Assembly (NCBI RefSeq): GCF_902713615.1
Contig: NC_052154.1
Coordinates: 80,827,072-80,891,071 of the forward strand
Reading direction: 5' to 3'
DNA length: 64,000 nucleotides
Source of the DNA: Scyliorhinus canicula
Taxonomy: Eukaryota
Position 1 is the stretch's first letter. Every line of letters begins with the position of its first letter. The notes beneath the pieces were generated by a model. It searched no databases, was not told the origin of the DNA, and saw only the letters and a list, made by a program, of their open reading frames with translations. The translations under genes were made by a program, and so were the position numbers. Below are positions 1 through 64,000 of this stretch, one piece after another.

Positions 1-375
1 AGAACGTGATATTTAATTCGCTGTGTTATTCCAAACTGCTGGAAATACTGAGCAATTCAGGGAATGTCTGTGGAGAGGGAGACAATGTTAAAGCCTCAGG
101 CCTGTGACCTTTTCAGTGGTATATTACCGAATTCATTCAAAAGGCAATGTTTACATTAGATTTAATAGTTTGTGGGTGCTCCACCATAGATACCCCAGCC
201 AGAGGAACCAACCTCGCCGTGTCTACCCTGGCAATCTTGTACATTCCAAAGAAATCACACCTCCGATTCTTCGAAATTCCTCACTCTCCACTTGTGGAAG
301 CTTCCAGAAATTACTATAACTTTGCTCTTCTTATCAGTAAAAAGTCTTATAATACCAGGTTAAAGTCCAACAGGT
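1..375 (+). repeat. Near-identical direct duplicate of gene 1 intron 2 (1738-2112), offset 1737 bp
   Basis: Only about 4 mismatches by eye; duplicated ORFs at 104/1841 and 147/1884. Confidence 0.95.
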
Positions 376-421
376 CTGTTTCGAATCACTAGCTTTCGGA
401 GCACAGCTCCTTCCTCAGATG
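336..421 (-). mobile_element. Penelope-type short element end carrying a minimal type I hammerhead motif (386-421, - strand)
   Basis: Minus strand reads CAT-CTGAGGA-A-GGAGCTGTGCTCC-GAAA-GC-TA-GTG. Confidence 0.7.
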
Positions 422-1057
422 TTGAAAAGGTGATCGTGGACTGATGCAGATATATGGTCAGAATGTCACCCAGCATTCAAGCATAACATCAAGTTTGCAA
501 ACAATCTGGCTCACTACAGGCAGTTGCCTAAGAGAGGCGTGGAGTCTACGCTTAGGGATGAATTTTGATACAGAGACGTGTTTTCCGCTGACAGAGTGGT
601 ATGTGTGGAAACCATTCACATAGTTAAACCCGGGCTTCATATAGAGGTGCAAGTTTTCATTGGAAGCTGTTCTCAGTTTCCAATGAAAACCGGAAAAAAA
701 TCTATTTGTATCAATCGCGATGATTTTCAGCCCTTTATGGGGTTTGGTGTTTCGAAAGGTTCCGTGATGCTCGCTGGAGCATTTTATTGCGTGAAAGGCA
801 CGATATAAATACTGTACAAGCTAATATTGTACAGAAACCTTTGGAAAATATTTTTAAACCCTTGTTTTTTGTTGGTCATGCTGCAGTTGAGTTCAAAAGC
901 TGCCGAACGTTCACAACGAAACCTATTTTGGAACAAACGGACACAGGATGTCAAACGTCATTGCGCTGGTTTTCAGATTAAATATTCAGCAGACACTTAA
1001 CATAGCGGCAAACTCACGGCCAGTGCGGTCAGACATCAGCTGAACCTTTATCCGGGA

Positions 1058-1118
1058 ATGTTGTCGCGTGTGACCCCTGTGTTCATATTCCTGTTTCTCC
1101 CGAGGATCATTTCAACAG
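1058..1118 (+). CDS. Gene 1 exon 1, signal peptide MLSRVTPVFIFLFLPRIIST(G)
   Basis: ATG at 1058, hydrophobic core, phase-1 donor CAG|GTATCT at 1119. Confidence 0.8.
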
Positions 1119-4100
1119 GTATCTGGATATTCTCTACCCTAGATGTCTTATTAAAAAATAAATATTTCGGAGTTCTCACGGCAATTGAACCAAATATAGT
1201 TCGTCCGTCAAAATCTCTTTTGCATTTCCATGCATTATTATGTTCTAAAGTCTCTAGTTTCTCATTGAATACAATTAATTAATAAAAACCTTAAATATAT
1301 TTGATAACAGGCGCTCCAGCAACTTCGATCAGCGTGTCTCAAAGTCCCAAACAGGTATCTATATTAAGGGGGACAAACATCACCTTCTACTGCATAATCC
1401 CACTTTCTCATGATAATGTCGGGGTCGAAGTGCGTTGGTGGAAACAAGGTGAGAATAAATATCTCGCAAATGGAGTCGATGGAAGAAAACGATTTGATCT
1501 CAAAAGCAAAGGAGGTGGTTTATTTGAGCTGCGAAACGCTACTCTCCAGGACTCAGGAACCTATCACTGCGGAGTGATCCGTGACGGAAAATATAGTGGA
1601 AATGGGACAGGATCCAGTTTAACTGTTTGGGGTAAGTGAGCGGAATGGCGGGGAACATCAGACACTCTATGGTGTCATGTTCTTTTGTACCGCATTTGAT
1701 GTTATAAAACATGGTGCACAACGTCAAGTTATGCAGCAGAACGTGATATTTAATTCGCTGTGTTATTCCAAACTGCTGGAAATACTGAGCAATTCAGGGA
1801 ATGTCTGTGGAGAGGGAGACAATGTTAAAGCCTCAGGCCTGTGACCTTTTCAGTGGTATATTACCGAATTCATTCAAAAGGCAATGTTTACATCAGATTT
1901 AATAGTTTGTGGGTGCTCCACCATAGACACCCCAGCCAGAGGAACCAACCTCGCCGTGTCTACCCTGGCAATCTTGTACATTCCAAAGAAATCACACCTC
2001 CGATTCTTCGAAATTCCTCACTCTCCACTTGTGGAAGCTTCCAGAAATTACTATAACTTTGCTCTTCTTATCAGTAAGAAGTCTTACAATACCAGGTTAA
2101 AGTCCAACAGGTTTGATAGGACTTTAACCTGGTGTTGTAAGACTTCTTACTGTGCTCACCCCAGTCCAACGCCGGCATCTCCACATCATGGCTTCTTATC
2201 AGTGTCAGACAGGTTGTTTGCTTCTCTCTGGGGGATACTGCTGACGGACCTTTTGTTACTCACAGAATGGGAAAGGAATGCGGATACCATTCTCCTCTCA
2301 ATCCTTACGCGTAACGTCTCTCCACTGACCTGATTTTCCACATTTTCTGTTCGCAGTTGCACCAACACCGTTAAAGATTCTCCTGAAGCCTCTCGCAAGT
2401 AAGCCATCTACGTCTCTGACTCTTGTGTGTCAAACTGCTGCGTTTTACCCGGATGATTTGACCCTCCTTTGGTATAAAGATGGCACCAATATCACAGCTG
2501 AGATGAATCCAATTAAACAGCGGAACAAGGAAGGACTCTACGAAGTTTCCAGTTCTTTGGAGGAGCCGCAGCCTGTGCGGGACGACGCTGTTTACATCTG
2601 TTTGGTAACTCACATCTCCCTCCCGACTCCCGCCATTGCCATCCACACTGTTACCAACTCCTGCCCAGGTATGAGGCCAGCAGATCAATAATTGAGTTTA
2701 GAAGTTAGTAAAAATCTAAAAAGGATATTTCTTACAGATTACTGACATCAATAATCATAAAGGTGGTTTTAAACCAAAGTACTGGAAATATAAAATCATA
2801 GGGAAAATGTAACCGTTTAATGTAAAATATTACTGACTCAAACCTGTTGTCAAATCGAACTAATGTACCACTATCCTTCTGCCTGTTGTAGCTTGGCAGG
2901 TTTCAAAGTGTTAAAAAGACAAAAGCATCACGCCAATTATACAATTATTTTACATATCCTATTCATTATTGAATGCTCATATGTGACGACTTCTCAAAGT
3001 GAGTTTATTTTTTCTACCGTCAGTTTTCTTCACATGAGCTGCAGAACTAAGAATAACAGTTTCTTTATTTGGCCCCACTGTGAATGGGTCGGCGTTAGCC
3101 TTATGGGCAGGCCGTAATGCCTCTGCGTTATCCAGCAGGTTGGAGAGGTAGTGCGTTTGAGATATTTCATTATATTAACAAATAACCTTGAGTTGGTTTC
3201 CGTTCCGTATTCAGGTACGGTCTTGCTTTAGTTAATTATCTGCACAACAGGCAATAGGCGTTTGCCTATTGATAGCATGGTAGCACATTGGTTAGCACAG
3301 TTGCTTCGCAGCTCCAGGGTCCAAAGTTCGATTCCCGACTTGGATCAGTGTCTGTGTTCCGCGTGGGTTTCCTCCGAGTGCTCCGGTTTCCTCCCATAGT
3401 CCAAAGATGTGCAGGTTAGGTGGATTGGCCATAGTAAATTTCCCTTAGTGTCCAAAAAGGTTAGGTGGAGTTATGGGGATAGGGTGGAGGTAGGATGCCG
3501 TTTCCAAGTGCCGGTGCAGACTCAATGGGCCGAATGGCCACCTTCTGCACTACAGATTATATAATACTATGATAGAATTAGTGCGGTCCATACTTTTAAC
3601 AATGGCGAGTCACTTTTTAAAATTACTCCGACTTCATTAAATAATAGTGTAAGAGCAAAAGATTGATCAAGTACAAGAATACGTTTTTCGCTCCATCTAA
3701 ATGTACTCAAAGGGAATTTTAATTCTAAAACGCCAATGTTTGGAACACCTCAATTGGCACTCTCCATCGAAGATTATTCTGATCTTGTGCCATCCTTTGT
3801 GAGAAGACAGTTAGAAGTCTTGGAACACCAGGTTAAAGTCCAACAGGTTTATTTGGAATCACTAACTTTCGGCGTGTAGCTCCTTCATCAGATCATCACT
3901 CACCTGAGGAAGGAGCTGAGCTCCGAAAGCTGGAGATTCGAAACAAACCTGTTGGACTTTAACCTGGTGTTGTAAGACTTCTTACTGTGCCCATCCTAGT
4001 CTAACGCTGGCATCTCCACATTATGAGAATCTGTTAGTTTGACTTCGTATCGAATGCGATAAGCTACAGACACTTTGAAATAACGCTGTCATCCAGATAT

Positions 4101-6727
4101 ATCACCCAGTTGTGGAAAACATGAGCAGCAGATGAACTAGCAAGTTAATTCGAGGTCTCTTTTTCGGCAGAAAAACGAAATAAATCAGAACTCGAAATAA
4201 TTTTACTTTTGCAGAAGCTGATGGTAAATATCATTACATCTGGATTTCTGGATGTGCGGTGGGTGGATTGGCTTTTCTGACATTAATGATCATCATTGGG
4301 ACGAGATTCTGCTTGAAGAATAAAGGTAGGGGTTACTTTAATCATTTTATTTCAACATGAATATTCAAGAGGACGGCGAGATCGTGCTCGGCGGCACTTT
4401 CTGCATAAGAAAACGCGGTTGATGCAATAAAAACCGAAATCGTGAGGTTCAAATGGACCTTATTTCAAAATCTTTTCATGTAGGAATTACCACAAAATTA
4501 AAATATAAAGAATCTGTTTGTATATTACCGAGGGTAATATCCACATAATGGGATATAACAATTGTTGTCATTGTCCATTCCCCAGCCGATTTGCACTCCT
4601 AGAAGTGACTTCGTGGATTCAGTTTTTTAAGAAAGTTCAGAAAATTTGAGCCCCCGAAGATGTGAGGATAAGAAGGCTACTTGTTCCAGCCAGAAGAGCA
4701 AAATGATTATTGCAAAATCCAAACTTTTGTTCAGCGTTCCGAGGAAGGGTAACTCGTTTGGTGCAAATGAAAGTTTCTTCTTGATACCTTTATTCTAGAG
4801 TCTCCCCACAAAATTCATAAAATTATTTTTTGTTTTCCGCTATTCAATGTTCAGCCTCTAAAGTTACATATATGGTACTTTGTGCGTACGGCACCATAGT
4901 ACCTATGTTTCATGCACGAGTAATTCAAAGGTGTGGGTTAATAGTTCAGAGAAAATGGGGAAGACTTTAATTAACTTAAAAACATATTCAAATCTTTCAT
5001 CAGCAAAAGACAATTAATCTGAGGGCTGTCACTAAATACCAAGTAAGTGATTAATATCCTTAGCGATTGATACGCGAATGTTCCACGTCGTCTTACCTAT
5101 GTGTGACTCCAGTCCTTCACAAATGTGTTCAATTCCGAAATCGCCTCTGAAGTGGTCACTCAAGTCGTTTAGTGTTTCCAGCTAATGGTAGCTATAGGTG
5201 ACAATAAATATGTGCTTGCAGCTCGAAGCTCCTGAGAATGAATGAAGCAAAATAGCAGTTCGATCTTTTTCTACACTCTTAGTATTCTCATTTATTTCCA
5301 GAAAGAAAGGACAAGCCGCCTCCTTGCAGGCTAAGGGGTCAAATTTATTCCGCGTGTCGACATAACACGCGGATAATCAAAAAGCTCTCTGAAGTTTGTT
5401 GGACAAACATTGGAGTTTTATCATTCGTGATGAACATTGGCTCCTCTATTCAATGGTCCGGTCGACTAGAGCAGCGGACAGTTTGATTGTTCTCTCGTAT
5501 CTCGTACCACACTGTCTTGTCTGTATAGTTCAATATCCGACATTGAACATTGCTGTTCTGCCTTAAATGGACATACTTTGCGTTCTCTCAGCCAAATCTT
5601 TGGTCTCTCTCAGTTGCTCCCTCAGTTAGTTCAATGTAATCCATGGAACTGGTTTTTATTTAATCCCGGTTGTCGCATTGACCTTCCGTGTGTGTGGCAT
5701 CGTTTTTGCGCTTTTCGTGTGAGATTTTCTTCGTGTGTTTCTGTCTGTGTTTCTTTTAAAAATAAATTTAGAGTACCCAATTCTTTTTCTTCCCCCAATT
5801 TTTCCAATCTGTGAGTTTCTGTATGTGTGCGAGTGTTTCTGTAAGTGCATGTGTGTCAAAACTTACTCAGATTCTATAATTACCTTTGAAAGCACAAACT
5901 TGGAGAATGACTATATCATAAGAATTGAAAATAATTAAGCTGCGTTACTTTCCAGGTAAACAAGACAGTATAACAATCGTGAAGCCTCATGACGAGCTGG
6001 TGAGTTCATGTTATTGTGTATATATATTGTTATAATGGGAATACTTCGTCACAACCTATTTAGCTACAGCATGTATCTCTAATTGATATGTACTTCGTCA
6101 CAACCTATTTAGCTGTAAACATCCATCTCTTATTACTGTGTACTTCGTTGCAACGATAAATATTTAACGATAATATAAAGCCATAAATATTTCTGTCAAA
6201 TTGATGTAATATTAAGATCGTATTTTGAAAATAATTTGGTGCTTTGTGGGCTATTGCTCAAGGCAGGTGATGAAGGAAATTGATCGCGTCAGTAAGGTAC
6301 GGCTGTATAATAATCATAAGGTTGTTTGTGGGACCTTATGTTACACGTTTAGAATGCTGAAATTGACTCTTGTCTGAATGACACTATTGGATGAAAATCG
6401 GCAGGATGAAATGCCAGTTGCAATTGACAATTTACTTACCGGACCTAACGTCGACACGTCTTTAAATATATTCATGGCGCTTTCCGCATTTTATATACAG
6501 CCCATGTCCCATTTATGTTCAGTGTTTAATCAGAAATCTGAAAACTGATGTTGCCAATAAATTAACCAGATCACGAAATATTTTCGTTCCGTCAGGCGCA
6601 GAGAGCTGACGACAAGCTTGTGACATATGCTGCAGTGGATTTGAAAACATCCACTAAAACGCCTAGATATAAATGTGAAGAAGAGGTGACAGCCTACGCT
6701 CAGGTGGGTCTGGGACGTAAAGAATAG
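1058..6727 (+). CDS. Gene 1: non-rearranging VJ-C1 IgSF inhibitory receptor (NKp30/SIRP/PRARP-like architecture), 6 exons, 326 aa; exons 1058-1118, 1311-1631, 2357-2668, 4215-4325, 5956-5999, 6596-6727
   Basis: All introns are GT-AG with compatible phases (1,1,1,1,0). Exon lengths 61+321+312+111+44+132=981 nt give an open frame. Domains: signal peptide, V, C1, TM, ITIM/ITSM tail. Confidence 0.88.
1311..1631 (+). CDS. Gene 1 exon 2, V-set Ig domain with J-like G strand
   Basis: Acceptor AACAG|, B-strand Cys (TFYC), WWKQ, DSGTYHC, NGTGSSLTV; donor G|GTAAGT at 1632. Confidence 0.95.
2073..2189. mobile_element. Penelope-type fold-back mini-element (ribozyme segment deleted), TSD CTTCTTATCAGT
   Basis: Inverted repeat AGTAAGAAGTCTTACA..GTTAAAGTCC / GGACTTTAAC..TGTAAGACTTCTTACT; TSD at 2064-2075 and 2192-2203. 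Confidence 0.8.
2357..2668 (+). CDS. Gene 1 exon 3, C1-set Ig domain plus stalk Cys
   Basis: Acceptor TTCGCAG|, LVCQTAAFYPDDLTLLWYKDG...YICLVTHISL (C1 motifs CxxxxFYP, WxKDG, YxCxVxH), ends NSCPG; donor CAG|GTATGA. Confidence 0.95.
3271..3575 (+). mobile_element. tRNA-derived HE1/V-type SINE
   Basis: A/B-box-like head, GCGTGGGTTTCCTCC..CCGGTTTCCTCCC core, LINE-like tail GGGCCGAATGGCC. Confidence 0.85.
3813..4022. mobile_element. Penelope-type fold-back mini-element with degenerate hammerhead motifs
   Basis: Same consensus as 27588-27799; + strand TCAC-CTGAGGA-AGGAGCTGAGCTCC-GAAAGCTG lacks an NUH cleavage triplet. Confidence 0.8.
4215..4325 (+). CDS. Gene 1 exon 4, transmembrane (EADGKYHYIWISGCAVGGLAFLTLMIIIGTRFCLKNK)
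   Basis: Acceptor TTTTACTTTTGCAG|, 111 nt phase 1-1, hydrophobic stretch; aligns with gene 2 TM exon (YIWISGCA vs YLRIFGCA); donor AAG|GTAGGG. Confidence 0.88.
5956..5999 (+). CDS. Gene 1 exon 5, short cytoplasmic exon (GKQDSITIVKPHDEL)
   Basis: Acceptor CTTTCCAG|, donor CTG|GTGAGT; 44 nt converts phase 1 to phase 0, as the last exon requires. Confidence 0.72.
6042..6150. repeat. About 50-bp tandem repeat (about 2.2 copies) in gene 1 intron 5
   Basis: TACTTCGTCACAACCTATTTAGCT at 6042 and 6091, partial copy at 6141. Confidence 0.7.
6596..6727 (+). CDS. Gene 1 exon 6, cytoplasmic ITIM (VTYAAV) and ITSM (TAYAQV), stop TAG
   Basis: Acceptor TTTTCGTTCCGTCAG|; translation AQRADDKLVTYAAVDLKTSTKTPRYKCEEEVTAYAQVGLGRKE*. 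Confidence 0.85.
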   Translation, partial: AQRADDKLVTYAAVDLKTSTKTPRYKCEEEVTAYAQVGLGRKE

Positions 6728-8004
6728 AAAAATAGAATACCTGTGAACAGCCAACAATAATGTAAAAGCAGACATTTTGACCTTTCTGTGACTTTGACTG
6801 TGTGTCGCCTGGTCCGCATGGAAGGGTGTTTGTAATAATAATATTTATTAATAAGAATTTTTATGATTGTCAGAAGTAGACACACATGAACACTGCAATA
6901 GTTATTGTGAAAATCCCCTAGTCGCCACATTCCGGCACCTTTTCGGGTACAGGGAGGGAGAATTCAGAATGTCCAAATTACATAACAAGCACGTCTTTCG
7001 GGATTTGCATTGCTATGACTGACTTCTTACGAGCTAATGACAGGAGAGTCAGAGCAGGCTACGATCGTTCATTCAAGCATATGCAGGGAGAGCTGGCCAA
7101 CCAGTATCTGATCAGAACTCTGATGTTTACAGAGAAACTGCACATTTTTACACCGCGCTGCACGTACACAGATATGGTTTAAATATCGATCTGACATTGT
7201 ATGTAGGCTTTAGCAAAAACAGACACATCTTGTATTAGTTATACAATTACAAGTACACCCTCTTGCAGGGGCTCCTAGCTTATCTCGGTATGACTACCGC
7301 CGCTAACTCTATCTGGTACTAAGAAAACAGTGCTTTCTACATGACTCCAGGACTACTTTATTGCCAAAGATGTCAGCTAATGCAGTCCTTGTGAGGTGCT
7401 AAGCGCACCTGGAGAGTCTGCTGACGCGTCTTTAAGCTTGACGAAAGTCAATTGTTGTTAAAATGCACGGTACCACCCTTTGCAGCAAATAAATATGCTG
7501 ACTCTCTTTGTAACAAAGAGATATGTGACCCTTTCTACTATTTTCTTATTGATGCGTTACCTTACTATGTACTCATATTAAAACCTCAACCTTCATTATC
7601 TATTCCCCCTAATAGTATATTGTTCTAATGATGCTGACTTGAACTTTGAACTGGTACAGAAGGCCAATCTACGATGTATTTAAACATTGTTTTTTCAGAT
7701 TAAACAAGGGAAAGCCTGGACAAAGTAACGCATATGGCTTTCGAACTGTCTATTTTTGACACAATGAGACAATGCAGAAATAACTAAAGAAGCACATAAT
7801 ATGGAGAGCTACAGCCGAAAACCCAAAGCGAGCAACAAAGGAGACTTACAGAGTAGCAGCACCCAAATGAAGTCACCATCTTGGGTGCAGAAAACAGTTA
7901 TTGCCGTATATGTCCCCCCCATCTCTATCAATTTCACTGAAAATGAAATCTGGCCGCTGGAAAAGAGCCGGAGATCCAATACGACAGTTGACTGCTTAAG
8001 TAAC

Positions 8005-8190
8005 AATAATAGCTTATTCTCACAAGTAGGCTTCATAATTTACTGTGAAAAGCCACATTCCACCGCCTGTTCGGGGAGGCTGGTATGGGAATTGAACCCG
8101 CGCTGCCTCTATTTGGCCATTGTTGTGTATTTGGCCATTGTTCTGTATTACAAGCCAGCCATTTAGCCTACTGTGCTAAACCAGCTACTC
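8005..8190 (-). mobile_element. Short tRNA-derived SINE
   Basis: Reverse complement of the GCTGGTTTAGCACAG..GGGTTCAATTCCC..GGCTTTTCACAGTAA..AAGCCTACTTGTGA family, also seen at 6885-7010, 23262, 25530, 38850 and 56575. Confidence 0.8.
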
Positions 8191-8699
8191 CATGTTACCT
8201 CCATGCGCGTGTATGTTCGTATTACGCACTCCTTGATATGTAACAGCGCAGTGCATAAAGCAACACATGTAGTTATTTCATTATTTGGAGATTATTAGTC
8301 AGTAATATAAATACATGTAATGAAAAACACTTTTCAAGTTGATTCTGTGTTATTTCTGTACTATTACGCATTACTGTAATTACAAGGGAGGCCTGTTGTC
8401 AGGCTATTAGAATGCACACAATCGGATTTCTTACATTCACTTTCATACGCTTCGGTACCCTTTAAACACGGCGTTCATGTCTCAGAAAATAATTACTATC
8501 TAATAAAGTCAAATACATCATTATCTCTGTCTGTGTTTCTATTTAAACCTCGAATCAAAAATTGACTCAAATAAGACCATGCAGAATTTTATGGTAACGC
8601 ATTAAAGACTTACGTATCTACACAGCAAGTCTCTTCGCTTTTATCGCCAACTATGAACATCTTCAGAATTTTTTCACTTTCTACATTTGTTGTTTAACG

Positions 8700-9050
8700 T
8701 CCGAAACTCCAATGACTATTAGTGTTCCCCTGAAGGAATTCACATTCGCCATATTCTCCGTCTCATTAGATGGTAACGTCAAATTTGATTGTGGATCCCT
8801 GAATTCTGATGAACCGATTACTTACATGTCTCGTAAATTAGAGCAGCGCCAAATCAGGCGGCCGTATAACATCAGCCATAAAATATGTAATTTCTATAAG
8901 CTTGCTTTCACAATTGCTGAACTTCAGACCAGATTCAACTTACTCCCACGTGTGGACCATTTATTTCATGATTTCTTAACAAACGCCTTCGGAAAGCCCA
9001 TATAAATCATATCCACAAACTTTCCTTCGCCTTTTCCCGTTATTATTTAT
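8700..9050 (-). mobile_element. Decayed CR1 LINE RT fragment
   Basis: Minus strand GTGGATATGATTTATATGGGCTTTCCGAAGGCGTTTG resembles the CR1 VDxxYxDFxKAFD motif. Confidence 0.5.
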
Positions 9051-10257
9051 CCAAACAAGTATCTAAGGTAAATAAAGCGTATTCTGGGCGCAATGAATGT
9101 AACTGAATGTTCAGCAACTGTTTCATTACGATAATGTTTCAAATTATTGTCGCATTGGCATTTTCCGCTAAATAGCAGCAGGAGCTTCAGCAGTCTTTTG
9201 AGAACTAGATAATGAATCATAATGCGTTCATATATACAGTGATCGTTCATATGATACAATGCACATGACGCAGTGGAAAAGTTAACGTGTGGAAGCGATT
9301 AGCTAACAGTTCCGCCTTGTGCTGTTATATTGACAAAAATTGCGAAACATTAATGCAGGCGTGTTGGTTTCCAAATGTATATTTGGTTCGATGGCTCACC
9401 TCCGCTGCAGATGTTCAAGTTTTAAATTTAGCTGTTAATTGCAACACTCGAAAAATGTATCCGGTGTTGCGTCGTAACGGTAATGCATCCCACTTTTCAC
9501 TGTAATTGCAGAAACAGAAAATGTTGACATGAAGCTGAGACTATATTTGCTATTTTCCATTCGAAACGTTCCTAACTCATTGACAGCTTTAATTTATAAT
9601 TACGTCTGGTTAAGGTGGAGAAATTGTTCCTTTTCTTGCAACTTTCTAATGTTAATGCGTCTGGTGGCGCTTCGACCTCTGAGCCAGAAGTTTCCGACTT
9701 GAGGCCCACTGCAGGATTTGAAGGTCATAACGTGGCGAAACAAAATGATTATGAACATGAAAATCCTGTCTCTGGCAAACATGAAAATCATGCCTGTGGC
9801 AAACGGCAAGAGCGGGAGAGTCACTTTGGCGGCCAGAATCGCATGGTAGCTGCTGCGCAACAGCGTCCTCACGTGAAAGCACTCCAAACGCAGGTTCCTG
9901 TCCCGGCCTGTGCTCCGTACCAAGTGTCCTCCTGGTTTTGAGTGGGGAACCGACACATGTTACCTGTAGAAGCATTTGCCTAAATAGTATTTCAGGTCGT
10001 TTATTCACCGGCATAGAGGTTTCAGCACGCTAAGTCTGTCTTTGCACCTGGCTGAATGCAGTGGTCTGCAATTCAGCAAAAACGGATGACTTGATATCCA
10101 GTTTGTAAATTGTGGACACATTTCTAAACTGTCAAACGGACTTGGTTAGTGGTGAATTTTTTATTTAATCGCCTTTTAATTATAACAATTTGAACAGCAG
10201 AGCTCCTAATTATTGTTGTCCATGGATCGTATTTTGTAAATAATTTCATATGGGATA

Positions 10258-10510
10258 TGGTGGCGTAATGGTATTATGGCTAGAGACCCAATCTGGGCAC
10301 CCCCGTTCGAATCCCACAACGGCAGGTGGTGGAATGTAAAAACAACTCAATTAAATATCTGGAATTAAAAGATTGTCGTTGAAAACCCATCTGGCTCACT
10401 ATCGCCCTCGTAGGAAGGGCGTCTGCCCTACTGACCTTCTCCGGTCTGCATGCGACTCCAGGCCCACAGCAATGTGGTTGACTTTCAAAGCACTGTGAAA
10501 TAGACCAGCA
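10258..10510 (+). mobile_element. Deu-domain-type tRNA-derived SINE
   Basis: tRNA-like head (GGTGGCGTAATGG..GTTCGAATCCC) followed by GACTCCAGGCCCACAGCAATGTGGTTGACT, typical of the Deu domain. Confidence 0.65.
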
Positions 10511-11650
10511 AACTACGAAAACACAAAAAAGAATGAAATGAGCCGAAAAGACAGCAGCAGACCCAGCCCTGTCGACTCTGCAAAGTTCTCCTTACGAACA
10601 TCTGGGGGCTTGAGCCAATGTTGGGAGAGTTGGAAATGGTTTCCACTGGTGGACTCATACCTGCCACAATGGATGATGGCTGGAGCTCAATCATCTCAGG
10701 AGTCCTTCGGGGTATTTCCCTAGACTTCAAGCATCTTCAGCTGCTTCATCACCTTCCATCATCAGGTGGAGTGTTTGCGGATGGCTGAATAATGTTTGCA
10801 ACTCCTCAGATCAGTCACTGTCCAAAGCAGCAAGACCTGGACAATACCCAGGCTTGGGCTGGCAACTGACAAATTACGTTCATGCCACTCAAGTGCCAGG
10901 CAATGACCATTGTGTACAATAGAGGATCTAACCATCGCCCCTTGACATTCAATGGCATTTCTGTCACTGATTCTCCCATAATCAACATCCCGGGGGCTAT
11001 CATTGGTCAGGAACTGAACTGGACTGACCATATTAATACTGTGGCTACCAGGGCAGCTCAAAGGTTAGGAATCCTACGGTGCGTAACTTACCGCTTGACA
11101 CCCCCCCCCCCTATACCCCAAAAAGCCTGTCCACCATCTACATGTCAGGAATGTGATTGAATGATCTCCCGTTACCTGGATGAGTGCAACTCCAACAACA
11201 CTCAAAAAGCTAAACACCATCCAGACAAAGCAGCCGACTTGATTGTTCCCCCTTCCACAACATTCAAACTCCCCCATCACCGTCGAACTGTGGCTGCCAT
11301 GTGTCCCATCTACAAAATGCACTGAAGCAACTCATAAACGTTCCTTAGACAGCAGCTTACAAACCCATGACCACTACCATCTAGAAGGACAAGAGCAGCT
11401 GATAACCAGGACACCACCAGCTGGAGGTTCCCCCCCAAGTCACTCACCACCTTGGTTTGGAAATATATCACCGTTCCATTTATGTCGCTGGGGCAAAATC
11501 CTGGAACTCCCGCCGAAACAGCACAGTGAGTGTATCCACACCACAGGAACTACAGCAGTTCAAAACAGCAATTCACCACTACCTTCTGAAGGGCAACTAG
11601 GGATGGGCAATGGCCTAATGAGTGATGCACACATCACGTAAATGAATTTA
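10511..11650 (+). mobile_element. 5'-truncated CR1/L2-superclade LINE, 3' portion
   Basis: RT C-terminal remnants (..LNWTDHINTVATRAAQRLGIL..) and a LINE-like 3' UTR. Confidence 0.65.
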
Positions 11651-11841
11651 AAAACCTTACTCTTCAGTATCATCTGCATCAAAAGCAGGGTTCGATCTCT
11701 GCTTTTTACCAAAGGTGAAATGGGTAGGTTGGAAGATTGAATTTTACCTTTACTGAGACGCTGCATTTCGTTCTATTGAAGAGAGTAGAAATGTTAGAGC
11801 TCACAAGCTAAAGCTCGAAAACTACCCAAAACAAAACATGG

Positions 11842-14800
11842 GACTTCAGGTGGTGGACATGGTGCGAGGTGTCACATACAGGGCAGCTCCTGTTTGAAGG
11901 CACAGGAAATAGCCCTTTTTACCCGATACTGGGTGAAATTTTGATGAAAAGGTGTAGCTAGAGGTTGGAGGGGTAGTTTCCCCAGGAGTGGTATGTCCGC
12001 TGGTTCCCAAACCCGACAGAAGCCACTGAGAAACCTGACCAAAGTGTTAGAGGAAACCTGTGCTGCAGTGGCTCGTGTAAGGCTGGCTGCTGGGGAAGGG
12101 CTGCTGCAAGGCTGAAGACCCAGTTGGAGCAGTTGATGGTTTTTAGTGAGGAGAAATTCTGCCAACAGAGGAAGGACATGCGGGAGGAACGCCCGAAGGC
12201 CATCGAAGGAGCTGCAGCATCCCTGAAGAGTTCATTAGAATGGCTGGAGATGTGCAGGGCTGGCAGATTCCGGAGATCGAAGGAGTGATCTCGGGCCACA
12301 GTGATCGTGTGTGCGTCTGGAGGCGGAGCTGGGGCTCCTGGGGGAACCTGTGTAAAATTTCTAGGGCAAAGATGGAGGGGCAGGAGGGGTCAAATACCTC
12401 GAGAGGGCGGAACCTGCAAATAGTGGGCCTGCCTGAAAGAGTGGAAGGTGTAAGTGTCACGAGGTACGTCTCGAACATGCTGGAGGGGCTGGTGACAGAA
12501 GAGGTGCTAGACAGGTCCCTGAGGCAGAAGCCTAGAGCTGGGGAGCCGCCATGGGCAGTGATCGTAAGACTCCACAAATTTGTGGAGAAAGAGGAGATTT
12601 TGCTTTGGGCCAGGGAGAAGCGTACCTACGACTGGGAGGTGAATAAGGACCAGATTTATCAGCACATCAGAGCTGAGTTCGCAAATCAGTGGGCAGGGTT
12701 CAACAAGGCCAAAGCGGTGCTGTAGTGGTGGCAGATCAGGTTCGGGGTGTTCTATCTGGCAAAATTATGGATGACGTTCGGAGGTCGGGAGTATTATTTT
12801 GAGAACCAGAAACAGCTGAAGACTTCATTGAGGAGCATAAACTGGGGAGAACTGAGTGGACAATGGGGTGCTGGCACTTCGTAATGGTTGGGAACATGTT
12901 CAAAGTGGGGATAGGGATTGGGGGATTTTTGGATTTGTTGTTTACTGTTGGGATTGTAAGGGATAAAATGTTTATGTAGCGATGGATGTTCCCATCCCCT
13001 CTCCTGTGTTATGGGACTACTGGTGTTCAGCATTTGATTGTTTGCTTTTGGGGGAGGCCTGGGATTCGGGTGAAGCCTTTGCTTGGGTAAGGGAGGGTAC
13101 AGTCAGCAGGGAGACTTCTTCCTTGAGCTGAAGAGTGGGGGGGGGGGGTGTTTGGACAGGGGCTGTCATGCTAGTAGGTGATGCTGGTGAACGGAAGTGA
13201 GGTGGTGTGGGAGAAGGCTGAGAGGGGTGGCGAGGGGGTGGGGGGCGGTGGGTGGAGGGGGAATTGGGGGAGGGCGAGGTTATTGCAACATGACAGGGCA
13301 TGAGAGATGACATGGCCAGGGCGGAGAAGGGGGACATCTGGGATGGGCTAGGTACAGGGTGGAATTAAGTGGGCGGGAGTGAAGTGAGGAAGATTGTAGA
13401 GGTGATTGGAGGTGGAACCCTCCAGTAAGGCTGGTAATGTGGAATGTGCGCTGGTTAAAGTCGCAGGTGTCCGCCCACCTCAGGAGCTTGAAAGAGGGGG
13501 TGGTCTTCTGCAGGAGACGCACCTCCTTGTGAAGGACCAGGTTAGGTTAAGGAAGGGGTAAGTCGGGGAGGTTTTTTACTCGGGGTTTGATTAGAAATTG
13601 AGGGGAGTGGCGATTTTAATGAGCAAAAAAATGGGATTTGTGAGTGCAAAGGAGGTTAGGGATCCAGGTGGGAGATATGTGACTGTGACTGGGGTATTGG
13701 AAGGGCAGCTGGTGGTGTTGGTTAAATATATGACCCAAATTCGGATGATGTGTGTTTTGTGACGGGGTTGCTGGCAGAGATTCTGGATTTAGCCACGCAC
13801 CAGTTGATCATGGAAGGGGATTTTACTTGTGTCTTAGAGCCAAGGGTGGATAGGTCGAGCTCCATGGCGATGGGTAGGGTATGAATGGCAAGGAAGCTGG
13901 GGGGGGGGGAGGGATCATGGAAAGGATGGGTATGGTGGATCCATGGCGTTTTCAGAACTCAGGGAGCTCAGGGGGAAGGGTGTATTCCTTTTTTTCACAC
14001 GTCTATAATGTGTATTCGAGGATTGATTACTTTGTAGTGGGTTGGGAGATTTTGCTTGGGGTGGAGGGCGCAGAATATGTGGGGATAGTTATCTCGGACC
14101 ATGCTCCCCAATGGCTGGAGATTCAGTTTAGATCGGGATGACGCCGGGGCAGAGATTTGATTCATGGTTGTTAATGGTTTTCGTGATAAGGTGCGGGGGC
14201 AATTAAGAAGTATGTAGAGTTGAATCAGAATGCGGAGGTGTGGGCCTCCATATTGTGGGGCGCCCTGGAGCCAGGGGTTAATGGGGAAATTAGTTTGTTT
14301 AAGGGTCATGCAGATAGGGAAAGGAGGGAGGAAAATAACCGTCTAGTGAGCGAGATAGTGGAGGTGGACAGGCAGTATTCGAGGGTGCGGAGGGATTTGC
14401 GAGGAGGAAAACGTTGCAGGGACAGTTTGACAGGCTGACAATGGGTAAGGAAGTAGAGCAACTGCATAGGGCAAGAGGGGTGCAATGGGGAGATGGCTGG
14501 TGCAGCAGCTGTGGAGGCAGACTGCATCCAGAGAAACATTGCAGATACAGACTTGGGCTGGAGATGTGGTGTCAGAGTCGAGGAATATAAACAAGGCGTT
14601 TAGGGAATAGTACAAGGGGCTGTACGAGGCGGACACAGGGGAGTGGAGGGAGACATGGGGCAGTTTCTGGATCAGCCGGACTTTCCCCAGGTAGAGGAAG
14701 CAAAGAGGCTTTGGAGGGGTCTTTGGGTCTGAGGGAGGTGCTGGATACTATCAGGGGTATGAAGTCAGGGGAAGCCCCAGGGCCAGATGGGTGCCCGACG

Positions 14801-17460
14801 GAATTTTATAAGGATTTTGTGATGGACCTGGCACCATATCTGTTGGGGGCACTTAATGAAAAGCTGGAGAAGGGGAAGCTGCCTGTGACCATGACGCAGG
14901 CAATAATCAGACTAATCCCGAAAAAGAGGAAGGACCCGGTGGAATGTGATTCGTATAGGCCCATATCATTATTGAATATGGATGTGACAGTATTGGCTAA
15001 GTTTTTGCTGGGGAGAATGGAGGATTGTGTCCTGGTGGTGGTTGCAGAAGATCAAACAGGCCTTCTGAAGGGCAGGTAGTTCGTGGGTAATAAAAGACGG
15101 CTGTTGAATGTCTTGATGAATCCGTCAGTGGGTCTGGTACAGGAAGCGGTAGAGTCCATAGATGCGGTGAAGACATTTGATCAGGTGGAGTGGCGGTACA
15201 TGTTCTGGGTTTTTGTAAAGTTTGGGTTTGGACCGAGATTTGTGGCATGGGTGCGGTTGCTGTGTGTGGCAGCATAGTGTGAGGACGAATAATATGAGTT
15301 TGTGGAGTTTTGACTTACACAGGGGTACGAGGCAGGGGTGCCCACTGTCACTGTTATTGTTTGTGCTGGCCATAGAGCCATTGGCAATGGCTCTCAGGGG
15401 GTCGGTGGAGTGGCCGGGGATTATGAGGGAAAGAGGGAGCATTGGGTGTTGATCTTTGCCAATACCCTGTAGCTGTATTTTTCATATCCGCTGGAGAGTA
15501 TGGGAAGAATTATGGGCCTGCTGGGGAGATTTGGAGGGTTCTCGGGGTATAAACGGAATGTAGGGAAAAGTGAGGTTTTCTTGGTGAATGAACTGGGATG
15601 GCTGGCAAATTTAGGGAGGATACCATTTACGGTAGTGAGGGATAGGTTTAGGTACTTGGGGATTCAGGTAGCGAGGGAATGGACGGGACTCCATAAGTGG
15701 AACTTAACGAAGCTGGTGGAGGATGCCAGGGAGGATCTTAAGAGGTGGGATACACATTGGCGGGGAGGGTCCAAGTGGTGAAAATTAATATTCTGCCGAG
15801 GTTCTTGTTCATTTTTCAGGCTCTCCCGATCTTTATACCAAAGGCCTTTTTTCGGAAATTGGACACAATCATTTGTATGGGTGGGGAAGCTGCCGAGGGT
15901 CGGAAGGACCCTGCTACAGAGGCAGAGACAGCAGGGCGGGGTGGCATTGCCGAACCTGCTTCATTATTGTTATGCGGCAAATGTGGATAAGGTTCAGCGA
16001 TGGTGGGAAGCAGAAGGGGTAGTATTGACTAGATGCACGAAGAATCATGGAAGTGGTCTCATTTGAGGAATATCGTGACGGCAGCATTGTCAATGGCTCC
16101 GAGTAGGTATTCCCGGAGCCTGATGATGTAGTCCACGGTGAAGATATGGAATCAGTTGAGGAGGCATTTAGGGTGGAAGAGATGTCAGTATTAATGCTGC
16201 TGTGTGAGAATCATGGGTTTGAGCAGGGAGGGGCTATGGATAGTGTATACAGGAGGTGGAGGGAAGTAGGGCAGGCCAAGTTGAGGGATCTGTATTTGGA
16301 GGAATGGTTCACCAGTCTGGAGGAGCTAAGGGTGAGGGTAGAGCAGCCAAGGGTGATTGAGTTCAGCAATCTGCAGGTTAGGGCCTTTGCGCAAAAGGTT
16401 TGGGGAGGTTCCCTAGGTTGCAGGAATACAACTTGGTGGAGTGACTGCTGCTTCCGGATGTGGAAGGGGAGGGAAGAATTGGGGATATATACAATTGGCT
16501 GGGGGGGGGGGTGTAGGGAGGTGAACGGGTGGTGAAGGTCAAGGCGAAATGGGAAGGGGACTTGGGAGGGGAGATAAATTGGGGGAGTATTGAGTGAGGC
16601 AGTACGTAGTGTAAATGGGATCTGCTCCTGTGCAACGATGAGCCTGATACAGTTTAATGTGGTGCACAGGGTGCATATGACTCGGGCAAGAATGAGTGGG
16701 TTCTTTCAGGGAGTAGCAGATGATTGTGAGAGGTGTGGGCGGGACCAGTGAATCATGTGGGCATATTTTGGGGTTGTGAAAGATTGGGAAGATTCTATGC
16801 GGGAGTGTTCACTGCCTTGGCCACGGTAGTGGAGGAGGAGGTGGACCCAGACCCTTTGGTGGTGATATTTGGGGTTTTAGAGAAGCAAGAGATCAAAGCA
16901 GGCAGCTCGCGAGTAATATAAGACGGCTGTTGAATGTCATGAAGAATCCGTGAGGGACTCTGGTACGGGCGGTGGTGGATGAAGTGAGGACTTTAATCGG
17001 GTGGTAGCGGCTTGGTTGGGTGACCAGTACGACTAGCTGCGGTTGGAGATGATAAACATAGAACATACAGTGCAGAAGTTGGCTATTCGGCCCATCGAGT
17101 CTGCACCGACCCATTTAAGCCCTCCCTTCCACCCTATCTCTGTAACCCAATAACTCCTCCTAACCTTTTTGGTCACTAAGGGCATTTTGTCATGGCCAAT
17201 CCACCTAACCTGCACATCCTTGGACTGTGGGAGGAAACTGGAGGAAACCCATGCAGACATGGGGAGAACGTGCAGACTCCGCACAGACAGTGACCCAGCG
17301 GGAATGGAACCAGTGACCCTGGCGCTGTGAAGCCACAGTGAAGAAGGGAAAAGCGTTGTACAGACTGCAGTGTTGATTAATGGAAGTATGTTTCCCAGGG
17401 TGTTTATGTGCTGTAACCTGTTTTTATACATGTTTGTAATAAAATACATTAAAAAAACAA
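11842..17460 (+). mobile_element. Full-length but decayed L1-clade LINE (ORF1, APE endonuclease, RT)
   Basis: ORF1 motif NLQIVGLPERVEG..VIVRLHKF; APE SRIDYF..SDHAP; [25 protein letters not shown]; A-rich 3' end; homologous to the L1 at 48135-53870; many stops and frameshifts. Confidence 0.92.
17056..17340 (-). mobile_element. HE1/V-type SINE inserted in the L1 3' region
   Basis: Reverse complement of the SINE consensus with a (TTCTATG) tail. Confidence 0.8.
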
Positions 17461-17880
17461 ACACGCCATGCTGCCGCACACAGACGCAAGCTCTGTGCAT
17501 ACTCATTGAAAACGTATCTAAACGTATTAATGTGCATGCATTATCAAAAAGGTCAATAGATCAATAAGAAATGAAACCGTCTTGGGAGACTCAGAGGAAC
17601 AAATTCATTACTTTGCTGCCTTTATCTGAATCCACCAAACACTTTGTGCTTTATCATCAAACCCTATCCCTATGTTCATGATTCAGTGCACATGTCACTT
17701 TATGCATTTTCGAGCATAGTTACAACCTTGTGAGAAAGCAAGTGGGCTCACAGTTACGTCCAATATGCGAATTCTGCACATAAGAAGCAGGTCATAGCTC
17801 CATATGAATATAATGTATCTAACTGACAGCATCATCCAGGATGATAGCTGTGGCCTAAATTGGTGTGCCATTCTTGCAGA

Positions 17881-18106
17881 TTAAAAAAAAACATTAGAGT
17901 ACCCAATTCATCTTTCCAATTAAGGGGGAATTTAGTGTGGCCAATCCACCTACCCTGCACTTCTTCCAGGTTGTGGGGGGTGAAACCCACGCAGACACGG
18001 GGAGAAAGTGCAAACTCCACATGGACAGTGACCCAGGGCCGGGATTCGAACGCGGGTCCTTAGCGCCGTAGGCAGCGATGCTAACCACTGTGCCACCATG
18101 CTGCCC
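17881..18106 (-). mobile_element. HE1/V-type SINE
   Basis: Reverse complement of GGGCAGCATGGTGGCACAGTGGTTAGC..GGGTACTCTAATG. Confidence 0.85.
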
Positions 18107-18556
18107 AGTTGCAGATTTTAATGTATATCGATAGCATGACATATCTAGAATGTGTACTTTGCAAACAATAGAAGTACACTCTGCATACGAATTAGCTGTA
18201 AGGCAGTTGAGATACAGGGATGTCTCTTGCTGTAAAGTTTTGGAACGCAGGGAGACATTTGAGTATATATTTAGCTTGCAGCCACTGACAGTGAGATACG
18301 AGCAGGTGGATGCTTAATTCATCTGCAGCCAAGCACATCTACAGTGATTGTCAGTTTTGCAAAGAAAACTTAGTTTCAACCTAATTTCAGAAATATCAAG
18401 GGTCAGAACATTTTGATGCAAACCTTGATAATTATAGGAGCAATTTCTTACTATTTGGTCTATTAACTATTTTGCCATTTGAGGTTCTGACCTAGACGAC
18501 AAGAATGCTTAATGCGGATTGTCTTTGGAGCCTCAGACGAAACACAGAACTTTCAA

Positions 18557-20030
18557 ATCATAGAATCACTACAGTGCAGAAGGAGGCCATTCAGTCCATT
18601 TAGAGTGCACCGAGCTTTGAAAAGAGCACCCTACATAGGCCCACGTGCCACCCTGTCCCAGCAACCCAGTAAACGTTCCTTATGGTTTGGACATGATAGA
18701 GTACTTCCCCTTATTTTGAGGTTGTGCCCCCTAGTTAGTTCTGCTTTCACCCGCCAGTGGAAACTACCTGCCTGCATCTATCCTATCTATTCCCTTCATA
18801 ATTTTATATATTTCTATAAGACCCTCCCCTCATCCATCTAAATTCCAATGAGTACAGTCCCAGTCTACTCAACGTCTCCTCGTCATTCAAACCCTTCAGC
18901 TTTGGGATTAACCTATTAAATCTCCTCTGCACATCCTCCAGCGCCAGTACGTCCTTTCTCAGGTAAGGAGACCAAAACTGAATACAATACTCCAGGTGTG
19001 GCCTCACTAGCACCTTATACACTTGCAGCATAACCTCCCTCGTCTTAAATTCCATCCCTGTCGCAATGAAGGACAAAATTCCATTTGCCTGCTTAATCAC
19101 CTGTAAACCAACTTTTTTGTGACACATGCACTAGCACACCCAGGTCTCTCTGTACAGCAGCATGTTTTAATATTTTATCATTTAAATAATAATCCCTTTT
19201 GCTGTTATTCCTACCAAAATGGATAAGCTCACATTTGTCAACATTGTGTTCCATCTATTAGACACTAGCCCTTAACCTATCCAAATCTCTCTGTAGACTT
19301 CTGGTATCCTCTGCATTTTTTGCATTACCACTCATCTTAGTGTCGTCTGCAAAGTTGGACACACTGACCTTGGTCCCCAACTCCAAATCATCTATGTAAA
19401 TTGTGAACAATTGTGGGCCCAACACTGATCCCTAAGGGACACCACTAGCAACTGACTGCCAACCAGAGAAACAGCCATTCATCCCCACTCTTTGCTTTCT
19501 ATTAATGAACCAACCCTCTATCTATGCTACTACTTTGCCATTAATGCCATGCAGCTTTAGCTCATGCAGCAACCTTTTGTGTGGCACCTTGTCAAAGGCT
19601 TTCTGGAAATCCAGATATACCACATCCATTGGATCCCCGTTATCTACCGCTCTGGTAATATCCTCAAAAAATTCCACTAAATTAGTTAGGCACGACCTGC
19701 CCTTTATGAACCCATGCTGCGTCTGCCCAATGGGACAATTTCCATCCAGGTGCCTCGCTATTTCTTCCTTGATGATAGATTCCAGCATCTTCCCTGCTAC
19801 CGAAGTTAAGTGCACTGGCCTATAATTACCCACTTTCTGCCTACCTCCTTTTTAAACAGTTCTGTCACGTTTGCTAATTTCCAATCTGCCGGGACCACCC
19901 TAGAGTCTAGTACATTTTGGTGAATTATCACTAGTGCATTTGCAATTTCCCTAACCATCTCTTTCAGCACTCTGGGATGCATTCCATCAGGGTAGGAGAC
20001 TTGTCTACCTTTAGCCCCATTAGCTCGCCC
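18557..20030 (-). mobile_element. CR1 LINE, RT and 3' end (decayed)
   Basis: GNYRPVHLTSVAGKMLESII, QHGFIKGRSCLTNLVEFF, VVYLDFQKAFDKVPH, VRPHLEYCIQFWSPY. Confidence 0.92.
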
Positions 20031-22458
20031 ATCACCTTTGTTCATGTGGCCGGGGACTTCAACAAGTCCAACCTCAAGAGTGTGCTGCCAAAATTCCATC
20101 AGCACATCTCCTGTCCCACCAGGGGTGACAAGACTCTTGACCACTGCTACTCAAAAATCAAGGGCGCCTACCGTTCCATCCCCCGACTGCACTTTGGGAA
20201 ATCAGACCATAAGATGGTGCACCTTCTCCCGGCATACAAGCAGAAACTCAAGTGGGAGAATCCAGCTGACAAGGTTGTGCAGTGCTGGTCCGATGAAACA
20301 GAAGAGCTCCTGCGTGACTGCTTAGAGACAGTGGACTGGACCATTTCCTGAAATATGGACGAGTCCACTGTCTCTTTAAGAGCTCACCGACCAACTTAAT
20401 TGAGTATGCCACCACCGTCACAAACTTAATCAGCAAATGTATGGATGAATGCATGCCAAAGAAAGCAGTATGTACGTTATCCAACTGGAAACCATGACTC
20501 AATCGCGAGATTGACTCCCTACTGAAGGACCGGCCTGAGGCGTTCAAGTCAGACGACCCTCACCTATACAAGAAATCCAGGTACGACTGCCGCAAAGCCA
20601 TCCAACATGCCAAGAGAGAATATCAAACCAAGCTAGAGTCACTGACAGACCTTCGGCGGTTGTGGCAAGGATTAAACAACATAATGGGCTACAAAGCAAA
20701 GCCGAGCAGTATCTCCCGCAACAACGTATCCCTCCCTGATGAACTCAACACATTCTATGCTCGGTTCGACCAGGAAACCAACAATCCGCTGTCAAGTGCC
20801 CCAGCAGCCCATAACTCACCCACACCAACCATCACTGCTTCCAAAGTCAGATTGGCCTTCCTGAAAGTCAACCCTCAGAAGGCGACGGGCCCGGACAGGA
20901 TCCCTGGTCGTGCACTCAGAGCCTGCATGGACCAGCTGGCAGAGGTGTTCGCGGACATGTTTAACCTGTCCATACTCCATTCCGAGTTCTCCACCTGCTT
21001 CAAGAAGACCACCATCATACCAAAGAAGAACCACGCAAAGTGCCTCAATTACTACCATCCTCTGGCCCGAACTTCAGTTGTAATGAAGTGTTTTGAGAGG
21101 TTGGTCATGAAGTGCCTCACCTCCGTACGCCCAGAACGCCTTGATCCACTGCAATTTGTATACCACTGCAACCGGTCCACAGCAGATGCCAATTCCCTGG
21201 CCCTCCACTCATCCCGAGAGCATCTCGACAACAAGGACTCCTACAACAGAATCTTATTTATTGATTGAAGTGAACTCACATGGAATATTGTATGGGCGGC
21301 ACTTCATGGTCAGGTATTCCAGGTCCAGCTCTGCCTTGAACACCATAATCCCAGTCAGGCTCATATCAAACCTCCAAAACCTAGGACTTGGCTCCTCACT
21401 CTGCAACTGCATCCTCGACTTTCTGACCAACAGACCACAATCAGAAAGAAGGAACAACAACACTTCCTCCGCAATAGTCCTCAGTACCGGGGCCCCGCGA
21501 GGCTGCGTACTTAGCCCCCTACTCTACTCCCTGTACACACATGACTATGTGGCAAAATTTGGTTCCAACTCCATCTGCAAGTTTGCAGACGATACGACCA
21601 TAGTGGGCCGGATCTCGAATAACAAAGAGTCAGAATACAGGAGGGAGATAGAGAACCTAGTGGAGTGGTGCAGCGACAACAATCTATCCCTCAATGCCAG
21701 CAAAACTAAAGAGCTGGTCATTGACTTCAGAAAGCAAAGTACTGTACACACCCCTGTCAGCATCAACTGGGCCGAGGTGGAGCTTCAAATTCCCAAGGCT
21801 ACACGTCTCCAAAAATCTGTCCTAATCCACCCAAGTTGACGCTACCACCAAGAAAGCACAACAGCACCCATACGCCATCAGGAAACTAAGGAAATTTGGC
21901 ATGTCTGTCCTAGCTCTTACAACTTTTACAGATGTACCATAGAAAGCATCCTATCTGGCTGCCTCAGCCTTGTATGGCAACTGCCAGGACCGCAAGAAAC
22001 TTCAGAGGGTCGTGAACACAGCCCAATGCATCACACGAACCTGTCTCCCATCCATTGACTCCATCTACATGTCCCGCTGCCTGGGGAAAGCGGGAAGCAT
22101 AATCAAAGACCCCTCCTACCCAGCTTACTCACTCTTCCAACTTCTTCCATTGGGCAGGAGATATAGAAGTCTGGGAACACACACGAACAGACTCAAAAAC
22201 AGCTTTTTCCCCGCTTTTACCAGACTCCTAAATGACCCTCTTATGGACTGACCTCATTAATACCACACTCGTGCATGCTTTATCCGATGCCGGTGCTTAT
22301 GTAGTTACATAGTATACCTTGTGTTTCCCTATTATGCATTTTCTTTTATTCCCTTTTCTTTTCATGTACTTAATGATCTGTTGAGCTGCTCGCAGAAAAA
22401 TACTTTTCACTGTACCTCTGTACACGTGACAATAAACAAATCCAATCCAATCCAATCC
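20031..22458 (+). mobile_element. Rex1/Babar-type LINE, 5'-truncated (APE C-terminus plus RT), decayed
   Basis: VAGDFN..TLDHCY..GKSDH; MKCFERLV..LDPLQF; [22 protein letters not shown]; (AATCC)n tail at 22437-22458. Confidence 0.88.
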
Positions 22459-22639
22459 GGGTCCCTGAGGCTGTGAGGCAGCAGTGCAAACCACAGTGCC
22501 ACCTTGCCGCCACGTGGGTTACTGTTTTTAAGGCCTAATATTGATTGAAATTATGTTTATGTACTGGGGTTCTACAGTCCATTTCAGACATTGGAAACTT
22601 AGCTTGAATTTTGCACATGAAGAAGATCAGTTGGTTTTG

Positions 22640-24240
22640 TGGTAGACTTTACAGTCTGATTATGCCTTCATGGGCTAGGAGGAGCAACATGTAAGTTGTA
22701 TCGATCAAATAAATTATTGGCTGGCTGTAAGTGAAATTTTGACAGCTGGAATTTGATTTAGGAAAGTGTGAGTACAAAGACCAATACAGCACAGTAATAA
22801 GCCCTCCGGCCATCCAAGCCTGTACCGGTCATGATACCACCTTGGCCAAAACCCTAAAGAACAAAGAGCAATACAGAACAGGAACAGGCCCTTCGGCCCG
22901 AAGGCTATCCATTTCGGCCGAAAACTAGAAAAGCAAATTATTATCTAAATTGAAGGCAGATCCAAAATGTATCTGGGAGAGGAATCTGGGTATTTTTGTT
23001 CATAAATCGCAGAACATCGGTATGCAGTTGCAGCTTGCAAGTAAAAATGCAAATGGAATATTAGTGTTTATTGAAAAAGGACTGGAGGATACAAGTAGAT
23101 AAGTGTTGTTCCAATTGTATAGGGTCTTGGTGAGACCACATCTGGAGTATTGTGCCCAGTTCTGGTCGCTTTATTTGAGGAAGTATGTGATGACATGGGA
23201 GGCAGTTCAGAGGAGATTTGCTCGATTGATTCCGGGATGAAAAGGTTGATGTTTAAATGAGGGGGTGATTTAGCACAGTGGGCTTAACAGCTGGATTATA
23301 ATGCAGAACAATTCCAGCAGCGCGGGTTCAATTCCCATACCAGCCTCCCCGAACAAGTGCCGGAATGTGGCGACTAGAGGCTTTTCACAGTGACCACATT
23401 TGAAGCTTACTTGTGACAATAAGCATTTTTCATTCACGTATGTGGAAAGGTCAGATAGGTTGTGCATATACTCGCTGGAGTATAGAAGGAAGAGAGGGGA
23501 TCTGATCCAGGTCTTTAAGATACTAAAAAGGATTGGCAAAGTAAACGTAGACCAAATGTTCCCCCCTGTTGGGAAATCTAGACCAAGAGGTCAGAGATAT
23601 AGGTTGAGAGGTGGTAGATTTAGAACTGAGGGGAGGAGGAACTACTTCTCGCAGAGAGTGGTGAATATGTGGAACTCATTGTCCCATCGTGTGGTGGAAT
23701 CTCAGTCACTAAATGGTTTCAAGAAGGCCATACATACATACAATTTACAGTGCAGAAGGAGGCCATTCGACCCATCAAGTCTGCACTGGCCCTCGGAAAG
23801 AGCACCCCATTTAAGCCCACACTTCCAACTTATCCCGATAACCCAGTAACACCACCTAACCTTTTTGAACACGAAGGGCAATTTAGCATGGTCAATTCAT
23901 CTAACCTGCACATTTTGGGGCTGTGGAAGGAAAGCAGATCACCCGGAGGAAACCCATGCAGACATGGGGAGAACGTACAGACTCCGCACAGACAGCGACA
24001 CAAGCTGGGAATCGAACCTGGGACCCTGGAGTTTTGAAGCAACTGTGCTAAGCACTGTGCTGCCGTGCTGCTATGATAGATACATTTCTGGAAAACAAAA
24101 CGGGTTAAAGGGATATGTGGAACAGGTAGGAAGGTGGATTTGAGACCAGGAAGAGATCAACCATGATCTGATTGGATAGCGTAGCAGGCTTGGAGGACTG
24201 AATTGCCTACTTCTCCTCCTAATTTCTATGCTTCTATGTA
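22640..24240 (+). mobile_element. CR1 3' fragment interrupted by SINEs (23262-23432 +, 23735-24065 -)
   Basis: VRPHLEYCAQFW-like, YSLEYRRKRGDLIQVFKI, RNYFSQRVVNMWNSL. Confidence 0.8.
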
Positions 24241-25529
24241 CCGATGTAATCTCTGAAGTGAAATAATTAATTGGAGAAGCATATGTTAACATTGCGAGGA
24301 GAGGACTCAATACGAAGCGATTGTTTGATTTTGACTGTTTTCGTTTTTTGTATTAATTCTATCCACCTCCCCTTTTCTCTTTTCGCCGTCTTTAATAGCA
24401 ATATATGATCTGCTGTTGTGTCTCGAATAATAGAGTTTCAACTATTGGGTTTAGAGATTGTCGCAGATTGATAACGCTATTGTTTACAGCAAATTTAAAA
24501 GTGCTAATCGCAATACAACACCCACGTGTTACTTGGACTTGACGCGCAGTTGATGCAAAGTATGGGCAGTATGAATCTTATGGTCCACACTACGGCTATG
24601 TAAGGAGGCGGAGCATCTTCTTACCAAACTTCTTGAACACTCGAAAGGCTTATTGGAAGCACGCTCTGCCCTACAAGGTACTGACGCCGAACCCAGTTCA
24701 CCCTTTCAGCTGACTGTTTCTATGCAAGGATCACGCAATATAAACGCTGCTCTGTCCGGCCTTTTTGACACAACGTTAAAATCGGGAGCTGAAGCCCAAA
24801 TGTTGTTAACAAAAAGCTCATCAAAATACAGTACATCTTATCTCCACTTATTAGGAATGTCTTCAGTTAGGCAGAATGGGTAAAGCTAAGACGCAGATAA
24901 GTCTAAACCTTTGAACATGCAGCTTTATCTGGGAGCTCACTTGACGCATTCTCTGTCTACGAGATAGCAACCACAATTCCCCTGTTACAACATTTAATTG
25001 TCTCTTCAATTATTCCAGACTATTGTCTCCATTTCGGTTCCTCAAGTCCACTTTCATCATGAATCAACCTCTGCGTGACGAAATGTCTTTCATCTGTTGC
25101 TCTTAGTATCTGGCTGGCATTTGCAAGGCTGTACAGGCTGGTTATGTCTTTTCTAGAATGCTACATGGTTAGCGAGGAAACTTTATAGATGTGGAATTGT
25201 AATGCTTCCCCCAGTCAGTATTGAGTGATGCTTGCAGAAGAGATTGTAGGTCATTGCGTGCTCTTGACTTTGCTGTTCTCATCCTGCTCGTTGGCGGGAA
25301 GCGAAATGCTGTGACACGTTGTCCGGATGATCGCCTTTACACAGCCTGTAAAGTAACTTGTGTCCTGTACCCTAATGCTGTTCTGAATTTCCATCACGAT
25401 GCGTGTTGTACAGCGCCTTGTACAGTCCAGCAAACAGCTACTTTCAAACAATCAGCCTGAAATTTCACAATCGTGTATATTCGCTTAGTTTAAATAAATA
25501 TCCCAAACTTCATAATCTGCGAATGTTAA

Positions 25530-25735
25530 ATGTAAATAATCCTTATTGTCACAAGTAGGCTTACATTAACAGTGCAATGTCATTACTGTGAAAAGCCCCT
25601 AGTCGCCACATTCCGGCGCCTGTTCGGGTACACAGAGGGAGAATTCAGAATTGTTAGCTGGTACGGAATTTGAACCGCGCTGCTGACCTGTATTACAAAC
25701 CAGCTGTCTAGCATACTGAGCTAAACCAGCCCTTT
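25530..25735 (-). mobile_element. Short tRNA-derived SINE
   Basis: Same family as 8005-8190. Confidence 0.8.
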
Positions 25736-26533
25736 GGACACACTACCCTTGTTAAACGACTTTGTCAATAACACACTGAATTCTTTAGCGAGGGTCAGTT
25801 TTGACAACAATGTGCTGTTTCATTGGTATTGGACGCCTTTATCTTTCCTGGAACCGTATGGACATGGTTGTTACTAAACAATAGCTGATTATTCAGCGTT
25901 CACGTTGTAACAATGATAATCAAAGTGTTTACCAAATATTTTCTGGAAAATACATTGGTGGCAACGATTTTCATTGGTGACAATGTCACTATAATTAACA
26001 CTGTTTGTAATATTGCGCGGGAAGCAATTTTTGTCCATTGACAGCTCTGGAGTGCCTGTTCAGTGCAAGGACGTTATCAATTGAACATGCCCACAGATCT
26101 TGACAGATTCCTAGCTCTTGGATACAGGTAGGCAGAGCAACAGCCCAATTGTTAAGTTTCTCACCTAACAATTGTTTTTATTCTCATTTTCGGTCTCTTT
26201 GCCCCTCATACCATACATTTTCTAAATCATGTGACTCCGACTTTTTCCCACTTTTCCCGCTGTTATGCCGTGAATGTATTAACTAGGAAGCTCGACCTGA
26301 TTCCGACAGACAGTTGAGTTTAATACTTGCTCCTCCTGAAGTCTTTCAAACGCTGCTCCTTCTTTGCTTTATCTGATAATGGCAGCGATTATTATTATTA
26401 TTGTTGTTTCTTTATAAGTCGAATTCCTATCGATAATAACGGTATCCTGATTTATCTTGCATTCTACCTTCCGCTTTGCAACCCCAACACTCAATGTGCC
26501 GGTGAACTGCCTTTTCTGAGCGTAAAGAAAGTT

Positions 26534-26660
26534 ATGATGTGGAGATGCCGGCGTTGGACTGGAGTGGGCACAGTAAGAAGTCTTACAACACCAGATTTAA
26601 GTCCAACAGGTTTGTTTGGAATCACTATATTTCGGAGCGCAGCTCCTTCATCAGGCGAGT
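26534..26660 (-). mobile_element. Penelope-type mini-element
   Basis: ATGATGTGGAGATGCCGGCGTTGGACTGG..AGTAAGAAGTCTTACAACACCAG consensus. Confidence 0.8.
26622..26658 (-). ncRNA. Minimal type I hammerhead ribozyme motif (intact core)
   Basis: TCGC-CTGATGA-A-GGAGCTGCGCTCC-GAAA-TA-TA-GTGA: core CUGAUGA/GAAA, stem II, palindromic stem III (AUAU), AUA cleavage site, stem I UCGC/GUGA. Confidence 0.6.
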
Positions 26661-26877
26661 GAAGAGATAGGTTAGACAAACACCGCGTATAAAGACCATA
26701 TAAAGGAAGTTGCCATGTACGGTGCCTGTGGCACTGAACGCGGAGCATTGTGACCGTGTCTGTCCCAAACACATAAAACACATCAAATTGCATTGGAAAG
26801 CTCAAATAATTCTACAACATATTATAAAACTTTAAAGATGCCTGACAATACACAACTGATGTTGTCTTGAGAGGTGG

Positions 26878-26945
26878 TGGGATGAGGGTCTAATCTACCT
26901 GAAGAAAACGCCTCCATTTCACTCTTGAAACTCGGCCGTTGGAAC
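26878..26945 (+). promoter_or_regulatory. Putative proximal promoter block conserved between genes 2 and 3
   Basis: TCTAATCTACCTGAAGAAAACGCCTCCATTTCACTCTTGAAACTCGGCCGTTGG matches the minus strand of 59458-59530, about 130 bp upstream of each ATG. Confidence 0.45.
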
Positions 26946-27071
26946 CACAACCACAAGCGTATCCGCTCGAATGTCATCACGTCATACTTCTCATCAGGGT
27001 AAACGCAGTATTATTTTGCATCAGAACCAGACATTTGGGTGATCTTCGCACGTCCAGTACCTATCCCTGAA

Positions 27072-27126
27072 ATGGCAATTAGGGTTGTGCTTCAGAAAGC
27101 ACAGCTCGTAGGGATTATCTTCATTG
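27072..27126 (+). CDS. Gene 2 leader exon MAIRVVLQKAQLVGIIFI(V)
   Basis: 55 nt, phase 1, donor TTG|GTATTT; a homologous 55-nt exon is present in gene 3 (59281-59335). Confidence 0.75.
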
Positions 27127-30100
27127 GTATTTTCCATAGTCTACTCCTCGTCTTTATGTTTGTCGCTTGCTCTCCATCAGTCTGATTTTTTATATAACTA
27201 AAACGATTGTTCATTTTCTTTTATAGTTGTTGCCGATTCTCTGCTTAACGTGACCCAGATCCCGGAGACAATCCATTCGATCGTCGGTACAGATATTGCA
27301 TTCGAATGTGCGTTTGTTACTTTTCAAGGCCACTCAAATGTGAACATACATTGGTGGAAACTTGGCGAAAATGAATTGATGCAGCCAGGATCAGACAGCA
27401 GGAAGCGATTTGTCACTGGAAACGAAAGAGCCTCCTTCAGACTCCTGAATATCACTGTCCAGGATTCTGGAGTCTATTACTGTGGAGTGACACTTCAGGG
27501 GAACAAGGCTGTAACTGGAAGTGGATCAAAGCTCGTCGTCAGTGGTAAGAGAAGCGTAAAGCGGTAGGCTGTACAGTCTGTTATTCATGATGTGGAGATG
27601 CCGGCGTTGGACTGGGGTGAGCACAGTAAGAAGTCTTACAACACCAGGTTAAAGTCCAACAGGTTTGTTTCAAACACGAGCTTTCGGAGCACGGCTCCTT
27701 CTTCAGGTGAATGGAGAATGGAGAATTCTTCAGGTCACCTGAAGAAGGAGCCGTGCTCCGAAAGCTCGTGTTTGAAACAAACCTGTTGGACTTTAACGTA
27801 GTCTGTTATTCAACTGAGTAATCAAGATTGGCATCCCTTTCACGCTCCCTTGGGCGTTCCTTTAATGCTTACATTAGAAATAAATTGTTCCAGCAGAAAG
27901 ATGTTAGGTATCAAATAGGGATGCTCTTTTCACCATCTTAGTTACTCCAGTAATTATTAATTGTGTTCTTTCATGCATTGAGACCCACAGAGGAAACGTT
28001 TTCATGGCATTCAAGTGCGGATGTAGATTGTGAAATAACTTGAGGTAGTTTCTATATAAGTAATGTTTTGAACAGTTTAAACTCGTGCTGATCATCAAAG
28101 ACAAAGAAAATATCTGGAAATAAAAATTTTATTGAGTGTAATTTCAATCAGAACACGAATCTCTCTCTTCCTGTGGTAAAAGGAATGCTCATCATACAGG
28201 GAATAAAGCGTTTTAGAAGCAATTCAGTATTTTGCAAACGTTCTACTATATGAATCTGGCAGCAGGTTTGCACACACCATTCTACAAACAGACATGAGAC
28301 GCTACTAAGTAATTTTATAAAAAAATTAGACTACCCAAAAATAGTCGATATATTAACATTCTTCTTGGACCTTCCACCAGCCCTCCCAACTCCAGTGAAG
28401 ATTGTTCCCCATGTATCTGAAAGCAATGTACCTGGTTCTTTGACTCTCCTGTGTGAAATGGCTTCATTTCACCCGGCGGGTCTGACTATCACTTGGTACA
28501 AAAACAATGAAAGCATTGTGACTGGAATAAACACCACGAAGCAACTCAGCAGAGCCGGAATGTATGACGCTTGGAGCTATTTTGAAGATGCACAACCGAT
28601 CCGGGAAGGAACTGTTTATAGCTGCCTGGTTACTCACGTGACTCTTCAAATTCCAGCCATGGCAAGTTACATGGTTCCCACTTGTAACCCAGGTAGGATA
28701 TCATTTTCATAGAGAAAAAAGTGACAATGCAAAATAATTATCTACCGTTATTATCCCGAACGTGTTGTAAATCCCACCACAATAACAGACAATGAAAATA
28801 AGGCGCAAAATGTGCTCCGATCTTCCAAAATAGGATCAATATTGAAAACACTGCAATTTCTTATTTATTTCCACTTCACTTACGTTTCCATTTTCAGACC
28901 TTCCACCTCCTCTGGAATAGTGCCATCCTTTAAAATGGACAGAACTTCCAGATTTGGTCTGGGGTGAAACTGGCGGTTACAGTTGTGCCGCCTTTCTCCA
29001 TACTGCCAGATTTACTTCCCACTTGTCATCGGACCAAAACTGACAGTTCGCCAAGTGCAATTGTATCGCGTAACCGTAAATATTGCGACCCAACTATTTT
29101 TTTACAGAAGTAATTTCTCGCCACTGTTCTATTTCATTCGGGAAATCTTCCGACTTCATTCAAACTGCGGTCAGAATTTGTCAATTTCCTATTTCAAATC
29201 AAGTGGTCGCTGACATAGCGGCTCCTTATTGTAACGACATGTAGATTTATTTAGTCCGGAGAAGGTCTGAAACGTGTGTTGAAGTTCTTCAGTCTGAACT
29301 GGCAAATGGAAGTGACACCCTGACGGCTCAATGGCAAATGTATATGAGTATTCCCTGTGCTCACGCGATTTCTAATGGAATGAACTAAAATTCTGCCGTT
29401 TATCAAATACTTGTTACATATCGATAATTTTCTTGAAATAATGCCAGACACATACTTTGGAATTAATAATAGTGTTGGGGCCACGGAATGAATTGTGCGC
29501 TCATAATTTGCGGCGACAAACCAACGGTAAACCTTCGCACGGGGGAGTCACGATATACCTCCACGTAATGGGCAAAGGGATTTAATACTTGAATTAGTTA
29601 ATTTGAAAGAAAAATAGTATTTATTTCCATTGCAACGATAGCGACCTCTGGTGTCCCGAGTCTCAAAATAGAATACCGAGATTAAGTATCGGTGAGCCTG
29701 GAAATCAAAAAAGCGCAACATGGGTGATAGCGAGTGTTTTGTTTACACTTTCCCAGATTACCTTCAGGATTTCCACAGGTTGATAGATGCGGTGTGTCAC
29801 TTCCCCATCCCGAACACCCTTGGCTTAGTTTTTAGAAACTTGCATGAATTTTCATCAAAAACAGTTGATTGGGCAGCGCGCTGGCGCAGTGGTTAGCATT
29901 GCTACCTCACGGCACTGAGATTCCAGGTTCGATCCCGGCTTTGGGCCACCGTCCGTGTGGAGTTTGCACATTCTCCCCGTGTTAAGTTGCCCCTTAATGG
30001 GAAAAAGTTAATTGGGTACTCTAAATTTTTATTAAAAAAACACGTTGACTCCCCATGCAAAACTGATCGTGCAATTCTTCGATATTAAAATATGTTTGTG

Positions 30101-33100
30101 GATGTGACTACAGATGACACCCTCCAGAATTCACAGCTCCATATCTGAAAGTTATATCAATCTTCCAGATCGTGACAGCACCTCGTTCTCATCTTATTTA
30201 CGGATCTTTGGATGCGCAGGGTTCGCACTGATGTTTTTGCTGCTGGTGACTTACTGTATAATGTTATTCATACGGAGCAGCTATGAAGGTAAGATATCAC
30301 GCTCTAATGTAATTAAAATATAAACCAACATTAACAAACAGCCGCTAGTCAGCAGCAAGAGAAGACCACGATGAACTCAGTTTTCTGTTGGCGCTGGTAC
30401 AATATGAAACTAACCTTGCTGGGAACATAAAAACATGACTAAACGTTTCGATAGGTATGGAAAGAGAAAACAGATTGTTTAAAACTAATGTAGGCCCCTT
30501 ACAGTCAGAAACGGGGGGATTCTTATCGGAGAACAAAGAAATGGTTGACGAATTAAATTCGTGCTTTGCTTCTGTCTACACAAAGGAAGGCATGAATTAT
30601 GTACTGGAGTTTTGAGTAACACAATTTCAGTGAGGAGCTGAAGGAAATTTGTATTAGCAGAGAAATGGTTTAGTGGAAATTCATGGGATTGAAGGCGGAT
30701 AAATCTCCAGGACTTGATAATCCTCATCCCAAAGTAGTTAAGAAAGTGGCCGGAGAAAAAGTACATCCATTGGTGATCATTTTCAAAAATTCCTTGCACT
30801 CTGGAGTGGTTTCTACAGATTGGAAGGTAGCTAATAAACCCAGCTATTCAAAAAGGGAAGTAGAGAGAAAACAGGGAACTATAGACCAGTGAACCTACGG
30901 TCGGTAATAAGAAAGAGTCAATTATCAAGGATTTAATCGCACAGTATTTGTAACGCAGTAGTATAATCGGACAAAGTCAGCCTGGATTTATGAAAGGGAA
31001 ATCATGCGTGACAAATCTTCTAGAATTCTTTGAAGATGTAACTCATAAAAATGACCAAGGAGAACTGGTCGATATGGTTTACTTAGATTTTTAGAAGGCT
31101 TTCGAATAGATCTCAAAGCAGATTACTATGTAAAGTTAAAGCACATGGGATTGCAGGTAGTATGAGATGGATAGAAAGCTGGCCAGTAGACGACAAGCAA
31201 AACGTTTTCTGATTGACAGGCAGTGACTAGTGGAATCTCGCAGGGATCTGTGCTAGGACCCCAACTGTTCACATTAAATATTAATTATTTGGACGAGGGG
31301 ACTAAATGTATTAACTCCAAACTTGCAGATGATACAAATTTGGGTGGGAAAGGGAGCTGTGAGGAGGATGAAGAGATGTTTCAGCGGGATTTGGACAGGT
31401 TTGGCGAATTGGCATATGCATGGCAGATGTTGTATGTTGGAAGCAAAAATATGAAGTCATATTATTATTTGAATGGGTGTAAATTGAGAGAGGTGATACT
31501 CAGCGAGAGCTTGGTGTCCTCGTGCATCAGTCACTGAAAGTAAACAGGCAGGAGGTAAAGAATACATATGGTGTGTTGGTCTTCATAGCGCGAGGACTTG
31601 AGTATAGGCTAAGGGATGTTTTACTGCAATTGCATAGGGCATTGCTGAGGCCACAGCTGGAGTATTGTGTGCAATTTTGGTGGTCTTATCAGAGGAAGGA
31701 TGGAGGGAGTGAAGCGAAGGTTTACCAGGCTGATTCACAGGATGGCAACACTTTTATATGAGAAGAGACTAGGATTGTATTCATTGGAGTTCAGAAGAGT
31801 GAGAGGAGATTGCATAGAGACTTGTAAAATGTTAACAGGATGAGACAGGATAGATTCGGAAAGAATGGTCCCGATGGTGGGGGAGTTCGGAACTAGTGGT
31901 CATAGTTTGAACATTCGGGGGAAACCTTTTAGGACTAAGGTGAGGGGGGATTTCTTCACCCAGAGAGTTGTAAATCTGTGGAATTCGCTACCACAGATAG
32001 TAGCTCAGGCCAAAACGTTGTGTAGTTTCAAGAAGGAATTCGATATAGCTCTTGGCGCTAACGGAATCAATGAGAATGGGGCGAAGAGGATCAGTAAATT
32101 GAAATTTCTGATCAGCCATGATCATAATGAATAGCGGACCAGGCTAGAAGATCCAATATACCTCCTCCAGATTCTATTTTCTATGTATGTTTCTATGTAT
32201 GTTGTTGGATATTAATGTAGGTCTGAGACTGTTTACACTATTTAGTTTAGATTGGCAAGACCTTAAACATATATTGTGTTTCCAGAACACCACCTTCCAA
32301 CGCACCCTGATCCGAACACCTCCTCTCTGGTATCCAAGAGAGTAAATATGCTAGAAGAATTTTTCCAAAAATTGTTTTCTCCACCATTTAGGCAGAAATT
32401 TCACTTTTTTTTATTGCAATGTAGAATTTTGCCTTTGTATTTTCACATCCCTTGGCGTAAACATGGGTTGTGGAATTTGATGATGCTTTCTTGCCTTCAC
32501 TAGACTCTAAACTGATATTCGATTTACTTGCTGAATCATATTGTGTATTATTGACAATGACGTTTTGAATTCAATGTTTTAGTAAGCAGACAGAGAAAAT
32601 GTGTAGCAAACAATTGTGGCAAATCTGTATGTTAATGATATTCATTCCCCTGATCTCTTGATTTTGTGTTGAGCTGAGAACATTTTAAATCTATGTTGGA
32701 TCAGGGAAACGCTTTTGCATGATTAATATCAATGTAAATTTGTATGTTTATTTGGCTTACCCATATCAAACTGGGACATCAATAAAAAACACTTCCAAAT
32801 CAATATTGGCGCCGAATTCGGTCCACAATCCACCATGCAGGAACTATGTACTCCAAGTCGTCTCAGAATCAGCGGTAGAGTAGCTTTTTTTAAAAAGAGG
32901 ACCAGTATCACAATCTGGGGACGTCCCTAGCATAGGTCTGCACTATGAGATCGCATTGTTTCTGGTTAGAATGGGACGAAATTTGAGCGAGCTCCTTTAT
33001 GCAGAGCTCTAAAAATAGCAGGGAGTAAGCTTTAAAGGCGAAGAGTGGTTTGCCAACTTGGATCCAACTACACTTTTACCATTCGGATTATTTTTTTGCC

Positions 33101-34152
33101 AGACGTATTCGGCCGTCTAGTCTGAGAAGGACAGCACGGTAGCATAGTGGCTAGCACAGTTTATTCACAGCTCCTGGATCCCTGGTTCGATTGCCGGCTT
33201 AGGCCACTGTGCGGAGTCTGCACGTTCTCCCGTGGGTTTCTTCCGGGTGTTCCGGTTTCCTCCCGCAGTCCAAAGATGTGCGGGTTAGGTGGATTGGCCA
33301 TGCTGAATTGCCCTTAGTGTCCAAAGAGATTAAGTGAGGTTACTGGGTTACAAGGATAGGGTGGAAGTGCGGGCTTGGATAGGACTCTTTCCAAGGGCAG
33401 ATGCTGACTCGATGGGCCGAATGGCCTCCTTCAGCACTGTAAATTTTGTGATTCTATGATTCTATGAAGGGGACGTATGACGGCGCAAGCACGACACAGA
33501 CGTTGCCTGCCAGCATTTAGATAGCGAACATTCATCTAAAAGGAAGTACGTAAATAACTCTTGTTTCCTCTCTCTTCTAATTCTCAAGATTGGGATGGGC
33601 TGCGGTCACCACAGCCGCCAGATCCCAACGTTTCTCGGGATTGGTTCCCCCGGGTTTTTCTGACCAATGTGCCGAAGGACCAACCATTTTAGTTGCAATG
33701 ATCTGGACGACAATGATCAAAATTCTAAGTTTCCAGCGCAACGTACATTGCATATAGTGTATTAATGATAATGTTGTCACTATTTCAAATTAAATTGGCA
33801 ACCACTGTCAATTTGGTATAACCTATTTGAAGACACATATTTTGGGGACAGGATATTAGTTCAACGAAATTGCCTGAGTTAATATGATGACTCAGTATGT
33901 AAATACACTAACCTAAAGACGAGTGAAGTATTATGATGACAATACTTCGCTTTATTATGTATTTTGTAGGTAAAGGAAGTTAAGACCTAACTTTGCAAAA
34001 CATCTATTTTACAGACATTGCAAGTCGCATTTGATAACTCGCTCGCTTATGCAGAAGTCGAATTAATTCGTTCTAAGAAAAATGGAAATCCTCGAGGCAA
34101 AGAAAAGAGCACAGAATTCGCAGACATAAGGAATGTACGGAAAGAGAGATAG
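27072..34152 (+). CDS. Gene 2: VJ-C1 IgSF receptor paralog; exons 27072-27126, 27227-27544, 28381-28692, 30169-30288, [short cytoplasmic exon unresolved], 34015-34152
   Basis: GT-AG phase-1 introns link leader, V, C1 and TM. The last exon aligns with gene 1 exon 6 but needs a phase 1->0 connector exon; candidates are 30353-30396, 33521-33549 and 33589-33629. Confidence 0.8.
27227..27544 (+). CDS. Gene 2 V exon with J-like G strand
   Basis: AFEC, WWKLG, DSGVYYC, TGSGSKLVV; acceptor TTTTATAG|, donor G|GTAAGA. Confidence 0.95.
27588..27799. mobile_element. Penelope-type fold-back mini-element with two inverted hammerhead motifs, 13-bp TSD
   Basis: TSD AGTCTGTTATTCA at 27575-27587 and 27800-27812; empty site in the gene 3 paralogous intron. 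Confidence 0.88.
27736..27770 (+). ncRNA. Minimal type I hammerhead ribozyme motif (sense to gene 2; identical antisense copy at 27675-27709)
   Basis: CAC-CTGAAGA-A-GGAGCCGTGCTCC-GAAA-GC-TC-GTG. Confidence 0.62.
28381..28692 (+). CDS. Gene 2 C1 exon plus stalk Cys
   Basis: LLCEMASFHPAGLTITWYKN..YSCLVTHVTL..TCNPG; 312 nt, as in gene 1; acceptor CCACCAG|, donor CAG|GTAGGA. Confidence 0.95.
29874..30040 (+). mobile_element. HE1/V-type SINE (internally deleted)
   Basis: GGGCAGCGCGCTGGCGCAGTGGTTAGC..GGTTCGATCCC..GGGTACTCTAAA. Confidence 0.8.
30169..30288 (+). CDS. Gene 2 TM exon (DRDSTSFSSYLRIFGCAGFALMFLLLVTYCIMLFIRSSYE)
   Basis: Acceptor TCTTCCAG|, donor AAG|GTAAGA, 120 nt phase 1-1, 23-aa hydrophobic segment. 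Confidence 0.9.
30400..32200 (+). mobile_element. CR1 LINE RT region and 3' end (decayed), inside a gene 2 intron
   Basis: KSPGLDNPHPKV, TSGISQGSVLGPQLF, LADDTNLGG, LRPQLEYCVQFW, FFTQRVVNLWNSLP; (TTCTATG)-like tail. Confidence 0.9.
33128..33465 (+). mobile_element. HE1/V-type SINE
   Basis: Full consensus with an (ATTCTATG)n tail. Confidence 0.85.
34015..34152 (+). CDS. Gene 2 terminal exon: ITIM LAYAEV and degenerate ITSM TEFADI
   Basis: Acceptor CTATTTTACAG|; TLQVAFDNSLAYAEVELIRSKKNGNPRGKEKSTEFADIRNVRKER*; motif spacing and RKE end resemble gene 1 exon 6. Confidence 0.75.
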   Translation, partial: TLQVAFDNSLAYAEVELIRSKKNGNPRGKEKSTEFADIRNVRKER

Positions 34153-35254
34153 TTGTCGAATGTCCACACAGAGCAAAGAGTCAATTGATGTCCCAATTTG
34201 ATTTGAGTACACCAGAGAAAAATACAAATTTATTCCTTTGTGTTGACCAGGTCTACAGAAGTGGCATTGGATTGCTCTTGTTTTCAGCAACACCAATCCT
34301 TATTATCACCCAGATTAATTCCAAGCCAACGTTACAGCTAAAGCTTTGCAGCTGACTGTAATTTTCCGGTTGAACAGCGAACTGTCAGAAATCCCTGCCA
34401 CTCTGCCGCGAGAGGGACAACTCAATTTCAGAGTCCACACGTGCGCAGAACAAAGCGGAAACCGAGAAGCTGCCGCCAGTGAATTTCTACTTATGTTTAA
34501 TATGGGCCGTAAATGTAACTACGGATTGCAATGTCCTGTCTTGTCATAGTTTGACGGGATTACCCTCTACTCAGGTGTTAGTCTGCGTATAAATCTTTGG
34601 AAAGGTTAATGTTTCGTTAAATGAGGAGACACGTGTTTCTTTCAACAGCATTTTACCCCATCTTTATTGCTGAACATTCTGGTTCATCGTGAAAACCAAG
34701 TCTTATGTTTGTGGAATCTGATATACTTTAAAATATTTTGAAGATTACTGACATTTTAGCTTGTATCTAAAATTTCTAAATCCACTCATAATCATTAATT
34801 TGGATGTCTGAAAATGTAAACGAAAAATGAATGTGCTTTTTCATCCTGGTTTGTTGTGTGTGAATAATTCAATGTGGTCAGTTACTTACTTGCTTGTTTG
34901 CATTTTCGATGATACGGCCGACGGAATTTCGTTGAGCTGACGTTCGATTAAAGCTACCATCGGCAAAGAAGAAAATTATGCAACAGAGATTATTTCTCTT
35001 TTTGGGAACAATTCTTTGAGGACAGAGATCAGGACCATTGATTTGGTGCTGACTGCCAATCTTACCGCGATAATATGAGTCTGTCGGAGCAGAACGGAGG
35101 TCTTTGGAAATGCATGTGATTAATGTGGAAGTGAAATTTATGAGTATTGACTATTGTCTGTAAAAGAGCCACGAACTAAATAAATGAGCGACTATGGGGC
35201 CATCTCAAGCAGCACACACACATCGACAAGATGCTGAAGAGGAGGAGGATTACT

Positions 35255-35415
35255 TACGTATTTAAAAAAAAAATTAGAGCACCCAATTATTTTATTCCAA
35301 TGAAGGGACAATTTAACGTGGCCAATCCACCTAACCTGCACACCTTTGGGTTGTGGGGGTGAGGCCCACGCAGACACAGGGAAAACGTGCAAACTCCACG
35401 CGGACAGCGACCAGG
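35255..35415 (-). mobile_element. Truncated HE1/V-type SINE
   Basis: Reverse complement of the V-core and GGGTGCTCTAA tail. Confidence 0.75.
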
Positions 35416-37919
35416 ATCCTTTTACATAATTAAGACTGGATAAATTAAATTGCTGGGTGGATGGAAACCTGAATTTGAACTGCTGTGAAGAAAAATGTTT
35501 GGAGTCAGATGACCTGTCGCTTTCCAGCATTAAAAACAGGGATTTAAACAGTCAGATATAGAGGAGTAGACCAGGAGAGAACACCTTGGCTTTCATAGGT
35601 AGATGCAATGCTTGTAGGAGTCTAACGCCGGCCTGGTTAAAGGAGACGAACAAGGTGAAGCAGACAACTCACGCTATTATGTCCAGTTTCTTGGATAACT
35701 GATATCTAATGTTGTTGGGGCACTAAAGTTCTGAGATGCTTGATCGTGACTGCATAACAAACAAAGGATCATACATAAGCAATCAATTCGTACTAGATTG
35801 ACTATTTAACAAAGCATCTTATCGTAGCTTACATCCACCGCGCTCTGTTGCTGGCGAACTCCTCGTAATAGTCAGGTAAGGGAGGCAGCTGCATGCTGTG
35901 AGCACTGACCGAATCCATCTGCCAACCAAACAGCAGAAGTCCAATAGAGCTGTGACGATTGACTCGAGCGAGAGCGAAGGAGGGAAGAGGAGAGCGAGAA
36001 AAAAAGGAAATTGTAAAGTAATGAAATCACTCAACACATAGCAATGGCTTTGCATTGATGCCATCGCTGTAAGTGTAAACAGACGAAATTACAATAATTG
36101 ACATTATCTCATCGATGAAACGAGTCTTCACGAAAGGCGGGCATTTGGCTGCACCGATTACGTTTTGGGCTGCAAAGTCCACGAATTGATAATCAGATTT
36201 TAGGATCATTTACCTCTCCAACTGAAGCGAAGAACATGAGAACTGAGATCGCTCTTTAGCCTCACGATCTCGATATAATTTCAACTGAGCACACTGATTA
36301 GGATAAACCAGCATCTAAGCGACTCAGTACTGCACATCCGGGGACCATTTGCCCACTGTGTGATAGGCGAGTTACAGAGATCTTTCGAAAGTGCTGTCCT
36401 TCTCAGAGGCTCTCAGAGCTTCTCCTCCAATGGCTGTTTTATAGCCATGTTTTACGTATCATCAACAAATGTGGGAGAGAAATAAATTGACTGAAACAGC
36501 AGCAGCGGTGATTTCGAGGTCCAGGGAGCCCAGGGCAGGGAGCTGAGAGCGGAAGAACCAAGGATGGGGACCTGGGAGCAGGGGGCTCAAGGGCCGGGGA
36601 GCCAAGGAACACAATCGGGGAGCCAAAGACGGGGGACAAAGAGCGAGGCCAGTCGCGGGCTGGTATCCCATGGAATGGGGACCGGGCTGCCAAGGGCAGG
36701 GTAGTGATGGAACAGGACCGGGAAGCCGAGTGTCGTGGAGCCAAGGAGTGGTAGCGACCAGAGGAGTGCCGGGAGCAAGGCCCAAAGTGCGGACGTGACC
36801 GGGCGGAGTCCAGGTAGCAGAGGCACCAGGGAGCACAGTTCGGGCAGGGGCCCCAGGTGTAGAAGCCAGGCATCCGGTGAGTAGCCCTGGCACATTGGAG
36901 CAGAGCACAAGACATCGGGAGTGGGGCCCACTATTGTCTGAGTAAGTAAGTGATCGGGGAATATGTTTGATAGTGTCCGAGAGAGTGTGTGTGAGGGGTA
37001 TGAGTGTGGACGGGGATGCAGGATAGAGAGCATGAGGGGGGAGAGCGAGTGTGAGAACAGCATAGTGAGTTTGAGTCGGGGATGGGTGCAGAGTTTTAGA
37101 GGGACGTGGATAGTAAGAGAGGTGATGCGCGAGTACGAGGGGTGGGTGAGCCTGTGCGGGGAAGAATGAGTGAGCATGATGGGCTGAAAGAATGGAGGGT
37201 GACAGCTTTTGTGTGGGGATTAGTGAGTTGTGGGAGGTGAAATAGAATGTGGAGAGGTGACCATGAGTTGGGAGGGGTGGGCGGTGAGAGCAAGTCAACC
37301 GGTGTAGTGGCTGGGAGTGGGGGCGACGTGGGCAGATGTCTCACACGCAGTATCAGGGTTTTCACACACCCTCACCCAGAAAGACCACACACTCTCGTAC
37401 ACTCTCACTGTGGTTGACGGTGAGTGAGCACGGAGAGCCTGGAAGTGCGCCAGAAAAACATAGTTTCATCTTGTAGCACTCGAATACTCATCTTTATTCA
37501 TTACAAATTATTTTATTTACTCAGAAAGTTGTTTCATTCCCTTCTTCAGCTTTAAAAAAATTATATTTGATGTACCAAACAGTATCTTTCCGACATTTGC
37601 TTATTGGCCTCTAGCATGTGAAACATTGTGTCCTCTACCCCCACATCAGGCGAAAGGGTGGGACAATCCTGGTGCAGATGAATGAACATACAAGTCTACA
37701 GATGTCTGAAAATGTGTTTGAAGTTTTGTATAGATAGTGCCTGGTTGCTACCTTAAAAGACAGGCGGAGTAGTATTTTCAGCTGCTTTAACCATCTCTGT
37801 GCCTTTTCCAATGGGGTGGCAGGTTGATGAGCAAGCGTTTGATTTTTAATGGCAGCATTAAAAGCCTGCGTGCTTTTCTCAAGAAGTTTTCGTTTTACGT
37901 CGTGCATTCTACCTGACTT

Positions 37920-48134: not shown

Positions 48135-51100
48135 TTTTTTTAACGCATTTTATTCAAACTTGCATCAAAGAAGGTTACAGCAAATAAACACCCCGGGAAA
48201 CATTCTTCCCAACAATCAACTATACAGTTTGTACCGATTTTTCTCCTTTTTCACCGCCCCTCCCCATCAACCACCCCCCACCACCTGCTATGAACAGCTC
48301 CACAAATACGGCCACAAACATCCCCCACCTTTTCTCAAACTCCCTGCTGAGCCCCTTAACTGATACATTATCTTCTCTAACCGCAGGAATTCATAGAGGG
48401 CACCCAACCATGCTGCTACCCCCGGTGGCGATGCCGACCGCCACTCCAGCAAAATTCGTCGCCATGCAATCAGAGAGGCGAAGGACAAGACATCGGCCTT
48501 CCTCCTCTCCATGAGCTTCGGCTGCACTGAAACCCCAAATATTGCCACCAAAGTGTCCGGGTCCACTCCCTCCTCCATTATCCTGGGTAAGACCGCAAAC
48601 ATTCCTGCCCAGAATCTTCCCAATTTTTCATAACCCCAAAACATGTGTGCATGATTCGCTGGCCCCGCCCACAGCTCTCACACTCATCTGCGACCCCCTG
48701 AAAAAACCCACTCATTCTCACCCGAGTCATATGCGCCCTGTGCACCACTTTAAACTTTATCAGGCTCATCCTTGCACAGGAGGAAGTCCCGTTTACCCTA
48801 GTCAGTAGTACCTCATTCCATGCTCCCCAATTGATCTCCATTCCCAACTCCGCTTCCATTTCTCCTTGATCCTCCCACCTGCTCGCCTCCCTGCACCCCC
48901 AGCCACTTATATATGTCCCTAATTTTTCCCTCCCCGTCCACATGCGGAAGCAGCAGTCGCTCCAGCAGGGTATATCCTGGCAATCTAGGGAACCCCTTCC
49001 AGACCTTTCATGCAAAGTCCCTAACCTGTAGATACCTGAACTCACTACCCCATGGCAGTTCTACCCTCTCCCTTAGCTCCTCCAGACTGGTGAACACTTC
49101 CCCCAAATGCAAATCCCTCACCTTGACCAGCCCCACTTCCCTCCACCTCCTGCATACACAATCCATCCCGCCCCCAGCTCAAACCCATGATTCTTGCACA
49201 GTGGCCTTAGCACCGACTTCCGTTCCACCCTAAATTGCCTCCTCAGCTGATTCCATATCTTCACCGTGGACTGCACCACTGGGCCCAATGAATACCTACT
49301 CGGAGCCATTGGCAATGCTGCCGTCACCATAGCCCTCAAACTAGACCCCTGACAAGATTCCTCCTCCATCTACACCCACTCTACCCCTTCTCCTTCCCAC
49401 CACCGCCGCACCTTGTCCACATTCGTCACCCAATAATAATGAAGCAAGTTTGGCAACGCCAAACCCCTTGCTGCCCCTGACTCTGTAGCAGGGTCCTCCC
49501 CACCCTCGGCACCTTCCCCGCCCATACAAAGCCAGAGATGATTGTGTCCACTTTCAGAAAAAAGGCCTTTGGTATAAAGATCGGGGGAGCCTGAAAGATA
49601 AACAAGAACTTCGGCAAAATATTAATTTCCACCACTTGGACCCTCCCTGCCAACGTTAAATGCAGTGTATCCCAAATCTTGAGATCTTCCCTGGCGTCCT
49701 CCACCAGCGTTATTAAGTTCCAATTATGGAGCCCCGTCCATTCCCTCGCTACCTGAATCCCCAAGTACCTAAAGCTATCCCTTGCTACCGTAAATGGCAC
49801 CCCCCCTCTAAATTAGCCCGCTGTGCCAGCTCATTCACAGGGAATACCTTGCTTTTCCCGACATTCAGCTTGAATCCCGAGAACCCTCCAAACCTCCCCA
49901 ATGGGCCCATAATCCTTCCCATACTCTCCGACGGACCTGAAACATACAGCAAGAGGTCATCGGCATAGAGCGACATCCGATGTTCCCGCTGTCCCCTCAT
50001 TATCCCCTGCCACTCTGCCGACCCCCTGAGACCCATCGCCATTGGCTCTATGTCCAGCACTAACAGCAGCGGTAACAGCAGGTACGCCTGCCTCGTACTC
50101 CTGTGTAAGTCAGAGCTTCGTGATCTCATATCATTCGTCCTCACCCTCGCTCTTGGTGCCACATACAGCAACCGCACCCATGCCACAAATCTCGGCCCAA
50201 ACCCAAACCTTCCCAAAACTTCAAACAAGTACCGTCACTCCACCTGATCAAATGCTTTCTCCACGTCCATGGACACCACCACCTCCGGTACCAGAGCCCT
50301 CGATGGATTCATCACCACATTCAACAGCCATCTTATATTACTCATGAGCTGCCTGCCCTTCACGAAGCCTGTTTGATCTTCTGGAACCACCCTCGGGACA
50401 CAATCATCCCCGCCAACAACTTAGCCAATACTTTCACATCTGTGTTCCATAGCGATATGGATCTATAATACCCACATTCCACCAGATCCTTCCTTTTTTT
50501 TGGGATGAGTGTGATTACTGCCTGCTTCATCGTCTCCGGCAACTCCCCCTTCTCCAGTGCTTCATTAAACGCCCCCAACGGATGTAGTGCCAGGTCCACC
50601 GCAAATTCCTTATAAAATTCTGCCGGATACCCATCCGGCCCAGGGGCCTTCCCTGCCTTCATACCCCGTATACTATCCAGCACCTTCCTCAGCTCCATGG
50701 GCTCCTCCAATGCCTGCCTCTTTGCTTCCTCCACTTGGGGAAATTCCAGCTCGTCCATAAACCACCACATGTCCCCTCCTCTCCTCCTGGGTCGGCCTCA
50801 TAAAGTCCCTGGTAATACTCTCTCAATGCTTCATTTATCTTCCCTGGCTCTGACACCACATCCCCAGCACCAGTCCGGATCTTCAATATTTCCCTGGACG
50901 CAGCCTGCCTCCGCAGCTGGTGCGCAAGCATGCAGCTCACCTTCTCCCCATACTCTTATTGCACCCCTCTTGCTCTATGCAGTTGCCCTACCGCCCTCCC
51001 CATTGTCAGCCTGTCAAATTGCCCCTGCAATTTTTTCCTCCTCCATGGTGGGCACCCTCGAATATTCCCTCTCCACCTCCACTATCTCGCTCGCTAGGCA

Positions 51101-53870
51101 GTCATGTTCCGCCCTCCTTCCCTTATTCGCATGAAGCGTAAATGAGATAATTTCTCCCTGGACCACTGCCTTCAATGCTACCCACAAAATGCCCACCGAC
51201 ACCTCCCCATTCTGATTGAACTCCACATAATCCCGAATCGCCAACTGCACCTCCAGCCCGGCCTCTGCTCTTGTCCCGTACTGAACCGAATATCCAGCCA
51301 GTGGGGTGCAAGGTCCGAGATAACGATCCCCACATACTTTGCTGCTCCGCCCCAACCAAAATCTCCCAACTGACTACAAAGTAATCAATCCTCGAATAAA
51401 CCTTATAGACGTGTGAAAAGAAGGAATACTCCCTTCCCCCTGTGTTCTGAAAGTGCCATGCATCCATCATACCCATCCACTCCACAAACCACGTCCCCAG
51501 CTCTCTTGACAGCCCTACCCTATCCATCGACCTGGGGCACGATCTATTCACCCTCGGTTCTAGGACACAGTTAAAATCTCCTCTCATGTTGAACTGGTAC
51601 GTGGCCAAATCCGGGATCGCTGCCAGCAACCCCCTCATAAAACCCACATCATCCCAATTTGGGGCATTCACATTTACCAACACTACCTGTGCCCTTCCAA
51701 TACCCCACTCACAATCACATATCTCCCACCTGGATCCCTCACCTCCTTCGCACTCACGAATCCCATTTATTTGCTCATTAAAATCGCCACACCCCTCGAT
51801 TTCAAATCAAACCCCAAGTGAAAAATCTGCCCGACCCATCCCTTCCTTAACCTAACCTGGTCCTTCACACGGAGGTGAGTCTCCTGCAAAAAGACAAGCC
51901 CCGCTTTCAAGCTCCTGAGGTGCGCGAACACCCGTGACCTTTTAACTGGCCCATTCAGTCCCCGGACGTCCCACGTTACCAACCTTACAGGAGGCGTGCA
52001 CCTCCAATCCCCTCTACCATCCATCATCTTCCCCACTTAACTCCTGCCCCTTTAATTCCACTCTGTATCTAGCCCATCCCAGATGGCCCCTTTCTTCGCC
52101 CTTGACCATGTTACCTCTCACCCCTTGCCTCGTTGCAGAAACCTCCCCCAGCTTTTCCCTTCCCCCCACCACTTCACTTTTCCCCCCTCCCCCTGGCCAG
52201 CCCTCTTGGTCTTCTCCCCGCACCACCTCACTTCCATTCACCAGCATAACCTGCTGGCATGGCTACCCCTGCCCAAAGGCACATCCTAATGACCCCCCAC
52301 TGCTCAGCTCAAAGAAGAAGGCCTCCTGCTGGCCTTACCCTCCCCCACCCAAACAAGGACTTCTCCTGAACTCCAGGTAGCCTTCTCCAAAAGCAAACAA
52401 ACAGATGTTAAACACAAACAGTCCCATAAAACTGGAGGGGGGGGGGGTGGGAACATCCATGCTCACATAAACTTTTCACCCCTACAACTCCTTACAATCT
52501 CAACATTGAACAGACCCCCCCCCCCCCACCAAAAAAGGCGAATATCCCCCAATCCCTACATCCCACTTCAAACATGCTCCCGACCGTTACATAGTGCCAG
52601 CATCCCGGTTCCCAAGCATTGCCCACTCAGTTCTTCCCCAGTTTATGCTTCTGAATGACGTCTTCGGCTGCTTATGGGGTCTTGAAATAATACTCCCAGC
52701 ATCCAAACGTCACCCATAATTTCGCCAGGTAGAGCACCCAAAACCTGATCTGCCATCAGTACAGCACTGCCTTGACCTTGTTGAAACCTGCCCGCCGTTT
52801 TGCCAACTCAGCTCCGATGTCCTGATAAATCCAGACGTTATTTCCCTCCCAGTCGCAGCTACGCTTCTCCCTGGCCCACTGTAGAATTTTCTCTTTCTCC
52901 ACAAATTTATGGAGTCTGACGATCATTGCCCACGGCGGCTCCCCAGCTCTAGGCTTTTGCATCACAGAGTTATGCGCTCGGTCCACTTCAGGTGCCTTAT
53001 CTAGCATCCGTTCTGCCACCAGTCCCGCCAGCATCCTTGAGACATACCTTGTGGCACTCACACCTTCAACTCCTTCAGACAGGCCCACTATTCGCAGATT
53101 CTGCCTTCTCGTGGCATTCTCCTGCTCCTCCACCCTTGCCCTCAATGTTGTACAGAGGGCTCCTCGGAGCCCCACCTCTGCCTCCAGGGCCACCACACGA
53201 TCGCTGTGGTCCGTGATCACTCCTTCAATTTCCCGAATCTGTGATCCCTGCACCTTCAAACACCTCTCCATCCGCTCCAAAGTACTCTTCAAGGGCCCCA
53301 TAGCTTCTGCAATGGCGTTTGCATGATCCTCATGCACTTCTTTCCTTGATTATAGTAAGAAGTCTTACAACACCAGGTTAAAGTCCAACAGGTTTGTTTC
53401 AAACACGAGCTTTCGGAGCGCAGCTCCTTCCTCAGGCGTTCCGAAAGCTCGTGTTTGAAACAAACCTGTTGGACTTTAACCTGGTGTTGTAAGACTTCTT
53501 AATGTGCTCACCCCAGTCCAACGCCGGCATCTCCACATCATTCCTTGATTATGGAATTCCTCCTTGATTAAATTCATCAGTTCCTGTATCTGGGGCCTTA
53601 CAGCTTGCCCCTCCCCCGCCTGCATGCTGGAAGAGACTGTCTGTGAACTACAAGACTGTTTCAAATTTCCAGCCAAATCTCTCACTATTCTCTGCCGGGT
53701 CCGGTGATCAGAAGACATACCATTCCAGGGGTAAAGTACTCCTCTAACATTCACCTACGCCTTTTCATCAAAATTCCACCCAGATCTGGGTAAAAAGAGC
53801 CCTTTTCTGTGACTTTGAACAGGAACAGCCCTTTATGTGACCAATCACTCCATGGTCACAAGCGGAAGTC
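48135..53870 (-). mobile_element. Full-length decayed L1-clade LINE with 14-bp TSD
   Basis: TSD ACTGTTTAAATACT at 48121-48134 and 53871-53884; ORF1 (RRQNLRIVGLSEGVEG), APE (VTWDVRGL..FLQETH, GDFN, SRIDY), RT (YADDLLL), poly-A end. Confidence 0.95.
53354..53540. mobile_element. Penelope-type fold-back mini-element inside L1 ORF1, 12-bp TSD, hammerhead motif at 53404-53438 (-)
   Basis: TSD TTCCTTGATTAT at 53342-53353 and 53541-53552; minus strand CGC-CTGAGGA-A-GGAGCTGCGCTCC-GAAA-GC-TC-GTG. Confidence 0.88.
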
Positions 53871-54119
53871 ACTGTTTAAATACTTGTAGCAACACGTTCT
53901 ATTCGTTTTTGCATTTTTAGCTAGCTTCCACTCATACTTTAATTATACTCATAATTTCTCCTGATTAACCATTGGTCATTCTGTGCCTTTTTTTCATATT
54001 CTGAGCAATCATCAGACCTGTCACTCATCTTTGTGCAGTTATATGTTTTCCTTATGTTTAATGCTTTCCCTAACTTATTTGGTTAACTACCTCCCTTTAG
54101 ATCCCTGGTAACGGAAACA

Positions 54120-55066
54120 ATGGCGTCCGATCCGATCCCGATGCTTCCCCCGATGCCTCCGCAATTCAAACCGATTCAGCATCGCCTGCACACTGCCCAG
54201 GAGCAGGAAAAGCACGATCCGGTGGTGGCGTATTTCTGTCGCCCGTATGCTATGCAGACTGGAATGAAAATAGATAGAAAACGCCAGAATGCCGCAAGTT
54301 CTTCGTGAAACGTATAGATGAAGTAGAGATTATGAAGAAACAGTTGGGTGACAATGAATAAATATTGCAAGATGTGGTGGGGAATGCCCATGTAGTGAAC
54401 CATGCCTAAAAGATGTTCCTCTATGCGGAAAATGAGGATCAATCAGGAAGATTTCACAAAAACATGATCATGTCATTCTATACCGCCAGCCTGTTACACG
54501 ATGTGTACTGTGTTCGGGGTGCTCACTGAAGAAAATATTCAACACAGGAAATATGCAAAGTGGAACTCAGAATATATCCACAATTGTTTGAAAAATGGTG
54601 AAACCCCCAGTCCGGATCTACAGGGATGGGAGACTACGAAATACTCGCTAACGAGAGGAAAGGGGACTGTTCACTCCCGTAATCGCCAATCTCCAATCTT
54701 CCCCCTGAATCCAAGCCAACGTCAGACCTCTCTAATATACAGGTACCTCCTGGTGATCAACCTCCCATCAAATTTCTGAACCATTCATATCCCTCCTGGC
54801 GCACACGCTCCAGCCAATATTCCAGCAGAGGTGCCAGGCAGCTCAGTGTTGCCGAATACGCCAACAATGCCACAGACCATAACCAATGCTTGTCCCGTCG
54901 TTGTCCAGCGCAAAGCCTCAGGGGGAGGTAGGCCTGACCCCGGAGGATTAAGCCAGGGCTCAGAAGTACTGCAAATACGCCTGCAGCGCCCTACAGCATG
55001 AAGACGTTGGGCAGCTGTGCAGAATCTCCAGAAGGCTCTCAAGTTGCTCACACGGGGACGGAATGA
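54120..55066 (+). pseudogene. VTA1: Processed (intronless) pseudogene of VTA1 (Vps20-associated 1/LIP5)
   Basis: N-terminal LPPMPPQFKPIQH..TAQE..DPVVAYFCR.YAMQTGMKID, KMFLYAENED.SGRFHKNMI.SFYTASLL, YIHNCLKNGETP, C-terminal AQKYCKYA.SALQ.EDV..AVQNLQKALKLLT; no introns; several stops and frameshifts. Confidence 0.92.
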
Positions 55067-55171
55067 GCCCCTTACCTGCAGTGCCCAAATATAACTTGTG
55101 TTCTTTTCACTGTTCCAAAGAAGTAACCAGTCCTTGTCTCCACTCCGCCCTTGCCTAGCAAACGGGACTGT

Positions 55172-55455
55172 TATAGAACAGTACAGCACAGAACAGGCCC
55201 TTCGGCCCTCGATGTTGTGCCGAGCAATGATCACCCTACTTAAACCCATGTAACCCGTATACCCGTAACCCAACAATCCCCCCATTAACCTTACACTACG
55301 GGCAATTTAGCATGGCCAATCCACCTAACCCGCACATCTTTGGACTGTGGGAGGAAACCGGAGCACCTGGAGGAAACCCACACACACACGGGGAGGACGT
55401 GCAGACTCCACACAGACAGTGACCCAGCCGGGAATCGAACCTGGGACCCTGGGAC
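55172..55455 (-). mobile_element. HE1/V-type SINE in the VTA1 retrocopy 3' UTR
   Basis: Reverse complement of the SINE consensus. Confidence 0.8.
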
Positions 55456-57295
55456 CCTGTTTCCCTGTCGGCGTCCTACATACTTTGATATGCAGATCGT
55501 GTTGCATTTTTTCTATCTGAAAGAAAGAAGATGCTGTGGGTGCCAGGTGTGAATATTATTGGCTTGAATTTCATAGCTACGGTATTTTTTAAAGGCACTT
55601 GTGATGGCAACACTAAAGAAATGTGCATCGAGTTCTTAATTCTGCTGCTATTTCAGTGAGGTAGCTGTCCTATATATGGATATTAGAACAATTTGGTGCA
55701 AGATAGCATTCCATTTCATGGCACCCAGGGGGTTAGCTGTGTAATGTCTTACGATCCTACGTATGCTCATTCAACAGTAGAACACAAATTGCACACCAGT
55801 TTTACCCCATTCTCCGTCCCTCTTTCCCTACGAAACCCATTGTGGTCTGGGTGGGTCAAGCTCACAGCCATATATTATGCAATTTGGTTTGACCATTGAG
55901 AATATTTCTCAGGCATCAGGTAATCAACCCATCATGCTCTTTTACATGGACCAAATTGGCCACCTCAGCGAGCAGTGGAAAGTGACAGCATTTCTGAGTT
56001 TCCAGCCCAAGTTCTTCTGTATGCGTATTTGAGGGTGTGGGGGGGGGGGGGGGGGGGGGAGCAGATTTGTGTACAATTGCCGTTGAAGGAAATCTTAAAT
56101 GCTACATGCATACCCTGCCAAATCCCCTGCTGCCAGTAAAGCAGTACCTTCCACTGACTCCCAGTGTCTCCCAAATGAACGCTCTATCCAAAACATCCGA
56201 TCAGAGGACTAATGTAGCCTTTGAGCTAATATAACCAGTTGCCAGAAGAGATGTTCCGCATGCACGGAGAAGTGTAATTAAGCATTATATCTTGTAATAA
56301 ATAATTGTGTATCTGACTGTTGCTCTTTTTTTCTGAGATTTGAGATGAGATAAATTGCATTGTATATTAAGTTTGTGTGTGTGACTGAGGCTAGAATTAC
56401 TCTTCAGAAATTATTTGCAAAGTGGAATAAGCCCACGGCAACATGGAGTCCAAGCGTTGCATAATACGTTTGCCATTCATAATTTTCTTTTTTTGGGCTT
56501 GACAACATAACAACGCTAATCATGAATCATTTTCTTTCTGGAGGAGACTTCAAAAGAAACTAAATATATCAGTGAATGCTGGAATGTGGCGACTAGGGGC
56601 TTTTCACAGTAACTTCATTGAAGCCTACTTGTGACAATAAGTCATTTTCATTTTCATTTCATCAAGTAATCTAATTGCTTTTTCAATGTTGTGGCGCTAA
56701 ATCAGTTGGTATTTGGGTAAAGACGGGAAAGTGACAGATTAAGAAAGTAGTCAGATTGAAGAGTGAATGGTGGTGAATAAAACTAACCTAATCACAATTT
56801 TAAAAGTTGCATCAATCTCGGCATTGCTATAAAACGAAATAGGAAACAACACCTTGCGGGGTGCACAAAGCAGCCGATCATATACCGCCAGTTTTACGCC
56901 ACAGGGATCTTGAATGTGCCGTCCATTTGAAATGTTGTCACATTTCTCGAGAACCTGGTAGATTAGAAAACCGGAAATCCAAGCGCTCTGGAGATAAAAA
57001 TTAAGCTGCGCTATTTTTAATATTGGTGGGTTTTCACCATACTTCGTATACGCTTAATTCCTCCTGTTTGTTGATCCAGTTTTCCAACACGTTCTGTTTC
57101 GGTTAGAAAAGGAGGAAATATAATCCTGCCTAGAAATAAAGTACTACAGTAATAGAAAAGTTACATCTTACCTGGGTTACAATTGGGAACCATATAACTT
57201 GCCATGGCTGGAATCTGAAGAGTCACATGAGAAACCAGGCAGATATACACAGTTCCTCCCCGGGCCGGCTGTGCATCTTCAAAATAGCTCCAAGC

Positions 57296-57510
57296 TGACA
57301 TAGAACATAGAACAGTACAGCACAGAACAGGCCCTTCGGCCCTCAATGTTGTGCCGAGCCATGATAACCCTACTCAAACCCACGTATCCACCCTATACCC
57401 ATAACCCAACAACCCCCCCCCCCCTTAACCTTACTTTTATTAGGACACTACGGGCAATTTAGCATGGCCAATCCACCTAACCCGCACATTTTTGGACTGT
57501 GGGAGGAAAC
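57296..57510 (-). mobile_element. 5'-truncated HE1/V-type SINE inserted in the gene 3 C1 exon
   Basis: Removing 57296-57510 restores a 312-nt exon reading MYEAWSYF (gene 2: MYDAWSYF). Confidence 0.92.
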
Positions 57511-58379
57511 TTCATACATTCCGGCTCTGCTGAGTTGCTTCGTGGTGTTTATTCCAGTCACAATGCTTTCATTATTTTTGTACCAAGTGATAGTCAGACC
57601 AGCCGGGTGAAATGAAGCCATTTCACACACGAGAGTCAAAGAACCAGCGACATTACGTTCAGATACGTGAGGAACAATCTTCACTGGAGTTGGGAGAGCT
57701 GGTGAAAGGTCGAGAAGAAAGTTAATATGTCGCCCATTCTGGAACAGAGTAACATTCAATTCTATGATGGCTCCTTCCCAGTGGAGGGTTATGATTATTT
57801 TGGATCTGCTACAACATACAAAAAACACCATCCACCTGTTTGTTAATGGTTAAATAAACAACAATACGAATCAACCACTCTATATGTTATACTATACTGC
57901 ACAGTTGAATGCAGCTCGGCCTAACGTGTCTGTGACACGTATGCCCGAATTCTAAGGGATCAGACACTAGTTTATTGGTTTGTATTTTCTGTTCTTCAAT
58001 CAATAGCTTTGGTCAGATCCTGAGTGACTAACGCAATAACTTGAATCGCTTGAAATTCTTTCAAACCGATAATGTCATCAATAAAGAACTGAAATGTACT
58101 GAAATTGTCTGGGTTGTCCAAACTCTAATCACTGGCGTTCTTAATTTTCAAATATAACTGTCTCCCAGATGCTAAAGTAACCTGTGAAATGTAACTTTCG
58201 CCTGTTGCTAAATCCCCAAAGACCTACGGAATTCATTCCACGCCCCCGATCCTCGCCCGAGCTCTGCAAATGTTTCCCGACCAGGAATGATCAAATTCGG
58301 TTTGAAGTTGCCTTTGAAGTTGTTTTCCTTCCAAAATAGTGCGGTGCAGATCTTAAGAGTGATCAGGTGTGATTATTAG

Positions 58380-58608
58380 GGGCAGCATGGTGGCGCAGTG
58401 GGTTAGCCCTGTTGCCTCACGGCGCCAAGGTCCCAGGTTCGATCCCGGCTCTGGATCACTCTCCGTGTGGAGTTTGCACATTCTCCCCCTGTTTGCGTGG
58501 ATTTCGCCCCCACAACCCAAAGAAGTGCAAAGGTAGGTCGATTGAACACACTAAATTGCCCCTTAATTGGAAAAAAAATGAATTGGGTACACTAAATTTA
58601 TTTTTAAA
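58380..58608 (+). mobile_element. HE1/V-type SINE in the gene 3 V-C1 intron
   Basis: Full consensus; absent from the gene 2 paralogous intron. Confidence 0.85.
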
Positions 58609-60430
58609 AAGGTGTGATTATTACTTTCCCTGTTTGATATCCGATATCTGTTTAGGTGGATGAATTGGCGAACATGATGAAACATTTGGGTGCCTATGTC
58701 GTGAAGGAAAAATGCATTTGCGAAAACATTTTATATGTCCTTCATTCGCGATCTGACACCGTTTGCAAGACGCAAATGTTAAAGGAACACCCAAGGAAGT
58801 GGGAAAAGTATATTCTTTATTACTTATTTGAATAACCTCTTTACTATACAATTTACTCTCTTTATACAGTTCTTACCACTGACGATGAGCGTTGATCCAC
58901 TTCCATTTGCGGCCCTGTTTCCCTGTGTCACTCCGCAGTGTCACTGAAAACTGATATTCAGGAGTTTGAAGGAGGCTCTTCCGTTCCCAGTGACAAATCG
59001 TTTCCTGCTCTCTGATGCAGGGTGTATCACTTGCTTTTCGCCAAGCTTCCACCAATAATCGTCCGCATCTGAATCGTCTTGGAAACTAAGAAATGTGCAG
59101 TCGAATGCAATATTCGTACCAATGATCGAATAGATATTTTATGGGATCTGGGTCACTTCAAGCAGAGGATGGGTAGCAACTATAGAAGAGAATGAACATC
59201 AATTATAATTATCAAACATTGAGGGCGATTTAGAGAGAGAGAAAAATAAGAGGAAAGACAAAACGAAATATGGAAAATACCAATGCAGGTAATCCCTATT
59301 AACATTACGTTCTGAAACTCAGCCCTCATCGGCATTTCAGCGACGTCACTGGCCAATTGAAATAACTAACAGGAAAGTACTTTCTTCGGGGAAATAAAGC
59401 TGTGGATACCTGATAATAAGTGTTAGACAATGACGTATGAGGGTGCATCCCTGTGACTGGTGCCAATGGCTGAGTTTAAAGAGTGGAATGGAGGCGTATG
59501 CTTCATGTAGATTAGATGCTCATCTCCACGTTAACACAAGGCAGGATTAGAACCAAGTATCTATGGAACGATATCGTTATATTGTATAATTCGTCGTACT
59601 TTAGAATGTTTTATATACCTAGGCGATTTGACACAACGTTCCAAACACAATGCCATATAAATCCTACATTTTAAGTTAATTTCCATTCAAAAATCGCAGT
59701 GTTTAGCGTTGTGGTGGAAAAGTGGAAGGTAAAAAGAAAATGAATCATGAGGAGTGATTATTCATAGCAGCTGGAATATAGTTTGGGTCCAAGTGATTCG
59801 CAGGGCAAGCAACCACTGAGCAGAGATCAGAGAGAACATGTCTAGAATTCAACAAGCTGAAGGTGCAGTAATTAGGTAGGGTTTCTGGTTGGTACATTCT
59901 TTGCAAAGGGGCATAGGGCCCACGGACAGTAATATGATAGCATTAGAAATTAATGGTGTAAGGGACAGAGAGATTGGTGATGAGAACAAAAGCAATTATT
60001 AGGTGAGAAACAATTTCTGTCGGCATGTCTAGGTGTGTGGTAAGTGTTTATCTCTCAGATCTGTGGGCATGTTCAATTCTTGCGATTTTAGACAGTACAG
60101 GCAGCTGAGGAGAAAATTATTCCTTCGCACGAAAGTTAGTTTGGAGGTAATGAAGATCGTTAGTTGTAGTGATGTTTATTACACATGAAAACCGTTGCCA
60201 CTAAAGTAGTTTCGGATTCCACAAAGAAACAGCTGTCTTTGTTTCAGTTTGTACTCTGAAAATTCAGTTGTTTAATAGCATTCATATCTATTGCAATACT
60301 AGGTAGGGGTCAGGTTTATTATCATTGTCTCCTGAAGTAGAGCATCTTTGCTGAAAGTTATGCTCCTCTGCAGAATACATCGCATTGATACTAAAGTAAT
60401 CTAATATCTTCAGTGCTCATATATCTTACA

Positions 60431-60638
60431 TGATGTGGAGATGCCAGCATTGGACTGGGGTGGGCACAGTCAGAAGACTTACAACACCAGGTTAAATTCC
60501 GACAGGTTTGTTTCGAATCACTAGTTTTTGGAGCGCGGCTCCTTCATCAGGTGAGTGATGAAGGAGCTGCGCTCCAAAAGCTAGTGACTCGAAATAAATA
60601 TTTTGGACTTTAATCTGGTGTTGTCAGACTTCATACTG
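60431..60638. mobile_element. Penelope-type fold-back mini-element, hammerhead cores mutated, TSD TATCTTACA
   Basis: TSD at 60422-60430 and 60639-60647; GAAA changed to AAAA in both arms. Confidence 0.82.
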
Positions 60639-61131
60639 TATCTTACAGTTCAAAAACTATGACAATTCAGAGGTTTATCAGTAGTACAGGGAAATATAGT
60701 TGTACGTGAAATTTCAGATGGATTGTCTAAAAGTAGTGCTCTTGACAGAAATGTTACAAACACGTAAACACGAAGGCAGCCAGGAGCCAAATCACTTTCG
60801 GAACTTTATGGCGAAATTCTTCTTGGACAGCATGTCACATCGGTTGGATTTCTATTAGCAAGCTGTATCAGAGCAGCAACATGGAGGGCACGCAATCACA
60901 TCCATTTTCTGCTGTAATTCACACACCATACTGACGAGCAAATGTCAACATTCACATCTTAGAGACTACACGCTAGTATTCCCTCCCTACCCATTCAGAT
61001 AAATACCATCAATTTTAACAAAAGCCATCTTGCATGGCGTTGCAAATGTCACCGTGATCTAAAGGTTAAAAGCGCAATACAAAGCATTTCACTGCACAGA
61101 TATCGATCCATCATTGCTTAGTACTTGAGGT

Positions 61132-61930
61132 AATAATCTTTATTATTGTCACAAGTAGGTTTACATTAACACTGCAATGAAGGTACTGTGAATATCCCTA
61201 ATCGCCACACTATGGCGCCTGTTCGGGTACACTGAGGGAGAATTCAGAAAGTCAAATTCACCTAACAAGTACGTCTTTTGGGACTTTTGGGAGGAAACCG
61301 GAGCACCCGGAGGAACCCAATGTAGGCACGACGAGAAGGTGCAGACTCCGCACGGACAGAACCCCAAGCGGGATCCAAGCGCAGGACGCTGGCACTGTGA
61401 AGCAACAGTGCTAAGCATTGTGCTACCATGCATCGAAGTGGAGTCAAAATTCTAAAATCATTCAAGAGACAGTTAGAACCTGTAAGTGCAAATCATGTTT
61501 GTATACTGCAGAATAAGGATGGACAATGTGACCTTGCAGGTAAAGTTGCATGTTGAAAACGTTTAGCTTGATGTCTGTGTCCTAATTTTACTTCTGTTGT
61601 ATAAAAAAAGCCTTACACAACAATAAAAGTAAAAGTTATTTAATTTTATACCATTCAGCCCATCTAATCTGCACCGGCCCTCCAAAAGAGAACTGCCTCG
61701 CCCTATCCCCTTAAACCGCGCATTGATCATGGCCAAATCACATAACCTGCACGTCTTCGGACACTAAGGGGCAATTTTAGCATAGCCAATCCACCAAAAC
61801 CTGCATATATTTGGGCTGTGAGAGGAAACCGGAGCTTATCGATACGGAGAGAACGTGATACTTCCACACAGACAATTACCAATGCCGGCTCCCTGGCGCT
61901 ATGAGTGCAGTGCTAACGATTGTGCCCATA
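61132..61930 (-). mobile_element. Two SINEs (61132-61432, 61650-61930)
   Basis: Reverse complements of the HE1/V-type consensus. Confidence 0.8.
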
Positions 61931-63609
61931 ACTTGAACAATTTGTGTTAGAAAGCAGTTGTACGAGAACTTCAGATCTTAAGTCCTGGCTACGTCTACGT
62001 CAGGCTGATCTAGGGTAATCAGGCTTGTCTCCCGCCTGGTAACAGTCATGTTCAAAAATGTGTTGGGTTCGCCTCTAATATCATGTTCGACAGCATCTTT
62101 CAAAAAAAATAAAGCATTCGAGTGGTTTATCGTGATTCGAATAGTTCAATAATTTTGACAGGGAGAATCTTCTATATAAATATGTAGATTATGTGCAATA
62201 AGACGGATGCTAACCTGAATTTGAGCTGACTGCGTGTCAATACAAGTAATGCGAGGGTGCATTTGCAGCGCATGGTAAATATGGTAAGAAAACTTTTCAA
62301 TTTGCTAGAAGCGAAAGCATAGCTCGTAAACTAAAGCACTGTGAATGAAGATCAATCTACAGGCCAAAAAATAGATACCCAGCGCATTTGGAGGCCAAAC
62401 TGAAGATCACAGAATGTTCTTAAAGAGAGAAAGAGGAAAAATGAGATGGATAGAAAAGGAAAACGCAAATAGAAACAGTAGTATAGTCTAAAATGCAGCA
62501 ATCGTTTGATATTTCCTCCTTGCTTGGTGTGTTAGCAGATACCCTCTCCAATTATTTATTCCTACTTAGGATACCACTAACAGTCAATAAGCCTGGAAAT
62601 TGAGATCGACAACTTACATTTTGCTCTCGCTAGTCCAACAGTGGAGAATCAGATTGTAAGATCCACCACATAACCAATTGGTATTTTTCTTACAGGAACC
62701 TCGTATTAAATGTACAAGATATAAGTGGCACTGTATAACTCGCCATCTAAACAGAATTACAACAGCCAAAGTGGCTTAAAAGTAAGATAACTTGATGTTC
62801 TGCATGGCTGAGTACTGCATCTTGGAGTCGATTTGCTCACTGGGCCACCAGCTACTGAGAGAAATATTTGAATTGTATGTTTTATCGCTTGGCGAAAAAG
62901 GATGATCTGGTGCAGATCGTCAGAGTATCAAGAGCTACCGTTCTCCTTCTTTAGGTGAAAACTTTAAAAGTTGAATACAAAAATGTCATAGGGATATAAT
63001 GTGTCCCGGTAATTATCAGGGTGCGTCTGTGTTAAAGTTCCTGGGTTCTTCTGAAATAACGTTCAATTTAACATTTGTCTCCCAAACTGTTAGCAATTTG
63101 TACGAGGTTGCAGGTTTACTTGACTGTAACATAACATAATTCACATGCGTGTGCTTGTATCTAACTCTGCGGTTGCAAGCTCAATGTACAAACTTTTGTT
63201 TTTGTTTGAGCCGACAGGGGAGGTAACATTTTCTCTACTAGAAGTCTCTCTGCATCTCGGCTGCATAGGCAACCATCTTACAACTAGAAATAATGCAATG
63301 TCCATTGCTCCATTGTTTGTAAATTGTAGAACTGAAGTACTGGATAATATGGAACCCAGCCTCTTTGTTCTCAAACTTAGAACTATGTTGAGAAAGGTAC
63401 ATTCGCCCGAACGTCAGAATCATAAGGTAGAAAACTCTCTGAAAGTGATTCGTGTGAAATCACGAGTTTGTGATGGGTTAAGACATAGATCTAGACAGAA
63501 TGTATTATAAAACTTTTGTGTCTTGCAAGACGACACTCCGTTCTCATTGACATGTGTAACATTCTCAGAAAGCATGTATTGTTTTACTGGGCATGCGCCG
63601 TATCGTTAC

Positions 63610-63920
63610 AGGCCAGCATTGTAGCACAGTGGGTAGCACTGTTGCTTCACAGCGCCAGGGTGCCAGGTTAAATTCCCAGCTTTCCTCACTGTCTGTGCGG
63701 AGCCCGTTCGTTCTCCACGTGGCTGCATTGGTTTCCTCCTGGTGCTCCGGTCTCCTCCCAGAAGCCCAGAAAGACGTGCTTTTAGGTAATCTGGACATTC
63801 TGAATTCTCCCTTTGTGCACCTGAACAGGCGCCGGAATGTGGCGACGAGTGTCTTTTCACAGTAACTTCATTGCAGTGTTAATGTAAGCCTACTTTTGGC
63901 TATAAAGATTATTATTATTT
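63610..63920 (+). mobile_element. tRNA-derived V-type SINE
   Basis: Head, V-core and (ATT)n tail. Confidence 0.8.
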
Positions 63921-64000
63921 GGCGTTATGTCCATTTGTGCAGCCCAGACTTGCAGTAGGTTCACATGTGTGAGTGTTGGGCAATATTTGAGGTTCTGTTC

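Follow-up and report, generated by a model that had tools for sequence, protein, structure and literature searches.

A probable cluster of germline-joined VJ-C1 membrane receptor genes in the catshark Scyliorhinus canicula

The window analyzed here, a stretch of 64,000 nucleotides from Scyliorhinus canicula (contig NC_052154.1), is probably part of a cluster of germline-joined VJ-C1 genes that encode type I membrane receptors and belong to a chondrichthyan multigene family. Each gene carries a V domain whose J-like strand is already joined within a single exon, followed by one C1-set domain. Two genes on the forward strand are intact, and the third, on the reverse strand, is a pseudogene. Positions below are those of the window.

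Gene models and domain architecture

The model of gene 1 consists of six exons with an ORF of 326 aa, and AG/GT borders were found at every junction.

1058..1118, forward strand: exon 1, split leader; ATG at 1058, phase-1 donor GT at 1119; aligns with the leader of Heterodontus P0019
1311..1631, forward strand: exon 2, single-exon V with the J-like G strand GNGTGSSLTVW; Pfam V-set E=6e-10
2357..2668, forward strand: exon 3, C1-set and start of the stalk with a Cys (NSCP); Pfam C1-set E=5e-9, splice sites
4215..4325, forward strand: exon 4, encoding the stalk and a TM with no charged residue IWISGCAVGGLAFLTLMIIIG; TM regions of P0101, P0107 and P0034 matched by tblastn with E down to 6e-9, AG/GT
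5956..5999, forward strand: exon 5, cytoplasmic, 44 nt long, phase 1 to 0; identified by listing the AG..GT exons that keep the phase
6596..6727, forward strand: exon 6, tail with ITIM VTYAAV and ITSM TAYAQV, then stop; aligns with the tails of many family members

The V domain of gene 1 is 69% identical to that of P0019, and its two tail motifs are spaced 23 residues apart. The 44-nt exon is needed because the tail stays in frame, and the model closes, solely with it. Its product KQDSITIVKPHDE corresponds to KEEKVTTVNSYDE in P0101 by tblastn, and we accepted 5956-5999 as an exon since phase, splice sites and homology all fit. A weak tblastn match at 5439-5480 was considered as the missing exon and rejected, having no usable splice sites or frame; an alternative phase-1 acceptor within the tail exon was also dropped in favor of the 44-nt exon model.

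Gene 2 was modeled in the same way, with six exons, an ORF of 328 aa and AG/GT at every junction.

27072..27126, forward strand: exon 1, split leader; identical to the RefSeq protein P0191
27227..27544, forward strand: exon 2, single-exon VJ (VTGSGSKLVVS); Pfam V-set/I-set, identity to P0191
28381..28692, forward strand: exon 3, C1-set with stalk Cys (TCNP); Pfam C1-set E=1.5e-10, AF2 pLDDT 93
30169..30288, forward strand: exon 4, encoding the stalk and a TM whose outer boundary carries an Arg YLRIFGCAGFALMFLLLVTYCIMLFI; identity to P0191
32583..32626, forward strand: exon 5, 44-nt cytoplasmic exon VSRQRKCVANNCGKS; in-phase exon enumeration, skipped in the RefSeq model
34015..34152, forward strand: exon 6, tail with ITIM LAYAEV and a second motif TEFADI (Phe for Tyr); similar to the tail of P0168

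The RefSeq S. canicula protein P0191 ("tapasin-related protein-like") is 100% identical to residues 1-268 of the gene 2 model, and the gene spans agree. P0191 leaves out the 44-nt exon, so that exon 6 follows exon 4 directly in another frame and six residues take the place of the ITIM tail. The exon is confirmed by the S. torazame relative P0192, which has VSRQRKGGANNCGKS at this position together with an ITIM/ITSM tail, and the tail of gene 2 is 60% identical to that of P0168 (E=4e-12). As the RefSeq model lacks the 44-nt exon, the ITIM-bearing isoform of gene 2 is a prediction from homology. The preliminary description of this DNA had assigned TM and tyrosine-motif tail exons to genes 1 and 2, and both genes indeed give complete ORFs once the unlisted but conserved 44-nt exon is added.

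Gene 3 is a pseudogene.

59281..59335, reverse strand: leader exon; region similar to gene 2
58877..59179, reverse strand: V exon, disabled, with the J-like strand NGSGSTLIV; two in-frame stops, 12-nt and 3-nt deletions
57172..57698, reverse strand: C1 exon, split by an insert, with a frame change; 216-nt SINE-derived insertion at 57296-57511

The stops in the V exon are TAA at 59141-59139 and TGA at 58943-58941. The 12-nt deletion removes D-S-G-V of the DxGxYxC motif, and the 3-nt deletion is separate. No TM or tail exons were found downstream of the C1 exon (minus strand, 50000-57150), a region that contains LINE and SINE debris. The second V domain of S. torazame P0161 is an intact close relative of the gene 3 V domain. 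Genes 2 and 3 share 72% nucleotide identity over the promoter-leader-V region, compared with 89-93% for their C1 exons. Of the three receptor paralogs proposed initially, genes 1 and 2 are therefore intact, whereas gene 3 is disabled by its stops, deletions and SINE insert.

The J-like G strand lies in the V exon itself in all three genes: NGTGSSLTV in gene 1, TGSGSKLVV in gene 2 and NGSGSTLIV in gene 3. Window V exons match Pfam V-set at E=6e-10 and 1e-7, and the C1 domains of genes 1, 2 and 3, each with a YxCxVxH motif, match C1-set at E=5e-9, 1.5e-10 and 1e-7. Scans for a heptamer, 12 or 23 bases and a nonamer with ≤3 mismatches detected no RSS near the V exons; each spacer gave one match, at chance level and far from every V exon. 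Separate V and J segments with RSS, which mark Ig and TCR genes, were thus not found, in agreement with the initial reading of these exons as pre-joined. The features general to non-rearranging VJ-C1 genes were present, namely a split leader, a single-exon VJ, a C1-set domain with YxCxVxH, and phase-1 exons, the Ig exons of genes 1 and 2 being in phase 1. A membrane-proximal Cys is also found in all three genes (NSCPE in gene 1, TCNPD in gene 2, NCNPG in gene 3), as previously noted, but it is no family trait, occurring in 9/54 members.

The AF2 model of the V-C1 unit has a pLDDT of 93.1 and a pTM of 0.83. In Foldseek searches with this model, the lowest E-values belong to Ig light chains; matches to SIRPα/β, PD-L1, CD276, B7-H6 and tapasin-related proteins have TM scores of 0.64-0.76. 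The look-alikes in the ESM Atlas are generic V-C1 clusters only.

Family distribution and predicted signaling

The family search retrieved 331 library proteins at E≤1e-3. The V-C1 relatives whose names were looked up are all chondrichthyan, from sharks, rays and chimaera, and the 150 best V matches include no V-C1 relative from any other group. The family is thus expanded, as proposed, although it is chondrichthyan-wide rather than confined to sharks. A C1-set domain is present in 63 non-redundant relatives, with just one C1 exon separating V from TM. Skipping of this exon yields V-only isoforms, e.g., P0128 compared with P0180.

The automatic names of the relatives are inconsistent, including SIRPα-like, SIRPβ-like, Igλ-1-like, tapasin-related, NCR3LG1-like, CD276 and MHC class II β-like, which bears out the expectation that automated annotation mislabels such genes. 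The existence of RefSeq models is the one, indirect, hint of transcription. No published description of the family was found in the searchable literature, the coverage of which is incomplete, so an earlier description may exist; the suggestion that the family is uncharacterized agrees with this search.

Of the 54 TM-bearing family members, 25 carry ITIM/ITSM tails; another 16 lack such motifs and show a basic residue in the TM region. Clustered paralogues, ITIM tails alongside short-tail forms with a charged TM, a pseudogene and variable V domains, all features of paired-receptor families, were found. Long-tail ITIM/ITSM forms and short-tail charged-TM forms are both present in the family, and V loops are far more variable than C1. 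This pattern resembles that of paired leukocyte receptors (SIRP, KIR, LILR, CHIR and NITR) that bind fast-evolving self or pathogen ligands. The chondrichthyan VJ-C1 family is best read as one of putative paired receptors, in which members with ITIM/ITSM tails occur next to members with a short tail and a charged TM. The NK- or myeloid-type role suggested in the preliminary description, like a status as a relic of the pre-RAG receptor, is hypothetical.

Within this pattern, the ITIM, the ITSM and the uncharged TM suggest that gene 1 encodes a putative inhibitory receptor. Its phosphorylated tail would be expected to recruit the SH2 phosphatases SHP-1/SHP-2, as in PD-1 and SIRPα. Gene 2 combines a single ITIM with a degenerate second motif, and its TM is bordered by an Arg. 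R/K also occurs at the position of this Arg in P0011, P0168 and P0188. However, the Arg lies at the boundary and not mid-membrane, and a Mustelus relative has Gln at this position, so an activating role is only faintly suggested. As skipping of the 44-nt exon removes the ITIM tail, gene 2 could produce both an inhibitory and a tail-less form.

Relation to NKp30, SIRP and other known families

One alternative is that the window genes belong to shark NCR3 (NKp30), a family described before, and are hence already known. Kinlein and colleagues are said to have reported such a family in 2021, with eight divergent nurse shark subtypes. The V-only isoform P0061 of a sawfish family gene is named 'NCR3-like' by NCBI, V-only isoforms that skip the C1 exon (P0128 compared with P0180) have an NKp30-like architecture, and the nearest V matches outside the chondrichthyans include frog 'NCR3' along with further multi-V proteins of anurans and reptiles. 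However, the shark proteins that truly match human NKp30 are of a different type, represented by P0072, whose V domain matches human NKp30 over its full length (E=1.3e-16), with NKp30 accounting for all of its top four matches. The P0072-type is a multi-V shark family whose Pfam lists contain no C1-set (PF07654), and it belongs to a different V clade. In the V tree, all 70 family rows form one clade (SH-aLRT 92), P0072 and frog NCR3 form another (93), the reptile multi-V proteins a third (97), and SIRP stands apart; the tree is based on 103 columns of V domains only, and the deep forks among these clades are open.

The PDB comparison, made with single-domain queries, gave a similar result. For the window V domains, matches to TCR Vα/δ, VNAR and amphioxus VJ-C2 have E-values near 1e-5. 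Among the best 60 of 83 PDB matches at E≤0.01 for the gene 1 V domain, the highest are amphioxus VJ-C2 (9e-6) and TCR Vα (3.5e-5), and NKp30 is absent. For the gene 2 V domain, the match to NKp30 (E=4e-3) is confined to residues 52-99, half of the domain. Searches of the PDB with family V/C1 profiles were uninformative for assignment because multi-domain chains, whose scores add up, dominate the ranking.

The genomic location also differs. NCR3/NKp30 lies in the MHC class III region, near AIF1, DDAH2 and C4. The P0072-type genes are on contigs of 115.85 Mb in the white shark and 163.47 Mb in the catshark. The MHC chromosomes of these species are chromosomes 19 (about 115.8 Mb) and 13 (about 163.5 Mb), respectively (PMC10751288), so the P0072-type contigs correspond to the MHC chromosomes, with the genes beside C4 and an annotated NCR3 gene. 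The V-C1 family is found on contigs of 193.5 Mb in the white shark, 198.8 Mb in the catshark and 54.0 Mb in the sawfish, where the MHC is on chr34. These assignments match contigs by their length in Mb to published gene tables, rather than by direct synteny, and we infer from them that the V-C1 family is off the MHC chromosome. The MHC linkage that the preliminary description had proposed to check was accordingly not borne out. As a specific V similarity to NKp30, an MHC class III location and a V-only ectodomain are all lacking in the family, its membership in the NKp30 family is unlikely, though it is the alternative that survives best.

The second alternative, slightly less probable still, is that the window genes correspond, as distant co-orthologues in cartilaginous fish, to the SIRP family. 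SIRPα/β domains 1-2 are among the best whole-model structural matches (TM 0.70-0.75, 20-24% identity), and SIRPα-like and SIRPβ-like are frequent as automatic names. A VJ-type V and a C1-set domain are also common to SIRP and the family, as are ITIM tails with paired forms that have a short tail. However, TM scores are just as good for B7, PD-L1 and tapasin-related proteins, so the structural match reflects the general V-C1 shape. The family, including genes 1 and 2 and their relatives, has one C1 domain, compared with two in SIRP. With the family V profile, SIRP V domains score 24-26 bits, compared with 30-66 bits for NCR3-like and reptile V domains, and in the V tree, which includes one mammalian SIRP-like protein, SIRP forms a long separate branch. 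The family thus has its own V clade and an apparently non-MHC locus, and the grouping inside shark NKp30 or true SIRP that the preliminary description had named as its refutation was not seen.

Orthology of the window genes to PRARP, a type of non-rearranging VJ-C gene known first from chicken, is very unlikely. PRARP, as Fu and colleagues reportedly described it in 2019, combines a VJ-type V and a C domain with a TM and a signaling tail, a general architecture that the family shares. However, the 150 best V matches hold no V-C1 relative from outside the chondrichthyans, and PRARP, which has been described as a VJ gene 'in the MHC' (PMC10751288), differs from the family in its location. Finally, the notion that these are germline-joined Ig light-chain or TCR genes as known in sharks is highly improbable: Ig light chains are the top Foldseek matches by E-value, the V exons have no V-J break and some members are auto-named 'Ig lambda-1 light chain-like', but the window genes have TM and ITIM tail exons, a V framework of (Y)WWKxGE rather than WYQQ and no RSS footprint in the window scans, and the family profile gives TCR V domains scores of 13-20 bits.

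Significance and comparison with known systems

Research on the origin of antibodies and TCRs depends on genes that have kept an unsplit VJ exon joined to C1. Two such VJ lineages have been noted so far in sharks: NCR3, with V only and linked to the MHC, and UrIg/UrIg2, with many C domains. The evidence is evenly poised on whether the VJ-C1 family described here adds to these two a third, so far undescribed, lineage of antigen-receptor-like VJ-C1 genes that do not rearrange in cartilaginous fish. Such a lineage would be membrane-bound, with a single C1 and a TCR-chain-like form, older than the chimaera-elasmobranch split, located outside the MHC and diversified into inhibitory and charged-TM forms, and the choice of isoform (skipping of the C1 exon or the 44-nt exon) may switch its architecture and signaling.

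The layout of V, C1, stalk and TM is that of a minimal single TCR or Ig light chain, found in a large family. This minimal layout, the size of the family, its presence in chimaera, rays and sharks and its apparent non-MHC location make it a comparison point for V and C1 trees. The family also bears on models in which every early VJ-C1 gene is assigned to the proto-MHC. To our knowledge, few paired receptor systems have been characterized in cartilaginous fish, and the family is a candidate paired inhibitory/activating receptor system for this group. One coherent family has been hidden behind automatic names such as tapasin-related, SIRPα-like, Igλ-like and NCR3LG1-like.

Compared with known systems, the family is like NCR3 in its single-exon, non-rearranging VJ-type V, its multigene organization in sharks and its predicted activating and inhibitory forms, and its V-only splice isoforms copy the NKp30 architecture. 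It differs from NCR3 by the C1-set domain, its own V clade, the non-MHC location and a weak or absent match to human NKp30. With SIRP, it shares a VJ-like V followed by a C1-set domain, an extended shape of the V-C1 unit, and ITIM-bearing forms of an inhibitory type that stand beside short-tailed ones, whereas SIRP has two C1 domains instead of one and its V domains are distant. PRARP, known from chicken and other non-mammals, shares the general plan of a non-rearranging VJ and C receptor; it is reported to be associated with the MHC, whereas the V-C1 family is not.

UrIg is secreted, has several C domains and is MHC-linked, and UrIg2 has 9-11 C domains and lies within the IgH/TCRαδ complex (Flajnik et al. 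2023, 2025). Like the family, these are non-rearranging elasmobranch genes that combine a VJ with C1-type domains and have a split leader. A PDB search with the C1 domain places UrIg2 near the top (E=1e-10 for the whole chain, whose first C domain holds the best-matching stretch), and for the family profile its whole-chain E=5e-35 is summed over three matched stretches. In contrast, the family has a V-C1-TM layout with ITIM/ITSM tails, is highly multigenic and is present in chimaera as well.

The family also resembles NITR, KIR, LILR, CHIR and LITR in being clustered and fast-diversifying, with ITIM-tailed members, charged-TM members and pseudogenes, and teleost NITRs likewise have a VJ-type V. 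The difference from these paired Ig-like families is that the second domain of the V-C1 family is a true C1-set, not I-type or C2, and that, within the searches made, the family is confined to cartilaginous fish.

Gene models and exon plan

Six-frame ORFs and tblastn with relatives identified three Ig-domain exon sets in the window, genes 1 and 2 on the plus strand and gene 3 on the minus strand, within vertebrate DNA rich in repeat debris (SINE, LINE and DNA transposon). Exon one of each set matched V-set (with I-set) and exon two matched C1-set, above the curated Pfam cut-offs. Genes 1 and 2 have a common six-exon plan, with AG/GT at all junctions and phase 1 at the ends of the leader, V, C1 and TM exons.

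Exons of genes 1 and 2 and lengths of the encoded proteins
1058-1118, +, gene 1 leader
1311-1631, +, gene 1 V
2357-2668, +, gene 1 C1
4215-4325, +, gene 1 stalk/TM
5956-5999, +, gene 1 44-nt cytoplasmic exon
6596-6727, +, gene 1 tail (protein of 326 aa)
27072-27126, +, gene 2 leader
27227-27544, +, gene 2 V
28381-28692, +, gene 2 C1
30169-30288, +, gene 2 stalk/TM
32583-32626, +, gene 2 44-nt cytoplasmic exon
34015-34152, +, gene 2 tail (protein of 328 aa)

Like those of Ig and TCR V genes, the leader is split. The preliminary description placed the V domain and its J-type G strand in one exon with no RSS, and ORF reading and RSS scans confirmed this. The V exon is unbroken, leading from the A strand past YxC into a J-like G strand (GNGTGSSLTVW in gene 1, VTGSGSKLVVS in gene 2 and ANGSGSTLIVS in gene 3). 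No RSS (heptamer, 12 or 23 bases and nonamer, with up to three mismatches) was found near the V exons; each spacer scan gave one match, as often as expected by chance and distant from any V exon. The C1 exons carry a YxCxVxH motif followed by a membrane-proximal Cys. The TM exon and Tyr-motif tail described for genes 1 and 2 were recovered in the six-exon models, and the exons originally listed were borne out, but the list lacked the 44-nt exon. In gene 1, the TM is uncharged and the tail contains VTYAAV (ITIM) and TAYAQV (ITSM), spaced by 23 residues. In gene 2, YLR lies at the outer boundary of the TM and the tail has a single ITIM (LAYAEV); the second tail motif, TEFADI, has Phe in place of Tyr, which a relative in S. 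torazame retains (TVYADI).

The phase-1 end of the TM exon and the phase-0 start of the tail exon require an exon such as the 44-nt one between them, and it was located by enumerating in-phase AG..GT intervals. Homology confirms the predicted exon in both genes: the gene 1 product KQDSITIVKPHDE aligns with KEEKVTTVNSYDE of the library protein P0101, and the gene 2 product VSRQRKCVANNCGKS aligns with VSRQRKGGANNCGKS of the S. torazame relative P0192. Over residues 1-268, the gene 2 model is 100% identical to P0191, a RefSeq Scyliorhinus canicula "tapasin-related protein-like" entry, which identifies the species as the small-spotted catshark. The 44-nt exon is absent from P0191, so that the final exon is out of frame and the protein stops six residues on. 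Without this exon, the TM-tail joins of both genes (4325/6596 in gene 1, 30288/34015 in gene 2) are out of frame and reach a stop after 4-6 residues. The P0191 form may be a real short-tailed isoform of gene 2 or a prediction artefact; likewise, skipping of the 44-nt exon might let splicing choose between receptors with an ITIM tail and receptors with no tail, or might reflect faulty annotation. The catshark RefSeq isoforms P0128 and P0180, from one gene (LOC119970986, 198.8-Mb chromosome), differ by the C1 exon, and therefore one gene can give V-C1 and V-only (NKp30-like) forms.

Gene 3 and repeated elements

Three paralogs were originally reported, and each does have a V exon with a J-like strand and a C1 exon, but gene 3 is a pseudogene. 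In the V exon (59179-58877, minus strand) there are two stops, TAA (59141-59139) and TGA (58943-58941), a 12-nt deletion that takes out D-S-G-V of DxGxYxC, and a further 3-nt deletion. The C1 exon (57698-57172, minus strand) is broken by a 216-nt SINE-derived insert at 57511-57296, which alters the frame, and a search with family relatives found no TM or tail exon downstream of C1. A close relative of gene 3 is intact in S. torazame as the second V and C1 of the library protein P0161. Genes 2 and 3 are 72% identical in the promoter-leader-V region and 89-93% identical in the C1 exon, which suggests that C1 is constrained or gene-converted and that V is changing faster.

A direct repeat with 99% identity and a spacing of 1737 bp (1-300/1738-2037, also 335-420/2072-2157) flanks the gene 1 leader and V, and the leader-V cassette therefore seems to be the final unit in a tandem duplication of very recent date, which appears to extend upstream of the window. 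If such an array is real, several near-identical leader-V cassettes would precede a single C1-TM-tail set.

Other elements were also observed. SINE copies with a tRNA-like head occur throughout all introns, one of them being that in the gene 3 C1 exon, and the ORF at 21141-21839 matches reverse transcriptase (RVT_1). Harbinger/PIF-type transposon remains (41867-42810, plus strand; 45388-45747, minus strand), with DDE_Tnp_4 split across two ORFs and a Myb/SANT-like ORF, lie between genes 2 and 3 in a GC-rich block where GC content reaches 62%. G-rich minisatellites at 40636-41131 (21/42/63-bp unit, about 21 copies) and 44812-44984 (43-bp unit, 4 copies) yield long spurious ORFs on both strands. 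ORF translations from about 12200-16500 (plus) and about 48300-53300 (minus) are alike in opposite orientation, and the two stretches seem to be duplicates of a single repeated element on either side of the central region; the three ORFs scanned there had no Pfam family match.

Family spread and comparison with NKp30

HMMER, run exhaustively with the gene 2 V as query, yielded 331 cluster representatives at E ≤ 1e-3. Every relative with V and C1 (the V-C1 family) whose name was looked up came from a cartilaginous fish: a chimaera (Callorhinchus), sharks (Heptranchias, Heterodontus, Chiloscyllium, Carcharodon, Cetorhinus, Mustelus and Scyliorhinus), and rays and skates (Mobula, Hemitrygon, Hypanus, Pristis, Amblyraja, Leucoraja and Narcine). 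The expanded shark family that had been proposed is thus multigene but not restricted to sharks. Mislabelling by automatic annotation, also predicted, was evident in the inconsistent names of these relatives (SIRPα-like, SIRPβ-like, tapasin-related, Igλ-1-like, NCR3LG1-like, CD276, MHC class II β-like or uncharacterised). The V consensus is ...TFxCxFP...VYWWKxGE...DxRKxF...FQLLNV...DSGVYYC...NGTGSxLxV, followed by a C1 consensus of PPTPLxI...CxTAxFYP...LTWYKNG...GLYExSS...VYTCxVSH. Among the 54 members with a TM, 25 have ITIM/ITSM tails and 16 have a basic TM-region residue without ITIM/ITSM, including a subgroup whose tails are short (3-19 residues) and whose TM has a conserved R...(D/E)H. 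The stalk Cys noted in the preliminary description is present in the window genes, but only 9/54 of these members have one, so disulfide dimerisation is not a family trait.

The main rival explanation is that the V-C1 family is shark NKp30 (NCR3), since Kinlein and colleagues are said to have described a divergent NCR3 family in nurse shark in 2021. A different shark family, the multi-V P0072 type without C1, matches human NKp30 structures over the whole domain (E=1.3e-16), and NKp30 takes all of the top four places in its V search. In contrast, no NKp30 was present in the 60 matches listed of 83 at E ≤ 0.01 for the gene 1 V, where the best of those listed were amphioxus VJ-C2 (9e-6), TCR Vα (3.5e-5) and VNAR; the gene 2 V matched TCRδ at 2e-5 and NKp30 at 4e-3, the latter over half the domain. 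A V-domain tree built from 100 rows placed every one of the 70 V-C1 family rows, V-only isoforms included, in one clade (SH-aLRT 92), grouping with neither NKp30 nor SIRP, which was distant. P0072 and frog NCR3 formed another clade (93) and reptile multi-V receptors a third (97), the branching order between clades being unsettled. These lizard and turtle proteins (P0131, P0132, P0135, P0062, P0070 and P0109), auto-named 'titin homolog' or 'A33-like', have three tandem VJ-type domains and ITIM tails, and scored up to 66 bits against the shark family V profile, above NKp30-type and SIRP V.

MHC linkage, a check proposed at the outset, gave a negative result: the contigs that carry the V-C1 family measure 193.5 Mb in white shark, 198.8 Mb in catshark and 54.0 Mb in sawfish, and judged by length none of them is the MHC chromosome. 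From sizes, not synteny, we infer that the sawfish contig fits no chromosome with a hallmark MHC paralogon (Table S1, PMC10751288). The contigs bearing the P0072-type genes are 115,848,844 bp long in white shark and 163,470,629 bp long in catshark, and the LOC ids of these genes are tabulated on chromosome 19 of white shark and chromosome 13 of catshark, between RGL-like and C4 and adjoining a gene labelled NCR3, with more NCR3 genes between AIF1 and DDAH2 (Veríssimo et al. 2023, PMC10751288). These MHC class III-linked genes (P0203-P0214; catshark LOC119975535, chr13; white shark LOC121291130 and LOC121291272, chr19) encode proteins in which NKp30-type VJ domains (E=1e-16 against human NKp30) are repeated in tandem, two to four per protein. 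Their names are automatic only ('turtle homolog', 'uncharacterized'), they adjoin the NCR3 and C4 of PMC10751288, and they probably belong to the shark NCR3 family already published. Sequence, phylogeny and location argue against the V-C1 family being shark NKp30.

Predicted structure and resemblance to paired receptors

An AlphaFold2 run on the V-C1 ectodomain with a 64-row alignment gave two β-sandwich domains (pLDDT 93.1, pTM 0.83). In Foldseek against PDB, antibody light chains ranked top by E-value, with 20-26% identity and a TM score of about 0.4, which is low because the predicted V-C1 arrangement is extended, not elbowed. The best whole-model fits among Swiss-Prot models were SIRPα/β domains 1-2, PD-L1, CD276, B7-H6 and tapasin-related protein (TM score 0.64-0.76), and C1 alone matched Ig CH1 and CL, MR1 α3 and the first C domain of UrIg2. 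The protein thus consists of antigen-receptor-type V and C1 domains, but its structure assigns it to no named family.

An ITSM lying about 23 residues beyond an ITIM is the arrangement by which PD-1 and its relatives recruit SHP-1/SHP-2 through tandem SH2 domains. By analogy, gene 1 is a putative inhibitory receptor with PD-1-like ITIM/ITSM spacing. Gene 2 carries one ITIM, has lost the second Tyr, has Arg at the TM boundary and may give a tail-less isoform when the 44-nt exon is skipped; its signalling may be weaker or of two kinds.

The searchable literature yielded no account of a cartilaginous-fish family with the VJ-C1-TM-ITIM plan, and recent papers of the group likeliest to have reported one name only NCR3 and UrIg/UrIg2 as non-rearranging VJ genes of sharks. 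The chance that the family has already been described, under an NCR3-family or other name, is substantial, somewhat below even or about even. It is classed with the non-rearranging VJ-C1 paired receptors, a kind already known. As in paired leukocyte receptor families, ITIM forms occur together with charged-TM short-tail forms, the genes are clustered and include a pseudogene, and a variable V is combined with a conserved C1.

Follow-up and report, generated by a model that had tools for sequence, protein, structure and literature searches.

The observed mRNA of a catshark immune-receptor gene skips an intact 44-nt exon that would set the frame of an ITIM tail

Introduction

In mammals and teleosts, pairs of activating and inhibitory receptors have been described in detail, but in cartilaginous fish they have scarcely been described. 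The window analyzed here, a stretch of 64 000 nt of Scyliorhinus canicula DNA, contains two Ig-type receptor genes (gene 1 and gene 2), and an earlier note made from the sequence alone had read gene 2 as an activating or dual-function receptor which pairs with an inhibitory gene 1 and whose tail may be chosen by splicing. The locus raises the question which receptor is made from gene 2, what its transmembrane (TM) arginine may do and whether gene 1 is its counterpart.

Results

Gene 2 is a genuine, expressed catshark immune-receptor gene (Table 1), which is already present in RefSeq under a misleading name. The translation of gene 2 with the connector exon skipped is identical in 274 of 274 residues to XP_038662971.1 (274 aa, Scyliorhinus canicula), the single RefSeq isoform for this gene, which has the C-terminus ..IRSSYEDIASRI, ends in ..SSYEDIASRI and is named 'tapasin-related protein-like'. 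We rejected the identity as a tapasin-related protein, as Pfam matched V-set, C1-set and generic Ig models only, with no N-terminal tapasin domain preceding them; the RefSeq name stems from the C1-set similarity. In the AF2 model (mean pLDDT 87) the V domain strands are located at 27–125. Antibody light chains are the best matches in both sequence and fold. Gene 2 belongs to a large family of elasmobranch (shark and ray) surface receptors with a light-chain-like V(J)-C1-TM design, and within this family it is an ordinary 'activating-type' member.

Table 1. Positions of the gene 2 features and of the gene 1 exons used for comparison (coordinates of the window)
Feature	Position	Strand	Description
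Gene 1 TM exon	4215..4325	+	..YIWISGCAVGGLAFLTLMIIIGTRFCLKNK; comparison; YIWISGCA, Trp vs gene 2 Arg
Gene 1 connector exon	5956..5999	+	44 nt, strong donor CTG/GTGAGT
Gene 1 tail exon	6596..6727	+	VTYAAV and TAYAQV
Gene 2 exon 1	27072..27126	+	start codon, signal peptide MAIRVVLQKAQLVGIIFI.., phase-1 donor; from exon-model translation
Gene 2 exon 2	27227..27544	+	V-set domain, germline-joined J-like end ..GSGSKLVVS; Pfam V-set match
Gene 2 exon 3	28381..28692	+	C1-set domain; Pfam C1-set match
Gene 2 exon 4 (TM exon)	30169..30288	+	stalk, TM helix, tail start DRDSTSFSSYLRIFGCAGFALMFLLLVTYCIMLFIRSSYE; phase-1 donor AAG/GTAAGA; in transcript contigs
Arg240 codon	30201..30203	+	cgg; outer edge of hydrophobic segment; gene 1 has Trp there
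Skipped connector exon	32583..32626	+	44 nt, ttttag/TAAGCAG..AAATCT/gtatgt; with the preceding phase-1 base encodes VSRQRKCVANNCGKS
End of CDS in observed mRNA	34015..34034	+	(g)ac att gca agt cgc att tga, DIASRI and stop
Old ITIM/ITSM frame	34015..34152	+	TLQVAFDNSLAYAEVELIRSKKNGNPRGKEKSTEFADIRNVRKER and stop; open, phase 0, 45 codons; untranslated in observed mRNA
3'UTR in observed mRNA	34035..34290	+	transcript contigs; extend ~540 nt beyond
LAYAEV	34042..34059	+	last exon, old ITIM frame
TEFADI	34111..34128	+	last exon, old ITSM (Y to F)

The exon structure at the 3' end was read from transcript contigs. In all four runs, contigs cover 28380–28688 and join 30165 over a GT..AG intron. Single contigs of 1.2–1.6 kb from three of these runs (X1, record 1; X6, record 14; X8, record 20; studies P1 and P5) cover 28380–28688, 30165–30286 and 34013–34290 in contiguous record coordinates, with no further sequence between the C1 and TM exons or between the TM exon and 34015. 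The X3 contigs end within the TM exon and within the tail exon and are uninformative on this joint. The bins holding 32583–32626, 33521–33629 and 33900–34012 have no contig coverage in the four runs from three studies; such contigs demonstrate presence and not absence, and a minor or tissue-specific isoform that includes the exon at 32583–32626 is possible.

As the TM exon ends in phase 1 and the tail exon is entered out of frame, only six codons of the latter are read before a stop, and the direct splice places the ITIM frame in the 3'UTR. The product of gene 2 is a short-tailed receptor with a cytoplasmic tail of ~11 residues and no ITIM from the old tail frame. As the early stop lies in the last exon, no NMD of this mRNA is expected. 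This splice and its DIASRI tail had been proposed in the earlier note, and it is the one that transcript contigs and RefSeq contain. For the acceptor at 33970 suggested there as a second route (GKGS followed by a stop) the sequence is as described, but no contig lies there and it is not used in the TM-to-tail contigs. The junction itself creates SSYE/DI, which fits S-x-Y-x-x-I; its Tyr, four residues from the membrane, is found only in S. canicula (S. torazame reads SSSK), and we treated the match as a coincidence.

Using the Heterodontus tail as tblastn query (E = 0.004) we found an exon that is passed over by this splice and whose inclusion would bring the ITIM frame of the last exon into phase. 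This connector (Table 1) retains its AG acceptor, GT donor and open frame and aligns with the connectors of S. torazame (13 of 15 residues identical), Mustelus and Chiloscyllium. Connector and tail together are homologous to those of these three sharks and of Heterodontus, and the frame in the last exon corresponds to the tails of S. torazame (VTYAEV..TVYADI) and Chiloscyllium (LTYATV..TEYAEI), while the ancestral Tyr of the second motif is gone from S. canicula gene 2. LAYAEV and TEFADI are both read in phase 0 in this exon, as had been noted before; the view that the exon 'keeps one ITIM' is correct for the DNA, but the frame is untranslated in the observed mRNA and in RefSeq. Three other connector candidates had been named earlier (30353–30396, 33521–33549 and 33589–33629), none of which occurs in the TM-to-tail contigs. 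The latter two fall into bins with zero coverage in every run, the homologous connector being located at 32583–32626 instead, and the bin of the first lacks coverage in X1 and is shallowly covered in the remaining runs. An HDEL match at 30367 comprises four residues only.

In CEACAM1-L/S a 53-nt exon, which is not divisible by 3, determines whether the tail is long and ITIM-bearing or short. Gene 2 likewise has a small exon between those for TM and ITIM, its 44 nt not being divisible by 3 either, and skipping it shifts the frame, cuts the tail to a few residues and gives an early stop in the last exon. With this frame-setting exon intact, a splice-dependent switch of the tail would be mechanically possible. 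Gene 2 differs from CEACAM1 in that only the skipped form is seen, in its V-C1 ectodomain (V-C2 repeats in CEACAM1) and in the basic residue at the TM edge of its short form. Regulated inclusion and skipping of the connector would provide one ectodomain either with an ITIM tail (a single ITIM, the second Tyr being Phe) or with a short tail and the TM Arg, and the sampled tissues would contain the short form only. The preserved splice sites and residues of the connector, the ITIM frame that is open over 45 codons and the presence of the connector exon in the shark orthologue models are all consistent with this, and a branched assembly graph could be the reason why the X3 contigs are interrupted in the TM and tail exons although the depth is high. 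However, the contig depth of the connector is zero in all four runs from three studies, and connector words were found in genome-sized DNA runs only and in no RNA-sized run (three sampled words, a weak test). RefSeq has one isoform, the ancestral Tyr of the second motif is lost, and the donor TCT/GTATGT is weak, agreeing with the consensus at 5 of 9 positions compared to 8 of 9 for the gene 1 connector. No ITIM-bearing isoform of gene 2 was seen in S. canicula in the transcript contigs or by the word search of the runs. We consider a regulated switch possible but doubtful; of the tail switch proposed earlier, the intact exon stands, while the contigs contain only the skipped form.

The TM exon of gene 2 encodes ..SSYLRIFGCAGFALMFLLLVTYCIMLFIRSSYE, and the Arg that had been noticed at the place of the gene 1 Trp is present. 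Arg240 is the single basic residue at the outer end of the TM helix; it lies inside the AF2 helix (233–273) and flanks the 23-residue hydrophobic core (I241–I263), being outside the core itself. In the alignment its column holds R or K in 9 of 10 sequences of the gene 2 clade (R in sharks, K in rays) and Q in Mustelus. Across all 40 family sequences the commonest residue is L, and as Leu predominates in this column outside the gene 2 clade it is part of the start of the hydrophobic helix. A basic residue at the membrane edge was already present in the shark–ray ancestor of the clade. All ray isoforms combine the K with the lack of an ITIM, and a basic residue without an ITIM tail is found in rays, horn shark and catshark. 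In the Chiloscyllium and S. torazame models full ITIM and ITSM tails accompany the same Arg, and Arg240 is therefore no marker of tail loss. A TM Arg also recurs in other family clades, three residues deeper than Arg240. Family-wide, a basic residue embedded in the TM segment mostly accompanies short or ITIM-less tails, and in the family tree the ITIM-less members with a basic TM residue are dispersed among ITIM-bearing relatives.

These data also bear on the reading that the short-tailed receptor is signaling-dead and serves as a decoy, for adhesion or as a ligand sink, similar to SIRPgamma, with the Arg or Lys merely interfacial at the boundary of stalk and membrane and no adaptor bound. The position of Arg240 outside the hydrophobic core, the basic residue retained by ITIM-tailed orthologues and the deeper position of the usual TM Arg of the family would all fit, as would a 2014 survey that reported an FcRgamma homologue missing from the shark data then available (Akula et al., PMC4016189). 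Beyond this survey we found nothing specific in the literature searched on this receptor family or on shark adaptors. On the other hand, the mostly-Leu column places the residue within the start of the helix, a basic TM residue on the extracellular side defies the positive-inside rule and is yet conserved from sharks to rays, and basic TM residues accompany tail loss across the family. We regard a signaling-dead receptor as unlikely.

A further feature of the TM segment had been described as a CART motif. Gene 2 indeed contains F-x3-FLL-x3-Y, a string that the TMs of membrane Ig heavy chains among the search matches contain as well. Within the receptor family, however, it is restricted to the two Scyliorhinus orthologues; its Tyr and FLL are missing in Mustelus, Heterodontus, Chiloscyllium and rays, and the other conserved Ig TM residues (TAST, YS, TVT and KVK) are absent from the gene 2 TM. 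The string arises by chance in 0.07% (strict) or 0.75% (relaxed) of shuffles of the gene 2 TM, for a match that was picked after the fact. We rejected a CART motif and an assembly of the Ig-alpha-beta type, as the conserved set of polar and aromatic TM residues is not kept across orthologues.

Finally, gene 1 is not the partner of gene 2, contrary to the inhibitory/activating pair that had been proposed. The two ectodomains are only 39% (V) and 41% (C1) identical, and in the tree the genes belong to different, well-supported and ancient clades; gene 2 is closer to its ray orthologues (53–55% identity) than to gene 1. We found no homology at the DNA level between gene 1 and gene 2 introns, and word-limited searches for an inhibitory counterpart with a near-identical ectodomain yielded no S. 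canicula ITIM paralogue closer than gene 1.

Discussion

On balance we lean towards the following explanation as a whole. The ancestor of gene 2 would have had the 44-nt connector exon followed by an exon for an ITIM and ITSM tail. In the observed S. canicula mRNA the connector is skipped and the TM exon meets the tail exon out of frame, giving a protein of 274 aa with a tail of ~11 residues and one basic residue, Arg240, at the outer TM end. The receptor would represent the activating-type or adaptor-dependent form of its clade, in which an ITAM adaptor dimer may offer an acidic TM residue as partner of Arg240, presumably in the outer-leaflet geometry of the FcRgamma/CD3zeta type. The old ITSM would have lost its Tyr to Phe by neutral decay, its frame being untranslated. 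Several observations speak against this explanation: neither the connector exon nor the ITIM frame of 45 codons has been disrupted, which would equally fit ongoing use, and Arg240 at the core edge could snorkel to the surface without pairing. The ITIM-tailed orthologue models with the same Arg, the deeper TM Arg of other clades and the 2014 survey on FcRgamma likewise count against it, as does the fact that contigs demonstrate presence only.

A broader evolutionary reading, which we consider rather improbable, is that the gene 2 clade goes back to a shark–ray ancestor in which a single gene served as a paired receptor, with one light-chain-like VJ-C1 ectodomain, a conserved basic residue at the outer TM end and an ITIM/ITSM tail that the 44-nt exon switched on or off. 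Lineages would later have fixed one state, tail-less in rays, horn shark and small-spotted catshark, and with an ITIM and Arg replaced by Gln in Mustelus, and in S. canicula the switch may persist in unsampled cells.

FcalphaRI, GPVI, LILRA and NKp46 are coupled to FcRgamma via an outer-leaflet TM Arg, and KIR2DL4 combines an Arg with one ITIM. Gene 2 resembles the FcRgamma-coupled receptors in the hydrophobic-hydrophobic-Arg-hydrophobic string (YLRIF) at the N-terminal end of the TM, although the receptors of the LRC have C2-type Ig domains and an unrelated ectodomain. A TM Arg together with ITIMs is predicted in Chiloscyllium (XP_043563417.1) and S. torazame (GCB68530.1), two shark models that do resemble KIR2DL4. 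It is scarcely credible that the main S. canicula product carries the TM Arg together with one ITIM through another connector exon, since 34015 follows the TM exon directly in all bridging S. canicula contigs and in the RefSeq model, and the three connectors proposed earlier are not in the bridging contigs, two of them lying in zero-coverage bins. Unlike KIR2DL4, the catshark mRNA does not encode Arg and ITIM in one protein. The activating-type half of the original proposal agrees with the short-tailed form in contigs and RefSeq, whereas a dual function does not, as Arg and ITIM are not on one S. canicula polypeptide.

Under the explanation we favor, the gene 2 locus provides a concrete, transcript-backed route from an inhibitory to a tail-less receptor, in which a 44-nt exon is lost from the mRNA while the DNA remains intact. 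It also offers a clean test case for two questions, namely whether acidic-TM ITAM adaptors work with such receptors in cartilaginous fish already, and whether tail choice by splicing is ancient. The gain is incremental, as the receptor class is familiar and gene 2 is already in RefSeq.

Several known families share parts of this design. The VJ-C1 layout is also that of PRARP and UrIg, which do not rearrange; an identity with UrIg/UrIg2 was ruled out, as these are secreted, liver-made V-C1-C2-C3 molecules (PMC12227049, PMC10751288). Gene 2 resembles teleost NITRs in its germline-joined VJ-type V domain, and NITRs also occur in ITIM and charged-TM forms; they differ in having V and I-type domains and in being teleost genes. 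The short tail without ITIM is shared with the activating members SIRPbeta, LILRA and KIR-S. In the SIRP family, SIRPalpha carries an ITIM, SIRPbeta has a Lys in its TM and uses DAP12, and SIRPgamma has a short tail; the gene 2 family similarly contains ITIM-tailed, basic-TM short-tailed and plain short-tailed members, and both have a V domain with a J-like end followed by a C1-set domain. Gene 2 departs from SIRPs (V-C1-C1) in having one V-set and one C1-set domain only (Pfam, AF2) and in its low sequence identity to them. Several gene 2 relatives are named 'SIRP-alpha-like' in RefSeq, and SIRPgamma is found among the PDB sequence matches of gene 2.

Transcripts of gene 2

RNA runs were picked by the presence of the C1 exon of gene 2, and the contigs of four S. 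canicula runs (X1, X3, X6 and X8) were placed on 28300-34290. In all four, from three studies, 28692 is joined to 30169 over a GT..AG intron, so they represent spliced transcripts. For X1, X6 and X8 (two studies) a single contig each runs from the C1 exon through the TM exon to 34013-34290. In each of the three the contig coordinates are contiguous (X8 record 20, for instance, has 302-610, 611-732 and 733-1010), with no sequence between the TM exon and 34015; the X3 contigs end at 30221 and 34043 and are uninformative on this joint. The bins with 32500-32699, 33500-33899 and 33900-34012 showed zero depth in all four runs, and the bin with 30353-30396, which a LINE fragment adjoins, was empty in X1 and shallow in the other three. 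Neither the three connector exons proposed in the earlier note (30353-30396, 33521-33549 and 33589-33629) nor its acceptor at 33970 occur in the contigs bridging the TM exon to the tail. The short tail, listed there as an option, is the actual product in transcript contigs and RefSeq: splicing straight to 34015 yields DIASRI and a stop, as predicted. The translated mRNA (274 aa, ending in ..LFIRSSYEDIASRI) is identical to XP_038662971.1, "tapasin-related protein-like [Scyliorhinus canicula]", the sole isoform on record; RefSeq already has the gene. LAYAEV and TEFADI were both recovered in phase 0 of the last exon, as had been described, and given the direct joint this ITIM/ITSM frame is 3'UTR in the transcripts seen.

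The skip junction (30280-30288 + 34015-34022) creates SSYE/DI, which fits S-x-Y-x-x-I and resembles a pYEEI-type SH2 site. Only S. canicula has this Tyr, S. torazame reading SSSK instead, and the match is probably a coincidence. At 34173 in the 3'UTR, X1 and X3 carry G>A and X6 and X8 do not, an ordinary polymorphism between individuals.

Features of the window. Genes 1 and 2 belong to one family
Feature	Position	Strand	Remark
Gene 1 leader exon	1058-1118	+	exon model, 6 exons total
Gene 1 V(J) exon	1311-1631	+	
Gene 1 C1 exon	2357-2668	+	
Gene 1 TM exon	4215-4325	+	
Gene 1 TM Cys	4252-4254	+	in G-C-A
Gene 1 connector exon	5956-5999	+	44 nt
Gene 1 tail exon	6596-6727	+	VTYAAV + TAYAQV
Gene 2 leader exon	27072-27126	+	5 exons in observed mRNA
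Gene 2 V(J) exon	27227-27544	+	
Gene 2 C1 exon	28381-28692	+	
Gene 2 TM exon	30169-30288	+	
Gene 2 Arg240 codon	30201-30203	+	cgg
Gene 2 Cys244	30213-30215	+	in G-C-A
Gene 2 connector exon	32583-32626	+	skipped
Gene 2 last exon	from 34015	+	
SINE copies, tRNA-derived	29868-30030; 33130-33460		directly upstream of TM exon; last intron
LINE reverse-transcriptase fragment	30400-32200		degraded
Direct repeat, near-identical	1-350; 1735-2100		both sides of gene 1 V exon
G-rich minisatellites	40636-41131; 44812-44984		21/42/63-nt and 43-nt units
Strong GC skew, opposite sign	12000-18000; 48000-54000		long stretches

The skipped connector exon

In its closest relatives the tail contains a connector between the TM and ITIM exons, and the homologue of this connector in gene 2 was located by tblastn (E=0.004 versus Heterodontus). 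It equals the gene 1 connector in length (44 nt) and has an AG acceptor, a GT donor and an open frame. With the phase-1 base from the TM exon it encodes VSRQRKCVANNCGKS and continues in frame to TLQVAFDNSLAYAEV..TEFADI.. and a stop, aligning column for column with the orthologues. As the connector is intact and in frame with the tail, gene 2 DNA is still able to encode an ITIM tail, and a regulated two-isoform gene is a live rival explanation. This coding capacity is unused in the assembled transcripts, and a weak search with three sampled words found the connector in genome-sized DNA runs only and in no RNA-sized run. Its donor (TCT/GTATGT) matches 5/9 consensus positions, the donors of the gene 1 connector and of the gene 2 TM exon 8/9 each. 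The best reading is a short-tailed receptor, activating-type or adaptor-dependent, that arises by skipping of this frame-setting exon; the earlier observation was largely right.

Relatives of gene 2

The earlier note had paired genes 1 and 2 as receptors. They share 39% identity in V and 41% in C1 and fall into separate major clades, gene 2 grouping with sharks and rays (support 100/98), which makes them neighbours rather than a pair; gene 2 and its ray orthologues are 53-55% identical. The Arg that had been noticed opposite the gene 1 Trp does align with it, and the basic residue keeps to one fixed alignment column throughout the gene-2 clade. From the distribution of residues and tails we conclude that the Arg is ancient and does not go hand in hand with tail loss.

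Basic residue, tail and connector sequence in the gene-2 clade
Species	Residue	Tail	Connector
S. canicula	R	short, exon skipped	
S. torazame	R	ITIM + ITSM (model)	KVSRQRKGGANNCGKS
Heterodontus	R	ITIM absent	KVSRQRKDEANNCD
Chiloscyllium	R	ITIM + ITSM (model)	KANRQGNDEASHCGNSTFQ
Mobula, Hypanus, Hemitrygon, Pristis	K	ITIM absent in every isoform, incl. 5/5 Mobula isoforms	
Mustelus	Q	ITIM	KARRQRTDEANSRDKSTSQ

The second tail motif reads TEFADI in S. canicula, TVYADI in the S. torazame orthologue (91-93% identical) and TEYAEI in Chiloscyllium. Its Tyr is ancestral, since the latter two have it, and its loss from S. canicula is in keeping with a frame that is not translated.

A full HMMER scan with the C1 exon as query matched several dozen shark, ray and chimaera proteins of V-C1-TM layout (~200-420 aa) and, in addition, long multi-C1 heavy-chain-like proteins. 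RefSeq labels across the family are tapasin-related, SIRP-alpha-like, NCR3LG1-like, lambda light chain-like and CD276-like; Pfam finds no domains other than V-set and C1-set, and among proteins of solved structure antibody light chains come closest in both sequence and fold, followed by CD276 and SIRPgamma. The majority of the family has a neutral TM and a long tail with several ITIMs. A minority with an embedded Arg/Lys and a short or ITIM-less tail is dispersed on the tree beside ITIM relatives, the usual signature of a paired-receptor family.

Arg240 and the membrane

The hydrophobic core of gene 2 (I241-I263, 23 residues) is flanked by R240 and R264. The AF2 model (mean pLDDT 87.2) shows a single helix 233-273, which places R240 in the second turn. 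The R240 column is mostly Leu in the rest of the family; other clades have a recurrent Arg three residues further in, where the conserved GCA has its G. An outer-leaflet Arg is found in FcRgamma-coupled receptors, and YLRIF of gene 2 resembles its local context there. Judged from sequence, model and this analogy, it is reasonable to infer that R240 may pair with an adaptor. A signalling-dead decoy is also a live rival explanation. The only paper found on point reports that the early data from sharks contained no homologue of FcRgamma (Akula et al. 2014, PMC4016189).

The F-x3-FLL-x3-Y string, earlier likened to the CART motif, does occur in membrane Ig heavy-chain TMs among the matches; the CART idea itself is unsupported. 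TAST, YS, TVT and KVK, further elements common to those TMs, are absent from gene 2, and among the members of the receptor family the string is confined to the two Scyliorhinus orthologues. We regard it as a chance match in a helix rich in Phe and Leu.

A subfamily with short tails (P0057, P0167, P0083 and P0089 of the 40-sequence family alignment A1, and P0037/P0081) has an Arg close to the outer end of the TM together with a conserved pair of an acidic residue and His (DH/EH) at the inner one, for example ..IIVDHV..; this distinct signature may mark another partner. The Cys in G-C-A at the outer helix end is kept in most family members and, with the light-chain-like VJ-C1 ectodomain, suggests that the chains may dimerise through a disulfide at the edge of the membrane, as in FcRgamma/CD3zeta or TCR chains.

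Concerning repeats, contig depth on the two SINE copies reached 10^4-10^5, the LINE fragment occupies much of the intron from the TM exon to the skipped connector, and the minisatellites lie within a 60-65% GC block.
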